A stretch of DNA of 64,000 nucleotides, taken from NCBI GenBank assembly GCA_964652615.1, contig CAZZAT010000001.1:8070-72069 (forward strand). The letters run 5' to 3'. Both the position numbers and the translations under genes were made by a program. Shown here in pieces: positions 1 through 64,000 of the stretch. Positions within the stretch are counted from its first letter, which is position 1; the number at the start of each line of letters is the position of its first letter. The DNA is from an uncultured Candidatus Saccharibacteria bacterium (GTDB taxonomy: Bacteria > Patescibacteriota > Minisyncoccia > Phycocordibacterales > Phycocordibacteraceae). The notes below the pieces were generated by a model. That model worked only from the letters and a program-made list of their open reading frames with translations. It ran no database searches and was not told where the DNA came from.

Positions 1-522
1 GGTGAGCGGCTCTTTCAGCAAGGCTTCATGGGCCCAGCGTATGCCGGTCAAAGGAGTGCGTAGCTGGTGCGCTGCGGTTGAAATGAAGTCAGACTTCACG
101 CGGGAAATCTCCGTATCCCGCTTATGCGACTCATTCACGGTATCGATAAGCGTATCAAAAGAGGTTGCAATAGCCTTTACTTCGCGAGGAGCCCCTTCAA
201 TGTCTTCAATAGAAGCGCGCGTACCGTCTGCCGCATACTGCTGCATAGCTTTTTCAAGGCGCTTCAAAGGACGCGCTACAAACGCGCTTAGCGCAAAGAA
301 GACAGCGAGCGTTGCGAAGAATCCAACAGCAAGTATCGCTATCGTTTGCGTTGCAAGCAGTACTTTGAGCGGTCCATCTATTTGAAGCGCAGTCTCAACC
401 GGCAGAAGCGCAATCACCTCTCCACGAAGCAAAAATGCAAAGAAGAAGAATAGCGCAGAAGCAACCGCAAGCACGGCGAAAAGAACAAGGCCAAGGAGAA
501 GCGCAAAACTCATACGCTTCAT
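1..522 (-). CDS. Sensor histidine kinase, N-terminal part (partial; C-terminus beyond the left window edge)
   Basis: Minus-strand frame is open from the ATG at 522-520 to position 1. Translation MKRMSFALLLGLVLFAVLAV... has two hydrophobic segments and then an H-box, STAAHQLRTPLTGIRWAHEAL, typical of a HisKA dimerisation domain. It is absent from the ORF track because there is no stop in the window. Confidence 0.55.
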   Translation of the reverse strand, partial: MKRMSFALLLGLVLFAVLAVASALFFFFAFLLRGEVIALLPVETALQIDGPLKVLLATQTIAILAVGFFATLAVFFALSAFVARPLKRLEKAMQQYAADGTRASIEDIEGAPREVKAIATSFDTLIDTVNESHKRDTEISRVKSDFISTAAHQLRTPLTGIRWAHEALLKEPLT

Positions 523-585
523 TCTACCCTACCGTTGACACGCTTCTTTGGGGGCGTAGTATCGAAAACAGAGAGGAGTACAGAA

Positions 586-1194
586 ATGGCAAGAATCATC
601 TCCTTTACCGGCCCTACGTGTGCCGGCAAAAGTACTTTGGCACGCGCACTTATTGCCGCATATCCTGGACGTGTCTCGTTTGGAGAAAGCGAGACAACGC
701 GCTCCCCGCGAAACGAGGAGGAAGCGTCTTCAGGTGAGTATCGCTATGTCAGCAAAGCGGAGTTCGAGCGAATGATCGCGAAGAACGAGCTTCTTTGGCA
801 TGTCGAACACGGCGGAAACTATTACGGCACGCGAAAGCAAACCATTCTTCGAGGCCTTGCAAGCGAAGAGCACATAACGCTCCTTATCTTAGTGCCAAGC
901 GTGCTCGGCACTCTCTTTGACTTCATCGCCAAGGAGCGCAAGGAACATCGGGATATTCTCGACTCGTGGATTGCCTGCTATGTGAATCCTCCATCGGAGG
1001 AAGAACTGCTTCGGCGCTTGCGAGAACGCGGCGATACCGACGAGCAGATACAGAAGCGCATGGTATCCGAGCGCAACTGGTTTAATGAAACAAGAACCTG
1101 CGGCAAGAGTCTGCAACTCTTGCAAGGATGCCGCTCGATTCGCGATAACTTGATGCGTATTGAACATTTCGTGCATCTGCATCAGGTTGCGTAA
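586..1194 (+). CDS. gmk: Guanylate kinase
   Basis: P-loop GPTCAGKSTL, then TTRSPR..E..G.EY.FVS, which is the guanylate kinase signature. The internal ATG at 586 (MARIISF) follows an A/G-rich GAGAGGAG stretch; the annotated ORF start at 535 is probably upstream read-through. Confidence 0.8.
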   Translation: MARIISFTGPTCAGKSTLARALIAAYPGRVSFGESETTRSPRNEEEASSGEYRYVSKAEFERMIAKNELLWHVEHGGNYYGTRKQTILRGLASEEHITLLILVPSVLGTLFDFIAKERKEHRDILDSWIACYVNPPSEEELLRRLRERGDTDEQIQKRMVSERNWFNETRTCGKSLQLLQGCRSIRDNLMRIEHFVHLHQVA

Positions 1195-1199
1195 ATGAT

Positions 1200-1230
1200 G
1201 CGCCCCCGCTATATGCGGGGGCGTTTTCTT
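1200..1230 (+). terminator. Intrinsic terminator after gmk
   Basis: GCGCCCCCGC-TATAT-GCGGGGGCG followed by TTTTCTT, starting 6 nt after the gmk stop. Confidence 0.6.
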
Positions 1231-1242
1231 ATCGGAACCCTA

Positions 1243-1265
1243 GCTGTCTGGGACGATGTTGGACC
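1243..1265 (+). promoter_or_regulatory. Copy a of the recurrent motif GCTGTCTGGGACGATGTTGGACC
   Basis: Near-identical 23-28 nt box also at 11133, 48550, 49059 and 49598. Here it lies between the convergent 3' ends of gmk and the 1298..1930 gene, followed by TTCTAGAGTT, which also follows copy b. Confidence 0.4.
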
Positions 1266-1297
1266 CTCTTAGTACTTTCTGGACGAAATTAAAACTT

Positions 1298-1930
1298 CTA
1301 GAGTTTCAATAGCGCTTTTAACCGATGCTTGGTCTGTGGGTGAATATTGTTTTTTGCCATATGCGCAAGGACTTGATCTTTTGCTCGAACTAATTCTCTT
1401 GCAATAAAGGGAGCTGTATCGAGGTACTGCTGGTAGCCCTCTTCGCTGACAACAAAATTTCGTTCGGTTTCTCCGTCAAAATGCAGCCCCTCTATACCCA
1501 TAGCTTGTAGTTCTTTGTTAACGTACGCAAAAGTACGTTCGTCAATACGCTTATTCCCAAAGAAACCGACCTTTGGTTTATCTAAAGTGCGTTCAGAATT
1601 CCGAACCCGCTCACGTATAGTTCCTCCGCGCACTTCTTCTGTGTTTTCAAACGCAGCGTGTATAGCTGGAAAGTGTTTCGGGAAGAGGACTTTCAGCACA
1701 CGGTGCGCATGCAGTGTTTCTTCAGCTCGCAGTTCTTTTCGAAAAGAATGAGCTATTACCAACTCTGGGTTTAACGGGTGCACCTCAACTAGACTCTCTG
1801 CACCCTTACCTAATACTTCTCTCCCGGCTTCCCGAAGTGCCTTTTCGGCCGCTCCCATGGCATCTCTATCGAAACGCAGTGGCGGCATACCTCCTTCTCC
1901 TGGTATCGGGGGAAATTTTTCGTTAGACAT
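1298..1930 (-). CDS. Hypothetical protein (210 aa)
   Basis: Long ORF with no recognisable motif. TATACT sits 7 nt upstream of the ATG, suggesting a leaderless or short-leader mRNA. Confidence 0.5.
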   Translation of the reverse strand: MSNEKFPPIPGEGGMPPLRFDRDAMGAAEKALREAGREVLGKGAESLVEVHPLNPELVIAHSFRKELRAEETLHAHRVLKVLFPKHFPAIHAAFENTEEVRGGTIRERVRNSERTLDKPKVGFFGNKRIDERTFAYVNKELQAMGIEGLHFDGETERNFVVSEEGYQQYLDTAPFIARELVRAKDQVLAHMAKNNIHPQTKHRLKALLKL

Positions 1931-1972
1931 AGAATTGAGTATAGCAACCTACTGGCGTCCTACGATTCGAAC

Positions 1973-4036
1973 CTACCCACTCAAAGGCTTCCTCTTTCTT
2001 GCTTTCTTCACCTTCGGTCCCGTCCCTTCAAGTTCATACAACTCATCACGGATAAGCGCAGCTGTTTCAAAGTCGAGCGCCTCCACTGCTTCTGCCATTT
2101 TGAGCCGCAGCTCCTTTGCAAAGCGCTTCGGATCTTTCTTAAAGAGTTCTGTATCAACCGAAAGCATCGAATCCACTGTCTTCTGATGTTCGCTTCGCAT
2201 GCTCTCTGCAATATCGCGAATCTCTTTCTTAATGGTCTCTGGCGTGATGCCGTGCTTTTCGTTGTATGCAAGCTGTATGGCGCGACGTCTGTTAGTTTCT
2301 TCAATGGCGCGCTCCATAGAGCCGGTCATGACGTCTGCATAGAGGATGACGCGGCCAAGCACGTTTCTTGCTGCACGACCTATCGTTTGAATAAGAGATG
2401 TTTCGCTTCGAAGGAAACCTTCCTTGTCCGCATCAAGAATACCCACCAGCTCCACCTCCGGAAGATCTAGTCCCTCGCGAAGCAAGTTCACGCCAACCAG
2501 CACATCAAAGGTTCCTTTGCGAAAGGCAGTGAGAATATCGATGCGCTCAATGGTTTTCACATCAGAGTGCAGATACTCTGCCTTTATCTTTCGCTCCTTC
2601 AAGAACTCGGCAAGATCTTCTGCCATTTGCTTGGTGAGTGTGGTTGCAAGCGCGCGACCTCCACGTGCGATAACAACTTCCACTTCAGAAATAAAATCAG
2701 CAACCTGTCCCTTGTATTCGCCTGATTGAACAATAGGGCGAAGCGTAAGTTCGGGATCCACAAGACCGGTAGGGCGGATGATCTGCTCTACGACTTGGCC
2801 GTTTGGAGAAACGCTGTGCTCTTTCTCATATCCTCCTGGAGTGGCTGATGTAAAGATGACTTGGCCGATACGCTCTTCAAACTCCTCAAAGCGAAGCGGC
2901 CTATTATCACGCGCAGACGGCAAGCGGAAACCATACTCAACGAGATTGTCTTTTCGTGAACGATCACCCGCATACATGCCGCCAATCTGGGGTACCGTTA
3001 CGTGCGACTCGTCGATAACCGTAAGAAAGTCAGGCTTTCCTTCTTTGGTATGCGGGAAGTAGGAAAGTAGCGTATGCGGTGGCTCTCCCGAAGCGCGTCC
3101 ATCAAAGTGGCGCGAGTAGTTCTCTATGCCGTTCGTATACCCAATTTCTTGAATAAGCGCGATGTCATGCAAGGTACGGCGCTTGATGCGCTCTGCTTCA
3201 AGCGGCTTCTCTTCGCGCTTAAATTTTGCCAGCTGCTCATCAAGCTCTGCACGTATATCTTCGAGTGCCCTATTCCTCTCATCGTCCGAAGTAACAAAAT
3301 GCTTTGCAGGGAAAATAAACAAAGAGTCAGGCTCTGAAAGAAGGGCACGCGACACCGGATCAAGACACTCGATAGCAGCAATAACGTCGCCATCAAAGCG
3401 AAGCCTGTAGATGACGCGCTCGTTAACCGGCATCACTTCAAGCGCATTCCCTACCGCACGCACCTTCCCCGGCTCAAGGTCTGCATTCGTACGCTCGAAA
3501 TATATCTTGATGAGCTTTCGCACTAATGCAGCACGGTTCTCCTCGCCGCCCTTTTGAAGCTTCAGTATGGCTTCTGCATAGCGTGAGGGAGAGCCGAGAC
3601 CGTAAATAGCGGAAACAGACGCGACAATGATGACGTCTTTGCGCGTCAAAAGCGCTTGTGCTGCTGCGTGGCGCAATCTGTCTATCTCCGCGTTAATCTG
3701 CGCTTCTTTTTCAATATAGGTATCAGAGTGCGCAAGATACGCTTCCGGCTGGTAGTAGTCGTAGTAGGAGACGAAGTAGTGGACAGCATTTTCAGGAAAG
3801 AACTCTCGGTACTCCTGCGCAAGCTGTGCCGCAAGCGTTTTGTTGTGCGCTAACACTAACGTCGTCTTCTGCGTCTGATTAATGACATTCGCTATCGTAT
3901 ATGTCTTGCCTGTTCCTGTTGCGCCAAGCAAGGTCTGGCTTCTCATGCCTTTCTCGACGCCCTTGGAGAGCGCCTTAATAGCCTTCGGCTGGTCGCCTGC
4001 AGGAGGAAACGGGGTATGGAGCTTAAAGCCTGACAT
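1973..4036 (-). CDS. uvrB: Excinuclease ABC subunit B
   Basis: Walker A GATGTGKT near the N-terminus, helicase motifs, and a C-terminal UVR domain (ALIRDELYELEG). Start placed at MSGFKLHTPFP (ATG complement at 4036); the ORF-track start at 4096 adds 20 aa of read-through. Confidence 0.9.
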   Translation of the reverse strand: MSGFKLHTPFPPAGDQPKAIKALSKGVEKGMRSQTLLGATGTGKTYTIANVINQTQKTTLVLAHNKTLAAQLAQEYREFFPENAVHYFVSYYDYYQPEAYLAHSDTYIEKEAQINAEIDRLRHAAAQALLTRKDVIIVASVSAIYGLGSPSRYAEAILKLQKGGEENRAALVRKLIKIYFERTNADLEPGKVRAVGNALEVMPVNERVIYRLRFDGDVIAAIECLDPVSRALLSEPDSLFIFPAKHFVTSDDERNRALEDIRAELDEQLAKFKREEKPLEAERIKRRTLHDIALIQEIGYTNGIENYSRHFDGRASGEPPHTLLSYFPHTKEGKPDFLTVIDESHVTVPQIGGMYAGDRSRKDNLVEYGFRLPSARDNRPLRFEEFEERIGQVIFTSATPGGYEKEHSVSPNGQVVEQIIRPTGLVDPELTLRPIVQSGEYKGQVADFISEVEVVIARGGRALATTLTKQMAEDLAEFLKERKIKAEYLHSDVKTIERIDILTAFRKGTFDVLVGVNLLREGLDLPEVELVGILDADKEGFLRSETSLIQTIGRAARNVLGRVILYADVMTGSMERAIEETNRRRAIQLAYNEKHGITPETIKKEIRDIAESMRSEHQKTVDSMLSVDTELFKKDPKRFAKELRLKMAEAVEALDFETAALIRDELYELEGTGPKVKKARKRKPLSG

Positions 4037-4106
4037 GAGGCGAGTATAGCAAAAGGGCGCGGCATTCTCTGCCGCGCCCTTCCCACCACACACCAATGCC
4101 TATCTG

Positions 4107-4385
4107 CTATTTGCCGACGCCTGCTTCAAACGCGACTTTCACCACTTGGTCATAGAGCCAAGCGATATCGCCTTCGTGCGCATGCAGAATCGTCTGAAGC
4201 GCTCCGCGGCGGCGAATGACGTTCCGGAGGTCTTCCGAAACCGTCTGTCCTTCGCCTTCCTCAAGTTCGTGCTCCTCGTCGAGATAGAAGAGCTCGAGGT
4301 CAGAGCCGAGCTTGGGACGCAACTCTACGATCTTTTCAATCGTGAAGCAGTCAGTGACAGCAAGCAGTTGATCGATAGTTTGCAT
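4107..4385 (-). CDS. Small acidic hypothetical protein (92 aa), co-directional downstream of tgt
   Basis: ORF MQTIDQLLAVTDCF... with an AAGGA SD-like sequence upstream of the ATG at 4385. The longer track ORF (to 4559) overlaps tgt and is probably spurious. Confidence 0.4.
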   Translation of the reverse strand: MQTIDQLLAVTDCFTIEKIVELRPKLGSDLELFYLDEEHELEEGEGQTVSEDLRNVIRRRGALQTILHAHEGDIAWLYDQVVKVAFEAGVGK

Positions 4386-4455
4386 TGGTGGTCCTTTTTG
4401 TACAACCGCCTCACGTGGGCGGGTTACCGATACTACACTACGAATATAAGTCGTG

Positions 4456-5673
4456 TCAAGAACCGTAATAGTCGCGCATAAACGCTTCTTTGTATTCTTT
4501 GAAGCGTCCTTCGTGGAGCGCTTTGCGTGCTCCATCAACGAGCTGGAGAATAAACCCAAGGTTGTGCGTTGATGCTATCACTGAACCGAGCATTTCCTTT
4601 GAACGCGTGAGATGCGAGACATAGGCACGTGTAAATCCTTCAGTTCCAGGAACAATGGTTTCAGGATCAAGCGGACCATAATCAGTGGTGAATTCTCCGT
4701 TTCGAAGATGGCGTATCCCCCGTCTCGTATAGATAGAGCCATGGCGCCCAATACGCGTTGCCGCAACACAATCAAAGAGATCAAGTCCCTCTTCAATGCC
4801 AAGCAGCAAATCCCCTGGCTCTCCAATACCAAGGAAATGGCGCGGCTTCTCTTCAGGAAGATCTGGAATAGCAGCTTGTAAAGCTCCTTGCATATCCTCT
4901 TTACTAAACGAACCCCCGATACCAAATCCGTCGAAATCCATCGAGGCTGTTTCTTTTGCACTCTCTCGGCGCAAGTCTTCGTATCTTCCGCCCTGCACAA
5001 TGCCAAATATTGCCTGCTTACGATTCGCTTCGATGTTCTGCCTGTGCGCTTTCAAGGAACGCAGTGCCCAGCGATGCGTTCTGTCCATGGCTTCTTTTTG
5101 ATACTCGTAGGGTTCGGTAGGGGCAGTGCATTCATCAAACGCAAAGAACATATCTGCGCCAAGCGCATGCTGTATTTCAATTGAACGTTCAGGAGTAAAG
5201 CGATGCAGGGTGCCGTCATGATGCGAGGTAAAGGTAACGCCTTCATCATCAATGATAGCGAGCTGCCCGTGCTGGCTCTGCACGTCTTCGTCATATACAG
5301 AAACGCCATGCTCGCGCGGCTCCTCCTCGCCTTTTGCAATCTTGGTTATCGTCCTGCCAAATGCAGCCCCAAGCGAGAATACTTGAAAGCCTCCCGAGTC
5401 CGTCATGGTAGGACCCTTCCAGTTCATAAATAGCGCAAGTCCTCCAGCAGCCTTCACTATCTGTTCGCCGGGCTGTAAATATAGATGGTACGTGTTCGCA
5501 AGCACGACTTGCGCACCCATAGCTTTCAAAGCTTCGGGCAAGACGCCCTTTACATTCGCTTTAGTTCCTACCGGCACAAAGGCCGGCGTCTCAATAACGC
5601 CGTTTGGTGTAGTGAGTGTCCCTGCACGCGCTCTGCCATCACGCGTGGTTATAGAAAAGGAAATGGCCCCCAT
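4456..5673 (-). CDS. tgt: Queuine tRNA-ribosyltransferase (tRNA-guanine transglycosylase)
   Basis: N-terminus FSITTRDGRARAGTLTTPNGVIETPAFVPVGT, then ANTYHLYLQPG and MTDSGGFQ, all characteristic Tgt motifs. Confidence 0.85.
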   Translation of the reverse strand: MGAISFSITTRDGRARAGTLTTPNGVIETPAFVPVGTKANVKGVLPEALKAMGAQVVLANTYHLYLQPGEQIVKAAGGLALFMNWKGPTMTDSGGFQVFSLGAAFGRTITKIAKGEEEPREHGVSVYDEDVQSQHGQLAIIDDEGVTFTSHHDGTLHRFTPERSIEIQHALGADMFFAFDECTAPTEPYEYQKEAMDRTHRWALRSLKAHRQNIEANRKQAIFGIVQGGRYEDLRRESAKETASMDFDGFGIGGSFSKEDMQGALQAAIPDLPEEKPRHFLGIGEPGDLLLGIEEGLDLFDCVAATRIGRHGSIYTRRGIRHLRNGEFTTDYGPLDPETIVPGTEGFTRAYVSHLTRSKEMLGSVIASTHNLGFILQLVDGARKALHEGRFKEYKEAFMRDYYGS

Positions 5674-5716
5674 CAGCTCAAAGTAGCGACAGGAGCCATT
5701 TCGTGCAAGTACGCTT

Positions 5717-6196
5717 CTACTCTACGCCAAGAAGCTCTACCTCAAAGATAAGCGTTGAGTTTGGTGGAATAGTGCCCACTGCTTGAGCGCCGTAGCCAAG
5801 TTCCGGCGGAATAACCAAAGTGCGCTTGCCGCCAACCTTCATACCGGCAACACCCTGTTCCCAGCCTTGAATGACCATGCCTGCGCCAAGAGGAAATGAG
5901 AACGGCTGACCGCGAGATACTGATGAGTCAAATACTTGCCCACTCTGAAGCGTTCCGGTGTAGTGCACCGTTACGTTTTTCCCTGGAACTGCCTCTTCGC
6001 CCGTACCCACTACCACGTCTGTAACCATAAGTGCTCCTTCGTTATCTGAAAATGCAGGCATCGCTGCTTCTTCCGGCATCGATTGAAACGGAGAGAAGAG
6101 CGAGGGCCCAAGAAACAGGAATCCAAGCGCAACTACCACCGCAAGCGATACTGCAATTGCGGTGGGAGTAATGCCTTTAGTGTCTTGTTGTGCCAT
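5717..6196 (-). CDS. FKBP-type peptidyl-prolyl cis-trans isomerase with N-terminal membrane anchor
   Basis: C-terminal FKBP domain: GKNVTVHYTGTLQSGQVFDSS..RGQPFSFPLGAGMVIQGWEQGVAGMKVGGKRTLVIPPELGYG. Confidence 0.75.
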   Translation of the reverse strand: MAQQDTKGITPTAIAVSLAVVVALGFLFLGPSLFSPFQSMPEEAAMPAFSDNEGALMVTDVVVGTGEEAVPGKNVTVHYTGTLQSGQVFDSSVSRGQPFSFPLGAGMVIQGWEQGVAGMKVGGKRTLVIPPELGYGAQAVGTIPPNSTLIFEVELLGVE

Positions 6197-6250
6197 GCCT
6201 AGCAGTATAGCAGGTAGAGCCTTCTCACCACCCTCTCTGGGGACAAGTGC

Positions 6251-8989
6251 TTAGGAGAGGTAGCGTTCGCGTATTTCTGCCTCAACGGTCTTACGATCCC
6301 TGCCATAGGTGAGGTAGGAAAGCTCGCGAAGATCGTTTACCTGCTCTTGGTTTCCCTTTGGAAGATCTACCGTGCGGATATTGAAGGGCTTTTGCGGCAC
6401 GCCTTCAGCCAGAATGCGCACATACGCATTGCGATTCTCGATATTCACAAAATCAAGCGCTTTGAATGCAGGCGCAAACTGCTTCTCGAAGAATTCGCCG
6501 TCTTCCTCGCCTACACGAAACACTGCCATGGAACCGACGTTGCCGAATACTGCATCGCGTATCTTTTCATCTATCTGCTTCAAGAACTGGTGTGCAATCG
6601 TAAGGGACAGTTTGTATTTACGTGCTTCAGAGAGAATGCCTGGAATGGAATCGGTGGTGATGTTTTGGAACTCATCGATATAGAGGTAGAAGGGCGCAAA
6701 GTTTCCGCGCGGATCATCGGCTCTCGAGAGCGCTGCCATGAAAATCTTGCCTACCATGATAAGACCGAGAAGGTTTGCGTTTCTCTCGCCCAGGCGGCCC
6801 TTGGAGAGATTCACTAAGAGAATCTTCCGGTTATCCATGACGTCGCGGAAGTTAAAGGAGGAATACTGCTGCCCTACGATAGGGCGCATGAAGTCGTTTG
6901 CCGTGAAGTCATCGAACTTGTTCGTGATATAGGGCACGATGTTTTCCAAAGATGCTTCGCCTCCCGCCTGCGTTGCAATCTTTTCCCAGAATTGATTCAC
7001 CACAAGATTATTGCTTCGTGAGAGCTTCATATTGCGAAACGCAGAGTCTGAAAGTACGCGTCCAATATCAAGCATGGTTGAGCCAGAGGCAGGATCTTCC
7101 ATGACGAGAAGCGTTGCGTTGCGGAAGTACTGCTCGAAGGCAGGACCCATGCTTTCAGGCACATCGCCATAGAGTCTGCGGAAAATAGCGAGAAGCTCGT
7201 TCACGATGAACGTCTTTTGTTCAGGACGGTTTTCATCGTACTCAAGCAGGTTTAAACCAAAAGGACGCGAGAGCTCTGCGGGGTCAAAGTAAATGACATC
7301 CTCATAGCGCTCGGGCGGCACCAGAGAGAGCACATCGATAATGTCAGAGCCGTGCGGGTCGATGAAGCACACACCCTCGCCGTTTTTCATATCCTGCTCA
7401 ATCAAGGTCTTCATGAATCCGGTCTTTCCAGTTCCCGTCTGCCCTATCACATACAGGTGCCGCAACCTATCAGCAGGCGATAGGCGCACCGCAGCTTCCT
7501 GCCCGCGAAATGCGTTTCTACCGAGTTGAAGACCCTCTCGCGGAAGTGAGAGCGGGGCTGCCGCTGCGGTAAAACGGGATTGCTTTAGGTGCGGCGAAGA
7601 TACGATACCTTTAGGCGGATAGTGATAGAGGCCCGTAAGCTCTTTCAAGGAAAGTGGCATGCGCGCTTCGTGCGAGAAGAGGCGGTAAGTGAGGTTGTGG
7701 TAAAAGCGCTTTGAGTCTCCTTTCTTGATGCGCTTAAAGCCAACGCGGTTTCCTTTTGTGTTTTCGTACTGATTAAAGGCAGCTTCAAGTTCCCCGATAA
7801 TAGCAGAAGCTCTTCCGGGAGCTGCTGACGAAGCAACAAGGCGGATGTTGGTTTCAACAACCGGAGAAGCCATCTTCTTCTCAACGCCTTCTATTGCCGT
7901 CTGGTCAGGCCCGTAGCTTGATGTCTTCGTATCACCCTTCAATATTGAGCGCGTCTCGTACGCAAAATCAGAGAATAGGTCGTGTGAGATTCTAAACGCT
8001 TCACGCTTTGAGACTCCTTTGCGCAGTTCTTTCAACATTCTGCGGTACGTATTCACATACTTATCCTTTTGCGGCTTGAAGATGATTTGCACGGCAGCAC
8101 CCTCGTCCTCAGGCGCAATCTTTGCAAAAGCATTCAAGAGCGCATTCAAGGGGTCGTATTCGAAGTCTTGGTAGTCCTTCAAGGGCAGCGGATGCGCGCT
8201 CTCAAGCTTTGCAAGGGAGCCTTCATTTTCTCCGTCTTGCACAAAGATGTTGTAGTCGTTTGGAGAGACTTCCATGACCGCATGTGGAAACACGGCGAGC
8301 ACTTGTTTCTCAAAGAGATCTCTGCGGGAGTTTGGTACAGCCGCATAGAAACGAAGCTCTGGTGTATCGACAGGAACGGCAAGCTCAAGCGCAAAGTACG
8401 GCGGTTCTCCGCTGTACGCATCTTCAACAGCAAGCATGCCGCTATAAAACTGCTCCATGGGAGCAACTAATTCTCGAAACGCGCGGCGTATACCTCCCTC
8501 TTCCTCGCTTGCTTTCTCGGGGAGCGCTACTTGATACAACGTCATATGAAGCGACTTCCACTCGGGAGCATTTTCAGCAAGACCTTTGAGTGTCCTTCCG
8601 GTAAGGAGGTAGGCAACAAGATAGCGATGGAAATCGTCTTCTAGGTGCGGGCTCTTTAATTTTTCAAGAACAGAGAATGCGTTATGAATGCCCCGAGCCT
8701 CCATAATGAGGCGAAGCTCTTCCATCGTCTCATCATCGCTTTCAGGATCAAGGTTAAGCGCAAGCTCTCTCGCCTCTGTTTCAGGTATCTGATAGTCAGG
8801 ATGGAGCAATTGACCAGCTGGCGTCTTCACATGCTTCGCAAGGCGCTCGCGTGCAGCTGCTTCAGGAGAAACCGGACGCCGCATGCGTTCAAGTTCGCGC
8901 TCTTTCGCTTCAATTTGTGCGCGCAAATGTGCGAGCTCCGCTTCTGGGGAATCGATAGGCGCTACAGGCCCCTCATACTGCATTTCCAT
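6251..8989 (-). CDS. Large P-loop ATPase (912 aa): VirD4/TraG-like C-terminal half, N-terminal ~450 aa without recognisable homology
   Basis: Walker A VIGQTGTGKTGF; CFIDPHGSD (HerA/VirB4/VirD4-type); Walker B FYLYIDEFQN (DEF as in TraG/VirD4); downstream LSLTIAHQFLKQ (AxQ...Q as in coupling proteins). The N-terminal half matches nothing I recognise. Confidence 0.55.
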   Translation of the reverse strand: MEMQYEGPVAPIDSPEAELAHLRAQIEAKERELERMRRPVSPEAAARERLAKHVKTPAGQLLHPDYQIPETEARELALNLDPESDDETMEELRLIMEARGIHNAFSVLEKLKSPHLEDDFHRYLVAYLLTGRTLKGLAENAPEWKSLHMTLYQVALPEKASEEEGGIRRAFRELVAPMEQFYSGMLAVEDAYSGEPPYFALELAVPVDTPELRFYAAVPNSRRDLFEKQVLAVFPHAVMEVSPNDYNIFVQDGENEGSLAKLESAHPLPLKDYQDFEYDPLNALLNAFAKIAPEDEGAAVQIIFKPQKDKYVNTYRRMLKELRKGVSKREAFRISHDLFSDFAYETRSILKGDTKTSSYGPDQTAIEGVEKKMASPVVETNIRLVASSAAPGRASAIIGELEAAFNQYENTKGNRVGFKRIKKGDSKRFYHNLTYRLFSHEARMPLSLKELTGLYHYPPKGIVSSPHLKQSRFTAAAAPLSLPREGLQLGRNAFRGQEAAVRLSPADRLRHLYVIGQTGTGKTGFMKTLIEQDMKNGEGVCFIDPHGSDIIDVLSLVPPERYEDVIYFDPAELSRPFGLNLLEYDENRPEQKTFIVNELLAIFRRLYGDVPESMGPAFEQYFRNATLLVMEDPASGSTMLDIGRVLSDSAFRNMKLSRSNNLVVNQFWEKIATQAGGEASLENIVPYITNKFDDFTANDFMRPIVGQQYSSFNFRDVMDNRKILLVNLSKGRLGERNANLLGLIMVGKIFMAALSRADDPRGNFAPFYLYIDEFQNITTDSIPGILSEARKYKLSLTIAHQFLKQIDEKIRDAVFGNVGSMAVFRVGEEDGEFFEKQFAPAFKALDFVNIENRNAYVRILAEGVPQKPFNIRTVDLPKGNQEQVNDLRELSYLTYGRDRKTVEAEIRERYLS

Positions 8990-9025
8990 TACCGTTTAGT
9001 ATACGGTACGAATGCACGAGTTTCG

Positions 9026-9418
9026 TTAGGCTACTTTGCGTATACCACCAAAAAGCCAGTTGATAAGCGAGAGGACAAGCGCAAAGAGAAGCGCCATCCA
9101 GAAACCTGCTACCGCAAATCCTGGAACAATCATCGCAGCGAGCATGACGAGAAGCGCGTTTATAACAAGCGAGAACAAGCCGAGCGTCAGGATATTTATA
9201 GGAAGCGTCAGGAGCGATATGACTGGCTTAATGAATATGTTTATGAGCGCAAGCACCACCGCAAGCACGAGAGCGCCCATAAGCGTAACTTCGGTGCCAG
9301 GTACAAGATATGCCGCAAGCAAGATAGCAACAACGGAAACAAACCAGTGAAGGATAGTCATAGGGTGTTCGTTATGGGTATATACAGAAAGCATACGGTA
9401 TTCTCGTGAACTTTTCAT
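9026..9418 (-). CDS. Four-TM membrane protein, DUF360 / phage-holin-4-like family
   Basis: Translation ...ILLAAYLVPG...LINIFIKPVISLLTLPINILTLGLFSLVINALLVMLAAMIVPGF resembles the putative-holin DUF360 family. The true start may be the internal M (MTILHWF). Confidence 0.5.
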   Translation of the reverse strand: MKSSREYRMLSVYTHNEHPMTILHWFVSVVAILLAAYLVPGTEVTLMGALVLAVVLALINIFIKPVISLLTLPINILTLGLFSLVINALLVMLAAMIVPGFAVAGFWMALLFALVLSLINWLFGGIRKVA

Positions 9419-11079
9419 GAAGCACCTGCATAGAGGGCGCGTGCAAGCTTCAGTTCTTCAAATGTGTAGCGACGCTTTAAATGGGAGAAGACTGGCGCAA
9501 GGCGCTCGCTCCCAAGCTCATCAAAGGCCGCGTGAATTTTAGGAAGCGCGTCTTCAAGGCGTCCTGAAGCATAGGAAAGCACATCATCATCGGAGAGTCT
9601 CCCTTCTTTTCGCAGCTTTTCTATATGCGAAACGATGGTGCCAAGCACAACACCGCGCTCTTTTGCCACCTCCTGAAGCGACTTTCCTTCTTGTAAGAGA
9701 GCGAGTGTTGCTTCATAGGTGCTTTGCACTTCTTTTGGCACTTCGCTTGGTGTAAGCGAGCCGCCTGAAGCGCGTATAAAGTTTTCTTCAAGCTTTTCGC
9801 GCTCCCCTGACTCTTCAAGCGCATTGAAAGCGTTTGCAGCAGCTACGGATGCACGGCGAAAGCGCGCATCTTCTCCGAGCACTTCAGGGTGTACGAGAAG
9901 CGCCTGCTCGCTCCAGCCAAGAAGGTGGAGTCCTTGTAATGTGCGCAGTCGTGAAAGCGCCACATATCCCTGCCCGTATTCAAAGGCACGTGAAAGATCC
10001 ATAGCAGCAGCATCCAAGGACTGTCCTTGGCTTTTGTGTATCGTAAGCGCCCACGCAAGGCGAAGCGGTATTTGCTCGACACGCGCACGCACCTTTCCTC
10101 CTTCCTCAAGCGCCCATTCGCTAGGAATGGCAGGTATTTCTCGCCCATCTTGAAGAAGAACGATGGGGTGGCCTGTGCCGCGTTCAAAGCGCTCCACCTT
10201 TCCCAAGGTTCCATTTTGATATCCCCCTTGCGGATTGTTTTTGGTAAACATGACAATGGCTCCTTCTTTGAGTTCGAGCTTCTCGGGAGACAAGCAGCCG
10301 CGCTTCAAAGACTCAATTAAGGGCGGCGCCCCTGTTGCGCTCATGAGAAAAGGCTTTGCATATCCCGGAAGCGCAGCGAGTTGCTCTGCGTTCTCTTTAT
10401 CAACATCCGCGTTGTGCGTATACAAACGCGGTATGCCTTCAGGAATACCATCACTCTCCATTTCGCGCTCGAGAATACGGGAGACGTCTTCTGCTTCACA
10501 GACATTCTTACGGATATTTGAGAGCACACGGCCAAGGACTTCGTCCTCGAGCCGATACTGTTCATGCAGATACAACGGGAGGGGATTAAGAGCGCGCCAT
10601 GCCTCTGATTGAAAAGCAAACGCAACCTCTCTCCCTCCCTTTGCCACCGGAGGGAGCTGAAAGAAATCTCCGACAAGCACCACTTGCAAGCCGCCAAAGG
10701 CTCTCTCGCTTCCTCTCGTTTCTTGCAGGATGCGATTCACTAGTTCAAGCACATTTCCTGAAAGCATGGAGACTTCATCAATGATGAGTACGCTTGCCTT
10801 TTGATGGCGCCGCACGAGATGTTCTTTGCTTGAAATAGCATCAAGGTCGCTTGCAGAGAGGTAATCACGAATACCAAGCCCGCTCCAAGCGTGAATGGTC
10901 ATGCCGCCCACATGCGTTGCAGCTATTCCTGTTGAGGCGGTAATAGCAGGCTCAATGCCGCGCTCGCGCAGCCAGCGTATATAGGCATTCACCGTATGTG
11001 TCTTTCCGGAACCTGGCTCTCCGGTCAAAAAAGCATTGGCTCCTGTCTGCAGTATGCGTAGCGCTTCTCCTTGAGTCAT
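9415..11079 (-). CDS. PIF1/RecD-family DNA helicase with a C-terminal HTH-like extension
   Basis: Walker A FLTGEPGSGKTH, Walker B LIIDEVSM, and ALTIHKSQGQSLD, which is the PIF1/RecD2 motif pattern. The C-terminal ~100 aa are an extra helical domain. Confidence 0.7.
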   Translation of the reverse strand: MTQGEALRILQTGANAFLTGEPGSGKTHTVNAYIRWLRERGIEPAITASTGIAATHVGGMTIHAWSGLGIRDYLSASDLDAISSKEHLVRRHQKASVLIIDEVSMLSGNVLELVNRILQETRGSERAFGGLQVVLVGDFFQLPPVAKGGREVAFAFQSEAWRALNPLPLYLHEQYRLEDEVLGRVLSNIRKNVCEAEDVSRILEREMESDGIPEGIPRLYTHNADVDKENAEQLAALPGYAKPFLMSATGAPPLIESLKRGCLSPEKLELKEGAIVMFTKNNPQGGYQNGTLGKVERFERGTGHPIVLLQDGREIPAIPSEWALEEGGKVRARVEQIPLRLAWALTIHKSQGQSLDAAAMDLSRAFEYGQGYVALSRLRTLQGLHLLGWSEQALLVHPEVLGEDARFRRASVAAANAFNALEESGEREKLEENFIRASGGSLTPSEVPKEVQSTYEATLALLQEGKSLQEVAKERGVVLGTIVSHIEKLRKEGRLSDDDVLSYASGRLEDALPKIHAAFDELGSERLAPVFSHLKRRYTFEELKLARALYAGAS

Positions 11080-11132
11080 GAGAGAGAAATTGTACCAAAA
11101 TGGTTATCCACCATGAGCACACATATTTGATG

Positions 11133-11156
11133 GTTGTCTGGGACACTGTTGGAACC
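11133..11156 (+). promoter_or_regulatory. Copy b of recurrent motif (GTTGTCTGGGACACTGTTGGAACC)
   Basis: In the divergent region between the PIF1 helicase (-) and a small + ORF, about 50 nt upstream of the ATG at 11205. Followed by TTTTCACAACATGTGGTACTTTTTTCTAGAGTTAGAAGGAGG, which includes an SD. Confidence 0.45.
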
Positions 11157-11204
11157 TTTTCACAACATGTGGTACTTTTTTCTAGAGTTAGAAGGAGGTT
11201 CATT

Positions 11205-11450
11205 ATGAACATTGTGCAAGTTGCTCGTTTCTTTGAAGCTGTTCGAAGAGAAGGTTCTGTCGCCGTGTCTAAAGAATGCCCGAGTCTTACGGAAGGAAAC
11301 TTCCTTAAATTCGATAAGTTTGGACACCTTTGCGCTGACGCAGGATCGCTCGCCTTGCTTTTTTCCGGCTTGGCAGACCCTAATACAAAGGGTGTTGAAG
11401 AGACTGTGCGCAACGAAATGATAGCGTTCGGTGAACGCTACGTTCGATGA
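11205..11450 (+). CDS. Small hypothetical protein (81 aa)
   Basis: ATG preceded by AGGAGG at -12, directly downstream of motif copy b. The track ORF start at 11100 is upstream read-through across the motif. Confidence 0.4.
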   Translation: MNIVQVARFFEAVRREGSVAVSKECPSLTEGNFLKFDKFGHLCADAGSLALLFSGLADPNTKGVEETVRNEMIAFGERYVR

Positions 11451-11520
11451 AGAAACGAAACCGCTCCAGAGATGGGGCGGTTTCTTGCTGGCAGCTTGGG
11501 ACGAAGTTAGAACTTTACTC

Positions 11521-11952
11521 TTAGCCTTTCAGGTTGAGCGGAGTTTGTACCTCGTCAATTGGTACCTTAAACAAATCTCTGCTTTCTAGCCTTATTTGAG
11601 CACCTCCAACAAGAGCTGCTAGTAGAAAAGAGGCAATAGCCCATCTCATCGCATTGCGCGAATTTTCCCTCGCCTCTTGTAGTTCAAGGTAGTCTATGTA
11701 CGTTGATGCTCCAGAGCCGGAAAGAAAATATCTGTGTTCTCCGTCTCCTTTGTGGTGCGAACCTAGATGAGCGATCAAGGGAGGGTCTCCTTGGATTTCT
11801 CCCATCATGAATCGCTGAATCCAAGTCCACTCCTCATCATCATTAGCGCATGCCGCTTGAAGCTCGCTCATGGTAAAACCAACCGACCCGCGGTCAGACG
11901 CCCACTTAAGGACACGAGTGAATAAGTATTTATCCTTTGAATTGTTGCGCAT
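11521..11952 (-). CDS. Hypothetical protein with C-terminal TM segment (143 aa)
   Basis: ORF only; hydrophobic stretch AIASFLLAALVGGAQI near the C-terminus. Confidence 0.4.
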   Translation of the reverse strand: MRNNSKDKYLFTRVLKWASDRGSVGFTMSELQAACANDDEEWTWIQRFMMGEIQGDPPLIAHLGSHHKGDGEHRYFLSGSGASTYIDYLELQEARENSRNAMRWAIASFLLAALVGGAQIRLESRDLFKVPIDEVQTPLNLKG

Positions 11953-11980
11953 GATTATTTGGAGCGATACTAAAACCTTA

Positions 11981-12319
11981 CTACTTGTTGAGTAGCTCTG
12001 CTGCCTTCCCGAATATTTTATCTATTCCTACGGTTAGGTTTTTTATAAGATAAGGAAACCAGCCAAAAACACATGTACTCACGATGAGTAGAAGAAGCAG
12101 ATCAATGAAACTCGCCTCGTCTCCTAAAACAAGCAAAGGAATACGTACTGAAATCAAGTAATAAAGTACGCTCCCTCCTATAAGAAACCCAGCAAAATGA
12201 TTTAGGCGTTCGTTGATTTTATGTACCGTCGTCCCTTCTTTTTGTGCGGCTTCATACTTCAACATTCCGAGCATTAAACTCGCACCGAGAATAATTAACC
12301 AAATGAATGAGTCGTTCAT
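11981..12319 (-). CDS. Small integral membrane protein (112 aa)
   Basis: Three hydrophobic segments; no motif recognised. Confidence 0.4.
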   Translation of the reverse strand: MNDSFIWLIILGASLMLGMLKYEAAQKEGTTVHKINERLNHFAGFLIGGSVLYYLISVRIPLLVLGDEASFIDLLLLLIVSTCVFGWFPYLIKNLTVGIDKIFGKAAELLNK

Positions 12320-12379
12320 GTAAATTATTCTGTGCTTATATCGAAGAATTGCAACTGGCTGACATCCTAGAACTCGAAC

Positions 12380-12832
12380 CTACCTCTTCACTAACCCCAG
12401 AAGCTCCTTTCTCCGCACGAAAACCAACACTAAGCTCGACACCCATACTAGGCATGCCGCCACAAAAAGTCCTCCACCATCGTTATTTGGATCAGTTCCA
12501 AGTGGTGTAAAGAGGTGAAAGAATACCGCTCCGGTCATAATGCCAAATGCAAGAAGAGCACCAAAACCCTGAAGCTTGCGTAGTGCAGGAATGATACCAA
12601 GCAGAAGAAGTGCCGAGGCAACCAATTCTACAGAACCAATGACATAGGGACTAAAGAGACCACTTGATGAGAAGAGTCCAGGAGTTCCAAGCGTGCCCGC
12701 CCAGTCATTTAAGATGCCGAAGATGTTCTCGGTATTTGGATGATTCGTAAACTTAAAACGAAGAGAGTCTACGAACACTGCGGCAATGAAGAGTGCAAGT
12801 GCATGCGGGATATACGAGAGGATTCTTTTCAT
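12380..12832 (-). CDS. DoxX-family membrane protein (putative)
   Basis: Four-TM, 150 aa protein with DoxX-like hydrophobicity and Gly-rich loops. Family assignment is by resemblance only. Confidence 0.45.
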   Translation of the reverse strand: MKRILSYIPHALALFIAAVFVDSLRFKFTNHPNTENIFGILNDWAGTLGTPGLFSSSGLFSPYVIGSVELVASALLLLGIIPALRKLQGFGALLAFGIMTGAVFFHLFTPLGTDPNNDGGGLFVAACLVWVSSLVLVFVRRKELLGLVKR

Positions 12833-12835
12833 ATA

Positions 12836-13189
12836 TTAGGTAGTTCTGCGTTCTGGTCGGTTCAACACAGCGAGCGCAAGCGCAGCGAGTGCGATTGGAA
12901 CATCGCGGAACAGCACTTGGAAGTCGCCAAGGTTCAAGATAACGATAAGGGCGAGCATGCCTGATGCAACAAGCGAGGGATAGAAGAGGCGCTTCCCTGA
13001 GAGAATCCAGAGACCAATGACAATCTCTATGGCGCCGAAGATGTGCAGCAATACCATTTCAGGACCAAGATCACGGACAAAGCTTGGGAAATACCCTACC
13101 CACGCATACGGATCTATAAACGCGTTAATGGGCGGATACAAGAACGCAAACGCAACGCCAAGACGAAGAAGGAGTTGTGCGGTTCTCAT
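12836..13189 (-). CDS. Small membrane protein (117 aa), possibly DoxX-like
   Basis: Multi-TM ORF immediately upstream of the DoxX-like gene. Confidence 0.4.
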   Translation of the reverse strand: MRTAQLLLRLGVAFAFLYPPINAFIDPYAWVGYFPSFVRDLGPEMVLLHIFGAIEIVIGLWILSGKRLFYPSLVASGMLALIVILNLGDFQVLFRDVPIALAALALAVLNRPERRTT

Positions 13190-13192
13190 ACG

Positions 13193-13678
13193 CTACTCAA
13201 CAACAATGGTTCCGTGATGATCAGACTCGCGATGGTTGTGGTACCCCCATATACCCTCTTTCGTAAAAGTGAAGGAATAGGTGCTACCTACGCCGCACTG
13301 ATCAAACGAGGTGGCGCTTGGCGCACCATTTACACAATGCTCATCTTTGTTTGTGCCCGAATACTGCGTATGAGTTGGATGCTCATCAGAGCCTACCCAC
13401 ATCTCTTCAGTACCTTGGTTGATAAACGTGACGGTTGCTCCAAGCGGAACAGAGAGGGATTCAGGAGAGAACCCTGCTGACGTGTAGCGAACGGTGTACG
13501 CAGAAGAAGATTCTCCTGCAGCAGCTCCGTCTTTCGAGTCATCAACGAATTCTTCGTTCTCTCCGGCAACTTCAGGAACCGGCGCTTCAAGAACAGCTTC
13601 CTGTGCGCTATACCACCACCAACCAAGCGCTCCGAGAATAATGACTGCCAAGAGAATCCAAATAGGGGTTGTTTTCAT
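13193..13678 (-). CDS. Secreted/anchored protein with a His- and Cys-containing C-terminal domain
   Basis: N-terminal signal anchor (ILLAVIILGALGWWWY). The C-terminal region has EHPTHTQY...HCVNG...CGVG...GYHNHRESDHHG, which may bind metal. A cupredoxin-like fold is only a guess. Confidence 0.35.
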   Translation of the reverse strand: MKTTPIWILLAVIILGALGWWWYSAQEAVLEAPVPEVAGENEEFVDDSKDGAAAGESSSAYTVRYTSAGFSPESLSVPLGATVTFINQGTEEMWVGSDEHPTHTQYSGTNKDEHCVNGAPSATSFDQCGVGSTYSFTFTKEGIWGYHNHRESDHHGTIVVE

Positions 13679-13805
13679 ATGCGTTCGCGTTATGCGAATA
13701 ATGTACCTCTAGTATACCATTCCCCATTTTTGTTTAGACATTTCTTGAAAGAGGAGCATACTCATCTGTAATGTCGCGCTTTGTGGCAGCGTACCGTAGG
13801 AGAGC

Positions 13806-14180
13806 GTGATGCGTGCATTCCTGATGCTCCTGTGTCTTCTCGCGTTTAGCACGAACACAAGAGCGCAAACGATTGAACTTCAATATGAGCTGCCGTACGT
13901 CGGCCTTGTCTGCGAAAGCGAACAGATGGCGCAGGTGCTCGGCACTCTTTTTGAACGAGGAGGTGCAGACGCGTTCATTGAAGCTGGAGCGTATGCAGCC
14001 GCCATGCGCAAAGGCAACTGTCGCATATATGAGACATACCGCATACGCCGTGAGGTGCCCTCTGAAATAGTGGCGCAGTGGCACAATGGCACTGTCGGAC
14101 TCATTCTCGTGCGCTCAACAACCGAAAGCGAGGGACGGAGCATGACGCTCTATAGCTTCTCTCCTGTTCCTTCCACCTGA
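13806..14180 (+). CDS. Secreted hypothetical protein (124 aa)
   Basis: Signal peptide MMRAFLMLLCLLAFSTNTRAQT. Confidence 0.4.
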   Translation: MMRAFLMLLCLLAFSTNTRAQTIELQYELPYVGLVCESEQMAQVLGTLFERGGADAFIEAGAYAAAMRKGNCRIYETYRIRREVPSEIVAQWHNGTVGLILVRSTTESEGRSMTLYSFSPVPST

Positions 14181-14239
14181 AATACAACGGGCGGGAAAGC
14201 ACTGCTTTCCCGCCCGTTTGTCGTATCTACCGCTATGCC

Positions 14240-14779
14240 CTAGTTAGGCATCGGAATATTTGGCATGCCGTTTGCACCAAGCTCCATGAAGGTAACGTCT
14301 GCTGGAGGAGTAAACAGAGACGCATCAGCTACCCACGGTGCGCATGAGTATTCGACGCGCGAGTCATAATCAACACCGCCTGAAGCAGAAGTACTTGTTT
14401 CCTGTCCTTCAGGAATAAGAATCTTCATGCCCTGCGGATACATATCCGACCAAGTGTACGCATAGCCATCAGCCTGAATCATGTGAGAAGTTACTGGCTG
14501 TCCTGTAGCAGCTGGCGTTGACGTAAAGTCTGCGCGAATTTTGCCGCCTGAAATGTAGGCAACGCCTTCTGAAGGAGCTTCTTCAACAGACATTGATACT
14601 TCGCACTTCCAGCTGCCTGCGCGCGCGATAAGGTCAGCAAATGTTGCTGCACCACTTGCGCCTTCCTGCGCTTCGTTTTCAGTACCGGTTTGGCTTCCTC
14701 CAGAACTCGAGAAGTACCAAACGCCTCCCCCTACAATAATGACTGCTGCAATAAGTCCGAGAACTGCTTTCGTACTCAT
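14240..14779 (-). CDS. Membrane-anchored secreted hypothetical protein (179 aa)
   Basis: N-terminal TM anchor followed by a Ser/Gly/Thr-rich linker. Confidence 0.45.
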   Translation of the reverse strand: MSTKAVLGLIAAVIIVGGGVWYFSSSGGSQTGTENEAQEGASGAATFADLIARAGSWKCEVSMSVEEAPSEGVAYISGGKIRADFTSTPAATGQPVTSHMIQADGYAYTWSDMYPQGMKILIPEGQETSTSASGGVDYDSRVEYSCAPWVADASLFTPPADVTFMELGANGMPNIPMPN

Positions 14780-14858
14780 GAATATTCTGCTATGTGGTAA
14801 TGCCTAAGAGTATAGCAAAAGGAACAGCCGGACCTTTGAGAAAGGGTCCGGCTGCTTT

Positions 14859-15236
14859 TTAGTAACGCTTTGGCTTGGTTCTTGGCCAAAGGAGATAGGC
14901 AAGACCAAGCGTTCCAATCACGAGCGCTATGAGCCCGTATTTCTCCCTTTCGGCACGCACCAAAATCATGCGCCACGGTGAAGGCTCAATAAAAAGCACA
15001 TCACTTACGGGCGGCTCAGAGGGCGCGACTTCGACAACCTCAACGGGTAAGGCAGGGGTTGCTTCGCGCACTTCCGGTTCTTGCGCCTCCAGTGTTTCTT
15101 CTGCAGGCACTTCCTCTTCGAGCACTTCATCAAGCGTCACCTGCGGCGTTTGCGCTGGCTCGGGCTTTGCCTCAACAGCAAACCCGAGCACAAAACATGC
15201 AACAGGAACGAGAATGAACAGATGCCATACTTTCAT
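14859..15236 (-). CDS. Acidic, Pro/Glu-rich protein with signal peptide and C-terminal TM plus basic tail
   Basis: Signal peptide, PE-rich low-complexity middle, and a C-terminal hydrophobic segment followed by RTKPKRY. Confidence 0.4.
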   Translation of the reverse strand: MKVWHLFILVPVACFVLGFAVEAKPEPAQTPQVTLDEVLEEEVPAEETLEAQEPEVREATPALPVEVVEVAPSEPPVSDVLFIEPSPWRMILVRAEREKYGLIALVIGTLGLAYLLWPRTKPKRY

Positions 15237-15304
15237 GGCTTTTCCCCAAAACGAGCGAGGGGAATCCTCGCGTATTCGTATAAAACTATGAGATTGACTT
15301 TATG

Positions 15305-16198
15305 TCAATTCCCTTCGTATGCAGCCCTCAATGCTACTACATCAAACTTCTTCATCTGAAGAAAAGCCTTCGTAACGCGAGCAACCTGTTCTTTGCTTCC
15401 CGTACGCATCATTTCGTCCATTTCCTTTGGCACTATCTGCCACGAGACGCCGTACTCGTCTTTAAGCCACCCGCACTGCTCCGCTTCTGGCACGGCTGAA
15501 AGCGCAGTCCAGTACCTATCAATCTCTTCTTGTGAGTCGCAGCGCACAATGAGCGACAGTGCTTCGGTAAACGTGAACTGATGCGAGAGCCCGCTATCAA
15601 GCGCCATGAAAGTGTGTCCAAAAAGAGTAAACTCTCCGTGCTTTATTGTTCCCACAGGATCCTTCTCGCTGTCGCCTTCTTCGTACCTGGCAGTGAAGGT
15701 AATGGCAGAGTCAGGAAAGAGCGAGGTGTATTTCTGCATCGCTTCTTCAGCTTTTCCGTGCACCGCTCCCGTGAACATAAACGAAGGAGAGACGCGATCT
15801 TTGACCATACTTTGGTCCTTAAAGAAGTTTAATTGCCACGAAACGCCATAACGGTCGTTGAGCCACACATACTTTGCTTCCCATGGATACCATTGAAGAG
15901 GCATGAGTGCCGTGCCTCCCTCAAGAAGCGTTGCTGCAAGACGGTCTATCTCCTCCTCTGAAACACACTGATATGAAAGAGAAATAGCAGGCGTGAAAGA
16001 AAAGAGAGGTCCTGCACTTATCGCATCAATCTGGTACCCCTGAATACTAAACGATACGACATCTACCGAACCTGAAGGAGTATCGGTGAGCACCGAGCTT
16101 TGAAGGATGTTTGAGTCTCCCCCAAAGAGAGACGTGTAGAAAGCGGCGGCTTCTTTTGCTTCTTTGTTGAACCAGAGGTGGGGGACTATTTTTTGCAT
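15305..16198 (-). CDS. VOC-superfamily protein with tandem PhnB-like domains
   Basis: N-terminus MQKIVPHLWFNKEAKEAAAFYTSLF is repeated later as LFPDSAITF...; this glyoxalase/PhnB-like signature is duplicated in one polypeptide. Confidence 0.55.
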   Translation of the reverse strand: MQKIVPHLWFNKEAKEAAAFYTSLFGGDSNILQSSVLTDTPSGSVDVVSFSIQGYQIDAISAGPLFSFTPAISLSYQCVSEEEIDRLAATLLEGGTALMPLQWYPWEAKYVWLNDRYGVSWQLNFFKDQSMVKDRVSPSFMFTGAVHGKAEEAMQKYTSLFPDSAITFTARYEEGDSEKDPVGTIKHGEFTLFGHTFMALDSGLSHQFTFTEALSLIVRCDSQEEIDRYWTALSAVPEAEQCGWLKDEYGVSWQIVPKEMDEMMRTGSKEQVARVTKAFLQMKKFDVVALRAAYEGN

Positions 16199-16220
16199 GT
16201 GTAAATTCTAACAAATTTTG

Positions 16221-16293
16221 CTGGGGAGCTAGGGCACGATCCTAGAGTCTTCTGCTTCAAAGGCAGACGTGTTACCAATTACACCACTCCCCA
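16221..16293 (-). tRNA. tRNA-Gln (anticodon UUG)
   Basis: Reverse complement UGGGGAG-UG-GUGU-AAUUGGUA-ACAC-G-UCUGC-CUUUGAA-GCAGA-AGACU-CUAGG-AUCGUGC-CCUAG-CUCCCCA-G. It folds as a cloverleaf with anticodon UUG. CCA is not encoded. Confidence 0.7.
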
Positions 16294-16319
16294 ATCCCCT
16301 CATCCTGCCCTCTAATCGA

Positions 16320-17225
16320 CTATGAATCAAGACCGCACACCTCCCTAAGAGCCTCTCTATCCTCCTGCGAAAGCGAAAGCTCTTCCCCTGCGTTAAAGGA
16401 ATACATGAGCGAATCAGGATTCTCTACATGGCCGATACCAAGCGCGTGGCCAAACTCATGGGAGAGCACTCGCTCTAGATCCGTAGTTTTAGAGAACTCA
16501 TACACGCTGATGCGCTTCCCCGATGCATCCTCTTGGTAGTCGCCTTGGTCAAAAGCATCTCCCGCATGCTCGTTATAGCGATCCACTTTTGCGTTCAGGC
16601 GCTTTCCAAACGCGTTTAGCGCATCAACAGCTTCATTGAGCTTCTGCGCAAGCGCATTAATCTCTGCAGCATCGTTGTTTATCTCCTCCTGCTCCTCTTC
16701 AAGCTCACGTCCCTCCCTTTGAAGGCGTTCATACTCTCCCGGAGGAGCACCTCCTTCGCTGTTGTATTTTTGCACTTCGGCTTCATACGCTCTCGCACGT
16801 CTTTCAAAAGCAGCTGCCTTTCGCTCATAGATTCTCTGGGCGAGGTGGTATGCGTCTGCAAGCGTCTCAAGCTCTGTCTTCTTTGCGTCATAGTCTGCTT
16901 GCTCGGAGTCTATCGCTTCGCCAAGCTCATTGGTCTGTTGCTCTTCGCTATACACTAAGGAGACGCGTATGCCTCCCTCTGAAGCAAATACAAACAAATC
17001 ACGTCCTGCAGCTTCCTCCCACAGCTTCTCTGCACGAAGGAGTGAAGCCTGAAGGGAAGCTCTCGACACGCCAAAGCGCTCATCAATGGCGTCAATCGAA
17101 TACGTAAGTGGCTTCTCGCATGCGGGCGTGAAATAGGAGACGGCATGCGGATATACGAGATACCCTGCTGTGCCTATAAGCACGAGCGCAACAAGAAGCT
17201 GGATTCCTTTTAGAAACGCATTCAT
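16320..17225 (-). CDS. Membrane-anchored metzincin-type zinc metalloprotease with long coiled-coil region
   Basis: HEFGHALGIGH...SLMY matches HExxHxxGxxH plus a Met-turn. N-terminal TM; the central ~150 aa are E/A/R-rich coiled coil. Confidence 0.6.
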   Translation of the reverse strand: MNAFLKGIQLLVALVLIGTAGYLVYPHAVSYFTPACEKPLTYSIDAIDERFGVSRASLQASLLRAEKLWEEAAGRDLFVFASEGGIRVSLVYSEEQQTNELGEAIDSEQADYDAKKTELETLADAYHLAQRIYERKAAAFERRARAYEAEVQKYNSEGGAPPGEYERLQREGRELEEEQEEINNDAAEINALAQKLNEAVDALNAFGKRLNAKVDRYNEHAGDAFDQGDYQEDASGKRISVYEFSKTTDLERVLSHEFGHALGIGHVENPDSLMYSFNAGEELSLSQEDREALREVCGLDS

Positions 17226-18250
17226 TCTCCGTAGAGCGCGATAACGGCAAGCTCAAGCGGCAGTACGCCAATAGGCGAGAAGCGCAGGCGTGCCGAAGCT
17301 TCAAGAAGCGCCTTCAAGGTGCGATGAGTAAGTTTCGATGCTGTATCGGAAGCTATGTGCGAAAGCGCCTCATATTCCTCTCCTACTTCCTCTTCAAGCT
17401 CTTTCTTTAATTCCGGAGCATGGCGAAGAAGAAGCGCTTGCCGCACGCGCTCAAGCGAAAGCGAAAGGAAAAGCTGCATATCGATATCTTCCTTGTGCGC
17501 ACGTGAAAGTACTGTGAGGGCCGCTTCGGCTTGGCCTTGGTGAAGCGCATCGATAAAAGACATAACAAGCTCGCTTCGAGGAGTGCCGGTTGCCTTCTCT
17601 GCTTCTGCACGCGATATCTTCGTGTCTTTTGATACGGAAAATACTTTCTCTAAAATGGAGAGGGAATCACGATACGAGCCGTCGGCAAGAAGAGCAACAA
17701 GATCTGCGACTCCTGCTTCAAGTGCGTAGCCTTCTTTTTTAGCAATGCTGCTAATCAGTTTTGCAAGGCCTGCGCGCGTAGGCTTTCGAAACTCATACAC
17801 CTGACAGCGGCTCTGCACCGTTTCAGGCACTTTGGAAAGCTCGGTAGTTGCAAGCACAAAGACAGCGTGGGAAGGCGGCTCTTCAAGTGTCTTCAAAAAT
17901 GCATTCCATGCACCCTTTGAGAGCATGTGCGCTTCATCGAGAATGTAGAGTTTTTTAGGGGAGTCAAAGGGAAGTGTGTAGATGTTTTCAGCAAGCGCGC
18001 GGATATCCTCAACGCTATTGTTTGAGGCCGCATCAATTTCGTACAGATCTTTATCGGATACGCCAAGTTCCCTCCCTAAAATGCGCGCAACGGAAGTCTT
18101 GCCGAGTCCGCGCGAACCCGAGAATAGGTACGCATGCCCTACCTTGCCCGCACCAAGCTGCTCGATAAGCGCTCCTACGATATGCTCCTGCCCCTCCACT
18201 TCTTTGAAGCTTTTCGGGCGGTATGAGCGATAGAGGGACTGATGTGCCAT
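17222..18250 (-). CDS. dnaX: DNA polymerase III subunit gamma/tau, short form
   Basis: YRPKSFKEVEGQEHIV...GKVGHAYLFSGSRGLGKTSVARILGREL, then Walker B YILDEAHMLS and sensor TTE..KV..TVQSRCQ. Confidence 0.75.
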   Translation of the reverse strand: MAHQSLYRSYRPKSFKEVEGQEHIVGALIEQLGAGKVGHAYLFSGSRGLGKTSVARILGRELGVSDKDLYEIDAASNNSVEDIRALAENIYTLPFDSPKKLYILDEAHMLSKGAWNAFLKTLEEPPSHAVFVLATTELSKVPETVQSRCQVYEFRKPTRAGLAKLISSIAKKEGYALEAGVADLVALLADGSYRDSLSILEKVFSVSKDTKISRAEAEKATGTPRSELVMSFIDALHQGQAEAALTVLSRAHKEDIDMQLFLSLSLERVRQALLLRHAPELKKELEEEVGEEYEALSHIASDTASKLTHRTLKALLEASARLRFSPIGVLPLELAVIALYGE

Positions 18251-18540
18251 TGCGGGCCTAGTATACCAAGAACGCGCTAGGGCCCGAAGGACCTAGCGCG
18301 CTGTTTATGCGTTCATAGCGATTTTACGGCGCGTTGCAAGGAGCGCATGCACGCGCCAAGAGCGGCGTTCCCACTTCTTGGCCGTACGTTTCTTGCCCTT
18401 AGCCAAGGCAGATCTCGCTCTCGCACTGCACTCATTCGCGTATTCCATCGCGCAAGCGACGTCTGAACGCAGGCTTGTGTGTCTTAAGAACGTTTGAAGT
18501 TCCTTTCGCAAACCCATGGACTCCTCCCTAAGAACGAAAT

Positions 18541-19515
18541 CTATACTACACCTGAAATTTCTTTTCTCAATTCCTCAAGCGAAGAGGTGTTCATAAGTCT
18601 TCCGCGGAGCTCTGCGGCACCCTCATACCCCTGCACGAAAGCCTTGAAGTGCTTTTTAAGAATATGGAAATGCTTCTTAGGGTAGAGTGCATCAAACTTT
18701 TCAGCTAAGAGAAGTAGGGAAGTCAGACGCTCCGAAGAAGAGAGTTCCTGCGGGGAACGCCCAGCAAATACCCACGGATTCCCAAAGATAGCGCGTCCAA
18801 GCATCATGCCGTCCCATCCTTGCTCAAAAGCAAGAGTGCGACCCTGCGCCGTTGAAAGTACATCGCCGTTGCCAAGCAGCTTCACTTCCCTGTTTTTATC
18901 TCGGCAAAACGAGACTACTTCAGCTCCAAGCTCAAAGTGTGCAGCGACTTTACTCATTTCTTTTCTGGTACGCATATGCACGGTAAGCGCTCTAATGCCC
19001 GTATCAAGAAGGTATGGCAGCCACTCTTGGTATTCAATTTTGTTGTATCCAAGGCGTGTCTTCACCGACACTGGAATCTTTCCTTCAACGCCTCGTATCG
19101 CAGCAGCAATAACCTCTTGCGCACGCCGCGGATCTTTTATGTGCGCTGCTCCTGCTCCCTGCTTCTCAATACTCTTATCCGGACACCCCATATTGATATC
19201 AACGCCGTCAAAACCTTTCTCGAGAGCATAGCGGGCGGCATATTCCATGCTTTCGGTATTGCTCGTAAAAAGCTGTGCGACTATGGGACGCTCCGCATTT
19301 GTATACAGCAAGTCGCGCACCAAGGGATTCTCCTCATCGCTCATACTTTTCTTTTCTCGGGTATGGAAAAGGCCGTCGGCCGATACGAACTCGGTCCAGG
19401 TAATATCCGGCTTTCCGTATGCTGCAATGACTTGCCGATACGCAGGGTCAGTTACATCCGCCATGGGCGCAAGAGCGAAGAAAGGCGCGGGCAGAGTGTC
19501 CCAGAATGATTTCAT
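18541..19515 (-). CDS. tRNA-dihydrouridine synthase
   Basis: LAPMADVTD near the N-terminus, plus a TIM-barrel Dus motif pattern with the catalytic Cys in INMGCP. Confidence 0.8.
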   Translation of the reverse strand: MKSFWDTLPAPFFALAPMADVTDPAYRQVIAAYGKPDITWTEFVSADGLFHTREKKSMSDEENPLVRDLLYTNAERPIVAQLFTSNTESMEYAARYALEKGFDGVDINMGCPDKSIEKQGAGAAHIKDPRRAQEVIAAAIRGVEGKIPVSVKTRLGYNKIEYQEWLPYLLDTGIRALTVHMRTRKEMSKVAAHFELGAEVVSFCRDKNREVKLLGNGDVLSTAQGRTLAFEQGWDGMMLGRAIFGNPWVFAGRSPQELSSSERLTSLLLLAEKFDALYPKKHFHILKKHFKAFVQGYEGAAELRGRLMNTSSLEELRKEISGVV

Positions 19516-19603
19516 TTCCTTACCTTAACAGAAGTTGACAAAGTCATATAATGTAGATATACTGTGGACAACGTCGGAATCAACCGATGAAGGAGAAAGA
19601 ACC

Positions 19604-19876
19604 ATGGCGACATGGGAAGAGCTTGATGATGGCGTGCCTGAATCGCATTGCATCAACAACGTCTCCGCGGACATGGTGCAGTTGTTCAAGACGGGATTTC
19701 CAGACCAGTTGGACCTTCATAAATACATCGAAGCTGGGTGGTGCGGCCACGTCGACACCATTCTGATGGGTCTCAAGGTCTACGAAAACGAGGAGTTGCG
19801 CAAGGATCTCCCCGAAGCGCAGCAAATCGCGATTTACGCCTGGAACCGTCTCTGCTTGGACGTCTGGTACTCATGA
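19604..19876 (+). CDS. Small hypothetical protein (90 aa)
   Basis: ATG at 19604 preceded by GAAGGAGAAAG; no motif recognised. Confidence 0.35.
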   Translation: MATWEELDDGVPESHCINNVSADMVQLFKTGFPDQLDLHKYIEAGWCGHVDTILMGLKVYENEELRKDLPEAQQIAIYAWNRLCLDVWYS

Positions 19877-19922
19877 CCGTAAGCGGCGCTGCAGGAAACT
19901 ATCCCTGCCGCGCCGCTTCTAT

Positions 19923-20828
19923 TTATTCCCTCCTCTTTATATACGCCTTCCCGCCAAAGCGCAGATCCACATACTCAATGGAGCCATCCATGAAATTAAG
20001 CTTCCCGAAGGTAGAGTCGGCAATATGCGCAGCCTCACTCTCCTTCCCTACGACATACGTAATGCGCGTATCGCCTGCAGAATACAAGTCAGCTTCATCG
20101 CCGCGAATAGCAACAGAGCGAAGCACAATGCCAAGAGAACCAATAGCGCGCGCAAACCGCAAGATATCTGGAAGCTTTGCAGCCCCCTCTACTTTTGCGC
20201 CAAGCGGATACGCGCGTGTTGATGAAGCAATATCAAGGGAAGCAAATACGTGCAAAAGCGATGCTTCTTCAAGTTCGTTCTCATATGCCGCAGGAGAGAA
20301 TACAAACCCTTCAGCGTCCGTCTCATAGCAAAGGCCGGAGTGAGCTCCTGCAACTTCTGGCGTACCGCACCAGACAAATGCCGCTTGGCGCGATGAGGCG
20401 GTAATAGAAAGTTCTGTGAAGCCAGTGCGCTGTATGGAAAGCGCTGAAATGCTTGGATAGGCATCGAGTATCGAGCGGCGCATCTCTTTCTCTGAATACA
20501 TAAAGAAGGAATTGCGCGGAAGAAGGTGGTAATAGGTGCCGGTAAGCGTTTCCGTCGCTAGTGCTGCAATGCCTGCAGGATCTGGCGTTTCTTCTGCAGT
20601 AATGCTTGTAATGCGCACTTCAGGGCGCCAAAAGCCATAAAGAAGAGCGAGCGCACACAACACAAAGAGTACGAGTACGAAGGTGTTTTTGGTACCGCGC
20701 GCTTCACGCCGCTTCTCCCGAAGCGTCTTACGGCGACGCGGCGCAGGAGTTTCTTTTGCCCTGCGCTTTGTGCGACGTGCCGGCGCTTCTTTCCTAGGCT
20801 GGACGTCGAATGACCTCTTTGCCGACAT
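19923..20828 (-). CDS. FtsQ/DivIB-like cell-division protein (putative)
   Basis: Basic N-terminal tail, a single TM, then a POTRA-like segment (ISALSIQRTGFTELSITASS). Confidence 0.45.
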   Translation of the reverse strand: MSAKRSFDVQPRKEAPARRTKRRAKETPAPRRRKTLREKRREARGTKNTFVLVLFVLCALALLYGFWRPEVRITSITAEETPDPAGIAALATETLTGTYYHLLPRNSFFMYSEKEMRRSILDAYPSISALSIQRTGFTELSITASSRQAAFVWCGTPEVAGAHSGLCYETDAEGFVFSPAAYENELEEASLLHVFASLDIASSTRAYPLGAKVEGAAKLPDILRFARAIGSLGIVLRSVAIRGDEADLYSAGDTRITYVVGKESEAAHIADSTFGKLNFMDGSIEYVDLRFGGKAYIKRRE

Positions 20829-22062
20829 ACGGTACGAGTGCGTCAGGAACCTTTATGGAGCCGTCTTCCTGCTGATAATTCTCTACGATGGAGACGAGGA
20901 TGCGTGGAGTAGGTATTGCCGTTGAGTTCAAAGAGTGCACAAAACGCATCTCGCCATCAGCATCGCGGTAGCGGGTGTTAAGCCTTCTTGTTTGGAAGTC
21001 ATGGAAGTAGGATGCTGAACTTATTTCCCGATAGGTATTCTCTCCTGGCACCCACAGCTCAACGTCGTACTTTTTCACTTGGCCAAGACCGAGATCGCCG
21101 CCGCAGTTAAGCACGGTGTGGTACGGAATATTGAGAGACTCAATGAACTCTTCCGTGTTGCGGTTCAGCCATTCGTGCCACTTCACACTTTCTTCGTGAG
21201 AGGCTTCGCAGAGGATGACTTGCTCCCATTTATAGAACTCATGCACGCGAATTAACCCGCGCACATCCTTGCCATGCGCTCCTGCTTCGCGCCTAAAGCA
21301 TGGCGAGAACGCAAGGAACTTCTTCGGAAGTTCTTCTTTGGGAAGCACCTCGTCCATGTGGTAGCCCATGGTTGCAACCTCTCCGGTTCCTGCAAGATAT
21401 TCCCCATCCTGCGTTTTATACAAATCCTCTTCAGACTGCGGCAGAAAACCAGTACCCATAAATGACTCGCGGCGAACCAAGGACGGCACAATCATCGGTA
21501 CAAAGTCTTTCTTCAAGAAAAACTCCTGTGCATAGCGCCAAATAGCAAAGGAGAGAAGCGCCCCGTCGCCTTTGAGGTAGTAGCCGCGAAAGCCTGCGGT
21601 CTTTGAACCGCGCTCAAAGTCAGCCATATCAAGCTCGGTCATAAGCGTCACATGATCTTTGGGCGCAAAGGAAAACTGCGGAATATCTCCCCATTTCTTC
21701 ACTTCCTGATTATCCGCATCGCTCTCCCCTTCAGGTACGGTCATATCCGGAATGTTTGGCACCATGAGCATGAGCTGCTGCCACTCCTCCATCACAACCT
21801 TGAAGCGCTCCTCGGCATCTGTCATACCCTTTTTAAGGTGCTGCATGGCTTCAATCATCTGCTCGCGCTCTTCGCCTTTGGCAAGCGCAATGCGCTTTGA
21901 AGCGAGATTCTGTTCTGCACGCTTCTCTTCAAGCTCTTTCCCGAGCGTACGACGCTCTTCATCAACCTTTAAAAGACGGTCTATATCGACCTCGATGCGC
22001 TTCTTGCGCGCACCCTCCTTTATAAGGTCAGCGTTCTCGCGGATGAACTTAATATCAAGCAT
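20794..22062 (-). CDS. serS: Serine--tRNA ligase
   Basis: N-terminal coiled-coil arm and class II core motifs (FRREAGAHGKDVRGLIRVHEF, GGDLGLG). Start placed at MLDIKFIRE (22062); the track ORF includes 79 aa of upstream read-through. Confidence 0.85.
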   Translation of the reverse strand: MLDIKFIRENADLIKEGARKKRIEVDIDRLLKVDEERRTLGKELEEKRAEQNLASKRIALAKGEEREQMIEAMQHLKKGMTDAEERFKVVMEEWQQLMLMVPNIPDMTVPEGESDADNQEVKKWGDIPQFSFAPKDHVTLMTELDMADFERGSKTAGFRGYYLKGDGALLSFAIWRYAQEFFLKKDFVPMIVPSLVRRESFMGTGFLPQSEEDLYKTQDGEYLAGTGEVATMGYHMDEVLPKEELPKKFLAFSPCFRREAGAHGKDVRGLIRVHEFYKWEQVILCEASHEESVKWHEWLNRNTEEFIESLNIPYHTVLNCGGDLGLGQVKKYDVELWVPGENTYREISSASYFHDFQTRRLNTRYRDADGEMRFVHSLNSTAIPTPRILVSIVENYQQEDGSIKVPDALVPYVGKEVIRRPA

Positions 22063-22137
22063 AGTGTCTTCGATTGTACGGCATAGCGCGCCTTCCCGAA
22101 AGGCGTCTGCGTGGTATAGTCCGCGAGGACTAAGGAG

Positions 22138-22413
22138 GTGTTCATGGAAAGCGCACGCTTGACTGCTAACCCGTCTGTCCCGACGCAAGCGGACTTCGAA
22201 ACTCTCTCGAGAGAGGCAAACCAGCGGTTTTCTGAAATGAATGAAGAAGACCAGATGCTCTCCCTGCTTCGCATGCGACTCGGCTATGCGGCCGGCCAAA
22301 GCCTCGACAAGGAAGGCGCCTACAAGCGTCTTATCGCGAAGGACTTCGGGCCTAAGTTTGCCGAACGGGTGCTTAGCGATCCTGTCTGCCGGCGCAAGCT
22401 CGGCTTAGCATAA
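22138..22413 (+). CDS. Small hypothetical protein (91 aa)
   Basis: ORF only. Confidence 0.3.
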   Translation: MFMESARLTANPSVPTQADFETLSREANQRFSEMNEEDQMLSLLRMRLGYAAGQSLDKEGAYKRLIAKDFGPKFAERVLSDPVCRRKLGLA

Positions 22414-22471
22414 ACAGAAGGCGCGGAACAGCAGTTTCCGCGCCTTTTCATTTTGATGCATACTTACGGCC

Positions 22472-23128
22472 ATGAATATCCGTGAACTTGCTAGAGACGC
22501 GTTCCCTCCGGAGCTTCTTGAGATACCCGAGCCTCCAGAGCGTCTCTACGCGCGCGGCGCATGGCCAAAGGAAGAAACGAAATATCTTGCCGTGGTTGGT
22601 TCGCGTGCCCTTACGCCGTATGGCCGTTTCGCATGCGAGCACCTCATTACAGGCCTCAAGGGGTATCCTGTCTCCATCGTTTCAGGACTTGCGCTTGGCG
22701 CTGATGCCTGCGCGCATCAAGCTGCATTAGACGCAGGGCTCCATACTATTGCTGTGCTTGGTTCAGGCTGTGATGATGCGTCCATATACCCGAGAGCACA
22801 TGCAGGACTTGCAAAAGACATCTTGAAAAGTGGCGGCCTTATTCTTTCGGAACAGCCTGCGGGGTATAAGGCGCAACCGTATGATTTCCCAAAGCGAAAT
22901 CGCATCGTCGTGGGACTCTCGCATGCAGTCCTTGTCATTGAGGCGGGAGAAAAGTCTGGAACCCTTATCACCGCTCGTCTTGCAAGCGAATATAATCGAG
23001 ATTTATTGTGCGTCCCGCATCGCATAGGAGACCCGAACAGTATCGGATCGCATCTCTTTCTACGGCTCGGCGCAGCGCACATTGCAGCCCCGGAGCATAT
23101 TCTTGAGGTTCTTGGTTTGCAAAAATAA
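22472..23128 (+). CDS. dprA: DNA processing protein DprA/Smf
   Basis: Rossmann-like LAVVGSRALTPYGRF...IVSGLALGADACAHQAAL...TIAVLGSG, which is the DprA signature. Confidence 0.75.
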   Translation: MNIRELARDAFPPELLEIPEPPERLYARGAWPKEETKYLAVVGSRALTPYGRFACEHLITGLKGYPVSIVSGLALGADACAHQAALDAGLHTIAVLGSGCDDASIYPRAHAGLAKDILKSGGLILSEQPAGYKAQPYDFPKRNRIVVGLSHAVLVIEAGEKSGTLITARLASEYNRDLLCVPHRIGDPNSIGSHLFLRLGAAHIAAPEHILEVLGLQK

Positions 23129-23276
23129 AAGGCTGCGCTTTCACGCAGCCTTTATCGTGCTCTAGTGCGGCGGTGGGAAAAACACTGCCGACACAAACAA
23201 TGCAGTGCAGACCGAACCAACGAGAAGCACTGCTAGCAACATATCGAACCTTTTGGTCCACCTACTCTTGAGCATT

Positions 23277-23792
23277 TTATCCTCCAAAGAGATACACTGC
23301 AGAGTTGTAACCCCAGTATATCATTATTGCGATTCCTATATAACCAAATAAGAATCGACTTGCTGTTTTGACATTCCTAAAGCCAATCACCTCTTCATCG
23401 CTGAATAAGGGTACACGGATCTTGCTCTCGGCAGCGCCAATATCTGAATAGCGCTCGAGAGTGGCCAATTTTACGTCATAGAGACGAATCCATTGCTCAG
23501 CCCTCCTACTTGCAACAAGTAAGCCAAAATGAACTAGGAGACCAATTATGCTGATTGCTGTCTTTAAGGACAGTGGGACTTCTTCAGCATAAAGTAGAGG
23601 AACTCCAATAATATTGAATCCAAGAAACATTTGTACTTTCTGCCATTGCATCAACATATACGTATTTCGCATTGTGACGATGGCAGCATATACGTTTGGC
23701 TCTCCATTTTGCATGGTGTGCCCTTTCTCTGTTATTCCGAAGAGGTTATACCACGGTATCCAGAAACGTACATATTTTAAAAGCCCCCGCAT
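23277..23792 (-). CDS. Integral membrane hypothetical protein (171 aa)
   Basis: Four hydrophobic segments. Confidence 0.4.
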   Translation of the reverse strand: MRGLLKYVRFWIPWYNLFGITEKGHTMQNGEPNVYAAIVTMRNTYMLMQWQKVQMFLGFNIIGVPLLYAEEVPLSLKTAISIIGLLVHFGLLVASRRAEQWIRLYDVKLATLERYSDIGAAESKIRVPLFSDEEVIGFRNVKTASRFLFGYIGIAIMIYWGYNSAVYLFGG

Positions 23793-23809
23793 TTCGCGGG
23801 GGCTTTACC

Positions 23810-24082
23810 TTACGCACCAACACGCTGGCCGAGTACCAACGCTTCGAGCTCGGCAAGGCGTTCGCGCCAGTACTGCTCGTAGTTATCGTGTTTTGGCTTG
23901 GTGTCTTGCCCGAAACCAAGCCTTTTGGCGGCGCTTTGAATTGAGCTCACCAGATCTTCGTGGCGCTCCTCGACAGCGATACCGCCGAGCATGAATTTCA
24001 CTAAGACCGAGAAGGTCCGGGTGTCGCTCGCAGCCGTAAACGCATCGATAAGAAGCACTGCGTTTGTCTTTTTCTCGTTCAT
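23810..24082 (-). CDS. Small hypothetical protein (90 aa)
   Basis: ORF only; divergent from the next small gene across an AT-rich promoter region. Confidence 0.35.
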   Translation of the reverse strand: MNEKKTNAVLLIDAFTAASDTRTFSVLVKFMLGGIAVEERHEDLVSSIQSAAKRLGFGQDTKPKHDNYEQYWRERLAELEALVLGQRVGA

Positions 24083-24231
24083 GGCACGTTCCTTATATAA
24101 GCAACTTCCGTATACGTTGTACCATGTACGCGCTCTAGCGAAATAACTTGACGTGATATATATTATATGGTATATAAACGGCAGGGTTTTGGTTTCTTCC
24201 CTTTCAAAGAGACTGGTACATGGAGGCCATT

Positions 24232-24537
24232 ATGGCCCGCGCTTATACGCTCGTTGACCGGCATCGACTTAACTATGGCCCAGATACGAAAACGCTCGTT
24301 CGCAGTATTGAACTTGGTCATTGCCCGAATGGAGTGATTCAATTTCAAACGAGAGGCCGCAACTTTGCTGTCTATGTCGACCGGCTCGAGCGAGGAAAGC
24401 AAGAAGACGACTGGATTATCAGGGGCTCCATGGTCGAAGCTCAAGGCTTCGATGCGGTTCCTGACGTACAGTTCAGAGCTCGGTGGAATACGGAGACCTT
24501 CACCGGCTCCATCGGGATCTACCAGCGTAAAACCTAG
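24232..24537 (+). CDS. Small hypothetical protein (~101 aa)
   Basis: Upstream TTGACG-17nt-TATATA promoter-like sequence at ~24160-24195; GGAGG SD before the ATG at 24232; hairpin-plus-T terminator at 24555-24590. Confidence 0.35.
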   Translation: MARAYTLVDRHRLNYGPDTKTLVRSIELGHCPNGVIQFQTRGRNFAVYVDRLERGKQEDDWIIRGSMVEAQGFDAVPDVQFRARWNTETFTGSIGIYQRKT

Positions 24538-24639
24538 AAAACCACACTAAGAAGAGCGCGCTGAAATGGCGCGCTCTTTGTTATTTTCATGAAGTGCGAA
24601 TTTGACAATATATAAGGTATCGCGTTATCAGTAGCGGTA

Positions 24640-27009
24640 ATGAGCAAAACGCTTGTTATCGTAGAGTCTCCTGCAAAAGCGCGCACCATAGGCGGATATC
24701 TTGGTGCTTCCTATGAAGTGCTCGCATCTGTCGGGCACGTACGCGACTTGCCGAAAACCAATAAAGACGCTGTTGATATCGACGGCGGCTTCGTGCCCCG
24801 CTACGTTATTTCTCCCGAAAAGCGCGACGTCATTTCGAAGATTACGAAGGCAGCCACAAAAGCTGATGAGGTACTTCTTGCAACTGACCCTGACCGCGAG
24901 GGCGAAGCTATTGCATGGCATATACAAGAAGCGGTAGGCCTTAAAAAGCCTAAGCGCGTGGTCTTTCATGAGATTACTAAGGACGCGATACAAGAAGCGA
25001 TTAAACACCCGCGCGCGATAGACCAGAATCTCCGCTATGCCCAGGAAGCGCGACGCGTCCTCGACCGCCTTGTAGGCTACGATCTCTCCGGCCTTATCTG
25101 GAAGAAAGTACGCTACGGCCTCTCTGCAGGACGCGTGCAGTCTCCCGCCCTTCGCATACTCGCCGAACGCGAGCGCGAGATACAGGCATTTATTCCAGAA
25201 ACGTATTTCGTCCTTTCAGGAGAATTTAAAGCAAAGAACGGCTCCTTCACTGGAGTATGCGCCGAAGAACCAAAAACAAAAGAAGAAGCAGAACGCATTC
25301 TTACGCTTGGAAAGAAGGCTGCTTGGAGTGTGGGAAGTGTCGTAGAAAAGGCAGAGGAGCGCAGTCCCCGTCCTCCCTTTACAACCTCCACGCTCCAGCA
25401 AACCGCATCGACACGTCTTGGCTTTGCTCCCTCGAGAACCATGCGTGCGGCGCAAAAACTCTATGAAGCAGGACATATCACCTACATGCGCACTGACTCG
25501 GTGAATCTTGCAAAAGAAGCTGTAGCAAAGCTTTGTGCTGCAGCTGAAAAAGACTTTGGGAAAGACTACGTGCAGGCACGCACCTACACGACAAAGTCAA
25601 AGAATGCGCAGGAAGCGCATGAAGCGGTGCGTCCCACAGAGCCTTCGAAGGTAAAGGCAGGCGCAACGGGTGATGAACAAGCTCTCTATGAACTTATCCG
25701 CATACGCGCTATCGCCTCACAAATGGCTTCTGCAAAGATGCTCCGCACAAAAGTAGAAGCAAAAGCTGATGCTGCGATTCCCCCATTTACCGCAAACGGT
25801 TCTCGCGTCCTCTTCCCCGGCTGGCTTGCGCTTGATACGCGTGCGCGAGGAGAAGATGTCGAGCTGCCGAAAGTAGTGGACGGTGAAGCGCTCTCACTCC
25901 TTTCACTTCAAAGTGAAGAAAAGCAGACAGCGCCGCCAAACCGCTATACCGAAGCAGGCCTCATCAAAGAACTTGAGAAGCGCGGTATTGGCCGTCCTTC
26001 TACCTACGCTTCCATCATGAAGACTATCCAAGACCGCGGGTATGTGGATAAGGAAGGACGGACCCTAAAACCAACTGCTACCGGCATGGTGGTGTCCGGT
26101 TGGCTTGAAGAGCATTTTGCAGACTACATCAGCGACTCCTTTACCGCAGAAATGGAAGATGAACTTGATGAGATAGCGCGCGGCGAGCGTGAGTATGTAA
26201 AAACTCTTAAGGAGTTCTATACGCCCTTTAAGAGTGCTGTGGATTCAAAAGCAGACCTTCCAAAAGCAACGGCGCTTGGGAAAGTGCCAAAAGAATTCAC
26301 CTGTCCAAAGTGCGAAAGTGAGATGGAATTCAAACTTGGCCGCGGCGGTGTCTTCATGAGCTGCACCCGCTATCCTGACTGCGATGGCGCACGCCAAGAA
26401 GACGGGCACGAACTGAAAGCAGACGAACCGCTTGGCATGCATCCTGATACCAAACTCCCCATATTCATACGCACCGGACGCTTTGGCCCGTATGTAGAAA
26501 TGCCTGAACCTGTACAAGAAGAAGCAGAGCCGAAAAAGAAAGCAACGAAGAAGCGTGCAAAGAAGCCTGCTTTTTCTGGAAAGCGCGCGTCCATACCTGC
26601 CGGAAAGAATGTGTCTGACGTAACGCTTGAAGACGCGGTGAAGTACCTCTCACTTCCTCGCGAACTTGGTGTACATCCAAAGACCGGCGAGATGATAGTT
26701 GCAAACACCGGACGATTCGGTCCGTATGTCGCTCACAACGGCGAGTTCCGCTCTATTAAAAAAGGAGGCGACCCCTATACGATTACGCTTGCAGAAGCAG
26801 TTGTGCTTGTCGATACGCCAAAGCAACCTCCTAAAGGTGCTGTTGTTGCGAAAGAACTCGGAAAGCATCCAAAGACCGGCAAGGCGCTTACGCTGTATAA
26901 ATCAAAACAGGGACTCTTTCTGAAGAAGGGGCTTCGACGCATCTACCTTCCTGATTCTGTTGATGCAGATACAATGACTGCAGAAGAAGCTGCAGGATAC
27001 CTTATATAA
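24640..27009 (+). CDS. topA: DNA topoisomerase I
   Basis: TOPRIM LVIVESPAKARTIGGYLG, then GHVRDLP, with C-terminal Zn-ribbon repeats (CPKCESEMEFKLGRGGVFMSCTRYPDC). Confidence 0.9.
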   Translation: MSKTLVIVESPAKARTIGGYLGASYEVLASVGHVRDLPKTNKDAVDIDGGFVPRYVISPEKRDVISKITKAATKADEVLLATDPDREGEAIAWHIQEAVGLKKPKRVVFHEITKDAIQEAIKHPRAIDQNLRYAQEARRVLDRLVGYDLSGLIWKKVRYGLSAGRVQSPALRILAEREREIQAFIPETYFVLSGEFKAKNGSFTGVCAEEPKTKEEAERILTLGKKAAWSVGSVVEKAEERSPRPPFTTSTLQQTASTRLGFAPSRTMRAAQKLYEAGHITYMRTDSVNLAKEAVAKLCAAAEKDFGKDYVQARTYTTKSKNAQEAHEAVRPTEPSKVKAGATGDEQALYELIRIRAIASQMASAKMLRTKVEAKADAAIPPFTANGSRVLFPGWLALDTRARGEDVELPKVVDGEALSLLSLQSEEKQTAPPNRYTEAGLIKELEKRGIGRPSTYASIMKTIQDRGYVDKEGRTLKPTATGMVVSGWLEEHFADYISDSFTAEMEDELDEIARGEREYVKTLKEFYTPFKSAVDSKADLPKATALGKVPKEFTCPKCESEMEFKLGRGGVFMSCTRYPDCDGARQEDGHELKADEPLGMHPDTKLPIFIRTGRFGPYVEMPEPVQEEAEPKKKATKKRAKKPAFSGKRASIPAGKNVSDVTLEDAVKYLSLPRELGVHPKTGEMIVANTGRFGPYVAHNGEFRSIKKGGDPYTITLAEAVVLVDTPKQPPKGAVVAKELGKHPKTGKALTLYKSKQGLFLKKGLRRIYLPDSVDADTMTAEEAAGYLI

Positions 27010-27049
27010 GTAAAAGCGCCGCTGTCCTGTTGACAACGGCGCTTTGCTT

Positions 27050-27328
27050 TCACGCAGCGCGCAGTTCGAAATCTGGAACGAATCTGCGGACCTCGTCGAT
27101 CGACAGTTCTCGCACCCCTTCTTGCGAAATCAGATCGTAGTCACGATCCGCTTCCACGGTACGGCGCATGAGACCACCGTTTTGTCCGCGCGGCTGTGCG
27201 CACACTTCTTGAAAGTTCGTGCAGTCTTTGATTGCTTCGGGTTCTCTCGGTTTGGGAACCGTTTTGAGCTCGGATGCTCGCGGAGCGCAGGAGCGCGCCA
27301 CATCTTTACCACACAACTCACAGAACAT
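27050..27328 (-). CDS. Small zinc-ribbon protein (92 aa)
   Basis: MFCELCGK...C...KDCTNFQEVC gives a two-CxxC/Cx6C arrangement. GGAGG lies 8 nt upstream of the ATG at 27328. It sits between topA and relA on the opposite strand. Confidence 0.45.
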   Translation of the reverse strand: MFCELCGKDVARSCAPRASELKTVPKPREPEAIKDCTNFQEVCAQPRGQNGGLMRRTVEADRDYDLISQEGVRELSIDEVRRFVPDFELRAA

Positions 27329-27409
27329 CGGGATTCCTCCGTTTTGCAGTATTTCCCAGCGCGAACTATACTCATCATAATGACGACGGTCAAGGAGGTT
27401 ATCAACGCC

Positions 27410-28999
27410 ATGAAGCACCCTACCCCTGAAGGGATAGCGCTTGTTGAGAAGGCCTATGCGTTTGCAAAAGAAGCGCACAAGAACCATACGCGGTATTCGG
27501 GCGAACCATACTTCATACACCCTGCAGCAGCTGCAAAAATACTGGCAGAGCTTGGCATGGACGCGCCAACGATTGCTGCAGGACTGCTTCATGATGCCAT
27601 TGAAGATACCGATACAACCGAAGAGGCAGTAAAGGAGGCCTTTGGCGCTGAAGTCCTATTTCTCGTCGAGGGCGTGACAAAGCTCGGGAAGCACAAGTAT
27701 CACGGCGCTGAACGCCATGCAGAGAGCTTGCGCCGCCTCTTGGTTGCAACCTCCTCTGATGTGCGCGTCCTCATCATCAAGCTCGCTGACCGCTACCACA
27801 ACATGACGACCATTGAGCACGTGCCTTCCGAAAAGCGCCGCCGTATCGCACTTGAAACGCTTGAGATATACGCGCCTTTGGCAGACCGCCTTGGTATGGG
27901 ACGCATGAAGAAAGACCTTGAAGATCTTGCCTTTCCTGCAGTTGATCCAGACGCCTATTCGCACGCTGTTGAAGTGCGAAAGCTAAAGACAAAAGAAACG
28001 GAGGAAGGACTTAAAAAGGTGCAGCGAGAACTTCAGAAAGAACTTGCAAAGAAGGGGCTGCGCGACTTCCAGACCTCGATACGCATGAAAGGATACTGGA
28101 GCCTTCACCAGAAGCTGCGGCGCAAGGGAGATGATATCGATGCAATACACGATATTGCTGCACTTCGCGTTATCGTAAAATCCATTGACGACTGCTATAC
28201 GGTGCTTGGCGTTATTCACGCGAAGTTTCGACCCTTACCTGGCGAGTTCAAGGACTATATCGCCTTCCCAAAGCCAAACGGCTACCAGTCACTGCATACC
28301 ACCGTGCTTTCCGAAGAAGCAGGCGTGGTTGAAATGCAGGTGCGCACCGAGGAGATGCATCGGCGCGCACAGTTTGGTATCGCCTCACACATGTCGTATA
28401 AGCAGATAGGGCATAAGGTTGCTGCGCGCGGCAAAGACGAGCAGAGAAATGCATTTGAGATGCTCTCTCTTTCATGGATACGAGATCTCGTACCTACCCT
28501 GCTTAATTTCACCAAACCAGCAGCCGCTGAAAAACAATTGTCTCCAAAACAAAAGAAACAAAAGGTTGATACGGCGCCGCGCTGGCTCGCCGAGCTTGCA
28601 GATGTACACACCTCAATGACCGAGTCCTCTGAATTTGTAGAACGCTTGAAAGAGGATTTCTTCTCACATCGCGTCTTCGTGTTTACGCCAAAGGGCGATG
28701 TTATTGACCTCCCTATTCATTCAACACCTATAGACTTCGCGTATGCGATACACAGCGACCTTGGAAACCGTATGCAGGGCGTGAAGGTGAATAAGAAGAT
28801 GGTTGCCTTTGATACGCCGCTTCGAAACGGCGACATTGTTGAAATCATGACGCGAGATGCTGCTCGCCCTACCCAAAAATGGCTTGACATGGCAAAGACC
28901 ACTATGGCGCGAAGGCACATCCGCGCAGCACTTGATGTTGCTGCCGTTGTTCCGGCAAAAGCTGATAGCCGAAAGACGCGTAAGAAGAAGGCTAAGTAG
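27410..28999 (+). CDS. Bifunctional (p)ppGpp synthetase/hydrolase RelA/SpoT
   Basis: HD domain HPAAAAKILAELGMD...LLHDAIEDT, synthetase domain, and TGS/ACT C-terminus. Start at MKHPTPEG with AAGGAGG at -11; the track ORF adds 122 aa of read-through. Confidence 0.85.
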   Translation: MKHPTPEGIALVEKAYAFAKEAHKNHTRYSGEPYFIHPAAAAKILAELGMDAPTIAAGLLHDAIEDTDTTEEAVKEAFGAEVLFLVEGVTKLGKHKYHGAERHAESLRRLLVATSSDVRVLIIKLADRYHNMTTIEHVPSEKRRRIALETLEIYAPLADRLGMGRMKKDLEDLAFPAVDPDAYSHAVEVRKLKTKETEEGLKKVQRELQKELAKKGLRDFQTSIRMKGYWSLHQKLRRKGDDIDAIHDIAALRVIVKSIDDCYTVLGVIHAKFRPLPGEFKDYIAFPKPNGYQSLHTTVLSEEAGVVEMQVRTEEMHRRAQFGIASHMSYKQIGHKVAARGKDEQRNAFEMLSLSWIRDLVPTLLNFTKPAAAEKQLSPKQKKQKVDTAPRWLAELADVHTSMTESSEFVERLKEDFFSHRVFVFTPKGDVIDLPIHSTPIDFAYAIHSDLGNRMQGVKVNKKMVAFDTPLRNGDIVEIMTRDAARPTQKWLDMAKTTMARRHIRAALDVAAVVPAKADSRKTRKKKAK

Positions 29000-29941
29000 C
29001 TAAACGCTAAAGTTCTTTACTGAATAAAGGTCTTCTTCGGCAGGCGCATCGCTTGTGGTATCGATACCGGTTGCTTCTTCAAGTTTTTCCTCTGCTTCTG
29101 CTGTCTTTGCGCTAGCTTCTGCAGCAAGAGCAGCAACAATGTTTGAGAGGTCTTCAGGAGAGAAGAATTCAATAAGGACACGACCGCCGTTTGGCCTATT
29201 CTCAATTAAGACGCGGGTGCCAAGCGTTTCGGTAAGCGACTTCTCGATATCCATCATCTCCGGAGTCTTGTCGTGCTTTCGAATCTTATCCTGCGCAATG
29301 CGGCGTACCATCTGCTCCACATGGCGCACTGTAGTCTTTTTAAGAAGAATTTCCTTAAACAAGGTCTCTTGTTCCTGTGGACGGTCCGAAAGCATAAGGA
29401 GAGCTCTCGCGTGTCCTTCGGTAAGCTCCTTCCCTACAACCGCATTTTGTACCGCTTCAGGAAGCAGAAGGAGGCGTATTGAGTTTGAGACGAACTCACG
29501 GCTTCTGCCCACCTTTGCCGCTACCTCGGAGTGAGAGAGGCCGAATTCATCAACGAGCTGTTTCAAAGATTTTGCACGATCGATGGCGTTCAGGTCTTCA
29601 CGCTGAAGGTTTTCGATAAGTGCGAGCTCAAGCTTGGTGCGATCATCTGCAACTTCTTGGCGAATGACGACAGGAACAGTCTTAAGACCGATAAGTTTTG
29701 AAGCGCGCAAGCGGCGCTCACCGGCAATAAGTTCATACGAGCTTCCAAGACCTCCGTCTGCTCGTTCAACATCCTTGCGCGTGACGACAAGCGGCTGCAA
29801 GACGCCGTACTGGCGTATCGATTCAGCAAGAGCTTTCAGTGCCTCTTCGTTAAACTCTCTTCGGGGCTGGTACGGGTTCGGTACTATCTTCTCTACTTCG
29901 ACCCAGTACACCGAGTCGTATTTTGTCGTGTCATTCTGCAT
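29000..29941 (-). CDS. parB: Chromosome partitioning protein ParB/Spo0J
   Basis: ParB box VVEVEKIVPNPYQPRREFNEEALKALAESIRQYGVLQPLVV and HTH. No parA next to it. Confidence 0.8.
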   Translation of the reverse strand: MQNDTTKYDSVYWVEVEKIVPNPYQPRREFNEEALKALAESIRQYGVLQPLVVTRKDVERADGGLGSSYELIAGERRLRASKLIGLKTVPVVIRQEVADDRTKLELALIENLQREDLNAIDRAKSLKQLVDEFGLSHSEVAAKVGRSREFVSNSIRLLLLPEAVQNAVVGKELTEGHARALLMLSDRPQEQETLFKEILLKKTTVRHVEQMVRRIAQDKIRKHDKTPEMMDIEKSLTETLGTRVLIENRPNGGRVLIEFFSPEDLSNIVAALAAEASAKTAEAEEKLEEATGIDTTSDAPAEEDLYSVKNFSV

Positions 29942-30042
29942 GATGCGGGCATTTTACCACGCGCTGTTTAAGTTGTAGGAATCAGGGGGGTGAAAACTTG
30001 TGTATGTAGTGTTAATATCCCACTTGCTGGGGAAGGTACAAT

Positions 30043-30128
30043 GCCGCGGTGATGAAATTGGTAGACATAGGGGTCTCAAAATCCCCTGCTGGAAACGGCG
30101 TGCGGGTTCGAGTCCCGCCTGCGGCACC
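30043..30128 (+). tRNA. tRNA-Leu (anticodon CAA), class II with long variable arm
   Basis: Acceptor GCCGCGG/CUGCGGC, D-arm with AAUUGGUAGAC, anticodon loop CUCAAAA (CAA), variable arm GCUGGAAACGGCGU, T-arm GCGGG-UUCGAGU-CCCGC, discriminator A, and CC encoded. Confidence 0.8.
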
Positions 30129-30129
30129 T

Positions 30130-30705
30130 ATTGAATCTGAAAGAGCCGAGAGGCTTGCGTATATAGTTGGAGTTGCTCTCGGCGATGGAAATCTTTCTTG
30201 TCCAAACGGCAGGGCCACGCGTCTGCGAATTACTTGTGATACAAAATATCCAAGACTTGGAAGGGAGATTAGAAAATCACTATTGTTCCTTCTACCTCGC
30301 AACAAAGTCTCTATCGTTTTAAGAAACGGATCCAATTGTTTTGATATCAGCGTATATTCGAATCAATTGAATCTATGGATGCCATGGCGAGTGGGTCTTG
30401 GATCAAAAATAAAGCAAAAAGCACGCGTCCCTGCATGGGTATGGACCAGCCCGTTATATATGAAAGCGTGCTTAAAGGGCCTTATACAAACAGATGGTTG
30501 TATATATGTAGACCGCGGGTATCCAATGATTAACTTCACAAATCACTGTCGTGAATTGGCGGAAGATGTAAGAGACATGTTACTTCAACTCAATTTTAGA
30601 GCTTCATTCATGCAGTTTCGCGTATCTACTGGCATACGCTATACCGTCAAGATTGCTCGAGAGACAGCTAGATTCAAACGTGAGTTGCGTCTATACAAGG
30701 CATAA
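30130..30705 (+). CDS. Double-motif LAGLIDADG homing endonuclease
   Basis: Two LAGLIDADG motifs, LAYIVGVALGDGNL and LKGLIQTDGCIYV, about 100 aa apart. The frame is continuous with the 3' end of tRNA-Leu, and the only in-frame ATG (30049) lies inside the tRNA D-arm. Confidence 0.7.
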   Translation: MESERAERLAYIVGVALGDGNLSCPNGRATRLRITCDTKYPRLGREIRKSLLFLLPRNKVSIVLRNGSNCFDISVYSNQLNLWMPWRVGLGSKIKQKARVPAWVWTSPLYMKACLKGLIQTDGCIYVDRGYPMINFTNHCRELAEDVRDMLLQLNFRASFMQFRVSTGIRYTVKIARETARFKRELRLYKA

Positions 30706-30775
30706 ACATTGATTTGACTCTCCCCTCTCCCCAAAGTAGAGTCCTTCTCGGACTCATAACAGAGGAGAGTTCTTA

Positions 30776-31474
30776 ATGTCAGGTACAGACACTTGGATGG
30801 TGCGCGCCCACGAGCGTGCAGCAGAGCTTGAGCGTCGCGGTGCTTATTGGCGCCATGACGGAAATCCTAAGCGCCCCTATGTGCGTCTTCGTTCAGGCCT
30901 CATTTCAGATGGCTACTTCAATGGGGGCGTCATTTCGGAAAGTCCTGCCCTTGTGCAATTTATCGCCCGCGAACTCGTGCAGGAATTTGTAGAGCGCAGA
31001 GGCATGACTAAGGTGCCAAACCGAATCATTGGTCCTGCTATGGGCGCAATTACGTTCGCGCACGAAATCGCATCGCAACTTGATGCGTACTTCATGCTCG
31101 ACGGCAACGTGCGCATGTCGTTTGCGGAAAAAGAAGGCGATAGGTTTGCTTTCAAACGCAACCCGCCGCGCGATGGTGAGCGATTCCTCTTTGTCGAGGA
31201 TACGATAACAACTGCAGGCAGTGTGAACAAAGTTATCGATGCTACGGTCGCCTGTGTACACGGGCACGAGCGTGAGCCGTATCTCATTGTTCTCTGCAAC
31301 CGAACAGGCGAATACGAGCTGTCCGACGGAACTGAAATCGTCTCATACGTTGAGGGCGACTTCCGCACGTGGAAGGAGGGCGAAAACCCCTTCACTCCTG
31401 ACGGAAAAGAGCTCGTTGCTGTTGTTGAGAATGCTAAAGAGAATTGGCAGCTCTTGACCAAAGACTATACCTAA
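30776..31474 (+). CDS. pyrE: Orotate phosphoribosyltransferase-like (type I PRTase)
   Basis: PRPP-binding motif FLFVEDTITTAGSV and an N-terminal LRSGLISDGYFN hood region. Confidence 0.6.
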   Translation: MSGTDTWMVRAHERAAELERRGAYWRHDGNPKRPYVRLRSGLISDGYFNGGVISESPALVQFIARELVQEFVERRGMTKVPNRIIGPAMGAITFAHEIASQLDAYFMLDGNVRMSFAEKEGDRFAFKRNPPRDGERFLFVEDTITTAGSVNKVIDATVACVHGHEREPYLIVLCNRTGEYELSDGTEIVSYVEGDFRTWKEGENPFTPDGKELVAVVENAKENWQLLTKDYT

Positions 31475-31512
31475 AGAAACGCCCCCGACCTATTGGCCGG
31501 GGGCGCGCTTTG

Positions 31513-32451
31513 TTATTCGTCCTTCACGATGGGAACCATCGCGTCATGGTACATGAGCGCAGCTGCTTCCACATCCGCAAGCCATGTTTCAGGATTCTTG
31601 GACGCTTCTGCAATGCCGCGGCCCACATTCACAACCCACGGCGCCTTATGATGGGCGCGCATGGCTTTCACGACGAGCTCGAGATCGCCGCCTTGTGCGC
31701 CCACGCCAGGAATGAGGAAAGGTGCTTTTGACGCCATGAAGGAAAGGTTCTCGAGCATTGTAGTGTTCGTTGCTCCGACGACGAGGCCGTGGCCCATGAG
31801 TTGAGCTTTGGAACCAACATAGTCGGAAAGCAATGTGTCGTTTCCAACCAGAAGCGATTGAAGCTCGTTAGCGCCTTCATTTGAAGTCCGCCCGAGCACA
31901 AAGCAGTCGATGTCGAGCTTGTTGAATTCTCTCGTCACGTCCGCGATACCCATGTACGGATTAACTGTCACGATATCTGCGCCGAGTTTCTTCGCAAATT
32001 CTGCAGAGCGCTTCGAAGTATTGCCGATGTCGCCGTACTTCCGGTCGAGGATAATAACCGCATCCGGAAAGTCGGAACGCGCGCGTTCAATGAGCGCCTT
32101 CAAGGAAACGAGAAGTTCGAAGTTGTATTCCAGGGTACACCAGAATTCGAAATTAAACTTGAACGCCGCAGCGTAGCGGCCAGTGCGGCGAATGACGCTG
32201 CCCATATACGGAATCGCATAGTCGGCGTCGCTTATGAGACGGTCGGAGAGACCGTAGCCTTGCGAGCCGTTGATGACGGTTCTTGCATGCGAGAAGTCGG
32301 GATCAAGCCCGACGCACAGATGCCTGCCTGCCTTATTCGCGGCCGCAAGCTTTTCAAACCCTTTTCCCATGTGCTGTTCTCCTAAAAGGACTACCGTGTC
32401 CGCCCCCGATACTACGGCAAAGCTCTCAATTGTGCTAGCCTTGATGCCCAT
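31513..32451 (-). CDS. pyrF: Orotidine 5'-phosphate decarboxylase (long type 2)
   Basis: LCVGLDPD and ILDRKYGDIGNT (the DxKxxDIxNT motif). Start at MGIKAST (32451); the track ORF adds 103 aa overlapping miaA. Confidence 0.7.
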   Translation of the reverse strand: MGIKASTIESFAVVSGADTVVLLGEQHMGKGFEKLAAANKAGRHLCVGLDPDFSHARTVINGSQGYGLSDRLISDADYAIPYMGSVIRRTGRYAAAFKFNFEFWCTLEYNFELLVSLKALIERARSDFPDAVIILDRKYGDIGNTSKRSAEFAKKLGADIVTVNPYMGIADVTREFNKLDIDCFVLGRTSNEGANELQSLLVGNDTLLSDYVGSKAQLMGHGLVVGATNTTMLENLSFMASKAPFLIPGVGAQGGDLELVVKAMRAHHKAPWVVNVGRGIAEASKNPETWLADVEAAALMYHDAMVPIVKDE

Positions 32452-33277
32452 GAAGGAGAAGCTCAAAATCCTCTGTATCGCAGGACCCACCGCCTCCGGG
32501 AAGACGGCGCGTGCGGTTTTACGCGCAAAGGAACGTAACGGAGAAATTATCTCTGTTGATTCAAGGCAAGTGTACGAGATGCTTGATATCGGCAGCGAAA
32601 AGATATCTCCCGAAGAGATGCAAGGAGTCCCCCACCACCTCATTGGTTTTAAGGACCCCAGAGAGGCATATAGCGCAGGCGACTTCGTGCAGGACGCTTC
32701 ACGGCTCATCAAGGAGATATCCTCACGCGGCAAGCTCCCTATCCTTGCCGGGGGCACGCATTTCTATTTCGATGCTCTCTTGCACGGCCTCCCCCCAGAA
32801 TCTCCGGACGATCCTGTACTTCGAAAAGAATTTGAGAAGCTCTCAACCGAAGAATTGTTTGCCCGTATCAAAGCAAAAGATCCACGACGTGCAGAGACGC
32901 TTGATCCGCACAACCGCCGCCGCCTCATACGCGCCCTCGAGCTCGTATACACGCATGGTAGTGTCCCGCTTCGATCTCCGAAGGAGGAATACGACGTCAC
33001 ATGGGAAATACTCCTTCCAGAACGGGAGGAACTTCGACAGCGCATCAAGGAGCGCGAAGCATTGAAGTTCCCTCGCGGGCTCATAGACGAAGTGCGCCGC
33101 GTGCGTGCGTACGTAGGAGACGAGCGCCTTAATGAGCTCGGCCTTGAGTATCGAATTGTGGGCGAATACTTACGAGGAGAACGAAGTGAAGAATCGATGC
33201 TTCCTGCGCTTAATGCAAAACTCTTTCAGTACGCACGAAGACAGGAGGCGTGGCTACGGAAGTTGCAAAAAGGTTAG
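32450..33277 (+). CDS. miaA: tRNA dimethylallyltransferase
   Basis: ILCIAGPTASGKT P-loop and DSRQVY motif. Start at MKEKLKIL (32450) or MPMKEK (32444), divergently overlapping the pyrF start. Confidence 0.8.
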   Translation: MKEKLKILCIAGPTASGKTARAVLRAKERNGEIISVDSRQVYEMLDIGSEKISPEEMQGVPHHLIGFKDPREAYSAGDFVQDASRLIKEISSRGKLPILAGGTHFYFDALLHGLPPESPDDPVLRKEFEKLSTEELFARIKAKDPRRAETLDPHNRRRLIRALELVYTHGSVPLRSPKEEYDVTWEILLPEREELRQRIKEREALKFPRGLIDEVRRVRAYVGDERLNELGLEYRIVGEYLRGERSEESMLPALNAKLFQYARRQEAWLRKLQKG

Positions 33278-34452
33278 CGGTAAATTGAGAAGTGATTTCC
33301 TGTTATATGGGAATACGCAGGTTCAGAACTGCAATGAGCCTCAACACCTAACGCCTTTACAGCATCTCTAAGGTTGCAGTCTGTAGTTTCAAAAACCGCA
33401 CGCATGCCAGAGAAAGAGTTCCCGAAAGCTGCAATTTGTGCAGCAGTAGGATTTGCCGTCCGTATAGCAACATCGACACAAGTACCGTTTCCATGACACG
33501 CATTGCTATGGTTCACTGTTGGCGGCCACATTTCAGTAATCTGCCAACTCATGTTTGTCTCTACGTCTTGAAGCTCTGCAAGCAAATCTCTATGAATCAT
33601 GCAGTCTGATACTGGAGTAGCTAGAACAGGACTGGTCTGCGGATCACATCCGCCGTTAACATTGCATCCCGCTCCGCTATTGCATGATGTTCCGGAACCC
33701 TTGCGCGGCACGCCAGTAACAACCGTACAATTAGCGCATGTGATTCCCTGTCCTGTAGCTTGTCCGGAAGGGACTCTACAGCGAGTTGGAAGAATTCTGC
33801 TTTCAGTCGTATTGTCTTCGTAGCGTATAGAAAGAGCCACACCTTCTGTTGCTCCTATGGGAGTACCTATTTCAGTCACGGTTCCGCGCGTATAGGTATT
33901 CTCTCCAAGCTTCATACACTCAACTGCATCACCTACATCAAAGTCACCAGTGCCAGTGCCCGTTCCGGTCCCTGTACCTGTCCCCGTACCTACAGGCGCT
34001 TCAACTGGTGCCTGCTCCTCTATACACTTCTTACCACTATTTTCATTCAAAATAGAGTTCCAAGGACCAAAGCTTCCCGCATCCTCGTTATACAGAGCCT
34101 TCATCACGAAATCAACGATAAGCCATGCGGAAAGCGCAATCACGAACCCTATGACCGCATTTGTGAGTATTGCACGCGCCTGTTCCTTCCCTTTCGGATT
34201 GATGGAGCTCGCCATGAAAAGTGCACCAGCGTATGCCGCTACCAAAACAAAGAAGATGGTAGCGAGAGAGATGCCAAGATTGATGATGTTCTGAACCGTC
34301 TGAAGAACGCATCCCCAGTCAGGGGCAGATTCTCGACACACACATTCTCCGCTGATTATAGGACCGAAGAAATTCGCGGTAGCGGCATATGCTGCTAAAG
34401 GGACGAATGTAAGAAAACCTGCAAGGACAGAAAGGAGGAGTGCTCGACGCAT
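33274..34452 (-). CDS. Fusion protein: N-terminal pilin-like two-TM domain, (Thr-Gly)7 linker, C-terminal Cys-rich domain
   Basis: A signal peptide is followed by a Cys pair and then IINLGISLATIFFVLVAAYAGALFMASSINPKGKEQARAILTNAVIGFVIALSAWLIVDF, which resembles the pilin-like segments at 44593-46597. Then comes TGTGTGTGTGTGTG, and then a ~220 aa domain with about 16 Cys. Confidence 0.5.
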   Translation of the reverse strand: MRRALLLSVLAGFLTFVPLAAYAATANFFGPIISGECVCRESAPDWGCVLQTVQNIINLGISLATIFFVLVAAYAGALFMASSINPKGKEQARAILTNAVIGFVIALSAWLIVDFVMKALYNEDAGSFGPWNSILNENSGKKCIEEQAPVEAPVGTGTGTGTGTGTGTGDFDVGDAVECMKLGENTYTRGTVTEIGTPIGATEGVALSIRYEDNTTESRILPTRCRVPSGQATGQGITCANCTVVTGVPRKGSGTSCNSGAGCNVNGGCDPQTSPVLATPVSDCMIHRDLLAELQDVETNMSWQITEMWPPTVNHSNACHGNGTCVDVAIRTANPTAAQIAAFGNSFSGMRAVFETTDCNLRDAVKALGVEAHCSSEPAYSHITGNHFSIYR

Positions 34453-34547
34453 ACGGATAGTATATAAGGCTTTACGAGGCCAGGCGTCGCTTTCCCCAGA
34501 CCTCCATTTCTGCTATCGTACTGCTACGAAGAGGCCCTGCCTCTTTC

Positions 34548-34618
34548 GGGTCCATAGTTTAATGGTAGAACGAAGGCCTCCAAATCCTTTGGTCGAGGTT
34601 CGATTCCTCGTGGGCCCG
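34548..34618 (+). tRNA. tRNA-Trp (anticodon CCA)
   Basis: Acceptor GGGUCCA/UGGGCCC (one G-U pair), anticodon loop CUCCAAA (CCA), T-arm CGAGG-UUCGAUU-CCUCG, discriminator G. CCA is not encoded. Confidence 0.7.
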
Positions 34619-34659
34619 CTTTAAAAGTTAAGGCTCCGGATTTCTCCGGAGCCTTGGCT

Positions 34660-35502
34660 TTAGTTTTTAGAGCGGAGTTTCTGAAGCGCAGATTCGTGTT
34701 CGGCAATTTGCCTGCTCCGTTCCTGCTCTTCCTTTCTCTTCTCCAGCTCACGATATGCAGCGCGCGCCAAGATTAAAGCTTGCGCCGATCCGTGCCCTTT
34801 CAGCAATCCATGCTCTACTGAGCCGAACTGATCGACCAAGAGAACTTCGAGTTTGCACAAAGCCTCTGGGTCAAAACTGTCCCAAGCACTAGTGCATTCC
34901 CAGCGGTCGATAGCGAAAGAACCTTTGTTGGGTTCGGGAATCAGCGTCATCACTTTGTCGTGATGATGCAGGACCTCAAGCGCGTTTTGTCTTCCGAAGA
35001 TTGGCACGTACGCGTACGGGCCATCGTCATCAGACTGAACATATACCTTCAACGGCCCCTGATGACCCCAAGCATATTTGCACAGCGATTGAAGAAAGTC
35101 TCGGATTGGTTCCGCCGGATAGCCGGAGCCCCACAACACGTTCCCGGGAGTACGGACAAACTTAATGACCGCACGCACCGTCTCTGTGTCGTAGGTGTTC
35201 TTCAGATGACTGACATCAATCCTCTTAAAGAAGTGGTCGGCGAGGACCCGTACTGCCTTATGCCGCACCTGGTCTTGAGGTTCGTAGGTCTGCACCCATC
35301 CTTCTGCAAGTCCAAGGAGGAAGCGTATTCTTTCACCGCTTTCTTTCTTGAGCTCTTTTACGTCCTCAGTCGGGAGCGTAGCAGAGAAGACGTGGTGTAG
35401 AAGGCCAAGCGCCGTCGGAATGTCCCGAACAGCAACCCAACGCTTCTTCCAAGTCTGCCAGGAAATCGCGGGAGCAAGCTCACGCTGTTTCTCGGTAGTC
35501 AT
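34660..35502 (-). CDS. Hypothetical protein (281 aa), first gene of the tRNA-Trp-adjacent cassette
   Basis: Start at MTTEKQRE (35502). Upstream on its own strand lie the 26 bp repeat and TTGACC-16nt-TATATA. No known motif. Confidence 0.45.
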   Translation of the reverse strand: MTTEKQRELAPAISWQTWKKRWVAVRDIPTALGLLHHVFSATLPTEDVKELKKESGERIRFLLGLAEGWVQTYEPQDQVRHKAVRVLADHFFKRIDVSHLKNTYDTETVRAVIKFVRTPGNVLWGSGYPAEPIRDFLQSLCKYAWGHQGPLKVYVQSDDDGPYAYVPIFGRQNALEVLHHHDKVMTLIPEPNKGSFAIDRWECTSAWDSFDPEALCKLEVLLVDQFGSVEHGLLKGHGSAQALILARAAYRELEKRKEEQERSRQIAEHESALQKLRSKN

Positions 35503-35588
35503 GGTATTTCCCTTTCTCTTGCCCTGTTTTTGGGCTCTATAGGAACACATTTGTTCCGAGACGACTATATACCCCCTTATTCAAATCG

Positions 35589-35614
35589 GTCAATTCCGTT
35601 CGAATAGCGTCCCA
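35589..35614 (+). repeat. 26 bp direct repeat copy 1 (GTCAATTCCGTTCGAATAGCGTCCCA); promoter-associated box
   Basis: Identical 26-mer at 36189-36214, exactly 600 bp away. The next 10 nt (TGGGCCCGCT, 35616-35625) match the 3' end of tRNA-Trp. Read on the minus strand it gives TGGGACGCTATTCGAACGGAATTGAC, which shares TGGGACG.T.TT.GAAC with the 5-copy motif. Confidence 0.5.
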
Positions 35615-35673
35615 TTGGGCCCGCTAAGCAGAAAAAGAAAGTGGCTAACCTTTCGATTAGCCACTCACGAAGT

Positions 35674-36099
35674 TTATTCGGTGCTTGTTGGAAGCAATTT
35701 GCTCCACGCGTCAGCCTGACTTCTAATTTTTGCAGAATGCCCCCTGATTGCAGGCAGGATGTGAATCAGTGCCTTTTCGCACAGGAAAGCAGCGATTTGT
35801 TCGGGATCTTTTTCAATTTCTTTTATTCTTCGACCGAAATCAATATGCGCTTTGATTTCAAGCTTCTGGTCTTGAGAGTACATGGAAAGGACGAAGTGGA
35901 CATCGTACACAACGTAATTGGGATCCGACCATGTCCAAGGATCCACTCGCATAATCTCGATGCGGCTTGCGATAGGCCCAAGAAGTTCCATGAGCCTGAC
36001 CCAACCTATTGCGAAACCAGAAATTTGAGCTTCACTCAATTTCGACGAGTTATTACGATTCCGAGATTGCGCCCAATTTGGCATGCTGAACTTTGTCAT
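35674..36099 (-). CDS. Hypothetical protein (141 aa), second cassette gene
   Basis: ATG at 36099 with AAGGAG at -9. Upstream on its strand are repeat copy 2, a perfect palindrome GGCGTTTGAAACGCC, and a stem-loop. Confidence 0.45.
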   Translation of the reverse strand: MTKFSMPNWAQSRNRNNSSKLSEAQISGFAIGWVRLMELLGPIASRIEIMRVDPWTWSDPNYVVYDVHFVLSMYSQDQKLEIKAHIDFGRRIKEIEKDPEQIAAFLCEKALIHILPAIRGHSAKIRSQADAWSKLLPTSTE

Positions 36100-36188
36100 A
36101 GAACGTACTCCTTGGCGTTTCAAACGCCTCTCATTCCTGCCCTACTTTCAGGACAGGTAGCTGCACTCTGCTCTTCCTATCTAGATTA

Positions 36189-36214
36189 GTCAATTCCGTT
36201 CGAATAGCGTCCCA
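36189..36214 (+). repeat. 26 bp direct repeat copy 2
   Basis: Identical to 35589-35614. Confidence 0.5.
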
Positions 36215-36300
36215 ACGGGGATGCATTAACTTTCCCCCACTACTAATTTATGTGTACGAAAAGGGCGCGGAGTGTTCTCCGCGCCCTCAAGTCATTTAGA

Positions 36301-36939
36301 TTAGCCACTGGTCTTAGGAGCCTCGGCTCTTTCTTTTCGCTCTCGCTCCCTCATCCATTCAGGCTCATTCGCCCGCGCGATGGCGCCGTATCCTTTGCCG
36401 GCGACTTTGCGGGCGTTGTCGAACATGAAGTCCCACAAGTTCCGGATCAAATCAGTGAAGATCCACGCAAGCAAGCTCCATGGCCAATGAAAGATCCACT
36501 TCATGATGAGCGAGACGCGCGAACCGTAGCCACTCAAGCGATTCTCGTATTCCCTGTCTTTCGCCCGTTCAGACGAGTCGTACTTCAGCCGCTCATTCAT
36601 ACGCTTGCGGTATTCGCGCGCATAGAAGTAAAAGCGGATGTTGCTGTAGACGTACCCGACAAAGATATAGCCGAGAACGTATGCCCAAAGATGCAGCGCT
36701 GTGCCCCAGAAGTCGTCGGTAATGAGCGAGCGAGCATCAAAAGGAGTGAAAAAATGCAGCACTGCGACCGTGAGAATCATGAAGAGCAGCGTCCGCCAGA
36801 AGCGGTAGCGCCACCGTTCACTTTCGTAGATGTCGTAGCCCCAGAAGAAGACGGGGAATCCTGAAAAGAACAGGAGGGTCCCGAAGAGGACGTAGGGAGT
36901 GGTGAGCCACCCCGTTACGAGTCCTGCAAGGAATTCCAT
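36301..36939 (-). CDS. Integral membrane hypothetical protein (212 aa), Trp/Tyr/Phe-rich
   Basis: Five or six hydrophobic segments; charged C-terminal tail. Confidence 0.45.
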   Translation of the reverse strand: MEFLAGLVTGWLTTPYVLFGTLLFFSGFPVFFWGYDIYESERWRYRFWRTLLFMILTVAVLHFFTPFDARSLITDDFWGTALHLWAYVLGYIFVGYVYSNIRFYFYAREYRKRMNERLKYDSSERAKDREYENRLSGYGSRVSLIMKWIFHWPWSLLAWIFTDLIRNLWDFMFDNARKVAGKGYGAIARANEPEWMRERERKERAEAPKTSG

Positions 36940-37042
36940 GACTTTTCTCCTTTATGAGAAGACCACTATTGGTCGGTATGAGATTGCCTTTTCAACCTGC
37001 TCCTGTCAACTAAGAAAAACCCCGCTCTTTGCGGGGCTTCTC

Positions 37043-37198
37043 TTACTTCTTCGCTTCCTTGAATACTTCCCTCTTGCGGGTGACCGGATCAAACTTCTTA
37101 TACTCAAGCTTGCGCTCTACTTTCTTCTTATTCTTGCGCGTGAAGTACACCGTATCCGACTTGGTCGACTTCAACTTGATGAGGTGGTCTTGAGACAT
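37043..37198 (-). CDS. rpmG: 50S ribosomal protein L33
   Basis: 51 aa, MSQDHLIKLKSTKSDTVYFTRKNKKKVERKLEYKKFDPVTRKREVFKEAKK, with the bL33 pattern (YxTxKNK...KLExKKFDPVxRKHVxxKE). Missed by the ORF track (<60 aa). Terminator hairpin CCCCGCAAAGAGCGGGG plus T-run at ~37015-37040 on its strand. Confidence 0.8.
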   Translation of the reverse strand: MSQDHLIKLKSTKSDTVYFTRKNKKKVERKLEYKKFDPVTRKREVFKEAKK

Positions 37199-37238
37199 AT
37201 GTAGGGAAGACTGTACCAGAAAGGCTGTATTTGGGCAA

Positions 37239-39929
37239 TTATGCCTCCGCCTTAGCCTTTGGCTTGCGGGTTCTTGAGACAGTACGCTTCACTTCAAAGT
37301 GCGGTTCGGTGCCTTTCATAGAGACGGAGACGGAACCCCCTTCCATGACGCCCTGACCCACCATGAGGGTTGCTATAGGGGTGAGGATTTTATCTTGGAT
37401 AGCGCGCTTCAACGGACGGGCTCCGTACTGCGGGTTGTGTCCAACTTCTGCAAGCCAGAGCTTCACTTCAGGAGCAAGCGTGAGGGTAATGCGCTTCTCT
37501 GCAAGGCGCTTCACCACATCTGCCACCTGCGTATCGACTATCTTCATCAAGGTTTCTTTGCCGAGAATATCGAACATCACAATGTCATCGAGGCGGTTCA
37601 AGAACTCGGGACGAAAGTGCTCTTTGAGTGCCCCCATCACCTTTTCCTTTACCTGTTCGAACTGCATGCTTTCGTCTCCATCGCTAAAGCCAATAGATGC
37701 CATGCGGTCCATAAGCTCTGCGCCAATATTTGAGGTTAGAACAATGATGGTGTTCTTGAAGTTCACCTTGCGGCCCTTGCCGTCAGTCAGGTGTCCTGAA
37801 TCAAGCACTTGCAGCAAGATATTGAATACCTCTGGATGTGCCTTTTCGACTTCATCAAAGAGGACTACGGCATACGGACGATGGCGTATACGTTCAGTGA
37901 GAGATCCCGCCTCTTCATGCCCCACATATCCTGGAGGCGCGCCGATAAGTTTTGCGACGGAATGCTTCTCCATGAATTCCGACATATCAACGCGAACCAA
38001 CGCATCCTTGTCATTGAACATGAATTCTGCAAGCCGACGCGATAGCTCTGTCTTACCAACGCCTGTTGGACCAAGAAAGAGGAAGGAGCCGATAGGCTTG
38101 TTCGGATCTGAAATACCTACGCGTGAGCGCTTCACAGCATCCGTAATGGCTTTCACTGCCTTGTCTTGCCCAATGACGGCATCCTTCAAAGCTTCCTCCA
38201 TGCGTGCAAGTTTTGCAGCCTCTTCTTCGAGCATCTTTGCAACTGGAATACCCGTCCAGCGCGAGACAACACCCGCTATCTCACCCTCCGTCACTTCCTC
38301 TTGGAGGACGCGGCGTGATTTCTGCAGTGTCTTCAGACGCTTCGTCTTAGTCTCAAGTTCTTTCTGAAGAAGCGGAATTTTACCGTAGCGAATTTCAGCG
38401 GCAGTACCAAGGTCCGCAATCGCTTCAGCGTTCTCCGCTTGTACGCGGAACTTATCAAGCTCGCCCTTCAAGGTGCGTATTGCGTGCAAGACGTCTTTCT
38501 CATTCTTCCACTTAAGCTCAAGCTCGGAGGTTTCTTCTTTCAGGTCTGCCATCTCGGTATCAATCGCTTTCAGGCGCTCTTTGATTTCTTTTGCACGAGC
38601 GGGAGACAGCGTTCCTGAATTCGATTCATCTTTTTCAAGCGCCTGGCGCTCAATAGTGAGGCGGCGGATTTTCCTATCTGTCTCTTCAAGCTTTGGCGGC
38701 TTGTTTTCAAGCGCAATACGAAGTCCGGATGCAGCTTCGTCGATAAGGTCGATGGCTTTGTCAGGAAGGAAGCGGTCTGAAATGTAGCGGCTTGAAAGCT
38801 CGACTGCAGACACTATCGCGCCGTCGGTGATGCGCACGCCATGGAACAGCTCGTACTTATCGCGAAGTCCGCGCAAGATAGCGATAGCGTCTTCAACGGA
38901 AGGCTCTTGCACGTATACGGGCTGGAAACGGCGAGTCAGTGCTCCGTCTTTTTCAATATGCTGCTGATATTCGCGAAGCGTGGTTGCGCCGATAATGCGG
39001 ATATCGCCGCGAGAAAGTGCAGGCTTTAGCATATTCGATGCATCCATGGCGCCTTCAGCAGCGCCCGCTCCCACAAGCGTATGCAGCTCGTCAACAAAAA
39101 GAAGTACCTTCCCTTCTGCGCGCTCTACTTCCTTCATCACGCTTTTCATGCGCTCTTCAAATTCACCGCGATACTTCGTGCCCGCTATCATAAGGCCAAG
39201 ATCAAGCGAGAGCAGTTCCTTATTCTTCAAAGATTCCGGCACGTCTCCCTGCGCAATGCGAGAAGCAAGACCCTCTGCAATGGCAGTCTTTCCGACTCCT
39301 GGTTCGCCAATCAAAACTGGATTATTCTTGGTGCGGCGCGAAAGAATTTGGATGACGCGATGAATTTCCGTATCGCGTCCAATGACGGGATCAAGTGCAT
39401 TCTCGGAAGCAAGCTTGGTAAGATTTTTGGTGTACTTTGCAAGCGCGCGGAATTTCTTAGGCTCGATAATATGGCCATCTTTGGAATTCTTCAATTCCTT
39501 TAGCACCTGCATCACCGTCTCCGCATCTATCTTGAAGCGCGCAAGGATATCTCCTGCAGGCCCTGGGTACTCAAGCGTTGCTACAAACAAGTGTTCGGTA
39601 CCCACAAACGCTTCATTCATCTTGGCTGCAACTTTTCCTGCAGCTTCAAGCGCCTGTGCAAGGTCAGGAGTGAGATACAGCTGATATGAGGGGGAGAGCG
39701 TTGCAGACGTTTCAGGAGCTTCAAGCGTCTCAAGAAGCGTGTCGGCAAGCAATAAGCTGTCGACATCCATGTGGTCGAGTACGGAAAAGACAAGCGACTC
39801 TTCTTGATGTACAAGTGCGGCAAGAAGATGCAGCGGCGATACATGGTTTTGCCCGCGCTCTATGGCAAGCTCATGTGCTTTTCGTATCGCTTCTTTAGCT
39901 TTGGTGGTGAAGTGTTTGAAAGGAGGCAT
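37239..39929 (-). CDS. clpB: ATP-dependent chaperone ClpB
   Basis: Two AAA+ modules (GEPGVGKT and GPTGVGKT) and a long coiled-coil middle domain typical of ClpB. Start at [13 protein letters not shown]. Confidence 0.85.
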
Positions 39930-39960
39930 ATAGAGAAGGACGATTAGAGGACTCTTGCCA

Positions 39961-40680
39961 TTACGGAATCTGCGCAAGCACGCTCTCTGCTACAGAGCCT
40001 GCGATATACGTGGTACCGCCTGCAAAAAAACCAAGCACTTCCCCAGAGAGACCGACTACCGATGAGCCTGCAAGAAGGCCGGGCAGGGTTGCTTGTAGGC
40101 GTCCTTCTTCGACCTTAGAAATAATGCCGGTGACGGCGCTTCCATCTTGCGAAAGCGCAATCGCAGTCTGTCCCGCCTTTATCGCAGAGGTGTCCGTAAA
40201 GCGAGGAGCTGCGCTGGGTGGAAGAGCGACGTCTCCTGAAACAACATACGCCTTAAGCGCTCCCTGCTCTGCTACCCTATCCGCTTCAACTGATGTGCCG
40301 TTTGAAAAGACAAGTGTTACATGTCCTGGAAGATCAGCTGCGGTAAGGACTGCGCGCTTTGCAGGAACATAGGTGCCAGCAGCAACCGGAGCATCAGCAC
40401 CAGCTCGGTAGATGATGACGCGGCGCGCGGCGCTTCCCGCAATTGCAGAAGTAAGAAGCTCTTCGGTAGTAGGGCCTCCATCGCTTTCAACAACTGACGG
40501 GACCTGGGTTGTTACGGTCTCAATGGTGTGGTCAACGATGCGATTCACTGTTTGCGTAACAGTGGTTGGCGCCTCATCAAGCAAAGAAACAGTTAAAACG
40601 CCGGTAGCGATAGCGACGACGAAGTTGACGAGGATGGTGAGGAGCAGAAGCTGTGATTTCGACAAATCTTCTATATCCAT
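39961..40680 (-). CDS. Membrane-anchored Ala/Val/Thr-rich hypothetical protein (239 aa)
   Basis: N-terminal TM; no catalytic motif recognised. Confidence 0.4.
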
Positions 40681-40686
40681 AGGACT

Positions 40687-41853
40687 TCAGTATAGCTTGT
40701 TTTTATCGAGAAATCGAATGCGGGAAATGAGCGCCAAAGCGAAGCGAAGTAGTGTCTTTTCTTGTACCTCTGGCCCCCATGAAATACGCAGTGTTGAAGC
40801 AGCAAGTTCATTCTTCCCTGTTTCAGCAAAAGCCATTCTTGAACCGTCTACAGAATCGCTCTCGCATGCGCTCTTTGTTCCAACCGCATATCCGTCTGCA
40901 TCAAGTAGTGCCTGCAAATAGTCGGTGTCGCGCGATGGAAGTGCGATGGTAAGGAGATGCGGCGCAGCACCCGCTCCACCAAGCACAACAACATTTTCTA
41001 TTTCTTCTTGGATCTTTTGTATAAGGCGGGCACGCATACGTTGTGAGCGCGCGGCAAATTTCTCTCTTTCTTTTTGAGCTTCATGAAGTGCGTGAGCAAA
41101 TGCTTGCGCAAGTGCTGGAGACTCCGTGCCAGAGCGAAGACCTCGTTCTTGTCCGCCTCCAAGATAGAGCGGCAGAAGCTCGGCTCGTGCAGAACGTATA
41201 AGGCATCCTATGCCCCGCACTCCTCCTATCTTCTGCGCATCAAGTGTGAGCAGGTCTGCGCTAAGGCGCTCGCGCTCAAAGGATTCAACGAGAGGGAGCT
41301 GGCTTGCGTCTACGTGTATAAGCGTATGCGTGCACGACGCGCTATCAAGCATGGTACGCAGTTCTCGAGTTGCGTGGCGCATGCCTGTTTCTGGAGATAT
41401 CGCTTCAAGAGAGATGAGCGCTGTGTCTTCCCCAACAAGTTTCTTCAACGCATCGATATCAATTCTTCCTTGTATGAGCGGAAGTGGGACAACGGTTATT
41501 CCCTTTCCGGCCAAGCGCTCCATCACATGTGTGACGGACGCATGCGCTCCTTGATGATAGAAGAACTGTATAGAGGAAGGTGTGCGACCCCCCGCAAGAA
41601 GCTTTGCAGCATAGCCTTCAAGAGCAAGTGTATTTGCTTCAGTAGCTCCCGAAGTGAAGGTGAGATGTTCTTTTTTCGCTGTCGCCATGCGCGCTATACG
41701 CTCGCGCGCTTCCTCAAGGAGTTTTTTGCCGCGCCTCCCTTCCTCATGTGCTGATGAAGGGTTCCCGTATACAGAAAGTGCACGCAAAAATGCACGCTTC
41801 GCACCTTTTGAGACAGGCGCTGCGGCTGCATAGTCGAGATAGACGCGCTTCAT
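40687..41853 (-). CDS. Cysteine desulfurase (class V aminotransferase, NifS/IscS-like)
   Basis: MKRVYLDYAAAAP...GNPSSAHEEGRR...FTSGATEAN; the PLP-lysine region is present. The track ORF N-terminal 97 aa are read-through. Confidence 0.75.
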   Translation of the reverse strand: MKRVYLDYAAAAPVSKGAKRAFLRALSVYGNPSSAHEEGRRGKKLLEEARERIARMATAKKEHLTFTSGATEANTLALEGYAAKLLAGGRTPSSIQFFYHQGAHASVTHVMERLAGKGITVVPLPLIQGRIDIDALKKLVGEDTALISLEAISPETGMRHATRELRTMLDSASCTHTLIHVDASQLPLVESFERERLSADLLTLDAQKIGGVRGIGCLIRSARAELLPLYLGGGQERGLRSGTESPALAQAFAHALHEAQKEREKFAARSQRMRARLIQKIQEEIENVVVLGGAGAAPHLLTIALPSRDTDYLQALLDADGYAVGTKSACESDSVDGSRMAFAETGKNELAASTLRISWGPEVQEKTLLRFALALISRIRFLDKNKLY

Positions 41854-41940
41854 ATGCCGTAATGGTACGACAGGAGTAGAGAAAGTGCATCTGCGAAAAT
41901 GCTTGATGTACGCCGTATTTTGTGATGTAATACTAGGTAT

Positions 41941-43416
41941 ATGGCAGTTTCCCCTCGTCACCCAATCGTCGCCGTCATGGGCCACATCGACCACGGCAAG
42001 TCCTCGCTTTTGGACTATATCCGTAAAGCAAACGTTACCGCAGGAGAAGCGGGCGGTATCACCCAGCACGTATCTGCGTATGTTGCAGAACATGTACATG
42101 AAGGAACTCCTCGAAAAATAACATTCCTTGATACCCCAGGCCACGAAGCGTTCAAAGCGCTACGAGCCCGAGGCGCTGCAGCCGCAGACATTGCCATCCT
42201 CGTTATCGCTGCAGATGAAGGCGTGAAGCCGCAGACCGCCGAAGCGTTTAGTGAGATTACCGCAACAGGCATTCCTTTTGTTGTTGCGTTCACAAAGATT
42301 GATAAGAACGGCGCAGACGTAGAGCGTATAAAAGTATCTGCGCTTGAGGCAGGTATCTATCTTGAGGGACTTGGCGGACAAACTCCCTATGCAGCTGTCT
42401 CTTCAAAAACAGGCGAAGGCGTAGACGCACTCCTTGATCTCGTCTTGCTTACCGCAGATCTTGCAGAACTTACCGCAGACGCATCCCTTCCTGCTTCTGG
42501 TTTTGTGCTTGAGTCTTCTCAAGACCCCAAAAGAGGTATAGGCGCAACGCTCATCATTAAAAACGGAACGCTTGAGACCGGTACGGTAGCGCTTGCAGGA
42601 AGTGCACTTACGCCTGTGCGGTTTATTGAAGACTTCAAGGGCGGGCGTCTTGAAAGCGCAGGACCTTCAGAACCTGTTGCACTCTCTGGTTGGAGCGAGC
42701 TACCTTCTGCAGGCGATTTGTTTACCGTATATCCCTCAAAGAAAGAGGCAGAGAAAGCAAAGAGCGTACCCGAAGCTAAGAAAAATGTCCCCGCAGCAAC
42801 CTCCCTTGAAGGCAAGGTTGCCCTTCCCCTTCTCATAAAAGCTGATGTATCAGGATCTATCGAAGCTATTACCACGATGCTCGGAAAACTCTCGCATGAG
42901 CGTATCGGCATACAGATTATTGGCTCTGGAGTTGGTAGCGTAAGCGAAGCAGATGTGAAGAGCGCTGCGGCGAGCGGCGGCATTATCATCGGTTTTCATG
43001 TGGGCATTGACTCGCTTGCACGCGATCTTGCAGAACGCATGCAGGTGTCTATTGAAACGTTCGACATCATCTATGAACTTCAAAAGCGCGTTGAAGATGT
43101 TCTTATCGAAAAGGCGCCGCGCATGAAAAGCGATGTGGTACAGGGTGAAGCAAAGATACTTAAATCTTTCTCTGTCTCTGGATCAAAGCATGTGCTTGGC
43201 GCGCGCCACCTTAGCGGCACGCTCACGGTTGGTGAGCAGGTAAAGATACTGCGCCGCGATATTGAGCTTGGCCGCGGCCGTCTCTTAAACTTGCAGGCTG
43301 CAAAAGCAGACGTTAAAGAAATACACGTTGAGGGCGAGTTCGGGCTGCAAATAGAATCAAAAATTGATATTGCCGGGGGTGATGTCATTGCAGCATTTCG
43401 CGTCATCGAATCATGA
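41941..43416 (+). CDS. infB: Translation initiation factor IF-2 (short form lacking N-terminal domains)
   Basis: G-domain [28 protein letters not shown], then beta-barrel domains. Confidence 0.85.
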
Positions 43417-43742
43417 GCCTCCACGACGAACGTCTCTCTTCCCTTCTCGTGCAGCTTGCAGCCGAGTACATTGCACGTGAAGCTGGCAGAGAAACACTCA
43501 TTACCCCTACGCGTGCCGTTATCGGCAAGGACCGTAATGCAATCGTGTTTATAAGCGTATTCCCTGAAGAGCAGGGTCCTCATGCAGTTTCGTTCCTTAT
43601 GCGCCATGCAGACGACTTCCGCGACTATATGAAGAAGCAGGGACGCTTCTCGCACCTGCCGCGTGTCACCTTTATGGTGGATGACGGAGAAGTACAGCGT
43701 CGTCATTTGGACGACCTTTCGCGCGAGCTCGACTCGCGTTAG
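43413..43742 (+). CDS. rbfA: Ribosome-binding factor A
   Basis: Position directly after infB, with KH-like RbfA pattern (ITPTRAVIGKDRNAIVFISVF). Confidence 0.65.
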   Translation: MSLHDERLSSLLVQLAAEYIAREAGRETLITPTRAVIGKDRNAIVFISVFPEEQGPHAVSFLMRHADDFRDYMKKQGRFSHLPRVTFMVDDGEVQRRHLDDLSRELDSR

Positions 43743-43755
43743 TATCAAGCGTATT

Positions 43756-43828
43756 GGCCCAGTGGCGAAGTAGTAACGCAGGGGACTGCAAATCCTCGAT
43801 TGCGCGGGTGCGATTCCCGCCTGGGCCT
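43756..43828 (+). tRNA. tRNA-Cys (anticodon GCA)
   Basis: Acceptor GGCCCAG/CUGGGCC, anticodon loop CUGCAAA, T-arm GCGGG-UGCGAUU-CCCGC. Confidence 0.75.
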
Positions 43829-43854
43829 CATATTGTGTGGTATCCTCGGCACAC

Positions 43855-43943
43855 GCCGAGGTGGTGAAACTGGTAGCCACGGAGGTCTTAAACACCTCTG
43901 GCCTTTAAAAGCCTTGTGGGTTCGATTCCCACCCTCGGCACCA
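43855..43943 (+). tRNA. tRNA-Leu (anticodon UAA), class II, CCA encoded
   Basis: Acceptor GCCGAGG/CCUCGGC, anticodon loop CUUAAAC, long variable arm, T-arm GUGGG-UUCGAUU-CCCAC, and ACCA followed by a T-run. Confidence 0.8.
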
Positions 43944-43975
43944 TTTTTCGGATTCTTCTAGAGGTGCAGTAAGCA

Positions 43976-44242
43976 CTACACGCGCTCGAGCTTCTTGATG
44001 CGACGTTCGTGAGCGATAAGTATCTCAGAGTCCTTGCTCACAGCCTCTGCAACTGCATCTAACGTCTCTGCTACGTCTTCAACTCTATTCTCCAAGCCAC
44101 TCAACCGACGCTCAATACTCGAAAGCCGCACGTCAACATTATCCACGCGATCCTTCATTACCAGAAGGATACTCATCATTTTATTCTGGCTGTTCGCCAC
44201 CTCTCGCAGCGTTGGCTCTTTCTTTGGGTTCTTCGAAGCCAT
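43976..44242 (-). CDS. Small coiled-coil protein (88 aa) inside the tRNA cluster
   Basis: MASKNPKKEPTLREV...LSSIERRLSGLENRVEDVAETLDAVAEAV... shows heptad repeats. Confidence 0.35.
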   Translation of the reverse strand: MASKNPKKEPTLREVANSQNKMMSILLVMKDRVDNVDVRLSSIERRLSGLENRVEDVAETLDAVAEAVSKDSEILIAHERRIKKLERV

Positions 44243-44352
44243 AGTTGGGTAAGTGTAGCATACTCCGCTTTTCGCCCGCTTAGCGGGTGCGGCGTTGTAG
44301 TTATTCACAAAAAGAAATACCCGAACATGCGTTTGGGTATTTCTGTTTCGTG

Positions 44353-44425
44353 TCCGCCTGGTAGGGCTCGAACCTACGACCATCTCCTTAAGAGGGAGTT
44401 GCTCTACCAACTGAGCTACAGGCGG
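44353..44425 (-). tRNA. tRNA-Lys (anticodon CUU), unusual C1-G72
   Basis: Reverse complement CCGCCUG-UA-GCUC-AGUUGGUA-GAGC-A-ACUCC-CUCUUAA-GGAGA-UGGUC-GUAGG-UUCGAGC-CCUAC-CAGGCGG-A. There is an A-A mismatch at 27-43. Terminator hairpin plus U-run follows. Confidence 0.55.
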
Positions 44426-44469
44426 GTGGTCTTTGCAGATTAGCGTGCTCGGTATACTCTTGCAAGATT

Positions 44470-44554
44470 GCCGGGGTGGCGAAATTGGTAGACGCACCTG
44501 CCTTAGGAGCAGGCCCCGCAAGGGATGGAGGTTCGAGTCCTCTCCCCGGCACCA
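44470..44554 (+). tRNA. tRNA-Leu (anticodon UAG), class II, CCA encoded
   Basis: Acceptor GCCGGGG/CCCCGGC, anticodon loop CUUAGGA, T-arm GGAGG-UUCGAGU-CCUCU, ACCA. Confidence 0.8.
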
Positions 44555-44592
44555 AAAAAGAATCGAACGCATACTGCGTTCGATTCTTTGTA

Positions 44593-44850
44593 TTAGGGCA
44601 ACAGCGAATCTGACGTTGCCCCGATAAGTCCCACAATGCCGTTTGCAGCGAAAATAATAGCAAGTCCTACGATACCCCAAATCATGTGGCGGCGCCCGTC
44701 TTCTTTCTCTTTTCCGCCGGTAGCTCCTGCACGTATGTATTCAACAACTCCCCACAGAAAGAGAAGGAAGGCTGCAAGCGCAACAAGCGTCATCAAGGGC
44801 TCTATGAGCTGGCGTACAATTCTTCCTACAAACGATTCAAGTGCTTCCAT
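44593..44850 (-). CDS. Small two-TM pilin-like protein, paralog 1 (85 aa)
   Basis: Shares the pattern hydrophobic helix - G..EEKKKEA/GGKEKEDGRR - second helix (I.G..G.....S.WG.V..L) with the five neighbours. Confidence 0.5.
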   Translation of the reverse strand: MEALESFVGRIVRQLIEPLMTLVALAAFLLFLWGVVEYIRAGATGGKEKEDGRRHMIWGIVGLAIIFAANGIVGLIGATSDSLLP

Positions 44851-44868
44851 GAAGCTAGTATACCTCCC

Positions 44869-45093
44869 CTAGCCTCGCGCAAGCGAAAGTAAGATGTGGA
44901 GGATGAAGGTTAGCGCAAGCACGATAAGGCCATAGAGCATCACGGTCTTCCCATGATCTGCAAGTTCTTCGTCGTACCCTCCTGCAAGAAGGAAGAGGCC
45001 TGCACCCCACGCAAAGGAAGCGATGGACGCAGTAAACAGGATAGGTATGAAAAGCTGGAAGAAAAAATAGGCTGCAATGCTGCCAATAGTCAT
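44869..45093 (-). CDS. Small two-TM pilin-like protein, paralog 2 (74 aa)
   Basis: Same architecture. Confidence 0.45.
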   Translation of the reverse strand: MTIGSIAAYFFFQLFIPILFTASIASFAWGAGLFLLAGGYDEELADHGKTVMLYGLIVLALTFILHILLSLARG

Positions 45094-45165
45094 GTGTAGA
45101 TTCTAGCATCCTTACGTAAAGGAAAAACCGCCGATCTGTATCGGCGGTTTTTCGTACGAGCACCT

Positions 45166-45513
45166 CTAGCGAGGCCCAGGGGCTGGCGGTAGTGGAGGAA
45201 CGTTTGAGTTCAAGTTGAAGGTTCCAACGAGAATGTTCACAAGGCCCCATACCGATACCATCACGAAGAAGCCGACAATGCCGTAGAGCATGAGGTGCGT
45301 TGCTTCTTTCTTCTTCTCTTCACCACCAGCAATGAAGTACTGGAAGACACCCCAGATGAACACGAGGAAGGCGATAGCGAAGATAAGCGGCACCAAGACA
45401 CCATTGATGATGTTGGTGATGGTTGCTGCAAGGCTCGTAATATTTGACTGTGCAAGCGCAAGTGCAGGCAGGGCCCAAGCAGCGGCGGCAGCAATCGGTA
45501 TGAGTTTTTTCAT
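45166..45513 (-). CDS. Small two-TM pilin-like protein, paralog 3 (115 aa) with signal peptide and Pro-rich tail
   Basis: Signal peptide with AQS cleavage-like site, ITNIINGVLVPLIFAIAFLVFIWGVFQYF, EEKKKEATHLMLYGIVGFFVMVSVWGLVN, and a PPLPPAPGPR tail. Confidence 0.5.
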   Translation of the reverse strand: MKKLIPIAAAAAWALPALALAQSNITSLAATITNIINGVLVPLIFAIAFLVFIWGVFQYFIAGGEEKKKEATHLMLYGIVGFFVMVSVWGLVNILVGTFNLNSNVPPLPPAPGPR

Positions 45514-45614
45514 TGATGATTATGTAAGGGCCCTTGTAATGGCTATGGATATAGCATAGTGCTTCATTACGGCGCGTCAATGCACATTATGTGCCTGTGT
45601 GGAAAACGTCACGA

Positions 45615-46076
45615 TTAACCGCCGCAGATATATGTTGCCGTATTGCACGGAACGCCGTACTCACATCCAGGAAGGGGTGGTCGACAACTCTCTCCAACTC
45701 GTCCCCTTCTCGTACGGATGTCACCACCTCCTCCTCCATTACCTCCGCCAAAAATATCTCCAAGTATGTCTTCTACTAGATTGCCCCCGCTTGGCGCTCC
45801 AAAGCTTGGTAGCGGCGGCCTTCCCTGTCCTTGGAAACCAAAGGTGCCAACGAGCACGTTCACCATGCCCCATACAGAAATCATGAGAAAGAACCCGATG
45901 ATGCCGTAAATAGCGAATTTGCGTGCTTCTTTGCGTTTGTCATCGCTGTTGCTGTTAAGAATGAATCCTTGGACAATACCCCAGATAAAAACAAGGAACG
46001 CTATGGTAAAGATAAACGGAACGATGACCGAATTAATGAGGTTTAGAAGAAACGCGAAGAAGTCGAGAATGGGCAT
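45615..46076 (-). CDS. Small two-TM pilin-like protein, paralog 4 (153 aa) with Gly-rich linker and Cys-containing tail
   Basis: Core is near-identical to paralog 3; the C-terminus is GGGNGGGGGD...ESCRPPLPGCEYGVPCNTATYICGG. Confidence 0.5.
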   Translation of the reverse strand: MPILDFFAFLLNLINSVIVPFIFTIAFLVFIWGIVQGFILNSNSDDKRKEARKFAIYGIIGFFLMISVWGMVNVLVGTFGFQGQGRPPLPSFGAPSGGNLVEDILGDIFGGGNGGGGGDIRTRRGRVGESCRPPLPGCEYGVPCNTATYICGG

Positions 46077-46079
46077 GGT

Positions 46080-46319
46080 TTAGAAGAATGAGTACATAAG
46101 CAAGCGCACAAGGCCCCATACGGAAAAGATAACGGCGAGCGCGATGATGCCGGAGACGGCAAACGCACGCCCCTCCTTGCGCTTATCCTCGCTATCGCTG
46201 AAGAAGTAGCGCACAATGCCGAAAAGAAAGAACAGGAACGCAAGCGCGTAGAGAAACGGAATAATAACCGCATCCACTATCGGAACAATTCTGCCGTAGA
46301 CAATATCAGCGAAGGTCAT
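46080..46319 (-). CDS. Small two-TM pilin-like protein, paralog 5 (79 aa)
   Basis: Same architecture (SEDKRKEGRAFAVSGIIALAVIFSVWGLV). Confidence 0.45.
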   Translation of the reverse strand: MTFADIVYGRIVPIVDAVIIPFLYALAFLFFLFGIVRYFFSDSEDKRKEGRAFAVSGIIALAVIFSVWGLVRLLMYSFF

Positions 46320-46597
46320 ATAGCTCCTACGGTTGATTCAATAACAACGGCAAGTCCGCTTGCACCAAGAAGAAGCAGACCGCCAATGACTGTCCAAAGT
46401 AGTGCCTCGCGAGCTTTCTTAATCTCTTCAGGCTTCCCTTGCGCTTTCACAAAGAGAAAGCCGACATACACCAAAACGATAGTGAGAAAGATAGTACCGA
46501 GATACACCACCGCATCAAGAAGAAGCAAGAGAAGGTCAGGCAAGGTACACACCTGAAGCGGATTCACGAGGGCCCCTTCTTGTCCGCAGGTATCCAT
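46316..46597 (-). CDS. Small two-TM pilin-like protein, paralog 6 (93 aa)
   Basis: Same architecture (KPEEIKKAREALLWTVIGGLLLLGASGL). Confidence 0.45.
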   Translation of the reverse strand: MDTCGQEGALVNPLQVCTLPDLLLLLLDAVVYLGTIFLTIVLVYVGFLFVKAQGKPEEIKKAREALLWTVIGGLLLLGASGLAVVIESTVGAI

Positions 46598-46599
46598 AG

Positions 46600-47889
46600 T
46601 TAGCGAAGTGATGCGTTAAGCGCACGCGCGGCGGCCTCAACCGCTTCAGCTGCTTCTTCTCTGCCAGTAAGCATATTCCCTATCATAGCCGAGAAGATAG
46701 CGTCAGTCGCGTCAGGTGAGGGGGATAGCCAACCCTTGGCAAGGAGCGCTTCTGGGTAATAAAGGGTCTGGTAGCGGTCGCTTGCAGAAGGCGTAAGAAG
46801 CGAACGGTGAGCAGGAGCCGCTCCAAGCGTGTTTGCAATAGCAAGTGCTGGCCTATTCTCGGAGAGCGCAGCTGCTACTTTATACGCCCCAGAAGGGTTT
46901 CGTGCCGCTCTTGTTATGGCAAGCGCATACGCTTTTCCGTAGGTTACGCCTCCCGCATTTGTGCCTAGGCGTGGGATCCTTCCCATATCAAAATCAAGGT
47001 TTGGAGAAGCAGCTTTCAAGAGATTAAGCTCTGAAGCAAAGCCTGGATAGAGTGCCAGATCCCCTACGAGAAACGCGGAACGTGAAGATGGTTGGCCTGC
47101 ATTCCATGAATAGAGCGTCCGTGAGGGATTACCGAACTCTGTGTAGTACGTGAGTGCTGCTTCAGCTGCCGTTCTTCCAAAACCTCCTTCTGTGTCGAGC
47201 ACCGCTTGCACGCCCCTATCCGTCTTGGCAGTTATCGGTGTCCCCGCCTGGAGCATGAGGAGTGAAAGAATTGCACGAGCATTCGTTACGTTTGCATAGC
47301 TTCCAAACGGCACAAGACTTTGATCAAGTACGCCTCCTTGGTCGCGTTTAATGATGACGCTTGCAAGCCCTGCAACTGCTTCCCAGGTAGCGGGAGGTGA
47401 CGCAATGCCAGCAGAAGCAAGAATGGTGCGATTGTAGTAGAGGACGAGCGGGTCAAGCGCAAGCGGTATGCCGTAAACGCCCTCATCTGCAAGGAACAGC
47501 TCAAACTCTGGAACAAAGAGATCAACGAAGGTGCGCTCCGGAATGGTTTGGTATGGAATAGGCGCAAGCTTGCCGCGCTCGGCATAGAGCTCTTCTTGTG
47601 AAATGAGTACAAGATCAGGTCCTGTTCCTTCAGCGATGGCATCTGCAAGATCGCGACTGAAGGTTGCCGCAGACATTTCGACATAGCTCACTTCGCTATA
47701 TTCGTTGCTTGAGGCCGTAAGCTCTGAAAGTCCCGCTTCGATAGCGGCTTTTGGCATAAGGCCCCATATCACTACCTGCCCTGCGCGTGCGCTTGCACCT
47801 CCTCCTCCGCTAAAGTTTGCAAAAAGATACAGACTCACAAGTGCGAGTATGCCAAAGGCGACGAGGAGAACGACTTGAAAGATCTTCAT
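46600..47889 (-). CDS. Membrane-anchored extracellular solute-binding-protein-like protein (429 aa)
   Basis: N-terminal TM anchor, then a ~400 aa domain with periplasmic-binding-protein character. Assigned by overall pattern; low confidence. Confidence 0.4.
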   Translation of the reverse strand: MKIFQVVLLVAFGILALVSLYLFANFSGGGGASARAGQVVIWGLMPKAAIEAGLSELTASSNEYSEVSYVEMSAATFSRDLADAIAEGTGPDLVLISQEELYAERGKLAPIPYQTIPERTFVDLFVPEFELFLADEGVYGIPLALDPLVLYYNRTILASAGIASPPATWEAVAGLASVIIKRDQGGVLDQSLVPFGSYANVTNARAILSLLMLQAGTPITAKTDRGVQAVLDTEGGFGRTAAEAALTYYTEFGNPSRTLYSWNAGQPSSRSAFLVGDLALYPGFASELNLLKAASPNLDFDMGRIPRLGTNAGGVTYGKAYALAITRAARNPSGAYKVAAALSENRPALAIANTLGAAPAHRSLLTPSASDRYQTLYYPEALLAKGWLSPSPDATDAIFSAMIGNMLTGREEAAEAVEAAARALNASLR

Positions 47890-47912
47890 ACGTCAATCGT
47901 ACTACATGCGCG

Positions 47913-48458
47913 CTAGGGAGCGGTGAAGAGAATGGAATAATGGTGCGCACCGCCTCGAAAGCCTTTCGCTTTATGGAAACCTGCTCCGATGAAGAGTTCT
48001 TCCGCTGCATGCTCGGAAACAATACGTGCTTCTGAAGGACCTATGCCGCCATAGCAGCCAGCCCAATCAACAACGAGAAGCTTGCCTCCTGAACGCAGCA
48101 CGCGGCGTATCTCATCTATCATTTCCTTCTTACGTTCAATCTGAAACAGAGTGTTTGAGAGAATGACTGCATCAAGAGACTGTTCTTTTAAGGCTGTGCC
48201 TCCGAGCTTTTCAAGATCTCCCCATATCGTCTCAACGTTTTTGAGGCGCAGGTGATGCGCTTCTGCTTTCAGTCTTGTGAGCACGTCTTCTTGCACATCA
48301 ACCGCATATACTCTCCCCTTCTCTCCCACTATCTTTGCAGCTGCAAAAGCATAGTGGCCAGATCCGGCTCCGAAGTCCCCAACCTTCATACCTTCTGCAA
48401 GACCCATTTGAAGAACATTGTCCTGCGGGCTACAGAACCCAGCGGTAGCTTTATTCAT
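47913..48458 (-). CDS. Class I SAM-dependent methyltransferase
   Basis: Motif I VGDFGAGSGHY; acidic motif II VYAVDVQ; post II ILSNTLF. Confidence 0.7.
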   Translation of the reverse strand: MNKATAGFCSPQDNVLQMGLAEGMKVGDFGAGSGHYAFAAAKIVGEKGRVYAVDVQEDVLTRLKAEAHHLRLKNVETIWGDLEKLGGTALKEQSLDAVILSNTLFQIERKKEMIDEIRRVLRSGGKLLVVDWAGCYGGIGPSEARIVSEHAAEELFIGAGFHKAKGFRGGAHHYSILFTAP

Positions 48459-48549
48459 ATGAGTAAAATAGCACGGCGTTCTATAGGCAGTGGTTTGTTA
48501 TCGACATACGCAAACATGGCTTTGAAAGCTTTGACCACAAGGAGTCTCT

Positions 48550-48577
48550 TGCTGGCTGTCTGGGACGATGTTAGAAC
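48550..48577 (+). promoter_or_regulatory. Copy c of recurrent motif (GCTGGCTGTCTGGGACGATGTTAGAACC)
   Basis: About 20-30 nt upstream of the candidate ncRNA. Followed by the perfect hairpin GGGCGGAGTGG-CATAG-CCACTCCGCCC at 48607-48633. Confidence 0.45.
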
Positions 48578-48589
48578 CTTTCTAACTTC

Positions 48590-49035
48590 GGAACCAAAAG
48601 CAGCGGGCGGAGTGGCATAGCCACTCCGCCCTTCCGGCTACAGCTCGGTGTCAATTCCGCGCTTGCCGTTGCCGTACCTTGCTATAGGAACCTCTCTGGT
48701 ATGGAACATTTTTGACAAAGAATCGTGTTGGAGTAGACTCGCCTTCGGTGGTTTAGGCAAACGTTTGTGGTCTGCCGAGGGTTTGACTCCCTCAATGGCC
48801 GTTGTTTTTGGAAGACGGAGACAATCGGGAGTTCGATTCTCCTGAGACGGACTGATAGCTCATCCAGCGTCGCGCAGCCCTGTGCGCCTCACGGCGCACA
48901 TACTAGGTGGGAGACGAAAGTCGCCAATGAGACACCACTCGCGCTGGAAACAAGACTCGGGAGCCTTCGGGTGTGACGGGTCGTCGTAGGTCGCTTAAAC
49001 CACCACCTCGCCACCTCATGATATGAGGTGGTTTT
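48590..49035 (+). ncRNA. Candidate structured non-coding RNA of unknown class (~430 nt)
   Basis: A 680 bp gap with no credible ORF. Bounded by motif copy c upstream and an intrinsic terminator at 49011-49040. Contains a tRNA T-arm-like element GGGAG-UUCGAUU-CUCCU (48829-48846), a cUUCGg tetraloop, and several GC-rich helices. Confidence 0.35.
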
Positions 49036-49040
49036 TGTTT
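49011..49040 (+). terminator. Intrinsic terminator (CCACCTCAT-GATA-ATGAGGTGG then TTTTTGTTT)
   Basis: Perfect 9 bp stem followed by a T-run on the + strand only. Confidence 0.65.
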
Positions 49041-49058
49041 GCATACGATAGTTAGCAA

Positions 49059-49086
49059 GCTGGCTGCCTGGGACGCTGTTGGAACC
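49059..49086 (+). promoter_or_regulatory. Copy d of recurrent motif (GCTGGCTGCCTGGGACGCTGTTGGAACC)
   Basis: About 55 nt upstream of the ATG at 49140; followed by TTTTCACTACATATGCTAGGCT. Confidence 0.45.
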
Positions 49087-49139
49087 TTTTCACTACATAT
49101 GCTAGGCTCTGTCCAGGACAGTAGATGGAGTGAATAGTC

Positions 49140-49538
49140 ATGTCCCTTGATAGAACTGCTGCTTTTCGAGCGAAGGTTGTCTCGGCAAAGGAAAAAGAAG
49201 CGGAGGAGCGTAATGCTCAGGAAGCAGCTAGGGATGCGGAACTCGAACAACTACGAGCCCAGCATCCCGAAGTCGTCGCCCTTTTAAAAAGCGACGACGG
49301 GTGGTTCTGGCCACGCCCCCATGAACCTCTCCCGGAGAAAAAGGCTCCTGCAGGATGCTTCTTTCTCCTCGGAGGCTGGTACGATAATCAAGATGGTCGT
49401 GGTTCTGGCAGAACCTTCTGGAAGCTCAAAGTCGTTGATGCTTCCGTTCGCGAAGTCATCGATAAGATAATAAAGCTTGAGAATACTGGCATGACCAGAA
49501 CAACAGATGACATCTCGAAAGTCAGATTCTTCGGTTAG
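49140..49538 (+). CDS. Hypothetical protein (132 aa), N-terminal K/E/A-rich helix
   Basis: ORF downstream of motif copy d; no motif recognised. Confidence 0.45.
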   Translation: MSLDRTAAFRAKVVSAKEKEAEERNAQEAARDAELEQLRAQHPEVVALLKSDDGWFWPRPHEPLPEKKAPAGCFFLLGGWYDNQDGRGSGRTFWKLKVVDASVREVIDKIIKLENTGMTRTTDDISKVRFFG

Positions 49539-49597
49539 TTCGTCATCCCATCCTTACCTTAGAGAAAGCTGGAATTGTTTCCGGCTTTCATTTTATG

Positions 49598-49624
49598 CTG
49601 GCTGTCTGGGACGATTATGGAACA
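49598..49624 (+). promoter_or_regulatory. Copy e of recurrent motif (GCTGGCTGTCTGGGACGATTATGGAAC)
   Basis: Overlaps the stop codon region of the minus-strand HEPN-like gene. It is oriented so that a transcript from it would be antisense to that gene. Confidence 0.4.
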
Positions 49625-50133
49625 TCTTTATCTACGGATTTGGAGCGTAGTTCTGCAATACTTTGAGCTAGCACCTCGTCGGTAATTCCGTACTTCATTC
49701 GCACAGGTTTGAAGAGTTCCTCAAGTAGCGAGTCAGCATAGCGGAATATCTCTGTTATTTCGTCTAACTCGGCAATCATTCTTGCCCTTCCTTCCGATGA
49801 ATTAAAGTAAATGACTCTGTCTCGGAAATAGTGGTGTATAAGCCAATTCCGTTTTTCAAGCGCATAAGATAGGGATTCAGATAGATTTGGCGGTATGGCA
49901 GTTATGTCTTCCAGTATGGAAATCATCTTTCCTAAAGTACGTTTAGATTGTTCTTCCGTATAAGAATCAAAAAGTGCTTCCCATTCTTTTGTTTCTAGAT
50001 TTCCACGCTTTTTCGGTAATAAGTCTAGATAGATAAGCGCACCTATTAACTCTTGTTCAAGGCATTGAGCACCATAAGCAGCGAGACCGAATCTTGCATA
50101 TACCTCTCTGACCTCCTCTTCTTCGGGAGACAT
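49615..50133 (-). CDS. HEPN-motif protein (172 aa), putative
   Basis: All-helical ORF containing EKRNWLIHHYF, which fits the HEPN Rx4-6H motif (R-N-W-L-I-H). No partner nucleotidyltransferase gene is visible. Confidence 0.4.
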   Translation of the reverse strand: MSPEEEEVREVYARFGLAAYGAQCLEQELIGALIYLDLLPKKRGNLETKEWEALFDSYTEEQSKRTLGKMISILEDITAIPPNLSESLSYALEKRNWLIHHYFRDRVIYFNSSEGRARMIAELDEITEIFRYADSLLEELFKPVRMKYGITDEVLAQSIAELRSKSVDKDVP

Positions 50134-50162
50134 AAAAATTTCCCACCTCCTAGGATTTAACC

Positions 50163-52631
50163 CTACAGCGCCACCATCGATGCAATGCTATCTCCTTCGC
50201 GCATCTTCATGATGCGAACTCCTTGCGTAGCTCTTGAGAGCGATGGAATTTCTCCGGTTGAGGTGCGGATAACCTGCCCTTTCTTTGAAATGACGACGAT
50301 TTCTTCCGTCTCTTCTTCTTTACCGATAAGGACTTTGGCACCGATGATTTCTCCGGTCTTTGCGGTTACTTCAGCAGTCTTTATGCCAGAACCACCTCTT
50401 CCCTGTACTTTGTATTCTGAAAGCTCGGTCTTTTTGCCGTAGCCCTTGCTCATGATGACGAGCAAAGCACCGTCCTTTGCGGAAGCCGGTACTACTTCTG
50501 CAGATACGACGCTGTCGCCTTTTTTCACCGTCATGCCGCGCACGCCTCCCGCAGTGCGGCCCATGGCGCGCACATCTCCCTCATCAAAGCGAATCGACTG
50601 ACCCTTTTCGGTGACGATAGAAACACTGTCGCCTTCTTGTGAAAGGTGCGCAGACACAAGCTTGTCCTTGCCTTTCAAAGAAATTGCGATGATGCCTGAG
50701 CGGCGCACGTCTGCAAAGTTCTTTGCTTCCACTTTCTTTACGACACCCTCTGCGGTAACGAAGAAGACCGAGGTTGCGGCAAGTTCTGCGCCTTTAGGCA
50801 CTGCCAAGACGCTCGTTACTTTCTCTTCGCCTGCAAGCGGCAGGAAGTTCATGATGCTCTTTCCTTTGGTTGCACGCTTTCCTTCTGGTATCTCGTACAT
50901 CTTTGTCTGGTATGCCTTACCAAAATCAGTAAAGAAGAGAAGGTTGTCATGCGATGAAGCTGCAAGGAAGTGCGTTACGACATCTTCTTCCTTTGTCGAC
51001 ATATCGATAACGCCCACGCCTCCACGCTTTTGCGCTTTATATTCTGAAGGGTTGGTGCGCTTTACATAGCCGCCTGCCGTAATCACAAGGACGCTCTCCT
51101 CGTCAGGTACAAGGTCTTCGATTGAAATATTCTTCACGCCGCCTTTCACTATTTTTGTTCGACGGTCATCTCCGTATTTTTCAGAAAGCTCGTTCAACTC
51201 GTCTTTGACGACGGCAAGGATGTTCTTTGCAGAGGAGAGAATCTTCTTAAGCTTCTCGATGAGTTTCTGAATTTCGCTAAGCTCATCTTCAATTTTCTTG
51301 CGTTCAAGGCCTGCAAGAGTTTGAAGGCGCATCGCAAGAATAGCTGCGGTTTGGCGCTCGGAGAACTTAAACTTCTTCTGGAGCTCAAGATCTGCGGTTG
51401 GTACATCTTTTGCCTTCTTGATGATAGCGATGACCTCATCGATATGGTCGAGCGCTTTTGAAAGGCCGAGCAAGATATGCTCGCGCTCTTCTGCTTTTCG
51501 CAGATCGTATTCGGTTCGCTTCTTAACCACATCACGACGGTGCGCGACAAAACTCTCTAGGATACCCTTCAAAGAAAGGGTCTCTGGTACGCCATCAACC
51601 AGCGCGAGCATGTTGTAGTGGAAGGTGCTTTCAAGCTCGGTGTGCTTGTAGAGTGCATTCAAGACTGCTTGTGGGTGCGCGGTTCCTTTGAGTTCAACGA
51701 CGACGCGTATGTCTTCAGCAGATTCATCGCGAAGATCTTTAATGCCTTCAAGACGCTTGTCGCGCACCAAGTCTGCAATCTTTTCTATCAAGGTGGCTTT
51801 GTTCGCGCGAAATGGAATCGAGGTGATGATTATCGAAGATCCCTTCTTATCCTCCACAATTTCCGCAACGCCTCTACATACCACACCACCCTTGCCGGAA
51901 GCGTATGCGTGCTTAATGTCTGCTTGATTGAACGCAATGCCGCCAAGCGGAAAGTCAGGGCCCTTCACGAACTCAAGGAGGTCTTCGGTTGTTGCTTCCT
52001 CATTATCAATAAGGTGGATCGTTGCGGCGACTACCTCGCGCAAGTTGTGCGGAGGAATGTTGGTCGCCATACCAACCGCAATGCCGAGCGTACCGTTTAA
52101 AAGAAGGTTCGGTGCTGCGGCGGGCATTACTCTTGGTTCCTTGAGAGTGCCGTCATAGTTTGGATTCCAATCAACCGTTTCTTTTTCAAGATCGGTAAGC
52201 ATGGATGCTCCGATGCGCGACATCTTTGCTTCGGTATAGCGCATAGCTGCAGGCGGGTCACCATCAACTGAACCGAAGTTTCCCTGCCCTATGACAAGCG
52301 GGTAGCGCGTGGTGAAGTCTTGCGCGAGCTTAACCATAGCGTCATACACTGCAACGTCGCCGTGCGGATGGTACTTACCGAGCACCTCGCCCACTACCGT
52401 TGCAGACTTCTTGGTCTTTGAAGCAGGACCAAGACCTATCTCCCCCATCGCGTAGAGGATGCGGCGATGCACTGGCTTCATGCCGTCTCGCACATCTGGG
52501 AGCGCACGATCGGTAATAACCGACATGGCATAGTCGATAAACGAAGTGCGCATCTCATCCGTAATGGACTGCGCAATGACATTTGCAGCCGTCTGCGGCA
52601 CTACTTCTGCTTCCGGTTCCTTCTTTGCCAT
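50163..52631 (-). CDS. gyrA: DNA gyrase subunit A
   Basis: N-terminal ...[32 protein letters not shown], active-site Tyr region, and C-terminal beta-pinwheel repeats. Confidence 0.9.
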
Positions 52632-52634
52632 GAT

Positions 52635-52967
52635 TTAGAACGGTATAACAGTTGCTTCTCCTGGATCTTCTTGATCAAGCGTTGATGACGCTTTGGTCTC
52701 AACTGCGGAAAGCGTACCTTCGCCTGAAACAACTGAAGAGAATGATGCTGCTGCCCCCGCAAGGCTTCTGTTGATTTCTTGCACCGAACCAAAATCAGGC
52801 TCTGCAGTTTGTGTGTTATTCAAAGCAAGCGTGCCTGATGTCGTGAGAACGACCGCCCAGCCCACAAGGACGAGGCCTGCAACCCCTCCAGCTGAAAGGA
52901 GCGCGACTCTGCGGCGCACATGCTCCGGCTTTGCTTTCAAATGCTCGATGCGGTCGCGTATACTCAT
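52635..52967 (-). CDS. Membrane-anchored hypothetical protein (110 aa)
   Basis: Single N-terminal TM, Ser/Thr/Ala-rich. Confidence 0.4.
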   Translation of the reverse strand: MSIRDRIEHLKAKPEHVRRRVALLSAGGVAGLVLVGWAVVLTTSGTLALNNTQTAEPDFGSVQEINRSLAGAAASFSSVVSGEGTLSAVETKASSTLDQEDPGEATVIPF

Positions 52968-53605
52968 GGTGTTATCACCATTATATCACCATCCTTGTCA
53001 AGCGCATCCTTCTTCTTCAGGGTGAGTTTATCTGTTTTCTGGCTCTGACCTCCCTCCTCCTTTATATATGCCTCGAGCGCTTTGGGTTCGCCCATGCCGG
53101 ACCAGTGCATCGGGATGATGATTTTTGGTTCAAGCATCGTTGCAAGCTTTGCAGCAGCAGACGCATCAAGCACACCCTCGTCTCCGACAGGAAGAAAGAG
53201 TATGTCTATCTCATCAATGCCTTCTTTTGCTTCTGAAGGGAGTACCGGCTCTGAAAGCGCGCCAAGATGCACCAGCGTCATACCTTCAAGCTTTACCGCA
53301 TAGATGGTGTTCGTTGCATCAGACGCACCTTTAGAAAGGCCGTACGAACTCTTGGTTAAGAACCCTTGCACGGTGATGCCCTTGTATTCATATTCGCCAG
53401 GACCTGTGATGGCAAAGGGTACTTTCTCACCATACGTTACTTCTTCGATGCCATTCATATTTGGATGGTTTCTCGACACAAGCGCGATGTCTGCACCAAA
53501 GCGAACTGAGGGGAGCGTTCCTCCTTTTGCTATTGGATCGAAGACGAGCGTAAGGTCGCCAAACGTTACCTTAAAGCACTGCCCGCCGTGGTGGGTGATG
53601 ACCAT
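52964..53605 (-). CDS. MBL-fold metal-dependent hydrolase (UPF0173-like)
   Basis: MVITHHGGQCF...DIALVSRNHPNMNG...IIPMHW gives a beta-lactamase-fold His cluster pattern. Start at the internal M (53605); the upstream 42 aa are doubtful. Confidence 0.55.
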   Translation of the reverse strand: MVITHHGGQCFKVTFGDLTLVFDPIAKGGTLPSVRFGADIALVSRNHPNMNGIEEVTYGEKVPFAITGPGEYEYKGITVQGFLTKSSYGLSKGASDATNTIYAVKLEGMTLVHLGALSEPVLPSEAKEGIDEIDILFLPVGDEGVLDASAAAKLATMLEPKIIIPMHWSGMGEPKALEAYIKEEGGQSQKTDKLTLKKKDALDKDGDIMVITP

Positions 53606-54027
53606 AGATACTCCGTATTCTAGCAAAAAAGCGCCTTTAACACTATCCCCTTGCACGCATCTATAGAGGTGCGAAAATGCGTGGAGCAGCGACTTGATGT
53701 GAAAGCTCGGTTGCTGTAGGAGTCTGCGCATGACCGCTTTCTCCGCTTCGCCTTAAAGCCATCATCTCCGCTGGAGAAGTTTGATGCCACTTAGGTTTGA
53801 AGTTCGGGCAGTGGGCCCGCCGTATGAAGCCCTTTGGGACCTCGCGCAGCCGCACATCGGAGGCGAAGACATCTGAAAGGGGGTGACGACGGTCTTCTGG
53901 TAACAGGAGCCACGCTGGGCGGCGTCGTGAGGCTTCGAGACTTCACGACTGCCGCCCAGCTTTCTCTTTATATACGGACACGTTTTGGTGTATTGACAAG
54001 TTTTAGGGGGTATGGTAGCTTTGTCCC

Positions 54028-54540
54028 TGACACCCGAAAGGGGTCCCTGTCTGCCCGAGGCCAGCAAAGGCCGGAGGAAGACCAGACAGGTTTTGATGGG
54101 AGAAAACGTATGCGTCAGGAATTGCCGCCGTGAGTGTGATGCGCCTCTCGCAAGAGAAGCTCATTAACTTTCATAAATCCGTCGGCTTCGTCGACATCCA
54201 AACCGCACGCGGCGCCGGCGCCTCGATCTGATCGGGCGCGCGAGCAACGCGAAGTCCCTGCAAGGACGGCTATGACCCATCCATCAAAAGTACCCCGAGG
54301 CTAGCGCAGCCTTTATATCTCAAAAGCGCAGGACCCCCCGGCTGAAAGGCTGGGGGGTTTCGCTTATGCTACTCTTCGAATACCGACTCATGTGAGTCGC
54401 AAACAGGGAGCGCGTCATGCGTAGACTTGACAAAGATGATGTTGGCCGCGAAGTGTGGCCGATCCAAGATCCCCCGCCCCGCTGGTAACTGGGTGCGGGA
54501 AAGTAGAGGGGCGGGAGCATAGGCTCCCGCCCTTTTCTAT
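54028..54540 (+). ncRNA. Candidate structured RNA(s) or long leader in the 900 bp non-coding region upstream of rpsA
   Basis: No credible ORF across 53732-54665. Perfect -35 TTGACA at 53993-53998, with TAGCTT 17 nt downstream. Hairpin CCCCCCGGC-UGAAAG-GCUGGGGGG plus UUU at 54334-54360; strong terminator at 54508-54540. Confidence 0.3.
54508..54540 (+). terminator. Intrinsic terminator (GGGGCGGGAGC-ATAG-GCTCCCGCCC then TTTTCTATTCT)
   Basis: 10 bp perfect GC-rich stem plus T-run, 125 nt upstream of the rpsA ATG. Confidence 0.6.
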
Positions 54541-54665
54541 TCTCCCCTTCTCTGGTATAGTCCTGCCTGTAGCGTTGTGCGGCCGTACGGCAGAATAACC
54601 CTCGATTTCTGGCTGTTGCCAATAAGGGAATCGATACCTGCCAGAATCCCGCTTCGTTTTAAATA

Positions 54666-55799
54666 ATGTCTGAAGAAACCGCAGTAGCTGCGGCTCCAAA
54701 AGTGGAGCCCGTTACTATCGAACTCGATCCTTCCCACCCGATGGCAGGAATGATTGATGACATAGCAACTCCGCCAAAAGCCGGAGATCTTGTTGATGGC
54801 ACCATCATTGAGCTTGTGCGCGGACGCCTCTATGTCGATCTTCCCCCATGGGGCACCGGCATCATCTACGGACGCGAATACCTAAACGCCGCAGACGTGC
54901 TTCGCAAAGCAAACCCAGGTGACCAGATCTCTGCAAAGGTTGTTGAGACTTCTGGCATTGAGGGGTACATCGAGCTTTCTTTGAAGGAAGCACGCCAAGC
55001 AGCTATTTGGGGCGAGGCGGAAACCGCTATCCTCTCTGAGACCCTCTATAGCGCAACGGTTGAGGAAGCTAATAAAGGCGGCCTCATCCTTTCGTGGCAG
55101 GGCATTAAGGGCTTCCTTCCTGCAAGCCAGCTCTCGAAAGACAACTATCCGCGCGTTCCGGAAGGAGACAAGGATAAGATTCTCTTTGAACTTGAGAAGC
55201 TTGTCGGCAAGTCTATGCAGGTGCGCATCATCACTGCAGACCCGAAAGAAGGAAAGCTTATCTTCTCTGAAAAGACAGGAACCGAGACTGAAGACAAGAC
55301 CTCCCTTATCGACAAGTACCATGTGGGTGATGTTGTCGAGGGCGAGATTACGGGCGCTGTAGACTTTGGCGTCTTCGTGAAGCTCGAGCAGGGCCTTGAA
55401 GGCCTCGTGCACATCAGCGAGCTTGATTGGGGTCTTGTTGAAGATCCGCGCGCCCTCTTTAAGGTAGGCGACAAGACGCAGGTGAAGGTTATTGAAATAA
55501 AGGACGGCAAGATATCGCTCTCGGTAAAGGCTTTGAAGGAGAATCCTTGGAAGGCCGCAGCAGAAGCGTATAAGAAGGGCATGGAAGTGCAGGGCGTTGT
55601 CATCAAGTACAACAAGCACGGCGCGCTTGCCTCTATCGAAGAAGGCGTCGCAGGTCTCGTGCACGTATCAGAGTTCGCTTCTCCACAGGAGCTTCGCGAT
55701 ACGCTCGAGCTTGGCAAGACGTATCAGTTCTCGATAAAGGTCTTCGAACCGAAAGAGCAGCGTATGACGCTTGCCTTTTCTGGAAGCCAGAAGAAGTAA
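54666..55799 (+). CDS. rpsA: 30S ribosomal protein S1 (four S1 domains)
   Basis: Repeated S1 OB-fold pattern (GDLVDGTIIELV; GDVVEGEITGAVDFGVFVKL; GLVHISEL; GMEVQGVVIKYNKHGALASI). Confidence 0.85.
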   Translation: MSEETAVAAAPKVEPVTIELDPSHPMAGMIDDIATPPKAGDLVDGTIIELVRGRLYVDLPPWGTGIIYGREYLNAADVLRKANPGDQISAKVVETSGIEGYIELSLKEARQAAIWGEAETAILSETLYSATVEEANKGGLILSWQGIKGFLPASQLSKDNYPRVPEGDKDKILFELEKLVGKSMQVRIITADPKEGKLIFSEKTGTETEDKTSLIDKYHVGDVVEGEITGAVDFGVFVKLEQGLEGLVHISELDWGLVEDPRALFKVGDKTQVKVIEIKDGKISLSVKALKENPWKAAAEAYKKGMEVQGVVIKYNKHGALASIEEGVAGLVHVSEFASPQELRDTLELGKTYQFSIKVFEPKEQRMTLAFSGSQKK

Positions 55800-55841
55800 G
55801 GAAAAAGAAAAACCGCTCCCTTCTCGGGAGCGGTTTTTCTT

Positions 55842-56609
55842 TTATTTCTCTTTGAAAAACTTCTCAATATGCTTCCAAATCTTCGGGACTGATGCTGACG
55901 ATACGCCCATATGCTCGTCGCCTGAAAGCTCCACGTAACGGGCGCCGGTATCTTTTGCAAATTGTTTTGCGGGAGCCGCATGCACCACGCGGTCTCCTTT
56001 AGCATGTATGAGAAGAAGCTTCTTGCCGTCGATGCTGTCTTTTGCGTGCACGGGGTTATAGAAATCCCCTGCTTCAAGGCGTTCAGGAATATGATCGCCT
56101 GGACGATACGCCTGTCCGAACGCTTTCGGAAGGTATTCGCCCATAAGTTCGAGAGGCTCAACGGTATGCTTTTGTTCGCGCCAATCCACCACACCTGAAA
56201 TCGACACTGCTTTTACGACGCGCGGGTTTCTCGAAGCAAGAATAGAAGCGGCTCCGCCAAAGGATCCGCCAATCAGATACACCTCGGGTTCGTGTATGAC
56301 GTACTCCCCTTCGCTCCAGAGATCGCGAAACCCTTTGTCGAGCTCGTTGATGATAAGTTCCACATCTTCTGAAGGCGGGTGCGCAAGAAACGCGCCGTCA
56401 CTCTCCCAGGTGCCGCGATATGACGGAATAATAGTGAAGAATCCTTTGCGCGTTAGAAAATGCATCAAATCGCGCTTGCCGAGCGGATAGCCTGGGCAAC
56501 CGGGCAAGAGTATCGCCACTTTGTTTGTGGCGCGCACTGCAGGCTGAAACTGGGCGACAATGTCGCCTGCAAAGCGCGTGCGGAAAATATCAAACCCAAC
56601 CATTTGCAT
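55842..56609 (-). CDS. Alpha/beta-hydrolase (dienelactone hydrolase / peptidase S9-like)
   Basis: Nucleophile elbow IGGSFGG, with downstream Asp and His (IHAKGD..V..., SGDEHMG) consistent with a Ser-Asp-His triad. Confidence 0.65.
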   Translation of the reverse strand: MQMVGFDIFRTRFAGDIVAQFQPAVRATNKVAILLPGCPGYPLGKRDLMHFLTRKGFFTIIPSYRGTWESDGAFLAHPPSEDVELIINELDKGFRDLWSEGEYVIHEPEVYLIGGSFGGAASILASRNPRVVKAVSISGVVDWREQKHTVEPLELMGEYLPKAFGQAYRPGDHIPERLEAGDFYNPVHAKDSIDGKKLLLIHAKGDRVVHAAPAKQFAKDTGARYVELSGDEHMGVSSASVPKIWKHIEKFFKEK

Positions 56610-56672
56610 ACAGTATGCATGAGGAGCGGATAAAGATAAAGCGCGCCGACAGTATGTCGGCGCGCTCTTCTC

Positions 56673-56993
56673 TTACCAGTGCCACTCGCGTGCGAGAAGC
56701 TCTTTGAATTCGTTCTCATCTTTTGAAGAGAACAACCTTCCGATGACGTCGCCCATGAGAAGAAGCTGTTCATCGCGGTCGCGCTGTCCCATGGTGTGCA
56801 TTGCGGTTGTTTCGAAATGCACGCGCGCCATGGTACGAGCAGCTTCGCGCAGAGTACTTTCGCTCATGAGTGCGCGATTATCTTCCCAGAAACAGAAGAG
56901 TTGCTTTCGCATAGAAAGGCAGCTCTGCCATTGTGCAGCTGAGACTTTTCCAGCTGCAGCGAGCGCAAGACGCATGCGTGTCGTTGCTCTCAT
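56673..56993 (-). CDS. Small helical hypothetical protein, tandem paralog A (106 aa, ends REWHW)
   Basis: Paralogous to the next gene. Confidence 0.4.
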   Translation of the reverse strand: MRATTRMRLALAAAGKVSAAQWQSCLSMRKQLFCFWEDNRALMSESTLREAARTMARVHFETTAMHTMGQRDRDEQLLLMGDVIGRLFSSKDENEFKELLAREWHW

Positions 56994-57000
56994 ATCACAC

Positions 57001-57303
57001 CTACCATTTCCACTTGCTCACAAAGCGTCCACTGAAAGCACGCATATTTTCTGCGGCAAACAGTTCTTGTAGGACACCACCCATTTCAAGCAGCGTCTTT
57101 TTGTCTCCTGCAAGTCGCTTCTCGGTTGCGTAGTTTATCGCGTGCGTTCGTGCCGTCTGCATTATCTTCTCGGCCGAGAAAACATTCGGAAGTGTCTGGC
57201 GCGCATGAAATGCTCTTGCGAGCATGCGATAGAGGCGCTTTTTGTCTTCAGGAAGCCTGGTAACTTCTTGCACTGGCCCATCAAGCTGGGTGATTTCACT
57301 CAT
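57001..57303 (-). CDS. Small helical hypothetical protein, tandem paralog B (100 aa, ends SKWKW)
   Basis: C-terminal halves align (...MGDVIGRLFSSKDENEFKELLAREWHW versus ...MGGVLQELFAAENMRAFSGRFVSKWKW). Confidence 0.4.
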   Translation of the reverse strand: MSEITQLDGPVQEVTRLPEDKKRLYRMLARAFHARQTLPNVFSAEKIMQTARTHAINYATEKRLAGDKKTLLEMGGVLQELFAAENMRAFSGRFVSKWKW

Positions 57304-57342
57304 TCGTACTACTCCACTAGTCCACCGGCCACCCTAGCACAC

Positions 57343-57939
57343 TTAGCGCGTATTCGCTTCCATTGTCGCTTTCTCGATGCCATCGGTTATAAACAGTCTT
57401 GATGCTTCTACGGCTTTCTTCAAGGTCTTCTTTAGAGTTGCTTCTTCTGCAGGTTTGAATTTGCCGACAACATGCTTGTTTACCTTCTCCTCTCCGTGCG
57501 GCTTTTTTGCTTGGTGCTTCTTGCCCGCTCCCGATATGCCGATGCGCAGCCGTGCAAAGTCCTTGGTCTTTATGGCGCGCATCACGCTCTCCACGCCCTT
57601 ATGTCCTCCGGAGTTTCTTCCGAACACCATCTTCATGGCGCCAAGCGGAATATCAAGTTCGTCCTGAACGACAAGCATGTCTTTTGCGGCTTTCACGCTT
57701 TTTACGAAAGGAGGAATGGACTTTCCTGATTTATTCATATACGTCTCGGGAAGAATGAGTACTACCTTCTCTCCGCCTATTCTTCCTTCGCTTATGAGCG
57801 CTTGCGCTTTCTTATGCTCTGTGAACTCGGGGAAGCCTTCGTCTTTTGCAAGCTTCTCGACAACCATGCGCCCCGCGTTATGTCGCGTCTTTTCGTATTC
57901 CTTCCCAGGGTTTCCAAGTCCAACGATGACGTATGCCAT
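57343..57939 (-). CDS. pth: Peptidyl-tRNA hydrolase
   Basis: MAYVIVGLGNPGKEYEKTRHNAG... and the catalytic His region. Confidence 0.8.
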   Translation of the reverse strand: MAYVIVGLGNPGKEYEKTRHNAGRMVVEKLAKDEGFPEFTEHKKAQALISEGRIGGEKVVLILPETYMNKSGKSIPPFVKSVKAAKDMLVVQDELDIPLGAMKMVFGRNSGGHKGVESVMRAIKTKDFARLRIGISGAGKKHQAKKPHGEEKVNKHVVGKFKPAEEATLKKTLKKAVEASRLFITDGIEKATMEANTR

Positions 57940-58235
57940 GGGAGCATAGTACCAGAGGATATGTAATGTTGGTCTTTCAAACCAACAGAAATTCCTACGG
58001 TAGCCCCCGGTCTTCCAAGTTCGCGCCAGCGACTAGAACGTTACTAATCGCACCTTGCGTGCATAAAACATGTCACAAGGCTAGGAGGTAGCTTGAAGCC
58101 TAGGGGCTTTCGTAGAGATTTCTGTTTCTCTAAAACCCTTCTGGCTTGAATTATAACCCAACTATCTTCCACAACAAGCTACTTATGTAACTTACCTATT
58201 TGACTCGCAGAAAATCAGGAATACAATACTCCTCA

Positions 58236-58775
58236 ATGAAAGTACTCAAGGAGATTCTTTGGCTCGTTCTCCTCGCAGTACTTGTTGTCGTCCCTATTCG
58301 CATATTCATAGCGCAGCCCTTCGTTGTTGAAGGGCTTTCTATGTACCCAACCTTTGAGGACGGCGACTACCTCATCATTGATGAACTCTCCTATCGCTTT
58401 GAGGAGCCAGTGCGTGGTGATGTTGTTGTCTTCCGCTATCCTGGGAACCCTTCTATCTTCTACATTAAGCGCGTTATCGGCCTTCCAGGAGAAACCGTGC
58501 GTATAGAGCGGGGACAGGTGTCAGTGACGCGCGTGGATGGCACCTCGCTCACACTTGAAGAACCGTATGTTGTTGCTGAAGACGCAACCTATTCTGGCGT
58601 TGCAACACTTGGCGCAGGCCAGTACTTCGTCATGGGCGACAATCGTCCAAAAAGCTCCGACTCGCGCGTCTGGGGCGTGCTTCCAAAACAAGACATTATG
58701 GGTAAAGCATTCTTGCGCCTTCTTCCAGGAGAAGATGCAGGCTTTTCTCCTGGCGCCTACGCACTTCCACAATGA
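58236..58775 (+). CDS. lepB: Signal peptidase I
   Basis: TM anchor, catalytic Ser box EGLSMYPTF, Lys box YIKRVIGLPGE, and the GDNRPKSSDSR box. Confidence 0.8.
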   Translation: MKVLKEILWLVLLAVLVVVPIRIFIAQPFVVEGLSMYPTFEDGDYLIIDELSYRFEEPVRGDVVVFRYPGNPSIFYIKRVIGLPGETVRIERGQVSVTRVDGTSLTLEEPYVVAEDATYSGVATLGAGQYFVMGDNRPKSSDSRVWGVLPKQDIMGKAFLRLLPGEDAGFSPGAYALPQ

Positions 58776-59908
58776 TTTCCTCGCTTGAACCGTCAGATAT
58801 ATTGCGTCGTGCACATCTTGTCGGCACCTACTACGGCTTCACGCCCTTTAGCGCTGCTGCACAGAAGAAAGAAAAGACCGGAAAAAACAGCTACCCTGAT
58901 TCCCTTCCTTTTGATGCGCTTGATGCGGACGCGCGCGAAGTAGCAGGCTTTCTGAAGCGTGTCTCGTCTGCAGGCTTTACTCCTTCTCAAGGCGCTCCGC
59001 TCTTTTTCTGGCACTCAAATGCAGCTCCTGGACGCCCTGCGCCAAAACAGCTCGTCATACAATTCCATGCGATAGGTGCAGACCGCGCTATTGCAGACGC
59101 CGTGCTTATTCGTGCCGTACGCTCTTTCGCTGCAGATGTGAGCAAAGCAGAGCCTTCAGTGCACCTGAATTCGATGGGCGATAAAGAGACGCGTGCACGC
59201 CTTGTGCGCGAGCTTGGCTCGTTCTTTCGCAAGCGCGCGGGCGTACTTCCGCCAGACGCTGTGGAGCTTGCTAAAAAAGACGTGCTCGCAGCAGCAGAAA
59301 TGCTCGTGAGCATGAAAGGACATGGTATCCCTTCTTCAACTGATCATCTTTCAGAAGCAAGCCGCAAGCATTTTGAAACGCTTTTGGAATACCTTGAGGC
59401 GACTGACACGCCCTACGAGCTCTCGCCAGACATCATGAGCAAGGCAAATGCCTGGAATGAGACCTGCTTTGAGATACGGCTTGATGATGAGGTGCAGATA
59501 TGGGGCTCCCGCTATCACGAGCTTGCACGCCATTTCTGGAAAGGTGCGCCTTCCTCTATCGGTGCTGTTATTCGCATCAGCACTGCCTCAAAGAGCGTTG
59601 TACCTCCGGCAAAAAAACATACCGCTCCCCGCTTTGTGTTTGTGCATATAGGGGAAGAGGCAAAGCGCGCTTCCATTCGTATGGCTGATACGCTTCGCCA
59701 TGCCCGCATCCCGCTTACCCAAGTGCTTGGCGTCGAATCCCTTTCAGAACAAATGCGCCTTGCAGATGAACTAAATCCCCGCTTCCTCCTTATCATGGGC
59801 CGCAAAGAAGCGCTTGAGCAGTCGGTCATTTTACGAGAGCGCGCTACTCATGCCGAGACGTTTATTCCTTTCGATTCGCTGGTAGATCAGCTGAAGGCGG
59901 TTGCATAG
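58772..59908 (+). CDS. Histidyl-tRNA synthetase-like protein (divergent HisRS/HisZ family)
   Basis: A degenerate class II motif 2-like segment GRPAPKQLVIQFHAIG resembles the HisRS GRYRQFHQLG. The C-terminal FLLIMGRKEALEQSVILRE resembles the HisRS anticodon-binding domain. No FRYE motif. Confidence 0.45.
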   Translation: MISSLEPSDILRRAHLVGTYYGFTPFSAAAQKKEKTGKNSYPDSLPFDALDADAREVAGFLKRVSSAGFTPSQGAPLFFWHSNAAPGRPAPKQLVIQFHAIGADRAIADAVLIRAVRSFAADVSKAEPSVHLNSMGDKETRARLVRELGSFFRKRAGVLPPDAVELAKKDVLAAAEMLVSMKGHGIPSSTDHLSEASRKHFETLLEYLEATDTPYELSPDIMSKANAWNETCFEIRLDDEVQIWGSRYHELARHFWKGAPSSIGAVIRISTASKSVVPPAKKHTAPRFVFVHIGEEAKRASIRMADTLRHARIPLTQVLGVESLSEQMRLADELNPRFLLIMGRKEALEQSVILRERATHAETFIPFDSLVDQLKAVA

Positions 59909-59955
59909 GCGCATCCTTTACAGAGAAACTGCCTTTGTGCTACAGTACGGCCTAC

Positions 59956-60216
59956 ATGCAAAAAGCAGTCCGCGTAGAAGTTTCTAGGGGGAAGAACGAA
60001 AGCGCTACCTCCCTTATCCGCCGTTTCTCCCGCCGCGCGCAGGGCCTTAACCTCGTGCGCATGATGCGCAAGAAGCGCTACTATGAGCGCATCAAGTCAA
60101 AGAACGTCTACCACAAGCGCGCCCTTATCCGCGGCGAACGTATCAGACAGTTCAATGAAGATGTGAAGCTTGGGAAGATTGATTTGTCCGCGCCTAAGAA
60201 GAAGGGCCGCAAATAG
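59956..60216 (+). CDS. rpsU: 30S ribosomal protein S21
   Basis: Basic 86 aa protein MQKAVRVEVSRGKNESATSLIRRFSRRAQGLNLVRMMRKKRYYERIKSK... with the bS21 pattern. Confidence 0.65.
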   Translation: MQKAVRVEVSRGKNESATSLIRRFSRRAQGLNLVRMMRKKRYYERIKSKNVYHKRALIRGERIRQFNEDVKLGKIDLSAPKKKGRK

Positions 60217-60220
60217 CGAG

Positions 60221-60700
60221 ATGGCGAGCGTAGATATACGAAACATGACGAGGCGCACTGCGCCTCGTTTCGCCTATGCCTCTATCGCAGAAGAGGTTTT
60301 GAAGGGTTGGGATATTTCTCTAGTGTTTGTCGGGGCACGACGTGCAAAGGCACTTAATCAGACACTTCGTGGCAAAGACTATGTGCCAAATGTCTTGTCA
60401 TACGAGTCAGGAGAGAAATCAGGAGAGATTATTATCTGCATCGACCGCTTGAAACAAGAAGCTCCAGCCTTCACTCTCTCTCCTTCACACTACTGCCTCT
60501 ATTTATTTATCCACGGTCTCCTGCATTTGAAAGGACACCCTCACGGGACTACAATGGATAGGATGGAGCGGGTACTTATGGCCCGGCATGCTCCTGTTAC
60601 TACAAAGAATGAAACGACGCATAGCGACCGGCATCGACATCGGAACGCACCAGACGAAAGTCGTGGTGGTCGAAGAGGTGCGCGAAAAAGGGGGCGCTAG
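60221..60700 (+). CDS. ybeY: Endoribonuclease YbeY (rRNA maturation factor)
   Basis: Zinc-binding motif IHGLLHLKGHPHG (HxxxHxxGxxH); C-terminal overlap with the ftsA start. Confidence 0.75.
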   Translation: MASVDIRNMTRRTAPRFAYASIAEEVLKGWDISLVFVGARRAKALNQTLRGKDYVPNVLSYESGEKSGEIIICIDRLKQEAPAFTLSPSHYCLYLFIHGLLHLKGHPHGTTMDRMERVLMARHAPVTTKNETTHSDRHRHRNAPDESRGGRRGARKRGR

Positions 60701-61775
60701 CCTTAAAATACTCGCAACCGGTCTTGCTCCCTCGACCGGCATGCGCCACGGATATGTGGTTGATGCTGAAGACGTTGCCGCAGGCGTGCGCCTTGCAAAG
60801 CGGCAAGCAGAGAGTATCGCCCGCGTTCCTATACAAACCGCCTTTCTTGCTATTGGCGGTATTTCGCTTGATGAGGTGCGTGCTTCGGGAGCTGCCATGG
60901 TAACGCGCGCAGACGGGGAAATTACCGAGCTTGATACCGAAAAGACACTTGAGAGCGCACGGCTTTCCGCAAAAGGCCAATTCACCAACCGCCGTATTCT
61001 CCATGAAATACCGCTTGCATACCGCATAGACGGCGAGAAGTCATTTGGAGAGCCCTACGGCCTTAAGGGTGCGCGGCTTGAGGTTGATTATCTTTTCATA
61101 ACAACGCTTGCACAACACGCAGACTCTTTGGTTGAAGCGTGCGAAGCCGCTGACGTCGACATCATTGACTGCATGGCTTCTCCCCTTGCTGGTTCCTATG
61201 TAACGCTCTCAAAGGACCAAAAGATGAAGGGGTGCGTACTTGCAAACATCGGTGCAGAGACGCTTTCGATAGTGGTGTACGACGAAAACATTCCTGTTTC
61301 CATGAAGGTCTTCCCTGCCGGCGGAGCAACGATTACCGACGAGCTCGCACTTGGCTTTCGCGTTTCCCTTGAAGACGCCGAGCGTATCAAGATGGGACGT
61401 CTTGGCGGGAGCGACTATCCTAAGAAAAAAGTAGACGACATTATTCATTCGCGCTTCCGCGCCATGTTCTCACTTGTAGGCGAGCACTTGAAGACGCTTG
61501 GGAAGAAAGGAAACCTCCCTGCCGGCATCATCCTTTCTGGAGGAGGCGCAGGCCAAGGGCAGGTTTCAGATATTGCACGCGGTACCCTTGCGCTCCCTTC
61601 CCGCATTGCAGACTTGCAAGTGCCCTCTGACGCAAAAATTCGCGATGCTACGTGGGCTGTTGCCTATGGCCTCGCTCTTTGGGGTTTGACCGGAGATACT
61701 GACACCCCTAAAAGCGACCGCTTTGCCTCGCACAAGAAGACGCTTCGCCGGTTTATACAGCAGTTTCTTCCTTAG
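60609..61775 (+). CDS. ftsA: Cell division protein FtsA
   Basis: Actin-fold phosphate-1 GIDIGTHQTKVVV, connect and phosphate-2 ILSGGGAG, adenosine motif. Confidence 0.8.
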   Translation: MKRRIATGIDIGTHQTKVVVVEEVREKGGASLKILATGLAPSTGMRHGYVVDAEDVAAGVRLAKRQAESIARVPIQTAFLAIGGISLDEVRASGAAMVTRADGEITELDTEKTLESARLSAKGQFTNRRILHEIPLAYRIDGEKSFGEPYGLKGARLEVDYLFITTLAQHADSLVEACEAADVDIIDCMASPLAGSYVTLSKDQKMKGCVLANIGAETLSIVVYDENIPVSMKVFPAGGATITDELALGFRVSLEDAERIKMGRLGGSDYPKKKVDDIIHSRFRAMFSLVGEHLKTLGKKGNLPAGIILSGGGAGQGQVSDIARGTLALPSRIADLQVPSDAKIRDATWAVAYGLALWGLTGDTDTPKSDRFASHKKTLRRFIQQFLP

Positions 61776-62158
61776 TCTGGAAGGGTAATTCCTGCGTGCG
61801 AAGCGAGTGCGGCTATCTGCCTATCATGGCGCTCGAGGTGTGCGGCACCCATACTGTTTTCAGTACGCAAATCACCTATAGCTCCTGCTATGCCATCAAG
61901 GGTGACTTCTATGCGCTTGACGACATCCTTTACCTCTCCCAGCTCTTCTTTTATCTCCCCCACTTCAACGGCAAGGTCTGCCAGATCCTCCTTTGTGGCA
62001 AAGGCTTTGAGGTCATCTTTGGTAGCGAAAGCCTTCAGATCATCTTTAGTGGCGAAAGCCTTAAGGTCGTCTTTTGTAGCAAAGACTTTAATGTCGTCCT
62101 TTGTTGCAAAGGTTCCTTTGAGCTTCTCTATGTCTACGTCCGTAATCATGGAAGGCAT
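61772..62158 (-). CDS. Hypothetical protein with five tandem 9-aa repeats (ATKDDLKAF), 128 aa
   Basis: Repeats FATKDDIKV/FATKDDLKA x3/FATKEDLAD are encoded by a 27 bp tandem DNA repeat; the C-terminal region is coiled-coil-like. Start at MPSMITD (62158). Lies between ftsA and ftsZ on the opposite strand. Confidence 0.4.
   Translation of the reverse strand: MPSMITDVDIEKLKGTFATKDDIKVFATKDDLKAFATKDDLKAFATKDDLKAFATKEDLADLAVEVGEIKEELGEVKDVVKRIEVTLDGIAGAIGDLRTENSMGAAHLERHDRQIAALASHAGITLPD
61995..62120. repeat. Five imperfect 27 bp tandem repeats (coding)
   Basis: Units: tggcaaaggctttgaggtcatctttgg / tagcgaaagccttcagatcatctttag / tggcgaaagccttaaggtcgtcttttg / tagcaaagactttaatgtcgtcctttg / partial fifth. 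Confidence 0.6.
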
Positions 62159-62361
62159 TCTATCATTTGGGCTATCCACACAAGGTACACAACTTTGTAT
62201 CCCTAAAAGACACCTCACGTCTTGTGTCAACGCTTTTCTGTGTTTTTCAGCTTTTTCTACGGACACGTTTCGCTTATCGGGTCAAGAATTGCGCTCAAGT
62301 CTGTGAGGAGTATCATAGAAAACGCTACTAATTATTTGCGTCAAATTTCACCCCCTTTCCT

Positions 62362-63591
62362 ATGAGTAAGCGCGTCGTTCCAGAAGTCGAGACATTCGCC
62401 CGAATACGGGTTGTGGGCTGCGGTGGTTCCGGAAACAACGCCATCAATCACATGATCAACTCCAAGGTGAAAGGGGTTGAATTCATCGCGGTGAACTCAG
62501 ACGCACAAGACCTCCACCGCTCTCTTGCAAAGCGCAAGGTGCATATCGGCAAGAATCTCACGCGCGGTCTTGGTACCGGCATGAATCCGGAACTCGGCAA
62601 GCGCGCAGCCGAAGAGACCCGCCAAGAAATACAAGAAGCGCTCCAGGGTTCTGACATGGTGTTCATCACTTGCGGTATGGGGGGCGGAACGGGTACTGGT
62701 TCTTCTGCGGTTGTTGCAAAGATTGCAAAGGAAGTAGGCGCACTCACCGTTGCTGTGGTAACGCGTCCGTTTGCGTTTGAAGGAGCGCAGCGCAAAGATA
62801 TCGCCGACCACGGTCTTATTGAACTGAAGAAAGAAGTAGACGCATATCTCATCATTCCAAACGATAAGCTTCTTGCGATTGTCGATCCTGGCACCTCTGC
62901 AAAGAATGCTTTCGCTCTTTCAGACGAAATACTGCGACAGGCAGTTGAGGGCGTTTCCGACATCATCACCACCCCTGGTGAAATCAACACTGACTTCAAC
63001 GATATTAAGGCGGTTGTAGAGGGCGCAGGCCCAGCACTTATGGGTATCGGTATCGCGGAAGGCGATAACCGCGCAAAAGAGGCTGCAATTGCCGCTATTA
63101 ACTCCCCGCTTCTCGATGTCTCTATTAACGGAGCGCGCGGCATCCTCTTTGTGGTTGCGGGCTCTGAAGACCTCGGTATCCTTGAAGTGCAGGAAGCAGC
63201 GAAGGTTATCGGAGAGACTGTCGACAAGAGCGCGAAAATCATCTTCGGTATCATGCGCGATGAGAAGCTCAAGAAGGGTCAAATCCGCATCATTGTTATC
63301 GCAACTGGCTTTCCTGAAAGCTCAATTGCAGGTGTAGCGGAAGCAAAGCCCATCGAGCGCTCTTCCCTCTTCTCGATGCCGTCCAAGGATCAGGAAGAGA
63401 CGCGCGGCAAGATATACAACGAAATAGCGAAAGCAAAGGAGGAGCCGGAAGAAGAGTCGAAGAAGGAAAAGCAGGAACCGGTTGTAACTGCGCCTTCAAG
63501 AAAGCAGGAAGCGCCGGTAAAGCCCCAGCCGGTTGAAGAAGAGGAGGGTTTTGGTGTGATTCCAAACTTCCTTCGAAGGAATAAGAAATAG
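62362..63591 (+). CDS. ftsZ: Cell division protein FtsZ
   Basis: GCGGSGNNAINHM, tubulin signature GGGTGTG, and T7 loop NDKLL region; C-terminal acidic/basic tail. Confidence 0.9.
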   Translation: MSKRVVPEVETFARIRVVGCGGSGNNAINHMINSKVKGVEFIAVNSDAQDLHRSLAKRKVHIGKNLTRGLGTGMNPELGKRAAEETRQEIQEALQGSDMVFITCGMGGGTGTGSSAVVAKIAKEVGALTVAVVTRPFAFEGAQRKDIADHGLIELKKEVDAYLIIPNDKLLAIVDPGTSAKNAFALSDEILRQAVEGVSDIITTPGEINTDFNDIKAVVEGAGPALMGIGIAEGDNRAKEAAIAAINSPLLDVSINGARGILFVVAGSEDLGILEVQEAAKVIGETVDKSAKIIFGIMRDEKLKKGQIRIIVIATGFPESSIAGVAEAKPIERSSLFSMPSKDQEETRGKIYNEIAKAKEEPEEESKKEKQEPVVTAPSRKQEAPVKPQPVEEEEGFGVIPNFLRRNKK

Positions 63592-63597
63592 TGTAGA

Positions 63598-63630
63598 GAA
63601 AGCCGCCCTCGAGCGGCTTTCTTCTTGGTG
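63598..63630 (+). terminator. Intrinsic terminator after ftsZ
   Basis: GAAAGCCGC-CCTCGA-GCGGCTTTC followed by TTCTTGG. Confidence 0.5.
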
Positions 63631-63647
63631 CGGTATACTACTGCTTC

Positions 63648-64000
63648 ATGAAAGATCTCATCATTATCGGCGGAGGACCAGCAGGTATTGCAGCAGGCGT
63701 ATACGCAGCGCGAAAGCGCCTCAAGACAACACTCATTGCAGAAGAAGTGGGTGGGCAATCCACCGTGTCAGAAGGAATAGAAAACTGGATTGGTACGGTA
63801 AAAATTCCAGGACCTGAACTTGCAAAAAGCTTTAAGGAACATTTGGATGCGTACAAAGGAGACGTAGTTGAAACGGTTATTGGGGAGCGTGTGAGCGCGC
63901 TTGAAAGGATAGAGGGAGGGTTTCGCGCGACAGTAGCTGGAAAGACGTATGAGGGCCGCGCTGTCCTTATCGCTACGGGTGCAGGCCGCAGAAAGCTTGA
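63648..64000 (+). CDS. trxB: Thioredoxin-disulfide reductase-like flavoprotein (partial; continues beyond the right edge)
   Basis: FAD-binding MKDLIIIGGGPAGIAAGVYAARKRL...GGQ... The frame is open to the window end, so it is absent from the ORF track. Confidence 0.6.
   Translation, partial: MKDLIIIGGGPAGIAAGVYAARKRLKTTLIAEEVGGQSTVSEGIENWIGTVKIPGPELAKSFKEHLDAYKGDVVETVIGERVSALERIEGGFRATVAGKTYEGRAVLIATGAGRRKL

What the first reader, a model, noticed from the sequence alone, without database searches (positions are those of the whole stretch)
1243..49624. Recurrent ~28 nt intergenic motif GCTGGCTGTCTGGGACGATGTTGGAACC (five copies) defines a putative small regulon
Near-identical copies lie at 1243-1265, 11133-11156, 48550-48577, 49059-49086 and 49598-49624, all in the same orientation on the + strand and all intergenic. 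Three sit 25-55 nt upstream of + strand targets: the 81 aa ORF at 11205, the candidate ncRNA at 48590 and the 132 aa ORF at 49140. Two sit at the 3' ends of convergent minus-strand genes, the 210 aa gene 1298-1930 and the HEPN-motif gene 49615-50133; from there they would drive antisense transcripts or unannotated sRNAs. Copies a and b also share a downstream TTCTAGAGTT box. The core TGGGACG-NT-NTT-NGAAC is shared with the 26 bp repeat pair at 35589 and 36189. Five near-identical copies (23/28 or better) are far beyond chance in 64 kb, and every regulated product is of unknown function. I cannot assign the motif to a known sigma or transcription-factor class from sequence alone.
Basis: seen in the sequence. 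Interest (0 to 1): 0.75.

Follow-up and report, generated by a model that had tools for sequence, protein, structure and literature searches.

The report
tRNA-Gln-derived repeat bounding mobile gene cassettes
The repeated 30-nt motif is real, but it looks less like a promoter of a small regulon than like an attachment-site repeat, derived from the 3' end of tRNA-Gln, that bounds small, highly variable single-gene cassettes in many Patescibacteria genomes.

Summary

The regulon reading is mostly not supported. I collected 303 copies from 114 Patescibacteria loci (0.06 expected by chance).
- They form same-orientation arrays with a median spacing of 557 nt.
- About 65% of a 147-copy subset lie 0-4 nt from a stop triplet on the opposite strand.
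- Only about 14% carry an in-register extended -10 element, as c2 and c7 do.

The flanked genes are almost all unrelated: 194 proteins fall into 182 clusters.
- The same gene recurs in different genomic contexts.
- Close relatives differ by whole cassettes cut at the motif.
- The window's 132-aa cassette occurs in three contexts, with breakpoints inside the motif.

On the opposite strand the motif resembles the T-arm and acceptor end of tRNA-Gln.
- In 22 of 22 loci that hold a tRNA-Gln gene, the arrays start just downstream of it and are co-oriented with it.
- Copy c4 carries the exact 3' end of the nearby tRNA-Trp.

Best explanation: an attachment site for site-specific integration of integrase-less mini-cassettes. 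This combines features of integrons and of tRNA-anchored islands. The recombinase has not been identified.

The parts
1237..1266 (+). Type A motif copy c1 (ACCCTAGCTGTCTGGGACGATGTTGGACCC). It lies between the terminator of the guanylate-kinase-like gene (hairpin 1200-1224) and the 3' end of the minus-strand 210-aa ORF.
   Evidence: (nhmmer E=3e-8)
11127..11156 (+). Type A copy c2. It is followed by the class I extension with an extended -10 element (TGgTACTTT, 11170-11178), an RBS and the ATG at 11205.
11485..11514 (+). It follows the hairpin after the 81-aa ORF and lies 6 nt from the stop codon of the minus-strand 143-aa ORF.
48549..48578 (+). Type A copy c6, the first site of the three-cassette array inserted between the methyltransferase gene and gyrA.
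49057..49086 (+). Type A copy c7. It is followed by an extended -10 element (TGcTAGGCT, 49100-49108), the CTGTCCAGGAC box, an RBS and the ATG at 49140.
49595..49624 (+). Type A copy c8. It overlaps the stop codon (49615-49617) of the minus-strand 172-aa ORF.
35585..35628 (-). Variant copy c4 (core 35598-35614). Read on the + strand it is GTTCGAATAGCGTCCCAT followed by TGGGCCCGCT (35616-35625). That 10-mer is identical to the last 10 nt at the tRNA-Trp 3' end, 1 kb upstream and in the same orientation.
36185..36228 (-). Variant copy c5 (core 36198-36214). With c4 it brackets the 141/149-aa ORF.
   Evidence: (family D11)
1938..1977 (+). Weak, degenerate tRNA-end-like copy (type B-like). Its reverse complement reads GGTAGGTTCGAATCGTAGGACGCCAGTAGGTTGCTATACT. 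It is flush with the uvrB stop codon and contains the -10 element of the leaderless 210-aa ORF.
   Evidence: (family D12); not detected by nhmmer
12345..12384 (+). Second weak type B-like copy. It is flush with the stop codon of the 150-aa ORF and lies upstream of the 112-aa ORF.
   Evidence: (family D12)
16220..16293 (-). tRNA-Gln(UUG), proposed primary anchor. Its 3' end (...CCCCAGCAA) is followed directly by a TAGAAT -10 element and a leaderless ATG. About 10 small, mostly unannotated genes follow on the same strand, down to c3 and c2.
34548..34619 (+). tRNA-Trp, proposed anchor of the c4/c5 pair.
11157..11484 (+). Cassette holding the 81-aa ORF (11205-11450) and a hairpin (11458-11483).
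48579..49056 (.). Cassette with no ORF. It is a strongly structured non-coding segment.
49087..49594 (+). Cassette holding the 132-aa ORF (49140-49538) and a terminator (49564-49589). The same unit is found in two other genomic contexts.
49625..50162 (-). Cassette holding the 172-aa ORF (49615-50133). A relative that has gyrA directly next to the methyltransferase gene lacks it.
1267..1937 (-). Cassette holding the 210-aa ORF, between the type B-like copy and c1.

Best explanation
The motif is an attachment-site-like repeat that marks the boundaries of small mobile gene cassettes.

This is a diverged copy of the T-arm plus acceptor 3' end of tRNA-Gln.

Proposed mechanism (inferred, not shown):
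- A circular cassette carries one complete site. Cassettes have a median length of about 560 nt and usually hold one gene with its own minimal promoter.
- The cassette recombines with the 3' end of the tRNA-Gln gene, with an existing copy of the site, or occasionally with a weakly similar secondary site.
- This builds same-orientation arrays of the form site-cassette-site-cassette.
- The crossover falls in the acceptor-strand-like segment ACAGCCAG. The 22-25 nt part (TGTCTGGGACGATGTTGGAACC) therefore travels at one end of a cassette and the 8 nt part (TTGCTGGC) at the other.

What is shown by sequence comparison: the array architecture, the tRNA-Gln anchoring, the variability of the cassettes, and the breakpoints inside the motif.

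What is inferred: catalysis by a trans-acting site-specific recombinase encoded elsewhere in the genome.

In one cassette class the site's TTGGAA also serves as the -35 element of the cassette promoter.
For: 1. Abundance and arrays. There are 303 copies in 796 kb from 114 Patescibacteria loci, against 0.06 expected. The median spacing is 557 nt and 93% of spacings are under 1.5 kb. No multi-copy locus has mixed orientation.

2. Position. With crude ORF calls, 86 of 115 intergenic copies face a convergent gene end, and a reverse-strand stop triplet lies 0-4 nt after the motif in 95 of 147 copies. The other side is followed by a -10 element plus a leaderless ATG, or by a terminator.

3. Cargo. 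194 adjacent proteins fall into 182 clusters. Recognisable families include HAD, GNAT, NUDIX and glyoxalase proteins and DUFs. The window's cassette proteins match no Pfam, NCBIfam or PADLOC family.

4. Mobility.
- Six recurring gene families have non-homologous neighbours in every genome.
- The 132-aa cassette occurs in three unrelated contexts at 87-93% nucleotide identity. The homology spans window 49065-49602, which is exactly one repeat period.
- The junctions are AATAACGT|TGTCTGGG......ATGCTGGC|ATCCTAGGATTCGAACC and ...ATGCTGGC|CATCTCGG.
- Variant bases of each motif half travel with the adjacent cassette.

5. Polymorphism.
- L055 has gyrA and the methyltransferase gene 70 nt apart. The window has 1.7 kb (three cassettes) at that position.
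- L146 and L142 are 92-95% identical and share both flanks and one cassette. They differ by an 845-nt cassette bounded by motif copies, and by unrelated cassettes.
- Of 28 informative ends of alignments at 85% identity or more, 16 fall inside a motif copy and 4 more at partial copies. Chance expects 1.6%.

6. tRNA link.
- tRNA-Gln accounts for 21 of the 34 tRNA genes in motif loci.
- In 22 of 22 loci with a tRNA-Gln gene (the window included), the copies lie downstream of it and are co-oriented with it.
- The gene upstream of tRNA-Gln is conserved, but the first gene downstream is never homologous.
- Nineteen 'type B' copies are near-exact tRNA-Gln 3' ends lying outside any tRNA gene.
- L077 has exact 21-nt copies of its own tRNA-Gln end interleaved with type A copies.
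- c4 carries the exact 10-nt end of tRNA-Trp.
Against: - No tyrosine or serine recombinase signature was found in about 800 kb of array-bearing sequence (crude regex; Pfam on subsets). The enzyme is therefore hypothetical.
- The site has no dyad symmetry and no hairpin. Most characterised tyrosine and serine recombinase core sites do have these.
- No excised circle or empty-site read was observed. Population contigs of the window's own species all show the same arrangement.
- Distant homologues (about 70% identity) of the 210-aa cassette gene lack the motif.
- The breakpoints are not all at one position (reverse-complement positions 18|19, 22|23 and 24|25). Fitting them to a 7-bp overlap region is my interpretation.
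- Gene calls were a crude greedy ORF heuristic.
- Most loci come from MAGs or metagenome contigs.
Confidence: 0.6

Rival explanations
1. Regulon motif. The motif is a promoter or operator recognised by an alternative sigma factor or a transcription factor, and it co-regulates the adjacent genes.
For: - c2, c7 and 19 further copies have an extended -10 element exactly 16-19 nt after TTGGAA, against 0 in the control. Seventeen also share a TGTCYAGR box near the predicted start.
- On the other side, 35 copies are followed within 12 nt by a -10 element and a leaderless start codon, against 6 in the control.
- The motif contains direct repeats of TGGnAC at an 11-bp period, as OmpR/PhoB-type sites do (sequence; own knowledge).
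Against: - 94 of 147 copies have no promoter-like element on either side.
- With crude ORF calls, 24 of 115 intergenic copies (21%) lie between convergent genes.
- The spacing to the reverse-side -10 element varies from 2 to 11 nt.
- Conservation is uniform over about 30 nt.
- The target genes are unrelated between genomes.
- The sigma-54 consensus fails on spacing by 1 nt and lacks the GC of the -12 element (sequence).
- The tRNA-Gln end itself is followed by the same -10 arrangement, so the promoters are -10-driven and belong to the cassettes.
Confidence: 0.08
2. Uptake or homology tag. The motif is a DNA uptake sequence, or a portable homology patch, and cassettes are exchanged by natural transformation and homologous recombination between copies, with no dedicated recombinase.
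For: - No recombinase is linked to the arrays.
- The window encodes DprA and pilin-type genes, and Patescibacteria are reported to be naturally competent (PMC10633639, listed).
- The motif is conserved across many genera, as uptake sequences are within families (own knowledge).
Against: - The copies are clustered, strictly intergenic and co-oriented within arrays, rather than dense and in both orientations genome-wide.
- The hybrid junctions in L105 and L107 join a motif half to sequence with no homology to the partner. Homologous exchange cannot produce this.
- Anchoring at tRNA-Gln in 22 of 22 loci is not expected for an uptake tag.
Confidence: 0.1
3. Target-site duplication. A transposase or casposase-like integrase inserts gene-sized DNA at the tRNA-Gln end and duplicates a target of about 30 bp at each event, as CRISPR repeat duplication does.
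For: - The arrays have the repeat-insert-repeat form, start at a fixed 'leader' (tRNA-Gln), and have a repeat length of 30-35 nt.
- L077 and the type B copies are exact duplicates of the local tRNA end.
Against: - Type A is the same in genomes whose own tRNA-Gln ends differ, so it is not a copy of the local target.
- Variant bases of each motif half travel with the adjacent cassette.
- Half-sites occur at array ends. Duplication of a target would not produce them.
Confidence: 0.1
4. RNA-level element. Transcribed with the upstream gene, the tRNA-like sequence acts as a 3'-end processing or stability signal (tRNA punctuation) or as a terminator.
For: - It lies immediately after stop codons and is co-oriented with the upstream gene in most copies.
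- Type B copies retain a T-arm hairpin.
- tRNA-like processing signals are known in organelles (own knowledge).
Against: - Type A, the dominant and best conserved form, has no predicted structure (z-scores +0.7).
- In forward-type arrays the motif lies between a terminator and a promoter, so it would not be transcribed.
- This reading does not explain the exchange of cassettes at the motif.
Confidence: 0.05

Closest known systems
Integrons (IntI integrase, attI, attC-bounded gene cassettes), especially sedentary chromosomal integrons
   Same: - Same-orientation arrays of mostly single-gene cassettes a few hundred nt long.
- The recombination site starts at the stop codon of the cassette gene.
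- The cargo is diverse and mostly of unknown function (GNAT, glyoxalase, NUDIX, DUFs).
- Cassette content differs between close relatives.
- The site is split by the crossover, so a short part starts each cassette and the bulk ends it.
   Different: - The site is a linear, sequence-conserved 30-35 nt stretch with no attC-type hairpin.
- No intI gene lies next to the arrays.
- The arrays are anchored at tRNA-Gln.
- Several arrays occur per genome.
- Most cassettes carry their own -10 promoter.
tRNA-anchored additive genomic islands, such as the Prochlorococcus tycheposon islands (10.1101/2020.12.28.424599); also tandem accretion of att-flanked elements lacking integrases (CIMEs; own knowledge)
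   Same: - Integration at the 3' end of a specific tRNA gene.
- Partial tRNA copies separate successive insertions and are scattered through the island.
- Variability starts right next to the tRNA.
- The host genomes are streamlined.
   Different: - The elements here are about 0.3-1.1 kb and carry no integrase or replication module. Tycheposons are multi-kb and most encode a tyrosine recombinase.
- The dominant repeat (type A) is not the local tRNA end. It is a distinct version shared across genera.
- Arrays also occur away from any tRNA gene.
pdif modules of Acinetobacter plasmids (XerC/XerD sites flanking small gene modules; own knowledge)
   Same: Small gene modules are bounded by a site of about 28 bp and moved by a recombinase encoded elsewhere.
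   Different: pdif sites have two 11-bp inverted arms around a 6-bp spacer and alternate in orientation. The present site has no dyad symmetry and is always in direct orientation.
PeSL 'mobile regulatory cassettes' of T4-type phages (own knowledge)
   Same: A conserved promoter/terminator-associated repeat flanks orphan genes in hyperplastic regions and mediates their shuffling.
   Different: PeSLs are phage early promoters with stem-loops that recombine by homology. Here the repeat is tRNA-derived and chromosomal, and it shows hybrid junctions with non-homologous DNA.

Membership tests
Integron | An attC site: an imperfect palindrome (R''-L''...L'-R') of 57-141 nt that folds as single-stranded DNA | tested here: not met
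   The 30-mer has no predicted structure on either strand (z +0.69 and +0.77). The longer class I form is not significantly structured (z -1.3). No dyad symmetry is visible in the sequence.
Integron | An intI tyrosine recombinase gene with attI and Pc next to the array | tested here: not met
   No HxLRH-type or YxRVS-type signature in any ORF of at least 120 aa across about 800 kb of loci. No recombinase family among the Pfam scans of neighbours. The regex is crude.
Integron | Co-oriented array of small, diverse, mostly single-gene cassettes that varies between relatives | tested here: met
tRNA-targeting integrative element / additive island | Located at the 3' end of a tRNA gene, with direct repeats that copy the tRNA 3' part | tested here: met
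   The geometry is consistent in 22 of 22 loci with a tRNA-Gln gene. Type B copies and the L077 repeats equal the tRNA-Gln end. c4 carries the tRNA-Trp end. Type A is a diverged version with an expanded T-loop region.
tRNA-targeting integrative element / additive island | The element encodes its own integrase | tested here: not met
   The cassettes have a median length of 557 nt and hold one small ORF.
Sigma-factor or transcription-factor regulon motif | Fixed position relative to transcription or gene starts | tested here: not met
   Only 21 of 147 copies (forward side) and 35 of 147 (reverse side) have promoter-like partners, and 94 have none. The reverse-side spacing varies from 2 to 11 nt.
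Sigma-factor or transcription-factor regulon motif | A conserved set of orthologous target genes across genomes | tested here: not met
   182 clusters among 194 adjacent proteins. The first genes after tRNA-Gln are never homologous.
Sigma-54 promoter | TGGCACG-N4-TTGCW with invariant GG and GC separated by the canonical spacing | tested here: not met
   The motif reads TGGGACG-N3-TTGG. The spacing is one base short and the -12 GC is absent. The consensus is from my own knowledge.
DNA uptake sequence | Dense genome-wide distribution in both orientations, including inside genes | tested here: not met
   There are 6-8 copies in 64 kb, in four clusters and all intergenic. No mixed-orientation locus exists. 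Uptake itself cannot be tested here.
CRISPR array | Repeats of 28-37 nt separated by spacers of about 30-40 nt | tested here: not met
   The median spacing is 557 nt and the intervals contain ORFs.
Xer/dif-type site | Two inverted arms of about 11 bp around a 6-8 bp spacer | tested here: not met
   There are no inverted arms in the consensus (sequence).

The most novel reading that the evidence does not exclude
Paceibacteria-type Patescibacteria possess a lineage-wide gene-capture system.
- Integrase-less single-gene cassettes each carry a 33-nt site derived from the tRNA-Gln 3' end.
- An unlinked and so far unrecognised recombinase inserts and exchanges them at tRNA-Gln and at secondary sites.
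- Functionally this is an integron analogue, evolved independently from a tRNA attachment site, in bacteria with very small genomes.
Probability: 0.45. Interest if true: 0.85.

Novelty: new variant of a known kind. Interest (0 to 1): 0.75.

Why it matters
Patescibacteria have tiny genomes, few recognised mobile elements and a large share of orphan genes. How they acquire and shuffle accessory genes is an open question.

A conserved 33-nt site would address that question. It bounds hundreds of different single-gene cassettes in many genera, and it is anchored at tRNA-Gln. It could provide:
- a concrete mechanism for their flexible gene pool;
- a simple sequence tag for harvesting that pool from metagenomes;
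- a defined DNA substrate for finding the responsible recombinase, which might serve as a genetic tool for these hard-to-manipulate organisms.

It would also be a second, independent route to integron-like cassette arrays.

Tried and rejected
- **Sigma-54 and ECF-type promoter readings.** Rejected on spacing and on the lack of a conserved -10 element.
- **Hairpin, attC or terminator reading of the motif.** No structure is predicted.
- **CRISPR, REP/MITE and dif readings.** Rejected on spacing and on the absence of inverted repeats.
- **Phage origin.** 23 of the 24 viral-contig hits were the coding sequence of a C5 DNA methyltransferase of Rhodobacterales prophages, and none was from Patescibacteria.
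- **Known RNA family for the ORF-less cassette 48579-49056.** Nothing in Rfam.
- **Homologues of the 81-aa ORF.** Only the protein itself was found.
- **Homologues of the 210-aa ORF.** One close strain has the same context. The more distant homologues lack the motif, so this family gave no boundary information.
- **Strain-level presence/absence of the window's arrays.** Contigs carrying identical flanking proteins showed only the same arrangement.
- **A recombinase next to the arrays.** None found.
- **The motif as a general feature of all intergenic regions.** Rejected. Of the 55 intergenic regions of at least 15 nt in the window, only six hold the GTTCNAA core, all at the known copies.
- **Literature.** Searches for the sequence itself and for cassette or integron systems in Patescibacteria found nothing.

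Full report
**1. Observation**

The 28-mer occurs four times with at most 3 mismatches (0.00 expected). The looser core TGGGACGNTNTTNGAAC occurs eight times (0.38 expected).
- Six near-consensus copies lie on the + strand: c1 1237-1266, c2 11127-11156, c3 11485-11514, c6 48549-48578, c7 49057-49086 and c8 49595-49624.
- Two half-variants lie on the minus strand: c4 with core 35598-35614 and c5 with core 36198-36214.
- PWM and nhmmer scans find nothing else of comparable score.
- All copies are intergenic.

The window comes from a Patescibacteria genome. It has about 50% G+C, T4SS-pilin gene clusters, uvrB, tgt, gyrA and scattered tRNA genes.

**2. The motif is widespread and forms arrays**

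A degenerate pattern scan of one genome per species returned about 50 hits in Paceibacterota, Parcubacteria, Kaiserbacteria, Nomurabacteria and other Patescibacteria MAGs, several per genome. A metagenome scan returned 57 more loci.

Allowing up to 8 mismatches in 30, the 114 loci (796 kb) hold 303 copies, against 0.06 expected.
- The median spacing is 557 nt, and 93% of spacings are under 1.5 kb.
- No multi-copy locus mixes orientations.

Conservation is nearly uniform across about 30 nt, plus an A-rich 5-nt extension, with no half-site periodicity. The motif has no predicted secondary structure.

**3. Position relative to genes**

I used crude greedy ORF calls.

On that opposite strand the layout is:
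- stop codon of the upstream gene;
- 0-10 nt;
- AAAGGTTCCAACATCGTCCCAGACAGCCAGCAA;
- 2-11 nt;
- a TAnnnT -10 element;
- 6-8 nt;
- an ATG.

- terminator hairpin;
- the motif;
- CTTTCTGCAACATATGCTAGGTTCTGTCCAGAC, in which an extended -10 element sits 18 nt after TTGGAA;
- an RBS and an ATG.

This second class covers 21 of 147 copies, including c2 and c7. In all, 94 of 147 copies have no promoter-like partner on either side. About a fifth of intergenic copies sit between convergent genes, as c1, c3 and c8 do. The motif is therefore not itself a promoter, although in one cassette class its TTGGAA is placed to act as a -35 element.

**4. The flanked genes are a variable pool**

- 194 adjacent proteins fall into 182 clusters.
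- Recognisable families are HAD, GNAT, NUDIX, glyoxalase, histidine phosphatase and DUF proteins.
- The window's ten cassette proteins match nothing in Pfam, NCBIfam or PADLOC.
- Surrounding genes are ordinary housekeeping genes.
- Six families that recur between genomes each sit beside a motif copy and have unrelated neighbours every time.

**5. Direct signs of mobility at the motif**

(a) A relative, L055, has gyrA and the methyltransferase gene 70 nt apart. The window has 1.7 kb at that position: the 172-aa gene, c8, the 132-aa gene, c7, an ORF-less segment and c6.

(b) The 132-aa gene has homologues of 92% and 83% identity in two unrelated contexts.
- DNA homology to the window runs from 49065 to 49602. 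That is from position 9 of c7 to position 8 of c8, exactly one repeat period.
- The L105 left junction lacks the first 8 nt of the motif: AATAACGT|TGTCTGGGACG...
- The L105 right junction keeps them and continues into a different, tRNA-like right part: ...ATGCTGGC|ATCCTAGGATTCGAACC.
- The L107 right junction continues into unrelated DNA...ATGCTGGC|CATCTCGG.
- Variant bases also follow the cassette. GACGCTGTT occurs in both c7 and L105, and ATGCTGGC occurs in all three.

(c) L010 and L039 are 92.6% identical over 1384 nt and lose synteny at a motif copy.

(d) L146 and L142 are 92-95% identical and share both flanks and one cassette. They differ by one 845-nt cassette bounded by motif copies, and by otherwise unrelated cassettes.

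(e) Of 28 informative ends of high-identity alignments between loci, 16 lie inside a motif copy and 4 more at partial copies. The motif covers 1.6% of the sequence.

**6. The tRNA connection**

A shorter variant, type B, was found 19 times outside tRNA genes. It reads (TAG)GTTCGAATCCTGGGCGGCCAGCAA. This is a T-arm plus acceptor 3' strand ending in ...CCAG, as tRNA-Gln does. It lies flush with the upstream stop codon and ahead of a -10 element and an ATG.

tRNA-Gln genes are strongly over-represented in motif loci.
- They account for 21 of the 34 tRNA genes in the fetched motif loci, and the window holds one more.
- In all 22 loci with a tRNA-Gln gene, the motif copies lie downstream of it, with the tRNA-like strand co-oriented.
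- The first copy is 165-1152 nt away (4.7 kb in the window).
- The tRNA 3' end (...CCCAGCaa) is followed directly by a -10 element and a leaderless ATG, just as the motif is.
- The gene upstream of tRNA-Gln is conserved between genomes. The first gene downstream is never homologous.

In L077, exact 21-nt copies of the local tRNA-Gln end alternate with type A copies. Type A aligns to the tRNA end as GTTC..A[insert]CGTCCC[5 nt]GCCAGC.

In the window, about ten small unannotated genes separate tRNA-Gln (16220-16293, minus strand) from c3 and c2.

Copy c4 ends with TGGGCCCGCT. This is identical to the last 10 nt at the 3' end of tRNA-Trp (34548-34619), 1 kb upstream and in the same orientation. 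That is the classic signature of integration into a tRNA gene.

**7. Mechanism**

The anatomy fits reciprocal site-specific recombination between a circular cassette carrying one complete site and a chromosomal site. The chromosomal site can be the tRNA-Gln end, a resident copy, or a weakly similar secondary site.

Three breakpoint positions were seen:
- reverse-complement position 18|19 in c4;
- 22|23 in L105 and L107;
- 24|25 in eleven copies that keep only ...GC before TGTCTGG.

All three fall within the acceptor-strand-like ACAGCCA. I read this as a candidate overlap region.

This step is inference. No recombinase gene was found near any array, the site has no dyad symmetry, and no excision product was seen.

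**8. Comparison with known systems**

- The array logic matches integrons, but the defining attC structure and the linked intI gene are absent.
- The tRNA anchoring and the partial-tRNA repeats match additive islands such as the tycheposon islands of Prochlorococcus. Those elements are multi-kb and most encode their own integrase.
- I found no description of this repeat or of cassette arrays in Patescibacteria.
- I therefore rate it a new variant of a known kind.

**9. Caveats**

- ORF calls are heuristic.
- Most comparative loci are MAG or metagenome contigs.
- The whole genome of the window's organism could not be scanned.
- The regulatory and recombinational roles are not mutually exclusive.

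Noticed in passing
window 48579-49056: The cassette between c6 and c7 has no credible ORF but folds far better than shuffled controls (+ strand z = -4.6, - strand z = -3.3). It has a strong minus-strand terminator at 48631-48605 and matches no Rfam family. It may be an unknown structured RNA carried as a cassette. No homologue was found in any fetched locus other than the same strain.
   Followed up: partly
loci L004, L008, L013 and others, and viral loci L081-L104 (not in the window): A stretch of 24-27 nt of the motif (G.TGTCTGGGACGATGTTGGAACCTT) is identical to coding sequence of a C5 DNA methyltransferase. The protein there reads ...VVWDDVGTFDGRPWRGAVDIVTAGYPCQPFS. The gene occurs in Rhodobacterales genomes and their prophages. 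My rough estimate is about 0.005 such matches by chance in the collection scanned. No biological link was found.
   Followed up: partly
window 16220-16293: The tRNA-Gln of this organism has an unusual T-loop region (GGATCGTGCCC instead of GGTTCGAATCC). Its ATCGTGCCC resembles the motif core ATCGTCCCA.
   Followed up: no
window 48459-48480 and 11080-11110; many loci: Many genes appear to be leaderless. An extended -10 element (TGnTAnnnT) ends 6-8 nt before the ATG and there is no Shine-Dalgarno sequence. Examples are the methyltransferase gene, the PIF1 helicase gene and most cassette genes. Forward-type cassettes have GGAGG ribosome-binding sites instead.
   Followed up: partly
class I extension, e.g. 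window 49087-49118 and 11157-11190: The conserved sequence after the motif in class I cassettes ends in GGTTCTGTCCAGAC. This is a shortened inverted copy of the motif, or of the tRNA-Gln end. Inverted tRNA-Gln-end fragments also flank terminators in L077 (2787-2801). Their meaning is unexplained; possibilities include inversion products, an operator, or a second binding site.
   Followed up: no
window 1267-1310: The 210-aa ORF stops 31 nt before c1. In the close strain L114 the homologous ORF runs on and stops 3 nt before the motif.
   Followed up: partly
window 44850-46600: A cluster of small T4SS-pilin-like genes has internally repeated 50-nt segments at 45238, 45861 and 46107 (repeat family D3). 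These are paralogous pilin genes lying next to a solute-binding protein gene.
   Followed up: no
window 6251-8989 and 9415-11079: A VirD4/TraG-like coupling ATPase (912 aa) and a PIF1-type helicase with a C-terminal HTH_40 domain lie at the distal end of the tRNA-Gln island. A PIF1 homologue also lies near a cassette-gene homologue in L118. No functional link was tested.
   Followed up: no

Follow-up and report, generated by a model that had tools for sequence, protein, structure and literature searches.

A free-standing LAGLIDADG endonuclease gene directly follows an intact tRNA-Leu(CAA) gene in the window (the whole 64,000-nucleotide stretch of DNA analysed here), and we conclude with moderate confidence that its translation most likely starts inside the tRNA gene. 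The gene belongs to a family that, as far as the available sequences reach, is specific to Patescibacteria and has the flank of tRNA-Leu(CAA) as its sole known genomic niche. In the window's clade the start codon after the tRNA has been lost, yet purifying selection still acts on the ORFs, whose frame runs across the tRNA without a stop. Table 1 gives the coordinates of the locus.

Table 1 Features of the tRNA-Leu(CAA)-endonuclease locus, in positions of the window
Feature	Position	Strand	Evidence
parB, divergent neighbour and conserved synteny anchor	29000..29941	-	Pfam ParB_N, HTH_ParB, ParB_C
Conserved upstream block GTGAAAAC...TGTTAATAT, putative tRNA promoter	29991..30018	+	Conservation; promoter role putative
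-10-like TACAAT immediately before the tRNA; putative internal promoter, from which the endonuclease mRNA would be leaderless	30037..30042	+	
tRNA-Leu(CAA), class II, intact cloverleaf, discriminator A30126	30043..30126	+	ARAGORN, Rfam RF00005
GTG (30049) and ATG (30052), in frame in the tRNA D-arm; favoured candidate translation starts (product 218 or 217 aa)	30049..30054	+	
CCT in place of CCA, then ATT at the alignment column of the relatives' ATG start	30127..30132	+	
Core of the LAGLIDADG endonuclease (191 aa, then TAA stop), single-chain two-domain I-DmoI type	30130..30705	+	Pfam, AF2, Foldseek
LAGLIDADG motif 1 LAYIVGVALGDGN (...VALGDGN), catalytic Asp codon 30184-30186	30154..30192	+	
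LAGLIDADG motif 2 CLKGLIQTDGCIY (...LIQTDGC), catalytic Asp codon 30493-30495	30469..30507	+	
Spacer 3′ of the endonuclease gene: promoter-like TTGACT-17-TAGAGT (30714-30742), hairpin, GGAGAG Shine-Dalgarno for the pyrE-like gene	30706..30775	+	
pyrE-like phosphoribosyltransferase gene	30776-31474		
miaA, displaced by the endonuclease gene, pyrE and pyrF	32444..33277	+	TIGR00174, E 3.6e-58

A first-pass annotation, made from the letters of the sequence, had called a clean class II tRNA-Leu(CAA) starting at 30043, and both programs that we ran agree: ARAGORN spans 30043-30128, and Rfam/Infernal matched RF00005 over 30043-30126 (49.6 bits, E 8e-9), ending at the discriminator. The cloverleaf has the long variable arm and the CAA anticodon, and its acceptor stem is intact, as expected in silico of a functional tRNA-Leu(CAA). 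CCA is not encoded, and CCT lies directly 3′ of the discriminator. Compensatory changes in the variable-arm stem, seen by comparison within the window's clade, argue that the tRNA is still under selection.

The ORF that abuts the tRNA carries the two canonical LAGLIDADG motifs noted at first pass, and its core begins 3 nt after the discriminator. Pfam LAGLIDADG_3 (PF14528) matched at 37.7 bits (cutoff 22.5, E 2.5e-9), covering the second domain only. D19 of motif 1 and D122 of motif 2 are invariant among 74 sequences; all 191 codons of the window's gene are intact, and every family-invariant residue is kept. The AF2 model (pLDDT 96.5) has the expected pseudo-dimeric organisation, with elements in alpha-beta-beta-alpha-beta-beta-alpha order. 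Its best Foldseek matches in the PDB are I-Tsp061I and I-DmoI (E 2e-9 to 1e-8), with a probability of 1.00 for these two and for PI-PfuI; PDB sequence searches with the single sequence and with a profile returned spurious BamA matches only. The gene forms a GC trough, at 42% against 51 ± 2.5% for the window.

Rfam scans at the gathering threshold across the whole window and by E-value across 28500-32500 returned only tRNAs, with no group I intron and no rRNA, in keeping with the first-pass view that the tRNA lacks an intron and that no rRNA is nearby. Because Rfam finds no intron and there is no host protein ORF, the analysis supports a free-standing, probably homing-type LAGLIDADG gene with predicted nuclease activity, rather than one encoded in an intron or as an intein.

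Where translation of this gene begins is less obvious. A codon scan bore out the observation that ATG, GTG and TTG are all absent from the stretch that separates the tRNA end from motif 1; the sole near-cognate codon there is ATT 30130. The tRNA body is indeed co-linear and in frame with the endonuclease, as had been proposed, with the frame open from 30016 to the TAA at 30703-30705. The in-frame ATG had been misplaced: 30049 is a GTG, and the ATG sits at 30052. The ORF listing gives 30049..30705 (218 aa, GTG as first codon), and further in-frame candidate starts inside the tRNA are TTG 30058 and GTG 30100, the latter picked by one public gene caller for protein P0001. A sequencing or assembly error that removed a start codon, also raised at first pass, is excluded: the feature recurs in 17 clade loci that were assembled independently of one another, and ~8 further database proteins have N-termini in agreement with a start-less junction.

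The first-pass annotation had regarded a tRNA-abutting copy as atypical; we found instead that it is the rule in a conserved family. This family, with 375 homologues at 50-69% identity, is separate and tight, comprising 42 clusters at 50% identity. In 71 of 80 family loci the endonuclease gene has tRNA-Leu(CAA) immediately upstream in the same orientation, and five apparent exceptions also abut it, with the endonuclease gene upstream of the tRNA in three, divergent in one and convergent in one. The other four of the 80 are too near a contig end to judge (L061 among them shows a tRNA 3′ end), and tRNA-Leu(CAA) adjoins the gene in 76 of 76 loci with enough flank, a juxtaposition far beyond chance. 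The start codon stands 1-10 nt past the discriminator in ~45 family loci, members with longer spacers have a TATAAT-like box 5-8 nt before the start, and no Shine-Dalgarno sequence for the endonuclease gene was found anywhere in the family. A distant paralogue overlaps tRNA-Tyr in L007 and L008.

The setting between parB and pyrE that had been described at first pass stands as far as the flanking pair of parB and a pyrE-like gene goes; the relevant niche, however, is the tRNA-Leu(CAA)/miaA junction, and pyrE and pyrF are secondary in the window. Of 81 endonuclease loci, 58 have a parB homologue on the other strand no more than ~1.5 kb upstream, and 69 have one anywhere in the flank. Sampling orthologous loci through ParB, independently of the endonuclease, gave ~20 with tRNA-Leu(CAA) next to parB; one holds a family member (L111) and one a different LAGLIDADG gene (L102), which represents a third, unrelated family at the same site. 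This comparison with related loci lacking the endonuclease, an approach already put forward at first pass, shows that empty orthologous sites exist. In these, miaA starts 3-20 nt downstream of the tRNA: at least seven have miaA within 15-70 nt of the alignment start after the tRNA, and five have a visible miaA start codon 3-7 nt after the discriminator. In 35-37 filled loci miaA comes next, at a median distance of 101 nt from the endonuclease gene. The window's miaA is listed as an ORF from 32270, with its probable start at M59 or M61, near 32444. We take relA-parB<>tRNA-Leu(CAA)-miaA as the ancestral locus, with miaA as the original immediate 3′ neighbour.

Several relatives bear what look like marks of lateral acquisition. 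In L060 the endonuclease start is joined to a foreign tRNA 3′ half that derives from another tRNA-Leu(CAA) allele, and partial copies of the tRNA 3′ end occur in L011 and L025. Degenerate endonuclease copies are present in L074 (frameshift), L067 and L055. Because occupancy is sporadic (1 of ~20) and such footprints are present, the window's gene looks like a free-standing homing-type gene that may be or have been mobile. A mobile insertion, as first proposed, is supported by the empty orthologous loci, the GC trough and the footprints in relatives, but it is not a recent one, since the clade's endonucleases are ~60-70% identical with saturated synonymous sites. The endonucleases have diverged as deeply as ParB and RelA, the distances correlate (Mantel r 0.39-0.51), and no two of the endonuclease genes stand out as unusually similar; inheritance appears largely vertical because this divergence tracks both proteins. 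No tRNA position cleanly separates endonuclease-bearing from endonuclease-free alleles, and we dropped an immunity polymorphism in the tRNA because the allele differences look phylogenetic. A viral origin was also dropped, as there are no relatives among IMG/VR viral contigs.

The window's clade comprises 17 loci with DNA and ~8 further proteins known at the protein level only; 12 of the 17 loci came via gene calls, which biases the set toward in-frame cases. None of the 17 has ATG, GTG or TTG after the tRNA. The old start column holds ATT (five loci), ATA (five), ATC (two), GTT (L161) or CAA after an inserted TTA (L162), and the junction reads CCA AAG.. in L170, CCA TAT.. in L171 and CTA ACA.. 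in L172. At the protein level, the junction residue is I, V, L, P, T or H, with in-frame indels in addition. Across the clade, GTT and TTA loci included, pN/pS is 0.25-0.35 with pS saturated. In an unbiased locus set, the frame stays open across the tRNA and an in-frame start lies upstream in 9 of 12 loci without a start of their own, compared with 13 of 42 loci that have their own (Fisher p = 0.009), and the nine include other lineages (L031, L039/L070 and L077). This comparative evidence favours a real start inside the tRNA gene.

The promoter geometry points in the same direction. TACAAT stands 6 nt from the in-frame GTG 30049 and 9 nt from ATG 30052. The hexamer at its position in eight clade loci is TACAAT (four), TAGAAT, TAAAAT, TATACT or CAAAAT, with A2 and T6 invariant. 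A -10-like hexamer lies 6-8 nt upstream of an in-frame open start in 16 of the 17 clade loci (L003 lacks it), in three architectures; because clade members are related, the count is to be read as ~3 architectures rather than 16 independent events. Two loci have a D-loop 1 nt shorter, and in both the start codon is shifted and the frame restored. The -10/N6-8/start geometry is also found at 18 of 52 long ORFs of the window, with a background of 3.8% per candidate start, and its chance expectation for the window alone is roughly 10-15%. Under a looser criterion, the background for hexamer plus start is 19/66 and 5/22, and -10-like hexamers stand beside tRNA 5′ ends in 13 of 66 controls and are common in AT-rich relatives.

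Further upstream, the conserved block contains an extended -10 (TGT-TAATAT) at 30010-30018 and a -35-like GTGAAA 17 nt upstream, an arrangement that would set the transcription start of the putative tRNA promoter near 30025. The block is kept in the window, L163, L164, L165, L166, L168 and L074, within otherwise variable sequence. A strict sigma-70 consensus scan called neither this block nor TACAAT a promoter because neither has a good -35. The consensus promoter/terminator scan was uninformative for the tRNA and endonuclease genes and flagged only the promoter-like site before pyrE; the spacer hairpin is weak evidence because its fold z-score is only -2.1.

We propose that in a minority of lineages the endonuclease gene became wedged between tRNA-Leu(CAA) and miaA, spreading in a homing-type manner, driven by double-strand breaks or recombinational, with a presumed target in or at the tRNA-Leu(CAA) gene. 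Members with a start 1-10 nt after the tRNA would be co-transcribed with it, their mRNA nearly leaderless after tRNA 3′ processing, and those with their own -10 box 6-8 nt before the start would make a leaderless mRNA directly. In the window's clade the post-tRNA ATG was lost (ATT 30130 in the window now); since the reading frame, by chance, already ran through the tRNA without a stop, translation most likely begins inside the tRNA gene. TACAAT (30037-30042) would yield a transcript from ~30049, whose 5′-terminal GUG or AUG (30049/30052) would be read as a leaderless start, and the full pre-tRNA would come from the second promoter ~25 nt further upstream; we infer this transcription start and initiation codon from the motifs. 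tRNA positions 7-84 would then double as the 5′ coding region of a 218-aa product, supplying its first ~27 residues. Structure prediction gives a disordered tRNA-encoded tail and an unchanged nuclease core. LVDIGVSK, SPAGNGVR, VRVPPAAPIESER and VPPAAPIESER are peptides of the predicted read-through product.

The alternative that survives best keeps the same gene, family and niche and moves the start. Translation would begin at the near-cognate ATT 30130, on a tRNA-mRNA co-transcript or on a 3′ trailer released by tRNA processing, which would leave a leader of 0-3 nt, much like tRNA punctuation in mitochondria. So weak a start would hold a potentially toxic nuclease at low levels, and the frame shared with the tRNA would be an accident of ancestry. 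ATT 30130 does align exactly with the ATG start of ~190-aa relatives, ATT, ATA or ATC stands there in 12 of the 17 clade loci, always 3 nt past the discriminator, and the sister clade has its ATG at this offset. Moreover, a start 1-10 nt after the tRNA, in processed-trailer mode, is the family norm, and miaA occupies the same position in empty sites. We nevertheless consider an ATT start unlikely. Five loci (L161, L162, L170, L171 and L172) have no near-cognate junction codon, yet their ORFs are intact and selected, and other database proteins have P, T, H or L in the start column. Ile/Val/Leu swaps, the use of all three Ile codons and in-frame indels are a sense-codon pattern, and ATG has not been regained in the 17 clade loci or the ~8 further clade proteins. 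Leaderless initiation also normally requires AUG, GUG or UUG. Published leaderless gene sets contain only AUG, GUG and UUG starts (PMC3848588). ATT or ATA as a conserved non-canonical start on an RNase Z-processed trailer was downgraded in view of the GTT, TTA, CCA and CTA junctions in selected ORFs.

It is less probable again, and distinctly so, that the gene is a domesticated host factor, either a WhiA-like regulator of tRNA-Leu/miaA or of the parB region, or a cellular nuclease, with selection for that role explaining its conservation beside tRNA-Leu(CAA). Strong purifying selection, constant synteny and a divergence like that of ParB and RelA, correlated with both, would fit such a role, as would the LAGLIDADG scaffold shared with WhiA (TM 0.75 to 8dy9_I), the faint PF14527 matches in some members and the JGI annotation of several as WhiA. 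However, only ~1 in 20 of the orthologous loci in related organisms carries the gene, which is therefore dispensable. WhiA is not known to carry the catalytic Asp residues, whereas both are invariant here; by Pfam there is no WhiA N-terminal domain and no C-terminal HTH, and the protein has 191 aa against ~310 aa. The lateral-acquisition footprints and degenerate copies, the GC trough, four arrangements relative to the tRNA and the unrelated LAGLIDADG gene at the same site in L102 also argue against domestication. A stronger form, a vertically inherited, near-universal domesticated gene as read from synteny and the Mantel correlations, was rejected because the gene is absent from ~90% of ParB-sampled orthologous loci.

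That the ORF is a decaying, untranslated pseudogene whose start codon was lost would account for the missing canonical start after the tRNA and for the frameshift in the close relative L074, but we judge it very improbable, given that all codons and family-invariant residues of the window's gene are in place and that 16 other start-less clade loci are intact despite 30-40% amino-acid divergence, at the pN/pS given above. An ORF inside a group I intron or other intervening sequence, or a start missing by assembly artefact, can be dismissed: the permissive Rfam scan of 28500-32500 found no intron, the tRNA is uninterrupted with the ORF 3 nt downstream, and 17 independent assemblies share the junction.

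A start inside the tRNA leads to a wider proposal, to which we give somewhat less than an even chance. A functional bacterial tRNA gene may double as same-strand coding sequence, providing a start and the first ~27 codons on a leaderless transcript that begins inside the tRNA gene in type A loci and at the start site of the tRNA promoter itself in type B loci, and CPR LAGLIDADG lineages may specialise on class II tRNA genes (the Leu(CAA) family, the tRNA-Tyr paralogue of L007/L008 and the L102 family). A full-text literature search turned up neither an account of LAGLIDADG genes next to tRNA genes in CPR bacteria nor one of an ORF that reads through a tRNA gene. If confirmed, the flank of a specific chromosomal CPR tRNA gene would be an undescribed niche for free-standing LAGLIDADG homing endonucleases, whose CPR copies described so far are rRNA-intron and insertion-sequence ones only. 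A selfish gene would have shed all its own expression signals and would parasitise a tRNA gene, from which it takes its transcription and even its start codon, and a functional tRNA gene would be dual-coding. Leaderless starts that abut a tRNA and lack a Shine-Dalgarno sequence would be a regular design in reduced genomes, with miaA at the same position, and gene callers would mis-annotate such genes, giving them arbitrary tRNA-derived N-termini or 'WhiA' labels. The family would also be a source of compact meganuclease scaffolds (~190 aa) that are highly conserved and whose natural target region can be predicted.

Among known systems, the closest in structure are the archaeal rRNA-intron enzymes I-DmoI and I-Tsp061I (LAGLIDADG_3). 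Like them, the window's protein is a single chain of ~190 aa with two motifs, each with its catalytic Asp, and a matching two-domain fold (Foldseek TM ~0.7); unlike them, it is encoded outside introns, beside a bacterial tRNA gene, and identity is ~20%. CPR LAGLIDADG endonucleases have been described inside 16S/23S insertion sequences or introns, in a study that does not mention tRNA (J Bacteriol 2024, PMC11270868). The two sets share host group and superfamily, and both are inferred to home to RNA genes of high conservation (PMC11270868). The window's family differs in being free-standing, in abutting tRNA-Leu(CAA) and in forming a separate family of 42 clusters.

The Seg and Mob genes of T-even phages, such as SegB in the T4 tRNA cluster, are free-standing GIY-YIG or HNH genes with their own expression signals. 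Similar to these, the window's gene is an intron-less, sporadic occupant of a short spacer between conserved genes, with a presumed target in the adjacent gene. Here, in contrast, the enzyme is a LAGLIDADG protein on a cellular chromosome, with no phage copies found in IMG/VR, and the tRNA's transcription appears to be borrowed. In mitochondrial tRNA punctuation and in bacterial tRNA-mRNA co-transcripts such as E. coli thrU-tufB, the mRNA follows directly on a tRNA, whose processing fixes the 5′ end of the message. Most family members, and miaA at empty sites, probably use this same mode; punctuation alone could not supply a start in the window's clade because the post-tRNA start is gone. Yeast bI4/aI4-type ORFs and the Allomyces atp6-ORF360 are endonuclease ORFs fused in frame to an upstream exon or gene. 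The window's ORF resembles these mitochondrial fusions in having no start of its own and in being an in-frame extension of the upstream gene, and L060 suggests that here too a piece of the donor's upstream gene was co-transferred. Their upstream partner is protein-coding, whereas the upstream 'exon' whose letters would need reading as codons here is a functional tRNA gene.

In the window, an intact class II tRNA-Leu(CAA) (49.6 bits; ARAGORN and Infernal agree) is directly followed by a double-motif LAGLIDADG ORF, as the first-pass annotation had proposed; the ORF matches Pfam LAGLIDADG_3. The tRNA discriminator, A30126, is followed by CCT and then ATT GAA TCT..., so CCA is not encoded. The endonuclease frame ends at the TAA at 30703-30705 and stays open back to 30016, with a TAA at 30013 closing it just 5' of the tRNA region. 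No ATG, GTG or TTG lies between the tRNA end and motif 1, as claimed earlier; the in-frame starts within the tRNA are GTG 30049, ATG 30052, TTG 30058 and GTG 30100, which corrects the earlier reading of 30049 as ATG. From its GTG start, the listed ORF (30049..30705) encodes 218 aa. The parB and pyrE-like neighbours and the lack of an intron or nearby rRNA were also as first described: an Rfam scan of the window found neither group I intron nor rRNA, and we rejected an intron-encoded endonuclease on this basis. The gene forms a GC trough (42.2% versus 50.9 +/- 2.5%; lowest 1% of 576-nt windows). Two more low-GC islands (about 41% versus 51%) contain small hypothetical ORFs, and one of them adjoins gyrA.

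Positions of features in the window
Feature	Position	Strand	Basis
Low-GC island	11800-12500
tRNA-Leu(CAA)	30043-30126/8	+	ARAGORN, Infernal
Endonuclease core, 191 aa	30130-30705	+
LAGLIDADG motif 1, with Asp-Gly end	30154-30192	+
LAGLIDADG motif 2, with Asp-Gly end	30469-30507	+
miaA	about 32444-33277
Low-GC island (adjoins gyrA)	49400-50150
gyrA	50163-52631

Peptide patterns from the protein core retrieved 80 genomic loci (numbered L001 onwards), 71 of which have tRNA-Leu(CAA) directly 5' of the endonuclease gene on the same strand. The gene instead ends 3-9 nt 5' of the tRNA 5' end in L023, L057 and L075, and the two genes are divergent in L052 and convergent in L072. Leaving out loci cut by contig ends (L024, L035, L036 and L061, although the 3' end of a tRNA is visible in L061), the gene adjoins tRNA-Leu(CAA) in 76 of 76 judgeable loci, in four relative arrangements. 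The tRNA-abutting copy, first considered atypical, is thus the family's rule, which makes the tRNA gene or its flank a candidate target, beyond being a convenient promoter. No tRNA position discriminating endonuclease-bearing genomes was found. A distant LAGLIDADG paralog (27-29% identity) occurs at L007:7314-7790 (-) and L008:8040-8540 (-); the L007 ORF (about 268 aa, with an HTH-like N-terminal stretch) overlaps the 5' end of tRNA-Tyr(GTA) with its 3' end by 15-37 nt, and therefore other CPR LAGLIDADG lineages also abut class II tRNA genes. In these two loci, tRNA-Leu(CAA) was called by ARAGORN and unlisted by the Rfam gathering-threshold scan, probably a filter loss.

The recurrent order in loci carrying the endonuclease is relA(+) - parB(-) <> tRNA-Leu(CAA)(+) - endonuclease(+) - miaA(+), with pyrE and pyrF additionally intervening before miaA in the window. 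Orthologous loci were sampled independently of the endonuclease by a ParB profile search of metagenome contigs. About 20 of 31 CPR-type ParB loci have tRNA-Leu(CAA) beside parB, and only one of these (L111) contains a family member. A second of them, L102, has a different LAGLIDADG protein of 239 aa at the same place (28% identical to the window protein; a LAGLIDADG_3 match in Pfam with E 4.6e-5), whose ORF begins 36 nt after tRNA-Leu(CAA) with its own start (TATAAT-N7-ATG). At least seven empty sites, lacking the endonuclease, have miaA almost directly 3' of the tRNA (L081, 'A/CTAC ATG'; L095, 'A/CCC ATG'; L098, 'A/CAA GTG'). One of them, L081, is from a close relative of the window organism (ParB 70%, RelA 70% and MiaA 64% identical). 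Comparison with relatives lacking the gene, envisaged in the first-pass annotation, places the insertion niche between tRNA-Leu(CAA) and miaA, and the endonuclease gene is thus a dispensable insertion there.

In empty sites L081, L085, L090, L095 and L098, miaA starts 3-7 nt after tRNA-Leu(CAA), and the empty-site tRNA, which carries A36-A37-A38, resembles a MiaA substrate. Together, tRNA and modification enzyme appear to form an ancestral unit with the same Shine-Dalgarno-less, tRNA-abutting start. In four filled loci (L165, L168, L169 and L170), the gap from the endonuclease stop codon to the miaA start is only 12-24 nt and contains no obvious Shine-Dalgarno sequence or promoter, which suggests translational coupling or re-initiation.

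Several features suggest a mobile past. In L060 the resident tRNA is intact, and the 3' half of another, foreign tRNA-Leu(CAA) allele lies between it and the endonuclease start, to which it is fused (3863-3975); L011 and L025 have partial tRNA 3'-end copies ahead of the endonuclease promoter; these look like footprints of lateral acquisition. Degenerate copies (L074, frameshifted; L067, in-frame stop; L055, no start) and the GC trough add to them. At the same time, distances between the endonucleases correlate with those of ParB and RelA (Mantel r 0.39 and 0.51; ParB versus RelA 0.76) at similar mean divergence (0.50 versus 0.46 and 0.48), which argues for largely vertical inheritance over long periods. 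A mobile origin, as first proposed, is supported by the empty sites, the GC trough and these footprints. Inverted partial copies of the tRNA 3' end (acceptor and T-arm) also lie directly 3' of the tRNA in L011, L025, L088 and L104, within the first ~60-100 nt, with a short GC-rich hairpin dividing them; candidate explanations are a terminator, a repair scar and a small mobile element.

The window enzyme belongs to the LAGLIDADG_3 / I-DmoI-type endonucleases by its motifs, profile match and fold. An AlphaFold model from 74 homologues (pLDDT 96.5) best matched the archaeal intron endonucleases I-Tsp061I and I-DmoI, then the intein endonuclease PI-PfuI and WhiA; a sequence-only search of the PDB gave no genuine match. 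The catalytic D19 and D122 and about 35 further positions are invariant in the 74 sequences. WhiA identity was rejected, as WhiA-specific domains are absent and catalytic residues kept. The family is tight: a word-indexed search found 375 proteins at 50-69% identity, and when 1.84 billion representatives were searched exhaustively with an HMM, only 42 clusters at 50% identity reached E <= 1e-30. Identifiable hosts are all Patescibacteria (Kaiser-, Nomura-, Taylor-, Vogel-, Niyogi-, Falkow- and Buchananbacteria and Paceibacterota among them), and no family copy was found in the viral contigs searched. Among public protein records P0001-P0119, several are labelled 'DNA-binding transcriptional regulator WhiA' by JGI, and gene calls include arbitrary tRNA-derived N-termini such as 'MKLVDIGVSKSPAGNGVRVRVPPAAP...' or 'MRVRVPPAAP...' (GTG 30100).

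Shine-Dalgarno sequences are absent throughout the family. An ATG, GTG or TTG start lies 1-10 nt after the discriminator in about 45 loci, sometimes overlapping an encoded CCA as 'CCATG'. Here a 5' end has room only at the tRNA 3' processing site, and the mRNA would be nearly leaderless. Where the spacer is longer or the gene lies 5' of the tRNA, a TATAAT-like box precedes the start by 5-8 nt (for example, GGTATAAT-N6/7-ATG), the classical leaderless geometry. Of 52 long window ORFs, 18 start 6-8 nt after a -10-like hexamer (typically TATACT), where the background rate is 3.8% per candidate start, and only 16 have a Shine-Dalgarno-like motif; the window organism appears to rely heavily on leaderless mRNAs. 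Window examples of this geometry are at 16198 (-), 8989 (-), 4036 (-), 41941 (+) and 34452 (-).

The acceptor stem GCCGCGG of the tRNA defines the window's clade: the window itself, L001, L003, L005, L074 and L161-L172, plus about 8 proteins seen at protein level only. These members are related and do not count as independent cases; gene calls supplied 12 of the 17 loci. All members lack ATG, GTG and TTG between tRNA and motif 1. Their ORFs are intact, with pairwise pN/pS of 0.25-0.35 at saturated pS (0.73-0.94; the L161-L162 pair included), which argues that the genes are translated. At the column of other clades' ATG, the codon is ATT (5 loci), ATA (5), ATC (2), GTT (L161) or, after an inserted TTA, CAA (L162). 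Initiation in the window at this ATT (30130) seems the less likely reading to us: other clade junctions have no near-cognate start (L170, CCA AAG GAA..; L171, CCA TAT TCA..; L172, CTA ACA CAT..), and protein-level junction residues vary (I, V, L, P, T, H), with in-frame indels. We infer that translation of at least several clade genes must start 5' of the junction; as the frame closes a short way 5' of the tRNA gene, this places the start within that gene or ahead of it.

Candidate starts of this kind recur: in 16 of 17 clade loci (all except L003), an in-frame start codon, with the frame open into the endonuclease, follows a -10-like hexamer at a distance of 6-8 nt. In Type A (window, L163, L164, L165, L166, L168, L074 and L170), the hexamer (TACAAT, TAGAAT, TAAAAT, TATACT or CAAAAT; A2 and T6 invariant, the rest of the leader variable) abuts the tRNA 5' end, 6 nt before a GTG at tRNA position 7. 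In Type B (L001, L167, L172, L161, L162 and L005), a GTG or TTG at -21 stands 7-8 nt beyond an extended -10 (TGnTAnnnT) at -34/-35, so the tRNA promoter's own transcription start would coincide with the in-frame start codon. Type B' (L169 and L171) has a D-loop 1 nt shorter and its start codon at -13 instead of -21, which restores the frame and amounts to a compensatory change. Under a looser criterion, controls have this geometry in 19/66 and 5/22 cases, and -10-like hexamers are frequent beside tRNAs in AT-rich relatives. In an unbiased locus set, the frame runs open through the tRNA from an in-frame start farther 5' in 9/12 loci that lack a start of their own, as against 13/42 that have one, near the chance value of 1/3 (Fisher p = 0.009, not corrected for phylogeny); L031, L039/L070 and L077 are independent lineages among the nine. 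All transcription starts and initiation codons given here are predictions from sequence. The window's full pre-tRNA promoter is likely a second conserved block, GTGAAAAC...TGTTAATAT (29991-30018). Compensatory changes in the variable-arm stem argue that the clade's tRNA-Leu(CAA) is still functional, and in a model of the 218-aa product the tRNA-encoded tail is disordered (pLDDT 40-59) with the nuclease core unchanged.

In the sister clade (L002, L004, L006, L008 and L016), ATG lies at exactly 3 nt from the discriminator on its 3' side, and the ORFs are also in frame and open through the tRNA. Such an accidental in-frame relation may have let the window clade lose its ATG while still being expressed from an upstream leaderless start, after which the old start codon would have drifted like any other sense codon for a hydrophobic residue.

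Previously described LAGLIDADG enzymes of CPR bacteria lie in rRNA insertion sequences, with tRNA unmentioned (PMC11270868). The window feature is real: a free-standing gene of the LAGLIDADG homing type whose niche is tRNA-specific and whose translation start is unusual, probably embedded in the tRNA. We found no report in the literature of a bacterial ORF whose 5' coding region is a functional tRNA gene. Phages carry free-standing endonuclease genes inserted between conserved genes, and mitochondria carry endonuclease ORFs fused in frame to an upstream exon; together with tRNA punctuation, these offer the nearest functional analogies for the window endonuclease.

Follow-up and report, generated by a model that had tools for sequence, protein, structure and literature searches.

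A predicted fusion of a VirB2-like pilin module and a Hedgehog/DD-peptidase-like core at a conserved locus in Patescibacteria

Which function could be served by a VirB2-like pilin module that carries a long cysteine-rich extension and is encoded among housekeeping genes? This question is raised by an open reading frame (ORF) located in the 64-kb stretch of DNA analyzed here, which is referred to as the window (Table 1) and belongs to an ultrasmall bacterium of the CPR/Patescibacteria, of a Paceibacteria-type lineage. The ORF was found as described in an earlier note, with an ATG start on the reverse strand and a length of 392 aa, and the strings quoted there (CANCTVV, CNSGAGCNVNGGC, CHGNGTC and CSSEP) are all present in its translation.

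Since a frameshift error may join two genes, the integrity of the ORF was checked. An identical 392-aa protein was found in three independent assemblies (Logan), and the architecture of a pilin part followed by the C-terminal domain was identified in 131 of the 143 scanned proteins bearing this domain, a set composed of 142 cluster representatives and the window's own domain fragment. The ORF is therefore not a frameshift fusion. The combination of pilin and cargo also recurs across 51 species genomes, and a full-length homologue (P0002) shares 54% identity with the protein. Thus, the probability of an assembly or annotation artefact is negligible, and the ORF is one real gene. A promoter consensus scan upstream of the ORF revealed no sigma-70-like site.

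A second protein, P0001, is 82% identical over the C-terminal 168 aa. A word-indexed homologue search with these 168 aa alone returned no matches despite the existence of P0001, which is an artefact of the index. The relatives of the C-terminal domain were collected by a full HMMER scan, which replaced the word-indexed search. The giant repeat proteins P0066 and P0077 were rejected as true relatives, because they match only residues 31-73 of the query, in 17-20 repeated stretches.

Table 1. Features of the ORF and of its surroundings in the window.
Feature	Position (nt)	Strand	Details
Whole ORF, pilin-anchored peptidase (predicted)	33274..34452	-	392 aa and stop; ATG start
Sec-type signal peptide (predicted), aa 1-23	34384..34452	-	cleavage predicted after AYA, before A; hydrophobic aa 3-26; A-x-A site read from the sequence
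VirB2/TrbC-like T4SS pilin module, aa 24-143	34024..34383	-	PF18895 match at aa 53-116
Low-complexity tether, aa 144-169	33946..34023	-	includes (GT)7
Tudor/SH3-like small beta-barrel, aa 170-227	33772..33945	-	bracketed by C179 and C225; AlphaFold and Foldseek
Cys-rich neck, aa 228-284	33601..33771	-	C239-x2-C242, C257, C263, C269, C284
Hedgehog/DD-peptidase-like (LAS, M15-like) core, aa 285-392	33277..33600	-	AlphaFold, Foldseek and profile searches
miaA (tRNA isopentenyltransferase)	32270..33277	+	IPPT Pfam matches; convergent with the ORF, stop codons overlapping
Array of six small VirB2-like pilin genes	44593..46597	-	domain family common with the ORF
TraD/VirD4-like (T4SS coupling-protein-type) ATPase	6251..8989	-	912 aa; Pfam DUF87 and TraG-D_C
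Signal peptidase I gene	58200-58775		within the window

The protein starts with a signal-peptide-like N-terminus, MRRALLLSVLAGFLTFVPLAAYA, which is followed by an A at the predicted cleavage site. Using the Kyte-Doolittle scale, three hydrophobic stretches were detected (aa 3-26, 52-85 and 92-121), which correspond to the signal peptide and to a pair of helices with the short charged loop SSINPKGKEQAR between them. This is in agreement with the earlier description of the N-terminal part. The pilin module begins with an N-terminal Cys motif. A basic loop connects its TM helices 1 (~52-80) and 2 (~94-117), and the second helix is followed by the conserved segment AWLIVDFVMK...FGPWNSIL...C143. 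The cysteines of the N-terminal part are C37, C39 and C48, in addition to C143.

The score for PF18895 (T4SS_pilin) was 30.1 bits, which is above the curated cut-off of 26.6 bits, and this family was matched by all 66 of 66 close relatives. The best PDB match of the 143-sequence family profile was Agrobacterium VirB2 (8cue; E = 0.054). Both results support the earlier proposal that the protein is a variant of the pilin family. The resemblance to the six small proteins of the pilin array, which the earlier note had described as more distant, did not disappear under profile alignment and became stronger. The profile of the family N-terminus matched five of the array ORFs with E values of 6e-11 to 2e-6 and the sixth with E = 0.008. 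Five of the six score above the curated PF18895 cut-off, as does the protein itself.

The domain family, the signal peptide and the two-helix hairpin are common to the VirB2/TrbC-like pilins of Patescibacteria, for which arrays have been described (PMC12102498, PMC10633639). Stand-alone pilins have a size of roughly 70-150 aa, whereas the present protein lies outside this range due to a C-terminal extracytoplasmic extension of ~250 aa. It also differs in the conserved segment that follows the second helix. The N-terminal modules of different species share 45-60% identity, much more than the array pilins with 25% on average (PMC12102498). The gene was found at a housekeeping locus, away from virB4. 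In the window, the array is the nearest T4SS-type locus (10 kb from the ORF), and the only T4SS-type ATPase is the TraD-like protein, which is located at a distance of 24 kb and shows weak NCBIfam matches to TraD and VirD4-like families. No virB4 is present in the 64-kb window, and the ORF is neither beside T4SS genes nor part of a T4SS operon.

Family-wide conservation stops at C143, so the junction with the cargo lies within the tether that follows. The repeat in this tether, given earlier as a (TG)7 linker, does exist; its exact form is V-(GT)7-G (aa 155-168, nt 33949-33990). The codons of the (GT)7 stretch are imperfect and heterogeneous (GGN-ACN), which is why a slippage-prone DNA microsatellite was rejected.

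Beyond the tether, a single domain of ~220 aa with about 16 Cys had been described. The AlphaFold model revealed three modules instead, namely a beta-barrel, a Cys-rich neck and a core, and the number of 16 Cys applies to the whole protein, of which 12 are located in aa 165-392. The barrel was modelled with a pLDDT of 85.8 (aa 165-230). The model is five-stranded, as in Tudor/SH3-like barrels, and its best Foldseek matches are SAWADEE/Tudor domains (prob 1.0, TM 0.6-0.75, E 6e-3 to 9e-2). The module is present in proteins with different cargo types and is probably a binding module. For the neck, the AlphaFold confidence is only moderate. Its residues C239 and C242 are invariant in subgroup A2, and weak matches to Pfam EGF were found in 19 of the 143 relatives.

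For the core, the pLDDT was ~90+. Its structure was predicted and searched with Foldseek, as had been suggested earlier, and the top ~20 PDB matches consisted entirely of Hedgehog N-domains (best E = 0.17). Using two independent sequence profiles, Indian or Sonic hedgehog ranked first among the enzyme-like PDB matches (E 0.11-0.3), and the profile alignment pairs the core stretch VTEayPPtvnHsn-aCHsnGtCvD with a hedgehog block of 24 residues. The comparison of the core with Shh using hhalign resulted in a probability of 17-20%. None of the individual matches to LAS/Hedgehog proteins reaches significance (Foldseek E >= 0.17, PDB profiles E 0.11-0.3), yet these signals agree with each other.

A Pfam scan of the 392-aa protein found no match to HH_signal, Peptidase_M15_x or VanY at E <= 10, and the core has no Pfam family. 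HH_signal was detected below threshold in four of the 143 relatives (best E = 0.071) and is the only catalytic-type Pfam family that recurs among them. In a viral structure library nothing significant was found; the best match was a 'putative peptidase' of an uncultured virus (E = 1.1). When the C-terminal region was searched as a single sequence against PDB sequences, only GdmN was matched (E = 0.18), and this was rejected as a chance match.

The conserved residues of the core are E307, W309, H315, C319, H320-x6-D327, C325, E355 and H387. H315, C319 and C325 are invariant across the 143 representatives, and E307, H320, G323, D327 and E355 are conserved in at least 90% of them. The H-x(6)-D zinc-binding motif is present as H320-GNGTCV-D327. 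The H-x-H motif on the last strand is incomplete (H387-F-S389); in other branches this position reads S-F-H-V, and the canonical H[FL]H was found in about 10 of 142 relatives. E355, within VFET, aligns within one residue of the Hedgehog YYES, in weak alignments only.

The Hedgehog N-domain and the bacterial Hh-like DD-peptidases (LAS, MEROPS M15A; PMC6027127) are the best match in both fold and profile. Common to these and the core are the VTE-W...H-S...H-x2-G-x3-D block with its H-x6-D motif and the beta-alpha order, and a Glu of the core may correspond to E177 of Shh. In contrast to Hedgehog, the core has H-F-S in place of H-x-H (PMC6027127), an insertion of ~30 residues between the Glu strand and the last His strand, PP where Hedgehog has acidic residues that bind Ca, and an invariant Cys on either side of the first zinc His. 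The H-x2-G-x3-D block also aligns with SNHNSGxAxDI of the VanY / M15B D-Ala-D-Ala carboxypeptidases (PF02557). The profile-profile likeness to VanY is confined to this block (E 0.07-0.16), and neither SxYR nor D-x-x-H is present in the core. Taken together, the domain identities can be assigned with good confidence, and the core may represent a bacterial branch of the Hedgehog/DD-peptidase fold that is so far unannotated.

The earlier note had considered either a tip adhesin or a fused effector, without recognising an enzyme. If the protein is an adhesin or is located at the pilus tip and has no catalytic function, the Hedgehog-like core would be a pseudo-enzyme that serves only for binding, alongside the Tudor-like barrel. 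The N-domain of animal Hedgehog is mainly a ligand (PMC6027127), the H-x-H motif is incomplete in the 392-aa protein and a binding-type beta-barrel is present. The retention of H-x6-D, of the C-terminal His and of the putative equivalents of E177 (Glu) and H135 (His) across 143 diverged representatives argues against such a function, as do catalytic domains such as VanY at the equivalent position in relatives. An adhesin, for which no specific support was found, is very unlikely; the effector came much closer, considering the zinc-peptidase-type residues and the hydrolases found at the same position.

The genomic context was compared across 55 related loci. In the window, the neighbours of the ORF are miaA, tRNA-Trp, hypothetical ORFs and clpB. 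The locus is marked by miaA, which adjoins the fusion gene in 52 of the 55 loci with clpB upstream. In these genomes the gene is positioned in the clpB-miaA interval and not in a T4SS cluster, unlike VirB1-like hydrolases. The usual order of the cassette is a pilin-lytic transglycosylase, a protein of ~180 aa and, as the second fusion gene, the pilin-peptidase, and both cassette and synteny hold across the 55 loci. The ~180-aa partner tracks the transglycosylase gene and not the peptidase gene. At the locus of the window, both the transglycosylase and the ~180-aa protein are absent and the peptidase gene stands alone. The gene is single-copy and belongs to the core genome, and the cassette is vertically inherited between clpB and miaA.

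At least five types of cargo were identified at the same position: Hedgehog-like, VanY, NlpC/CHAP-like and two other motif types. VanY and SLT were called by Pfam, the NlpC/CHAP-like and the two LAS-like types by motif. With this anchor and at this locus, VanY was found in 9 of 66 relatives (best Pfam E = 1e-15), and SLT, SLT_3, Peptidase_M15_4 and CHAP were found as further cargos. The accessory modules in relatives comprise TSP_3, fn3 and EGF-like domains. Only short motif-level matches were obtained when the profiles of the VanY, 'SISD..CHYGG' and 'GGTE.GH' cargos were compared with that of the Hedgehog-like cargo, and homology among these cargos is therefore not claimed.

Judged from its sequence, the gene product is fairly probably a peptidoglycan peptidase that is tethered to the surface and opens the wall in a VirB1-like manner, and peptidoglycan itself is a likely substrate. 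The protein would be exported by Sec, after which the signal peptide would be removed. As in VirB2/TrbC pilins, the two ends of the inserted VirB2-like hairpin would both lie on the extracytoplasmic side, so that the attached modules would be located outside the membrane. Here, the (GT)7 tether would hold the three extracytoplasmic, disulfide-rich modules beyond the membrane. In the core, zinc may be bound by the putative ligands H320, D327 and H387, and E355 and H315 may serve as catalytic residues that cut murein peptide stems or cross-links.

In the VirB1-like hydrolases of Gram-positive T4SS (SLT and CHAP in TraG of pIP501; PrgK of pCF10; PMC12102498), a glycosidase and a peptidase are joined to a membrane anchor and serve to open the wall locally. 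Based on the domains, the same two activities are predicted for the cassette of the related loci. Since the cassette pairs a glycosidase and a peptidase in the manner of VirB1-like hydrolases, local opening of the wall where VirB2-like pilins are handled is proposed. The differences to the VirB1-like hydrolases are that the activities reside on two separate proteins, each pilin-anchored and encoded outside a T4SS operon, that the type of peptidase varies between species and that only the peptidase gene is found in the window. The target of this opening would lean towards the cell's own wall, although the choice of the own rather than the host wall is evenly balanced. If a pilus incorporates the pilin module, the enzyme could gain access to a host wall.

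A housekeeping autolysin for growth, septum splitting or wall turnover, in which the hairpin would be a recycled anchor without a link to a secretion system, could also explain a conserved core-genome site between clpB and miaA and away from virB4. The difference between the N-terminal module and the array pilins in sequence identity (PMC12102498) suggests a different constraint, which fits to such an enzyme. Nevertheless, the anchor is a bona fide PF18895 domain in each of the close relatives and in 131 of the 143 proteins with the Hedgehog-like cargo. The same special anchor carries a glycosidase in one protein and a peptidase in the other, a pairing that resembles VirB1-type hydrolases of T4SS, and the free interchange of enzymes with different bond specificity is unusual for a dedicated division autolysin. 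An autolysin of this kind is quite unlikely.

VirB2-type pilins expose their C-terminus on assembled pili. The protein could be a pilus-borne effector directed against the host. As a minor or terminal component of the CPR T4S pilus, it would degrade the wall of the host bacterium where the two cells are in contact. Cargo swapping would then track the wall chemistry of the host, as in a polymorphic effector system. This is consistent with the conserved anchor (45-60% identity) carrying non-homologous cargos at one orthologous locus, with the binding-type accessory modules (Tudor/SH3-like here; those listed above in relatives) and with the ~180-aa partner, which may provide an immunity-like function against the transglycosylase. 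A pilin array and the T4SS were found to be essential for the epibiotic growth of a saccharibacterium (PMC10633639, PMC12857230). On the other hand, no immunity-type gene adjoins the peptidase gene, downstream of which lies the convergent miaA; the gene is a single-copy core-genome gene, and its synteny with the surrounding housekeeping genes is conserved in 52 of 55 species; and a cargo of 250 aa is sterically awkward on a helical pilus subunit. An effector against the host is rather unlikely.

Similar to polymorphic toxin and effector systems, the family has a conserved N-terminus (up to C143), a low-complexity junction and unrelated cargos at one locus. In contrast to polymorphic toxins, a cognate immunity gene downstream of the peptidase is missing (miaA overlaps the stop codon), the locus is a single-copy part of the core genome and the cargos are all wall hydrolases, with no nucleases or deaminases. 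It is unlikely that the VirB2-like module is the trafficking or presentation domain of an unrecognised polymorphic effector system, in which interchangeable wall-degrading enzymes on a T4S pilus would breach the host wall and in which the Hedgehog-like peptidase family would be found almost only in pilin fusions. A housekeeping role explains the swapping of cargos no better than an effector under diversifying selection does.

Patescibacteria account for a large share of bacterial diversity, and the only genetically tractable species cannot live on its host without the T4SS genes and the VirB2-like pilins. Most Patescibacteria with VirB2 homologues have no recognised VirB1 (PMC12102498), and a literature search found no description of pilin-hydrolase fusions. 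The family of pilin-anchored wall hydrolases, of which the Hedgehog-like cargo alone comprises 555 clusters at 50% identity, is a candidate for the missing VirB1-type activity, and its fixed chromosomal locus presents an unusually clean case of cargo replacement. If the protein acts as an effector on the host, it would provide a concrete mechanism of host access for the essential and functionally unexplained T4SS and pilin arrays of the CPR.

Three hydrophobic stretches were found by hydropathy in the product of the open reading frame (aa 3-26, 52-85 and 92-121; see table). The first is a predicted Sec-type signal peptide (…PLAAYA↓A), while the other two are predicted helices flanking the basic loop SSINPKGKEQAR. 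Residues 53-116 match the Pfam family PF18895 (T4SS_pilin) with 30.1 bits (curated cut-off 26.6), and the NCBIfam pilin-like conjugal transfer family matches below threshold. In a sequence search of the whole PDB with the 143-sequence family profile, Agrobacterium VirB2 (T-pilus, 8cue) ranked first (E = 0.054). By its sequence, the N-terminal module belongs to the VirB2-type pilins. The likeness to the small pilins of the array, described as distant in the earlier note, survived profile alignment and became stronger. Five of the six small ORFs themselves exceed the PF18895 threshold, and the N-terminal profile of the fusion family detected these five at E values between 6e-11 and 2e-6; its E value for the remaining one was 0.008. 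Compared with the small pilins, the module adds a conserved N-terminal Cys motif and, behind the helices, a segment of strong conservation, AWLIVDFVMK…FGPWNSIL…C143. One array pilin has a Gly-rich linker of its own as well as a short tail rich in Cys (GESCRPPLPGCEYGVPCNTATYICGG), and looks like a miniature of the anchor-linker-cargo design.

All motifs quoted in the earlier note were found in the translation. The 16 cysteines it counted apply to the whole protein and not to the C-terminal domain, since C37, C39, C48 and C143 are N-terminal and 12 lie after residue 165. The linker repeat is V-(GT)7-G (aa 155-168), and its heterogeneous GGN-ACN codons led to the rejection of a slippage-prone microsatellite in favor of a peptide linker. 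GT runs of at least three dipeptides are present in the linkers of 13 out of 161 pilin fusions, across different cargo types, with the (GT)7 of the window being the longest. A frameshift chimera was likewise rejected, because three contigs from independent assemblies (SRR15237817, SRR15237804 and SRR15237806) encode an identical product and a full-length homologue (P0002) is 54% identical.

Features of the fusion protein, its surroundings and related loci (aa, residues of the fusion protein; L004, L006, L007, L010, related loci)
Feature	Position	Strand	Remarks
Fusion ORF, 392 aa	33274-34452	-	ATG start, intact reading frame
Tudor/SH3-like barrel	aa 170-227		AlphaFold pLDDT 85.8, Foldseek
Cys-rich neck	aa 228-284		C239-x2-C242 invariant
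Catalytic-type core	aa 285-392		AlphaFold pLDDT ~90+
H320-x6-D327	aa 320-327		Shh H141/D148, putative zinc pair
E355 (VFET)	aa 355		Shh E177, putative general base
H387	aa 387		Shh H183 region, last strand
TraD/VirD4-like ATPase, 912 aa	6251-8989	-	DUF87 + TraG-D_C
Matrixin-like (Peptidase_M10) ORF, 301 aa	16320-17225	-
LAGLIDADG_3 homing-endonuclease ORF	30043-30705	+
tRNA-Leu(CAA)	30043-30128
Terminator-like hairpin, strong	34624-34661	+	17-bp stem, downstream of tRNA-Trp
tRNA-Cys, -Leu-UAA, -Lys-CUU, -Leu-UAG	43756-44554
Small pilin array	44593-46597		PF18895
Array pilin with linker and tail, 153 aa	45615-46076	-
Fusion with SLT above threshold	L004:8470-9465
~180-aa protein	L004:9462-9998, L006:11038-11595, L007:9457-9996		N-terminal membrane anchor, between two pilin fusions
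Fusion with thrombospondin type-3 linker	L010:4297-5487

A full-length search returned 65 relatives, and PF18895 was matched by all 66 sequences on rescan (65 plus the query). Conservation is high as far as C143 and gone beyond; the linker is, from these alignments, the point where family-wide homology stops and the cargo switches. The cargo is Hedgehog-like in about 24 of the 65 relatives and VanY in 9 of 66 sequences by Pfam (best E = 1e-15). Further cargos are lytic-transglycosylase-like (SLT or SLT_3), NlpC/CHAP-like (one weak Pfam CHAP match, the others by motif) and two types assigned by motif only, 'SISD…CHYGG…HVHV' and 'GGTE.GH…H..G.K.D…HWD'. PF18895 and PF18896 (SLT_3) have neighbouring accession numbers and may, as a mere guess, have been built together. 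Linkers of some fusions (in L010 and P0033) contain calcium-binding thrombospondin type-3 repeats, and the L010 cargo resembles a degenerate form of the Hedgehog-like domain, without H-x6-D.

For the Hedgehog-like region alone, an exhaustive HMMER scan yielded 555 clusters at 50% identity. PF18895 co-occurs in 131 of the 143 proteins scanned for this domain (142 cluster representatives and the window's own domain fragment), and a local HMM detected the pilin in 132 of 144 newly listed proteins with the domain. Those without a pilin match were fragments or, in a few cases, had other anchors. A stand-alone form, which the earlier note had proposed to look for, therefore hardly exists.

The region behind the linker, first described as a single domain of about 220 aa, was instead found to consist of three modules: barrel, neck and core. 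The barrel model, built from a 9-sequence alignment, matches SAWADEE/Tudor barrels in Foldseek (probability 1.0, TM ~0.7), and the flanking C179 and C225 are invariant among barrel-bearing proteins. The barrel precedes several different cargo types and so behaves like a mobile accessory, probably one with a binding role. Weak EGF-like Pfam matches were obtained for the neck in 19 of 143 relatives. The core matched no Pfam or NCBIfam family.

Several independent signals, each weak individually, agree on a Hedgehog/DD-peptidase-like core. Foldseek against the PDB placed only Hedgehog N-terminal domains among its approximately 20 top matches (best E = 0.17, probability 0.51). Searching the PDB sequences with a 24-sequence profile gave Indian hedgehog first (E = 0.11), and with the 143-sequence profile 17 Sonic or Indian hedgehog entries (E 0.25-1) followed right behind VirB2. 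HH_signal was the only catalytic-type Pfam family recurring among the relatives (4 members, best E = 0.071). Against Shh-N, the family profile reached P ~2e-8 (hmmsearch) and ~1e-3 (hhalign). The constant block aligned on Hedgehog is W-x-V/I-T-E-x-W-P-P-T-x-x-H-S-N-x-C-H-x-x-G-T-C-V-D, and the strand and helix order of the AlphaFold-predicted core is that of the Hedgehog/DD-peptidase layout.

None of H315, C319 and C325 varies among the 143 diverged representatives, and E307, H320, G323, D327 and E355 are conserved to at least 90%. H315 presumably corresponds to Shh H135. The Shh numbering of the other residue equivalences (table) was taken from PMC6027127, in which H135 is not mentioned. A last-strand histidine is present in every complete sequence. 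The canonical H-x-H is absent from the ORF product, which has H-F-S. Between branches (P0083-P0203) the motif varies from H-F-S-x-Y, as in the window, to S-F-H-V and, in about 10 relatives, H-[FL]-H; the branches apparently kept different histidines of the H-x-H pair of the LAS zinc peptidases.

Co-localisation with secretion or pilus ATPases, suggested in the earlier note as a check, was looked for across the window. The TraD/VirD4-like protein is the only T4SS-type ATPase in the window; its gene is an isolated one, flanked by FKBP/tgt and a PIF1-type helicase and away from the pilin genes; neither virB4 nor a type IV pilus ATPase was detected in the 64 kb. Otherwise the window consists of core chromosomal genes (uvrB, tgt, serS, topA, relA, parB, clpB, infB, gyrA, ftsA, ftsZ, lepB and others). 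The fusion gene is probably its own transcription unit, because a hairpin follows tRNA-Trp and the sequence in front of the gene gave no sigma-70-like promoter. This hairpin overlaps the end of a 296-aa minus-strand ORF at 34660 and may work in both directions. The LAGLIDADG_3 ORF starts at or within tRNA-Leu(CAA), its product being called as ~201-218 aa in matching contigs, and four tRNA genes lie directly beside the pilin array start. The matrixin-like family is uncommon for a reduced genome.

When one genome was scanned for each species, 51 loci came back; three of them bear only the label 'uncultured bacterium', one is labelled Bacillota, and all others are labelled as Patescibacteria-type MAGs. 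The gene order shared by contigs with different cargos is rbfA-infB, class-V aminotransferase, a ~250-aa gene, clpB and the pilin fusion(s), followed by convergent miaA, … parB, relA-spoT, topA, dprA and serS, and it is also that of the window. At 52 of 55 loci miaA adjoins the fusion gene, and a ~180-aa membrane-anchored protein with the C-terminus SFCPGA.PLP is present at 44 of 55. The typical cassette comprises a pilin-SLT-like fusion, this protein and a pilin-peptidase fusion. The first cargo is lytic-transglycosylase-like wherever classifiable (about 12, missed by the motif screen, were classed by eye). The second varies by species: Hedgehog-like at 11 loci, VanY and 'SISD' at at least 11 each, 'GGTE' at at least 6 and NlpC/CHAP-like at at least 2.

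The ~180-aa protein, which has no Pfam family, strictly co-occurs with the SLT fusion: both occur without a peptidase fusion at L030, and single-fusion loci have neither. It could serve as a transglycosylase inhibitor or immunity factor, or else as a partner in assembly. The window is among the minority of loci with a single fusion. Neither the SLT fusion nor the partner was found in the whole 64 kb by tblastn, and unrelated ORFs without Pfam matches, plus tRNA-Trp, lie between clpB and the fusion gene.

The searchable literature gave no description of the family of pilin-hydrolase fusions, of the cassette between clpB and miaA with its exchanged peptidase cargos or of this Hedgehog-like domain family, and the fusions were not found described in PMC12102498 either. 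The components themselves are of known kinds, namely LAS peptidases, wall hydrolases of T4SS and, in Patescibacteria, arrays of VirB2-like pilins. The architecture is implicit in databases, one VanY-type member being named 'D-alanyl-D-alanine carboxypeptidase family protein'.

Read from the sequence are an export signal, a two-helix hairpin, an extracytoplasmic, Cys-rich C-terminus on a flexible tether and conserved zinc-peptidase-type residues. The signal peptide would direct export, and by analogy with VirB2 the hairpin would place both termini outside. The substrate is presumably peptidoglycan, because all recognisable cargos on the anchor are wall hydrolases and the cassette brings together a glycosidase and a peptidase. 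In Gram-positive T4SS, the VirB1-like hydrolases (SLT + CHAP) likewise join these two activities, and a recognisable VirB1 is missing from most Patescibacteria with VirB2 homologues (PMC12102498). We read the ORF product as a pilin-anchored, wall-opening putative peptidase. Its target may be the producer's own wall, in line with the core-genome location, the membrane tether and the lack of an adjoining immunity gene. It may also be the wall of a host, as suggested by the pilin-type anchor and its polymorphic cargo, by the accessory modules for binding and by the finding that T4SS and pilins are essential for epibiosis in Southlakia (PMC10633639, PMC12857230).
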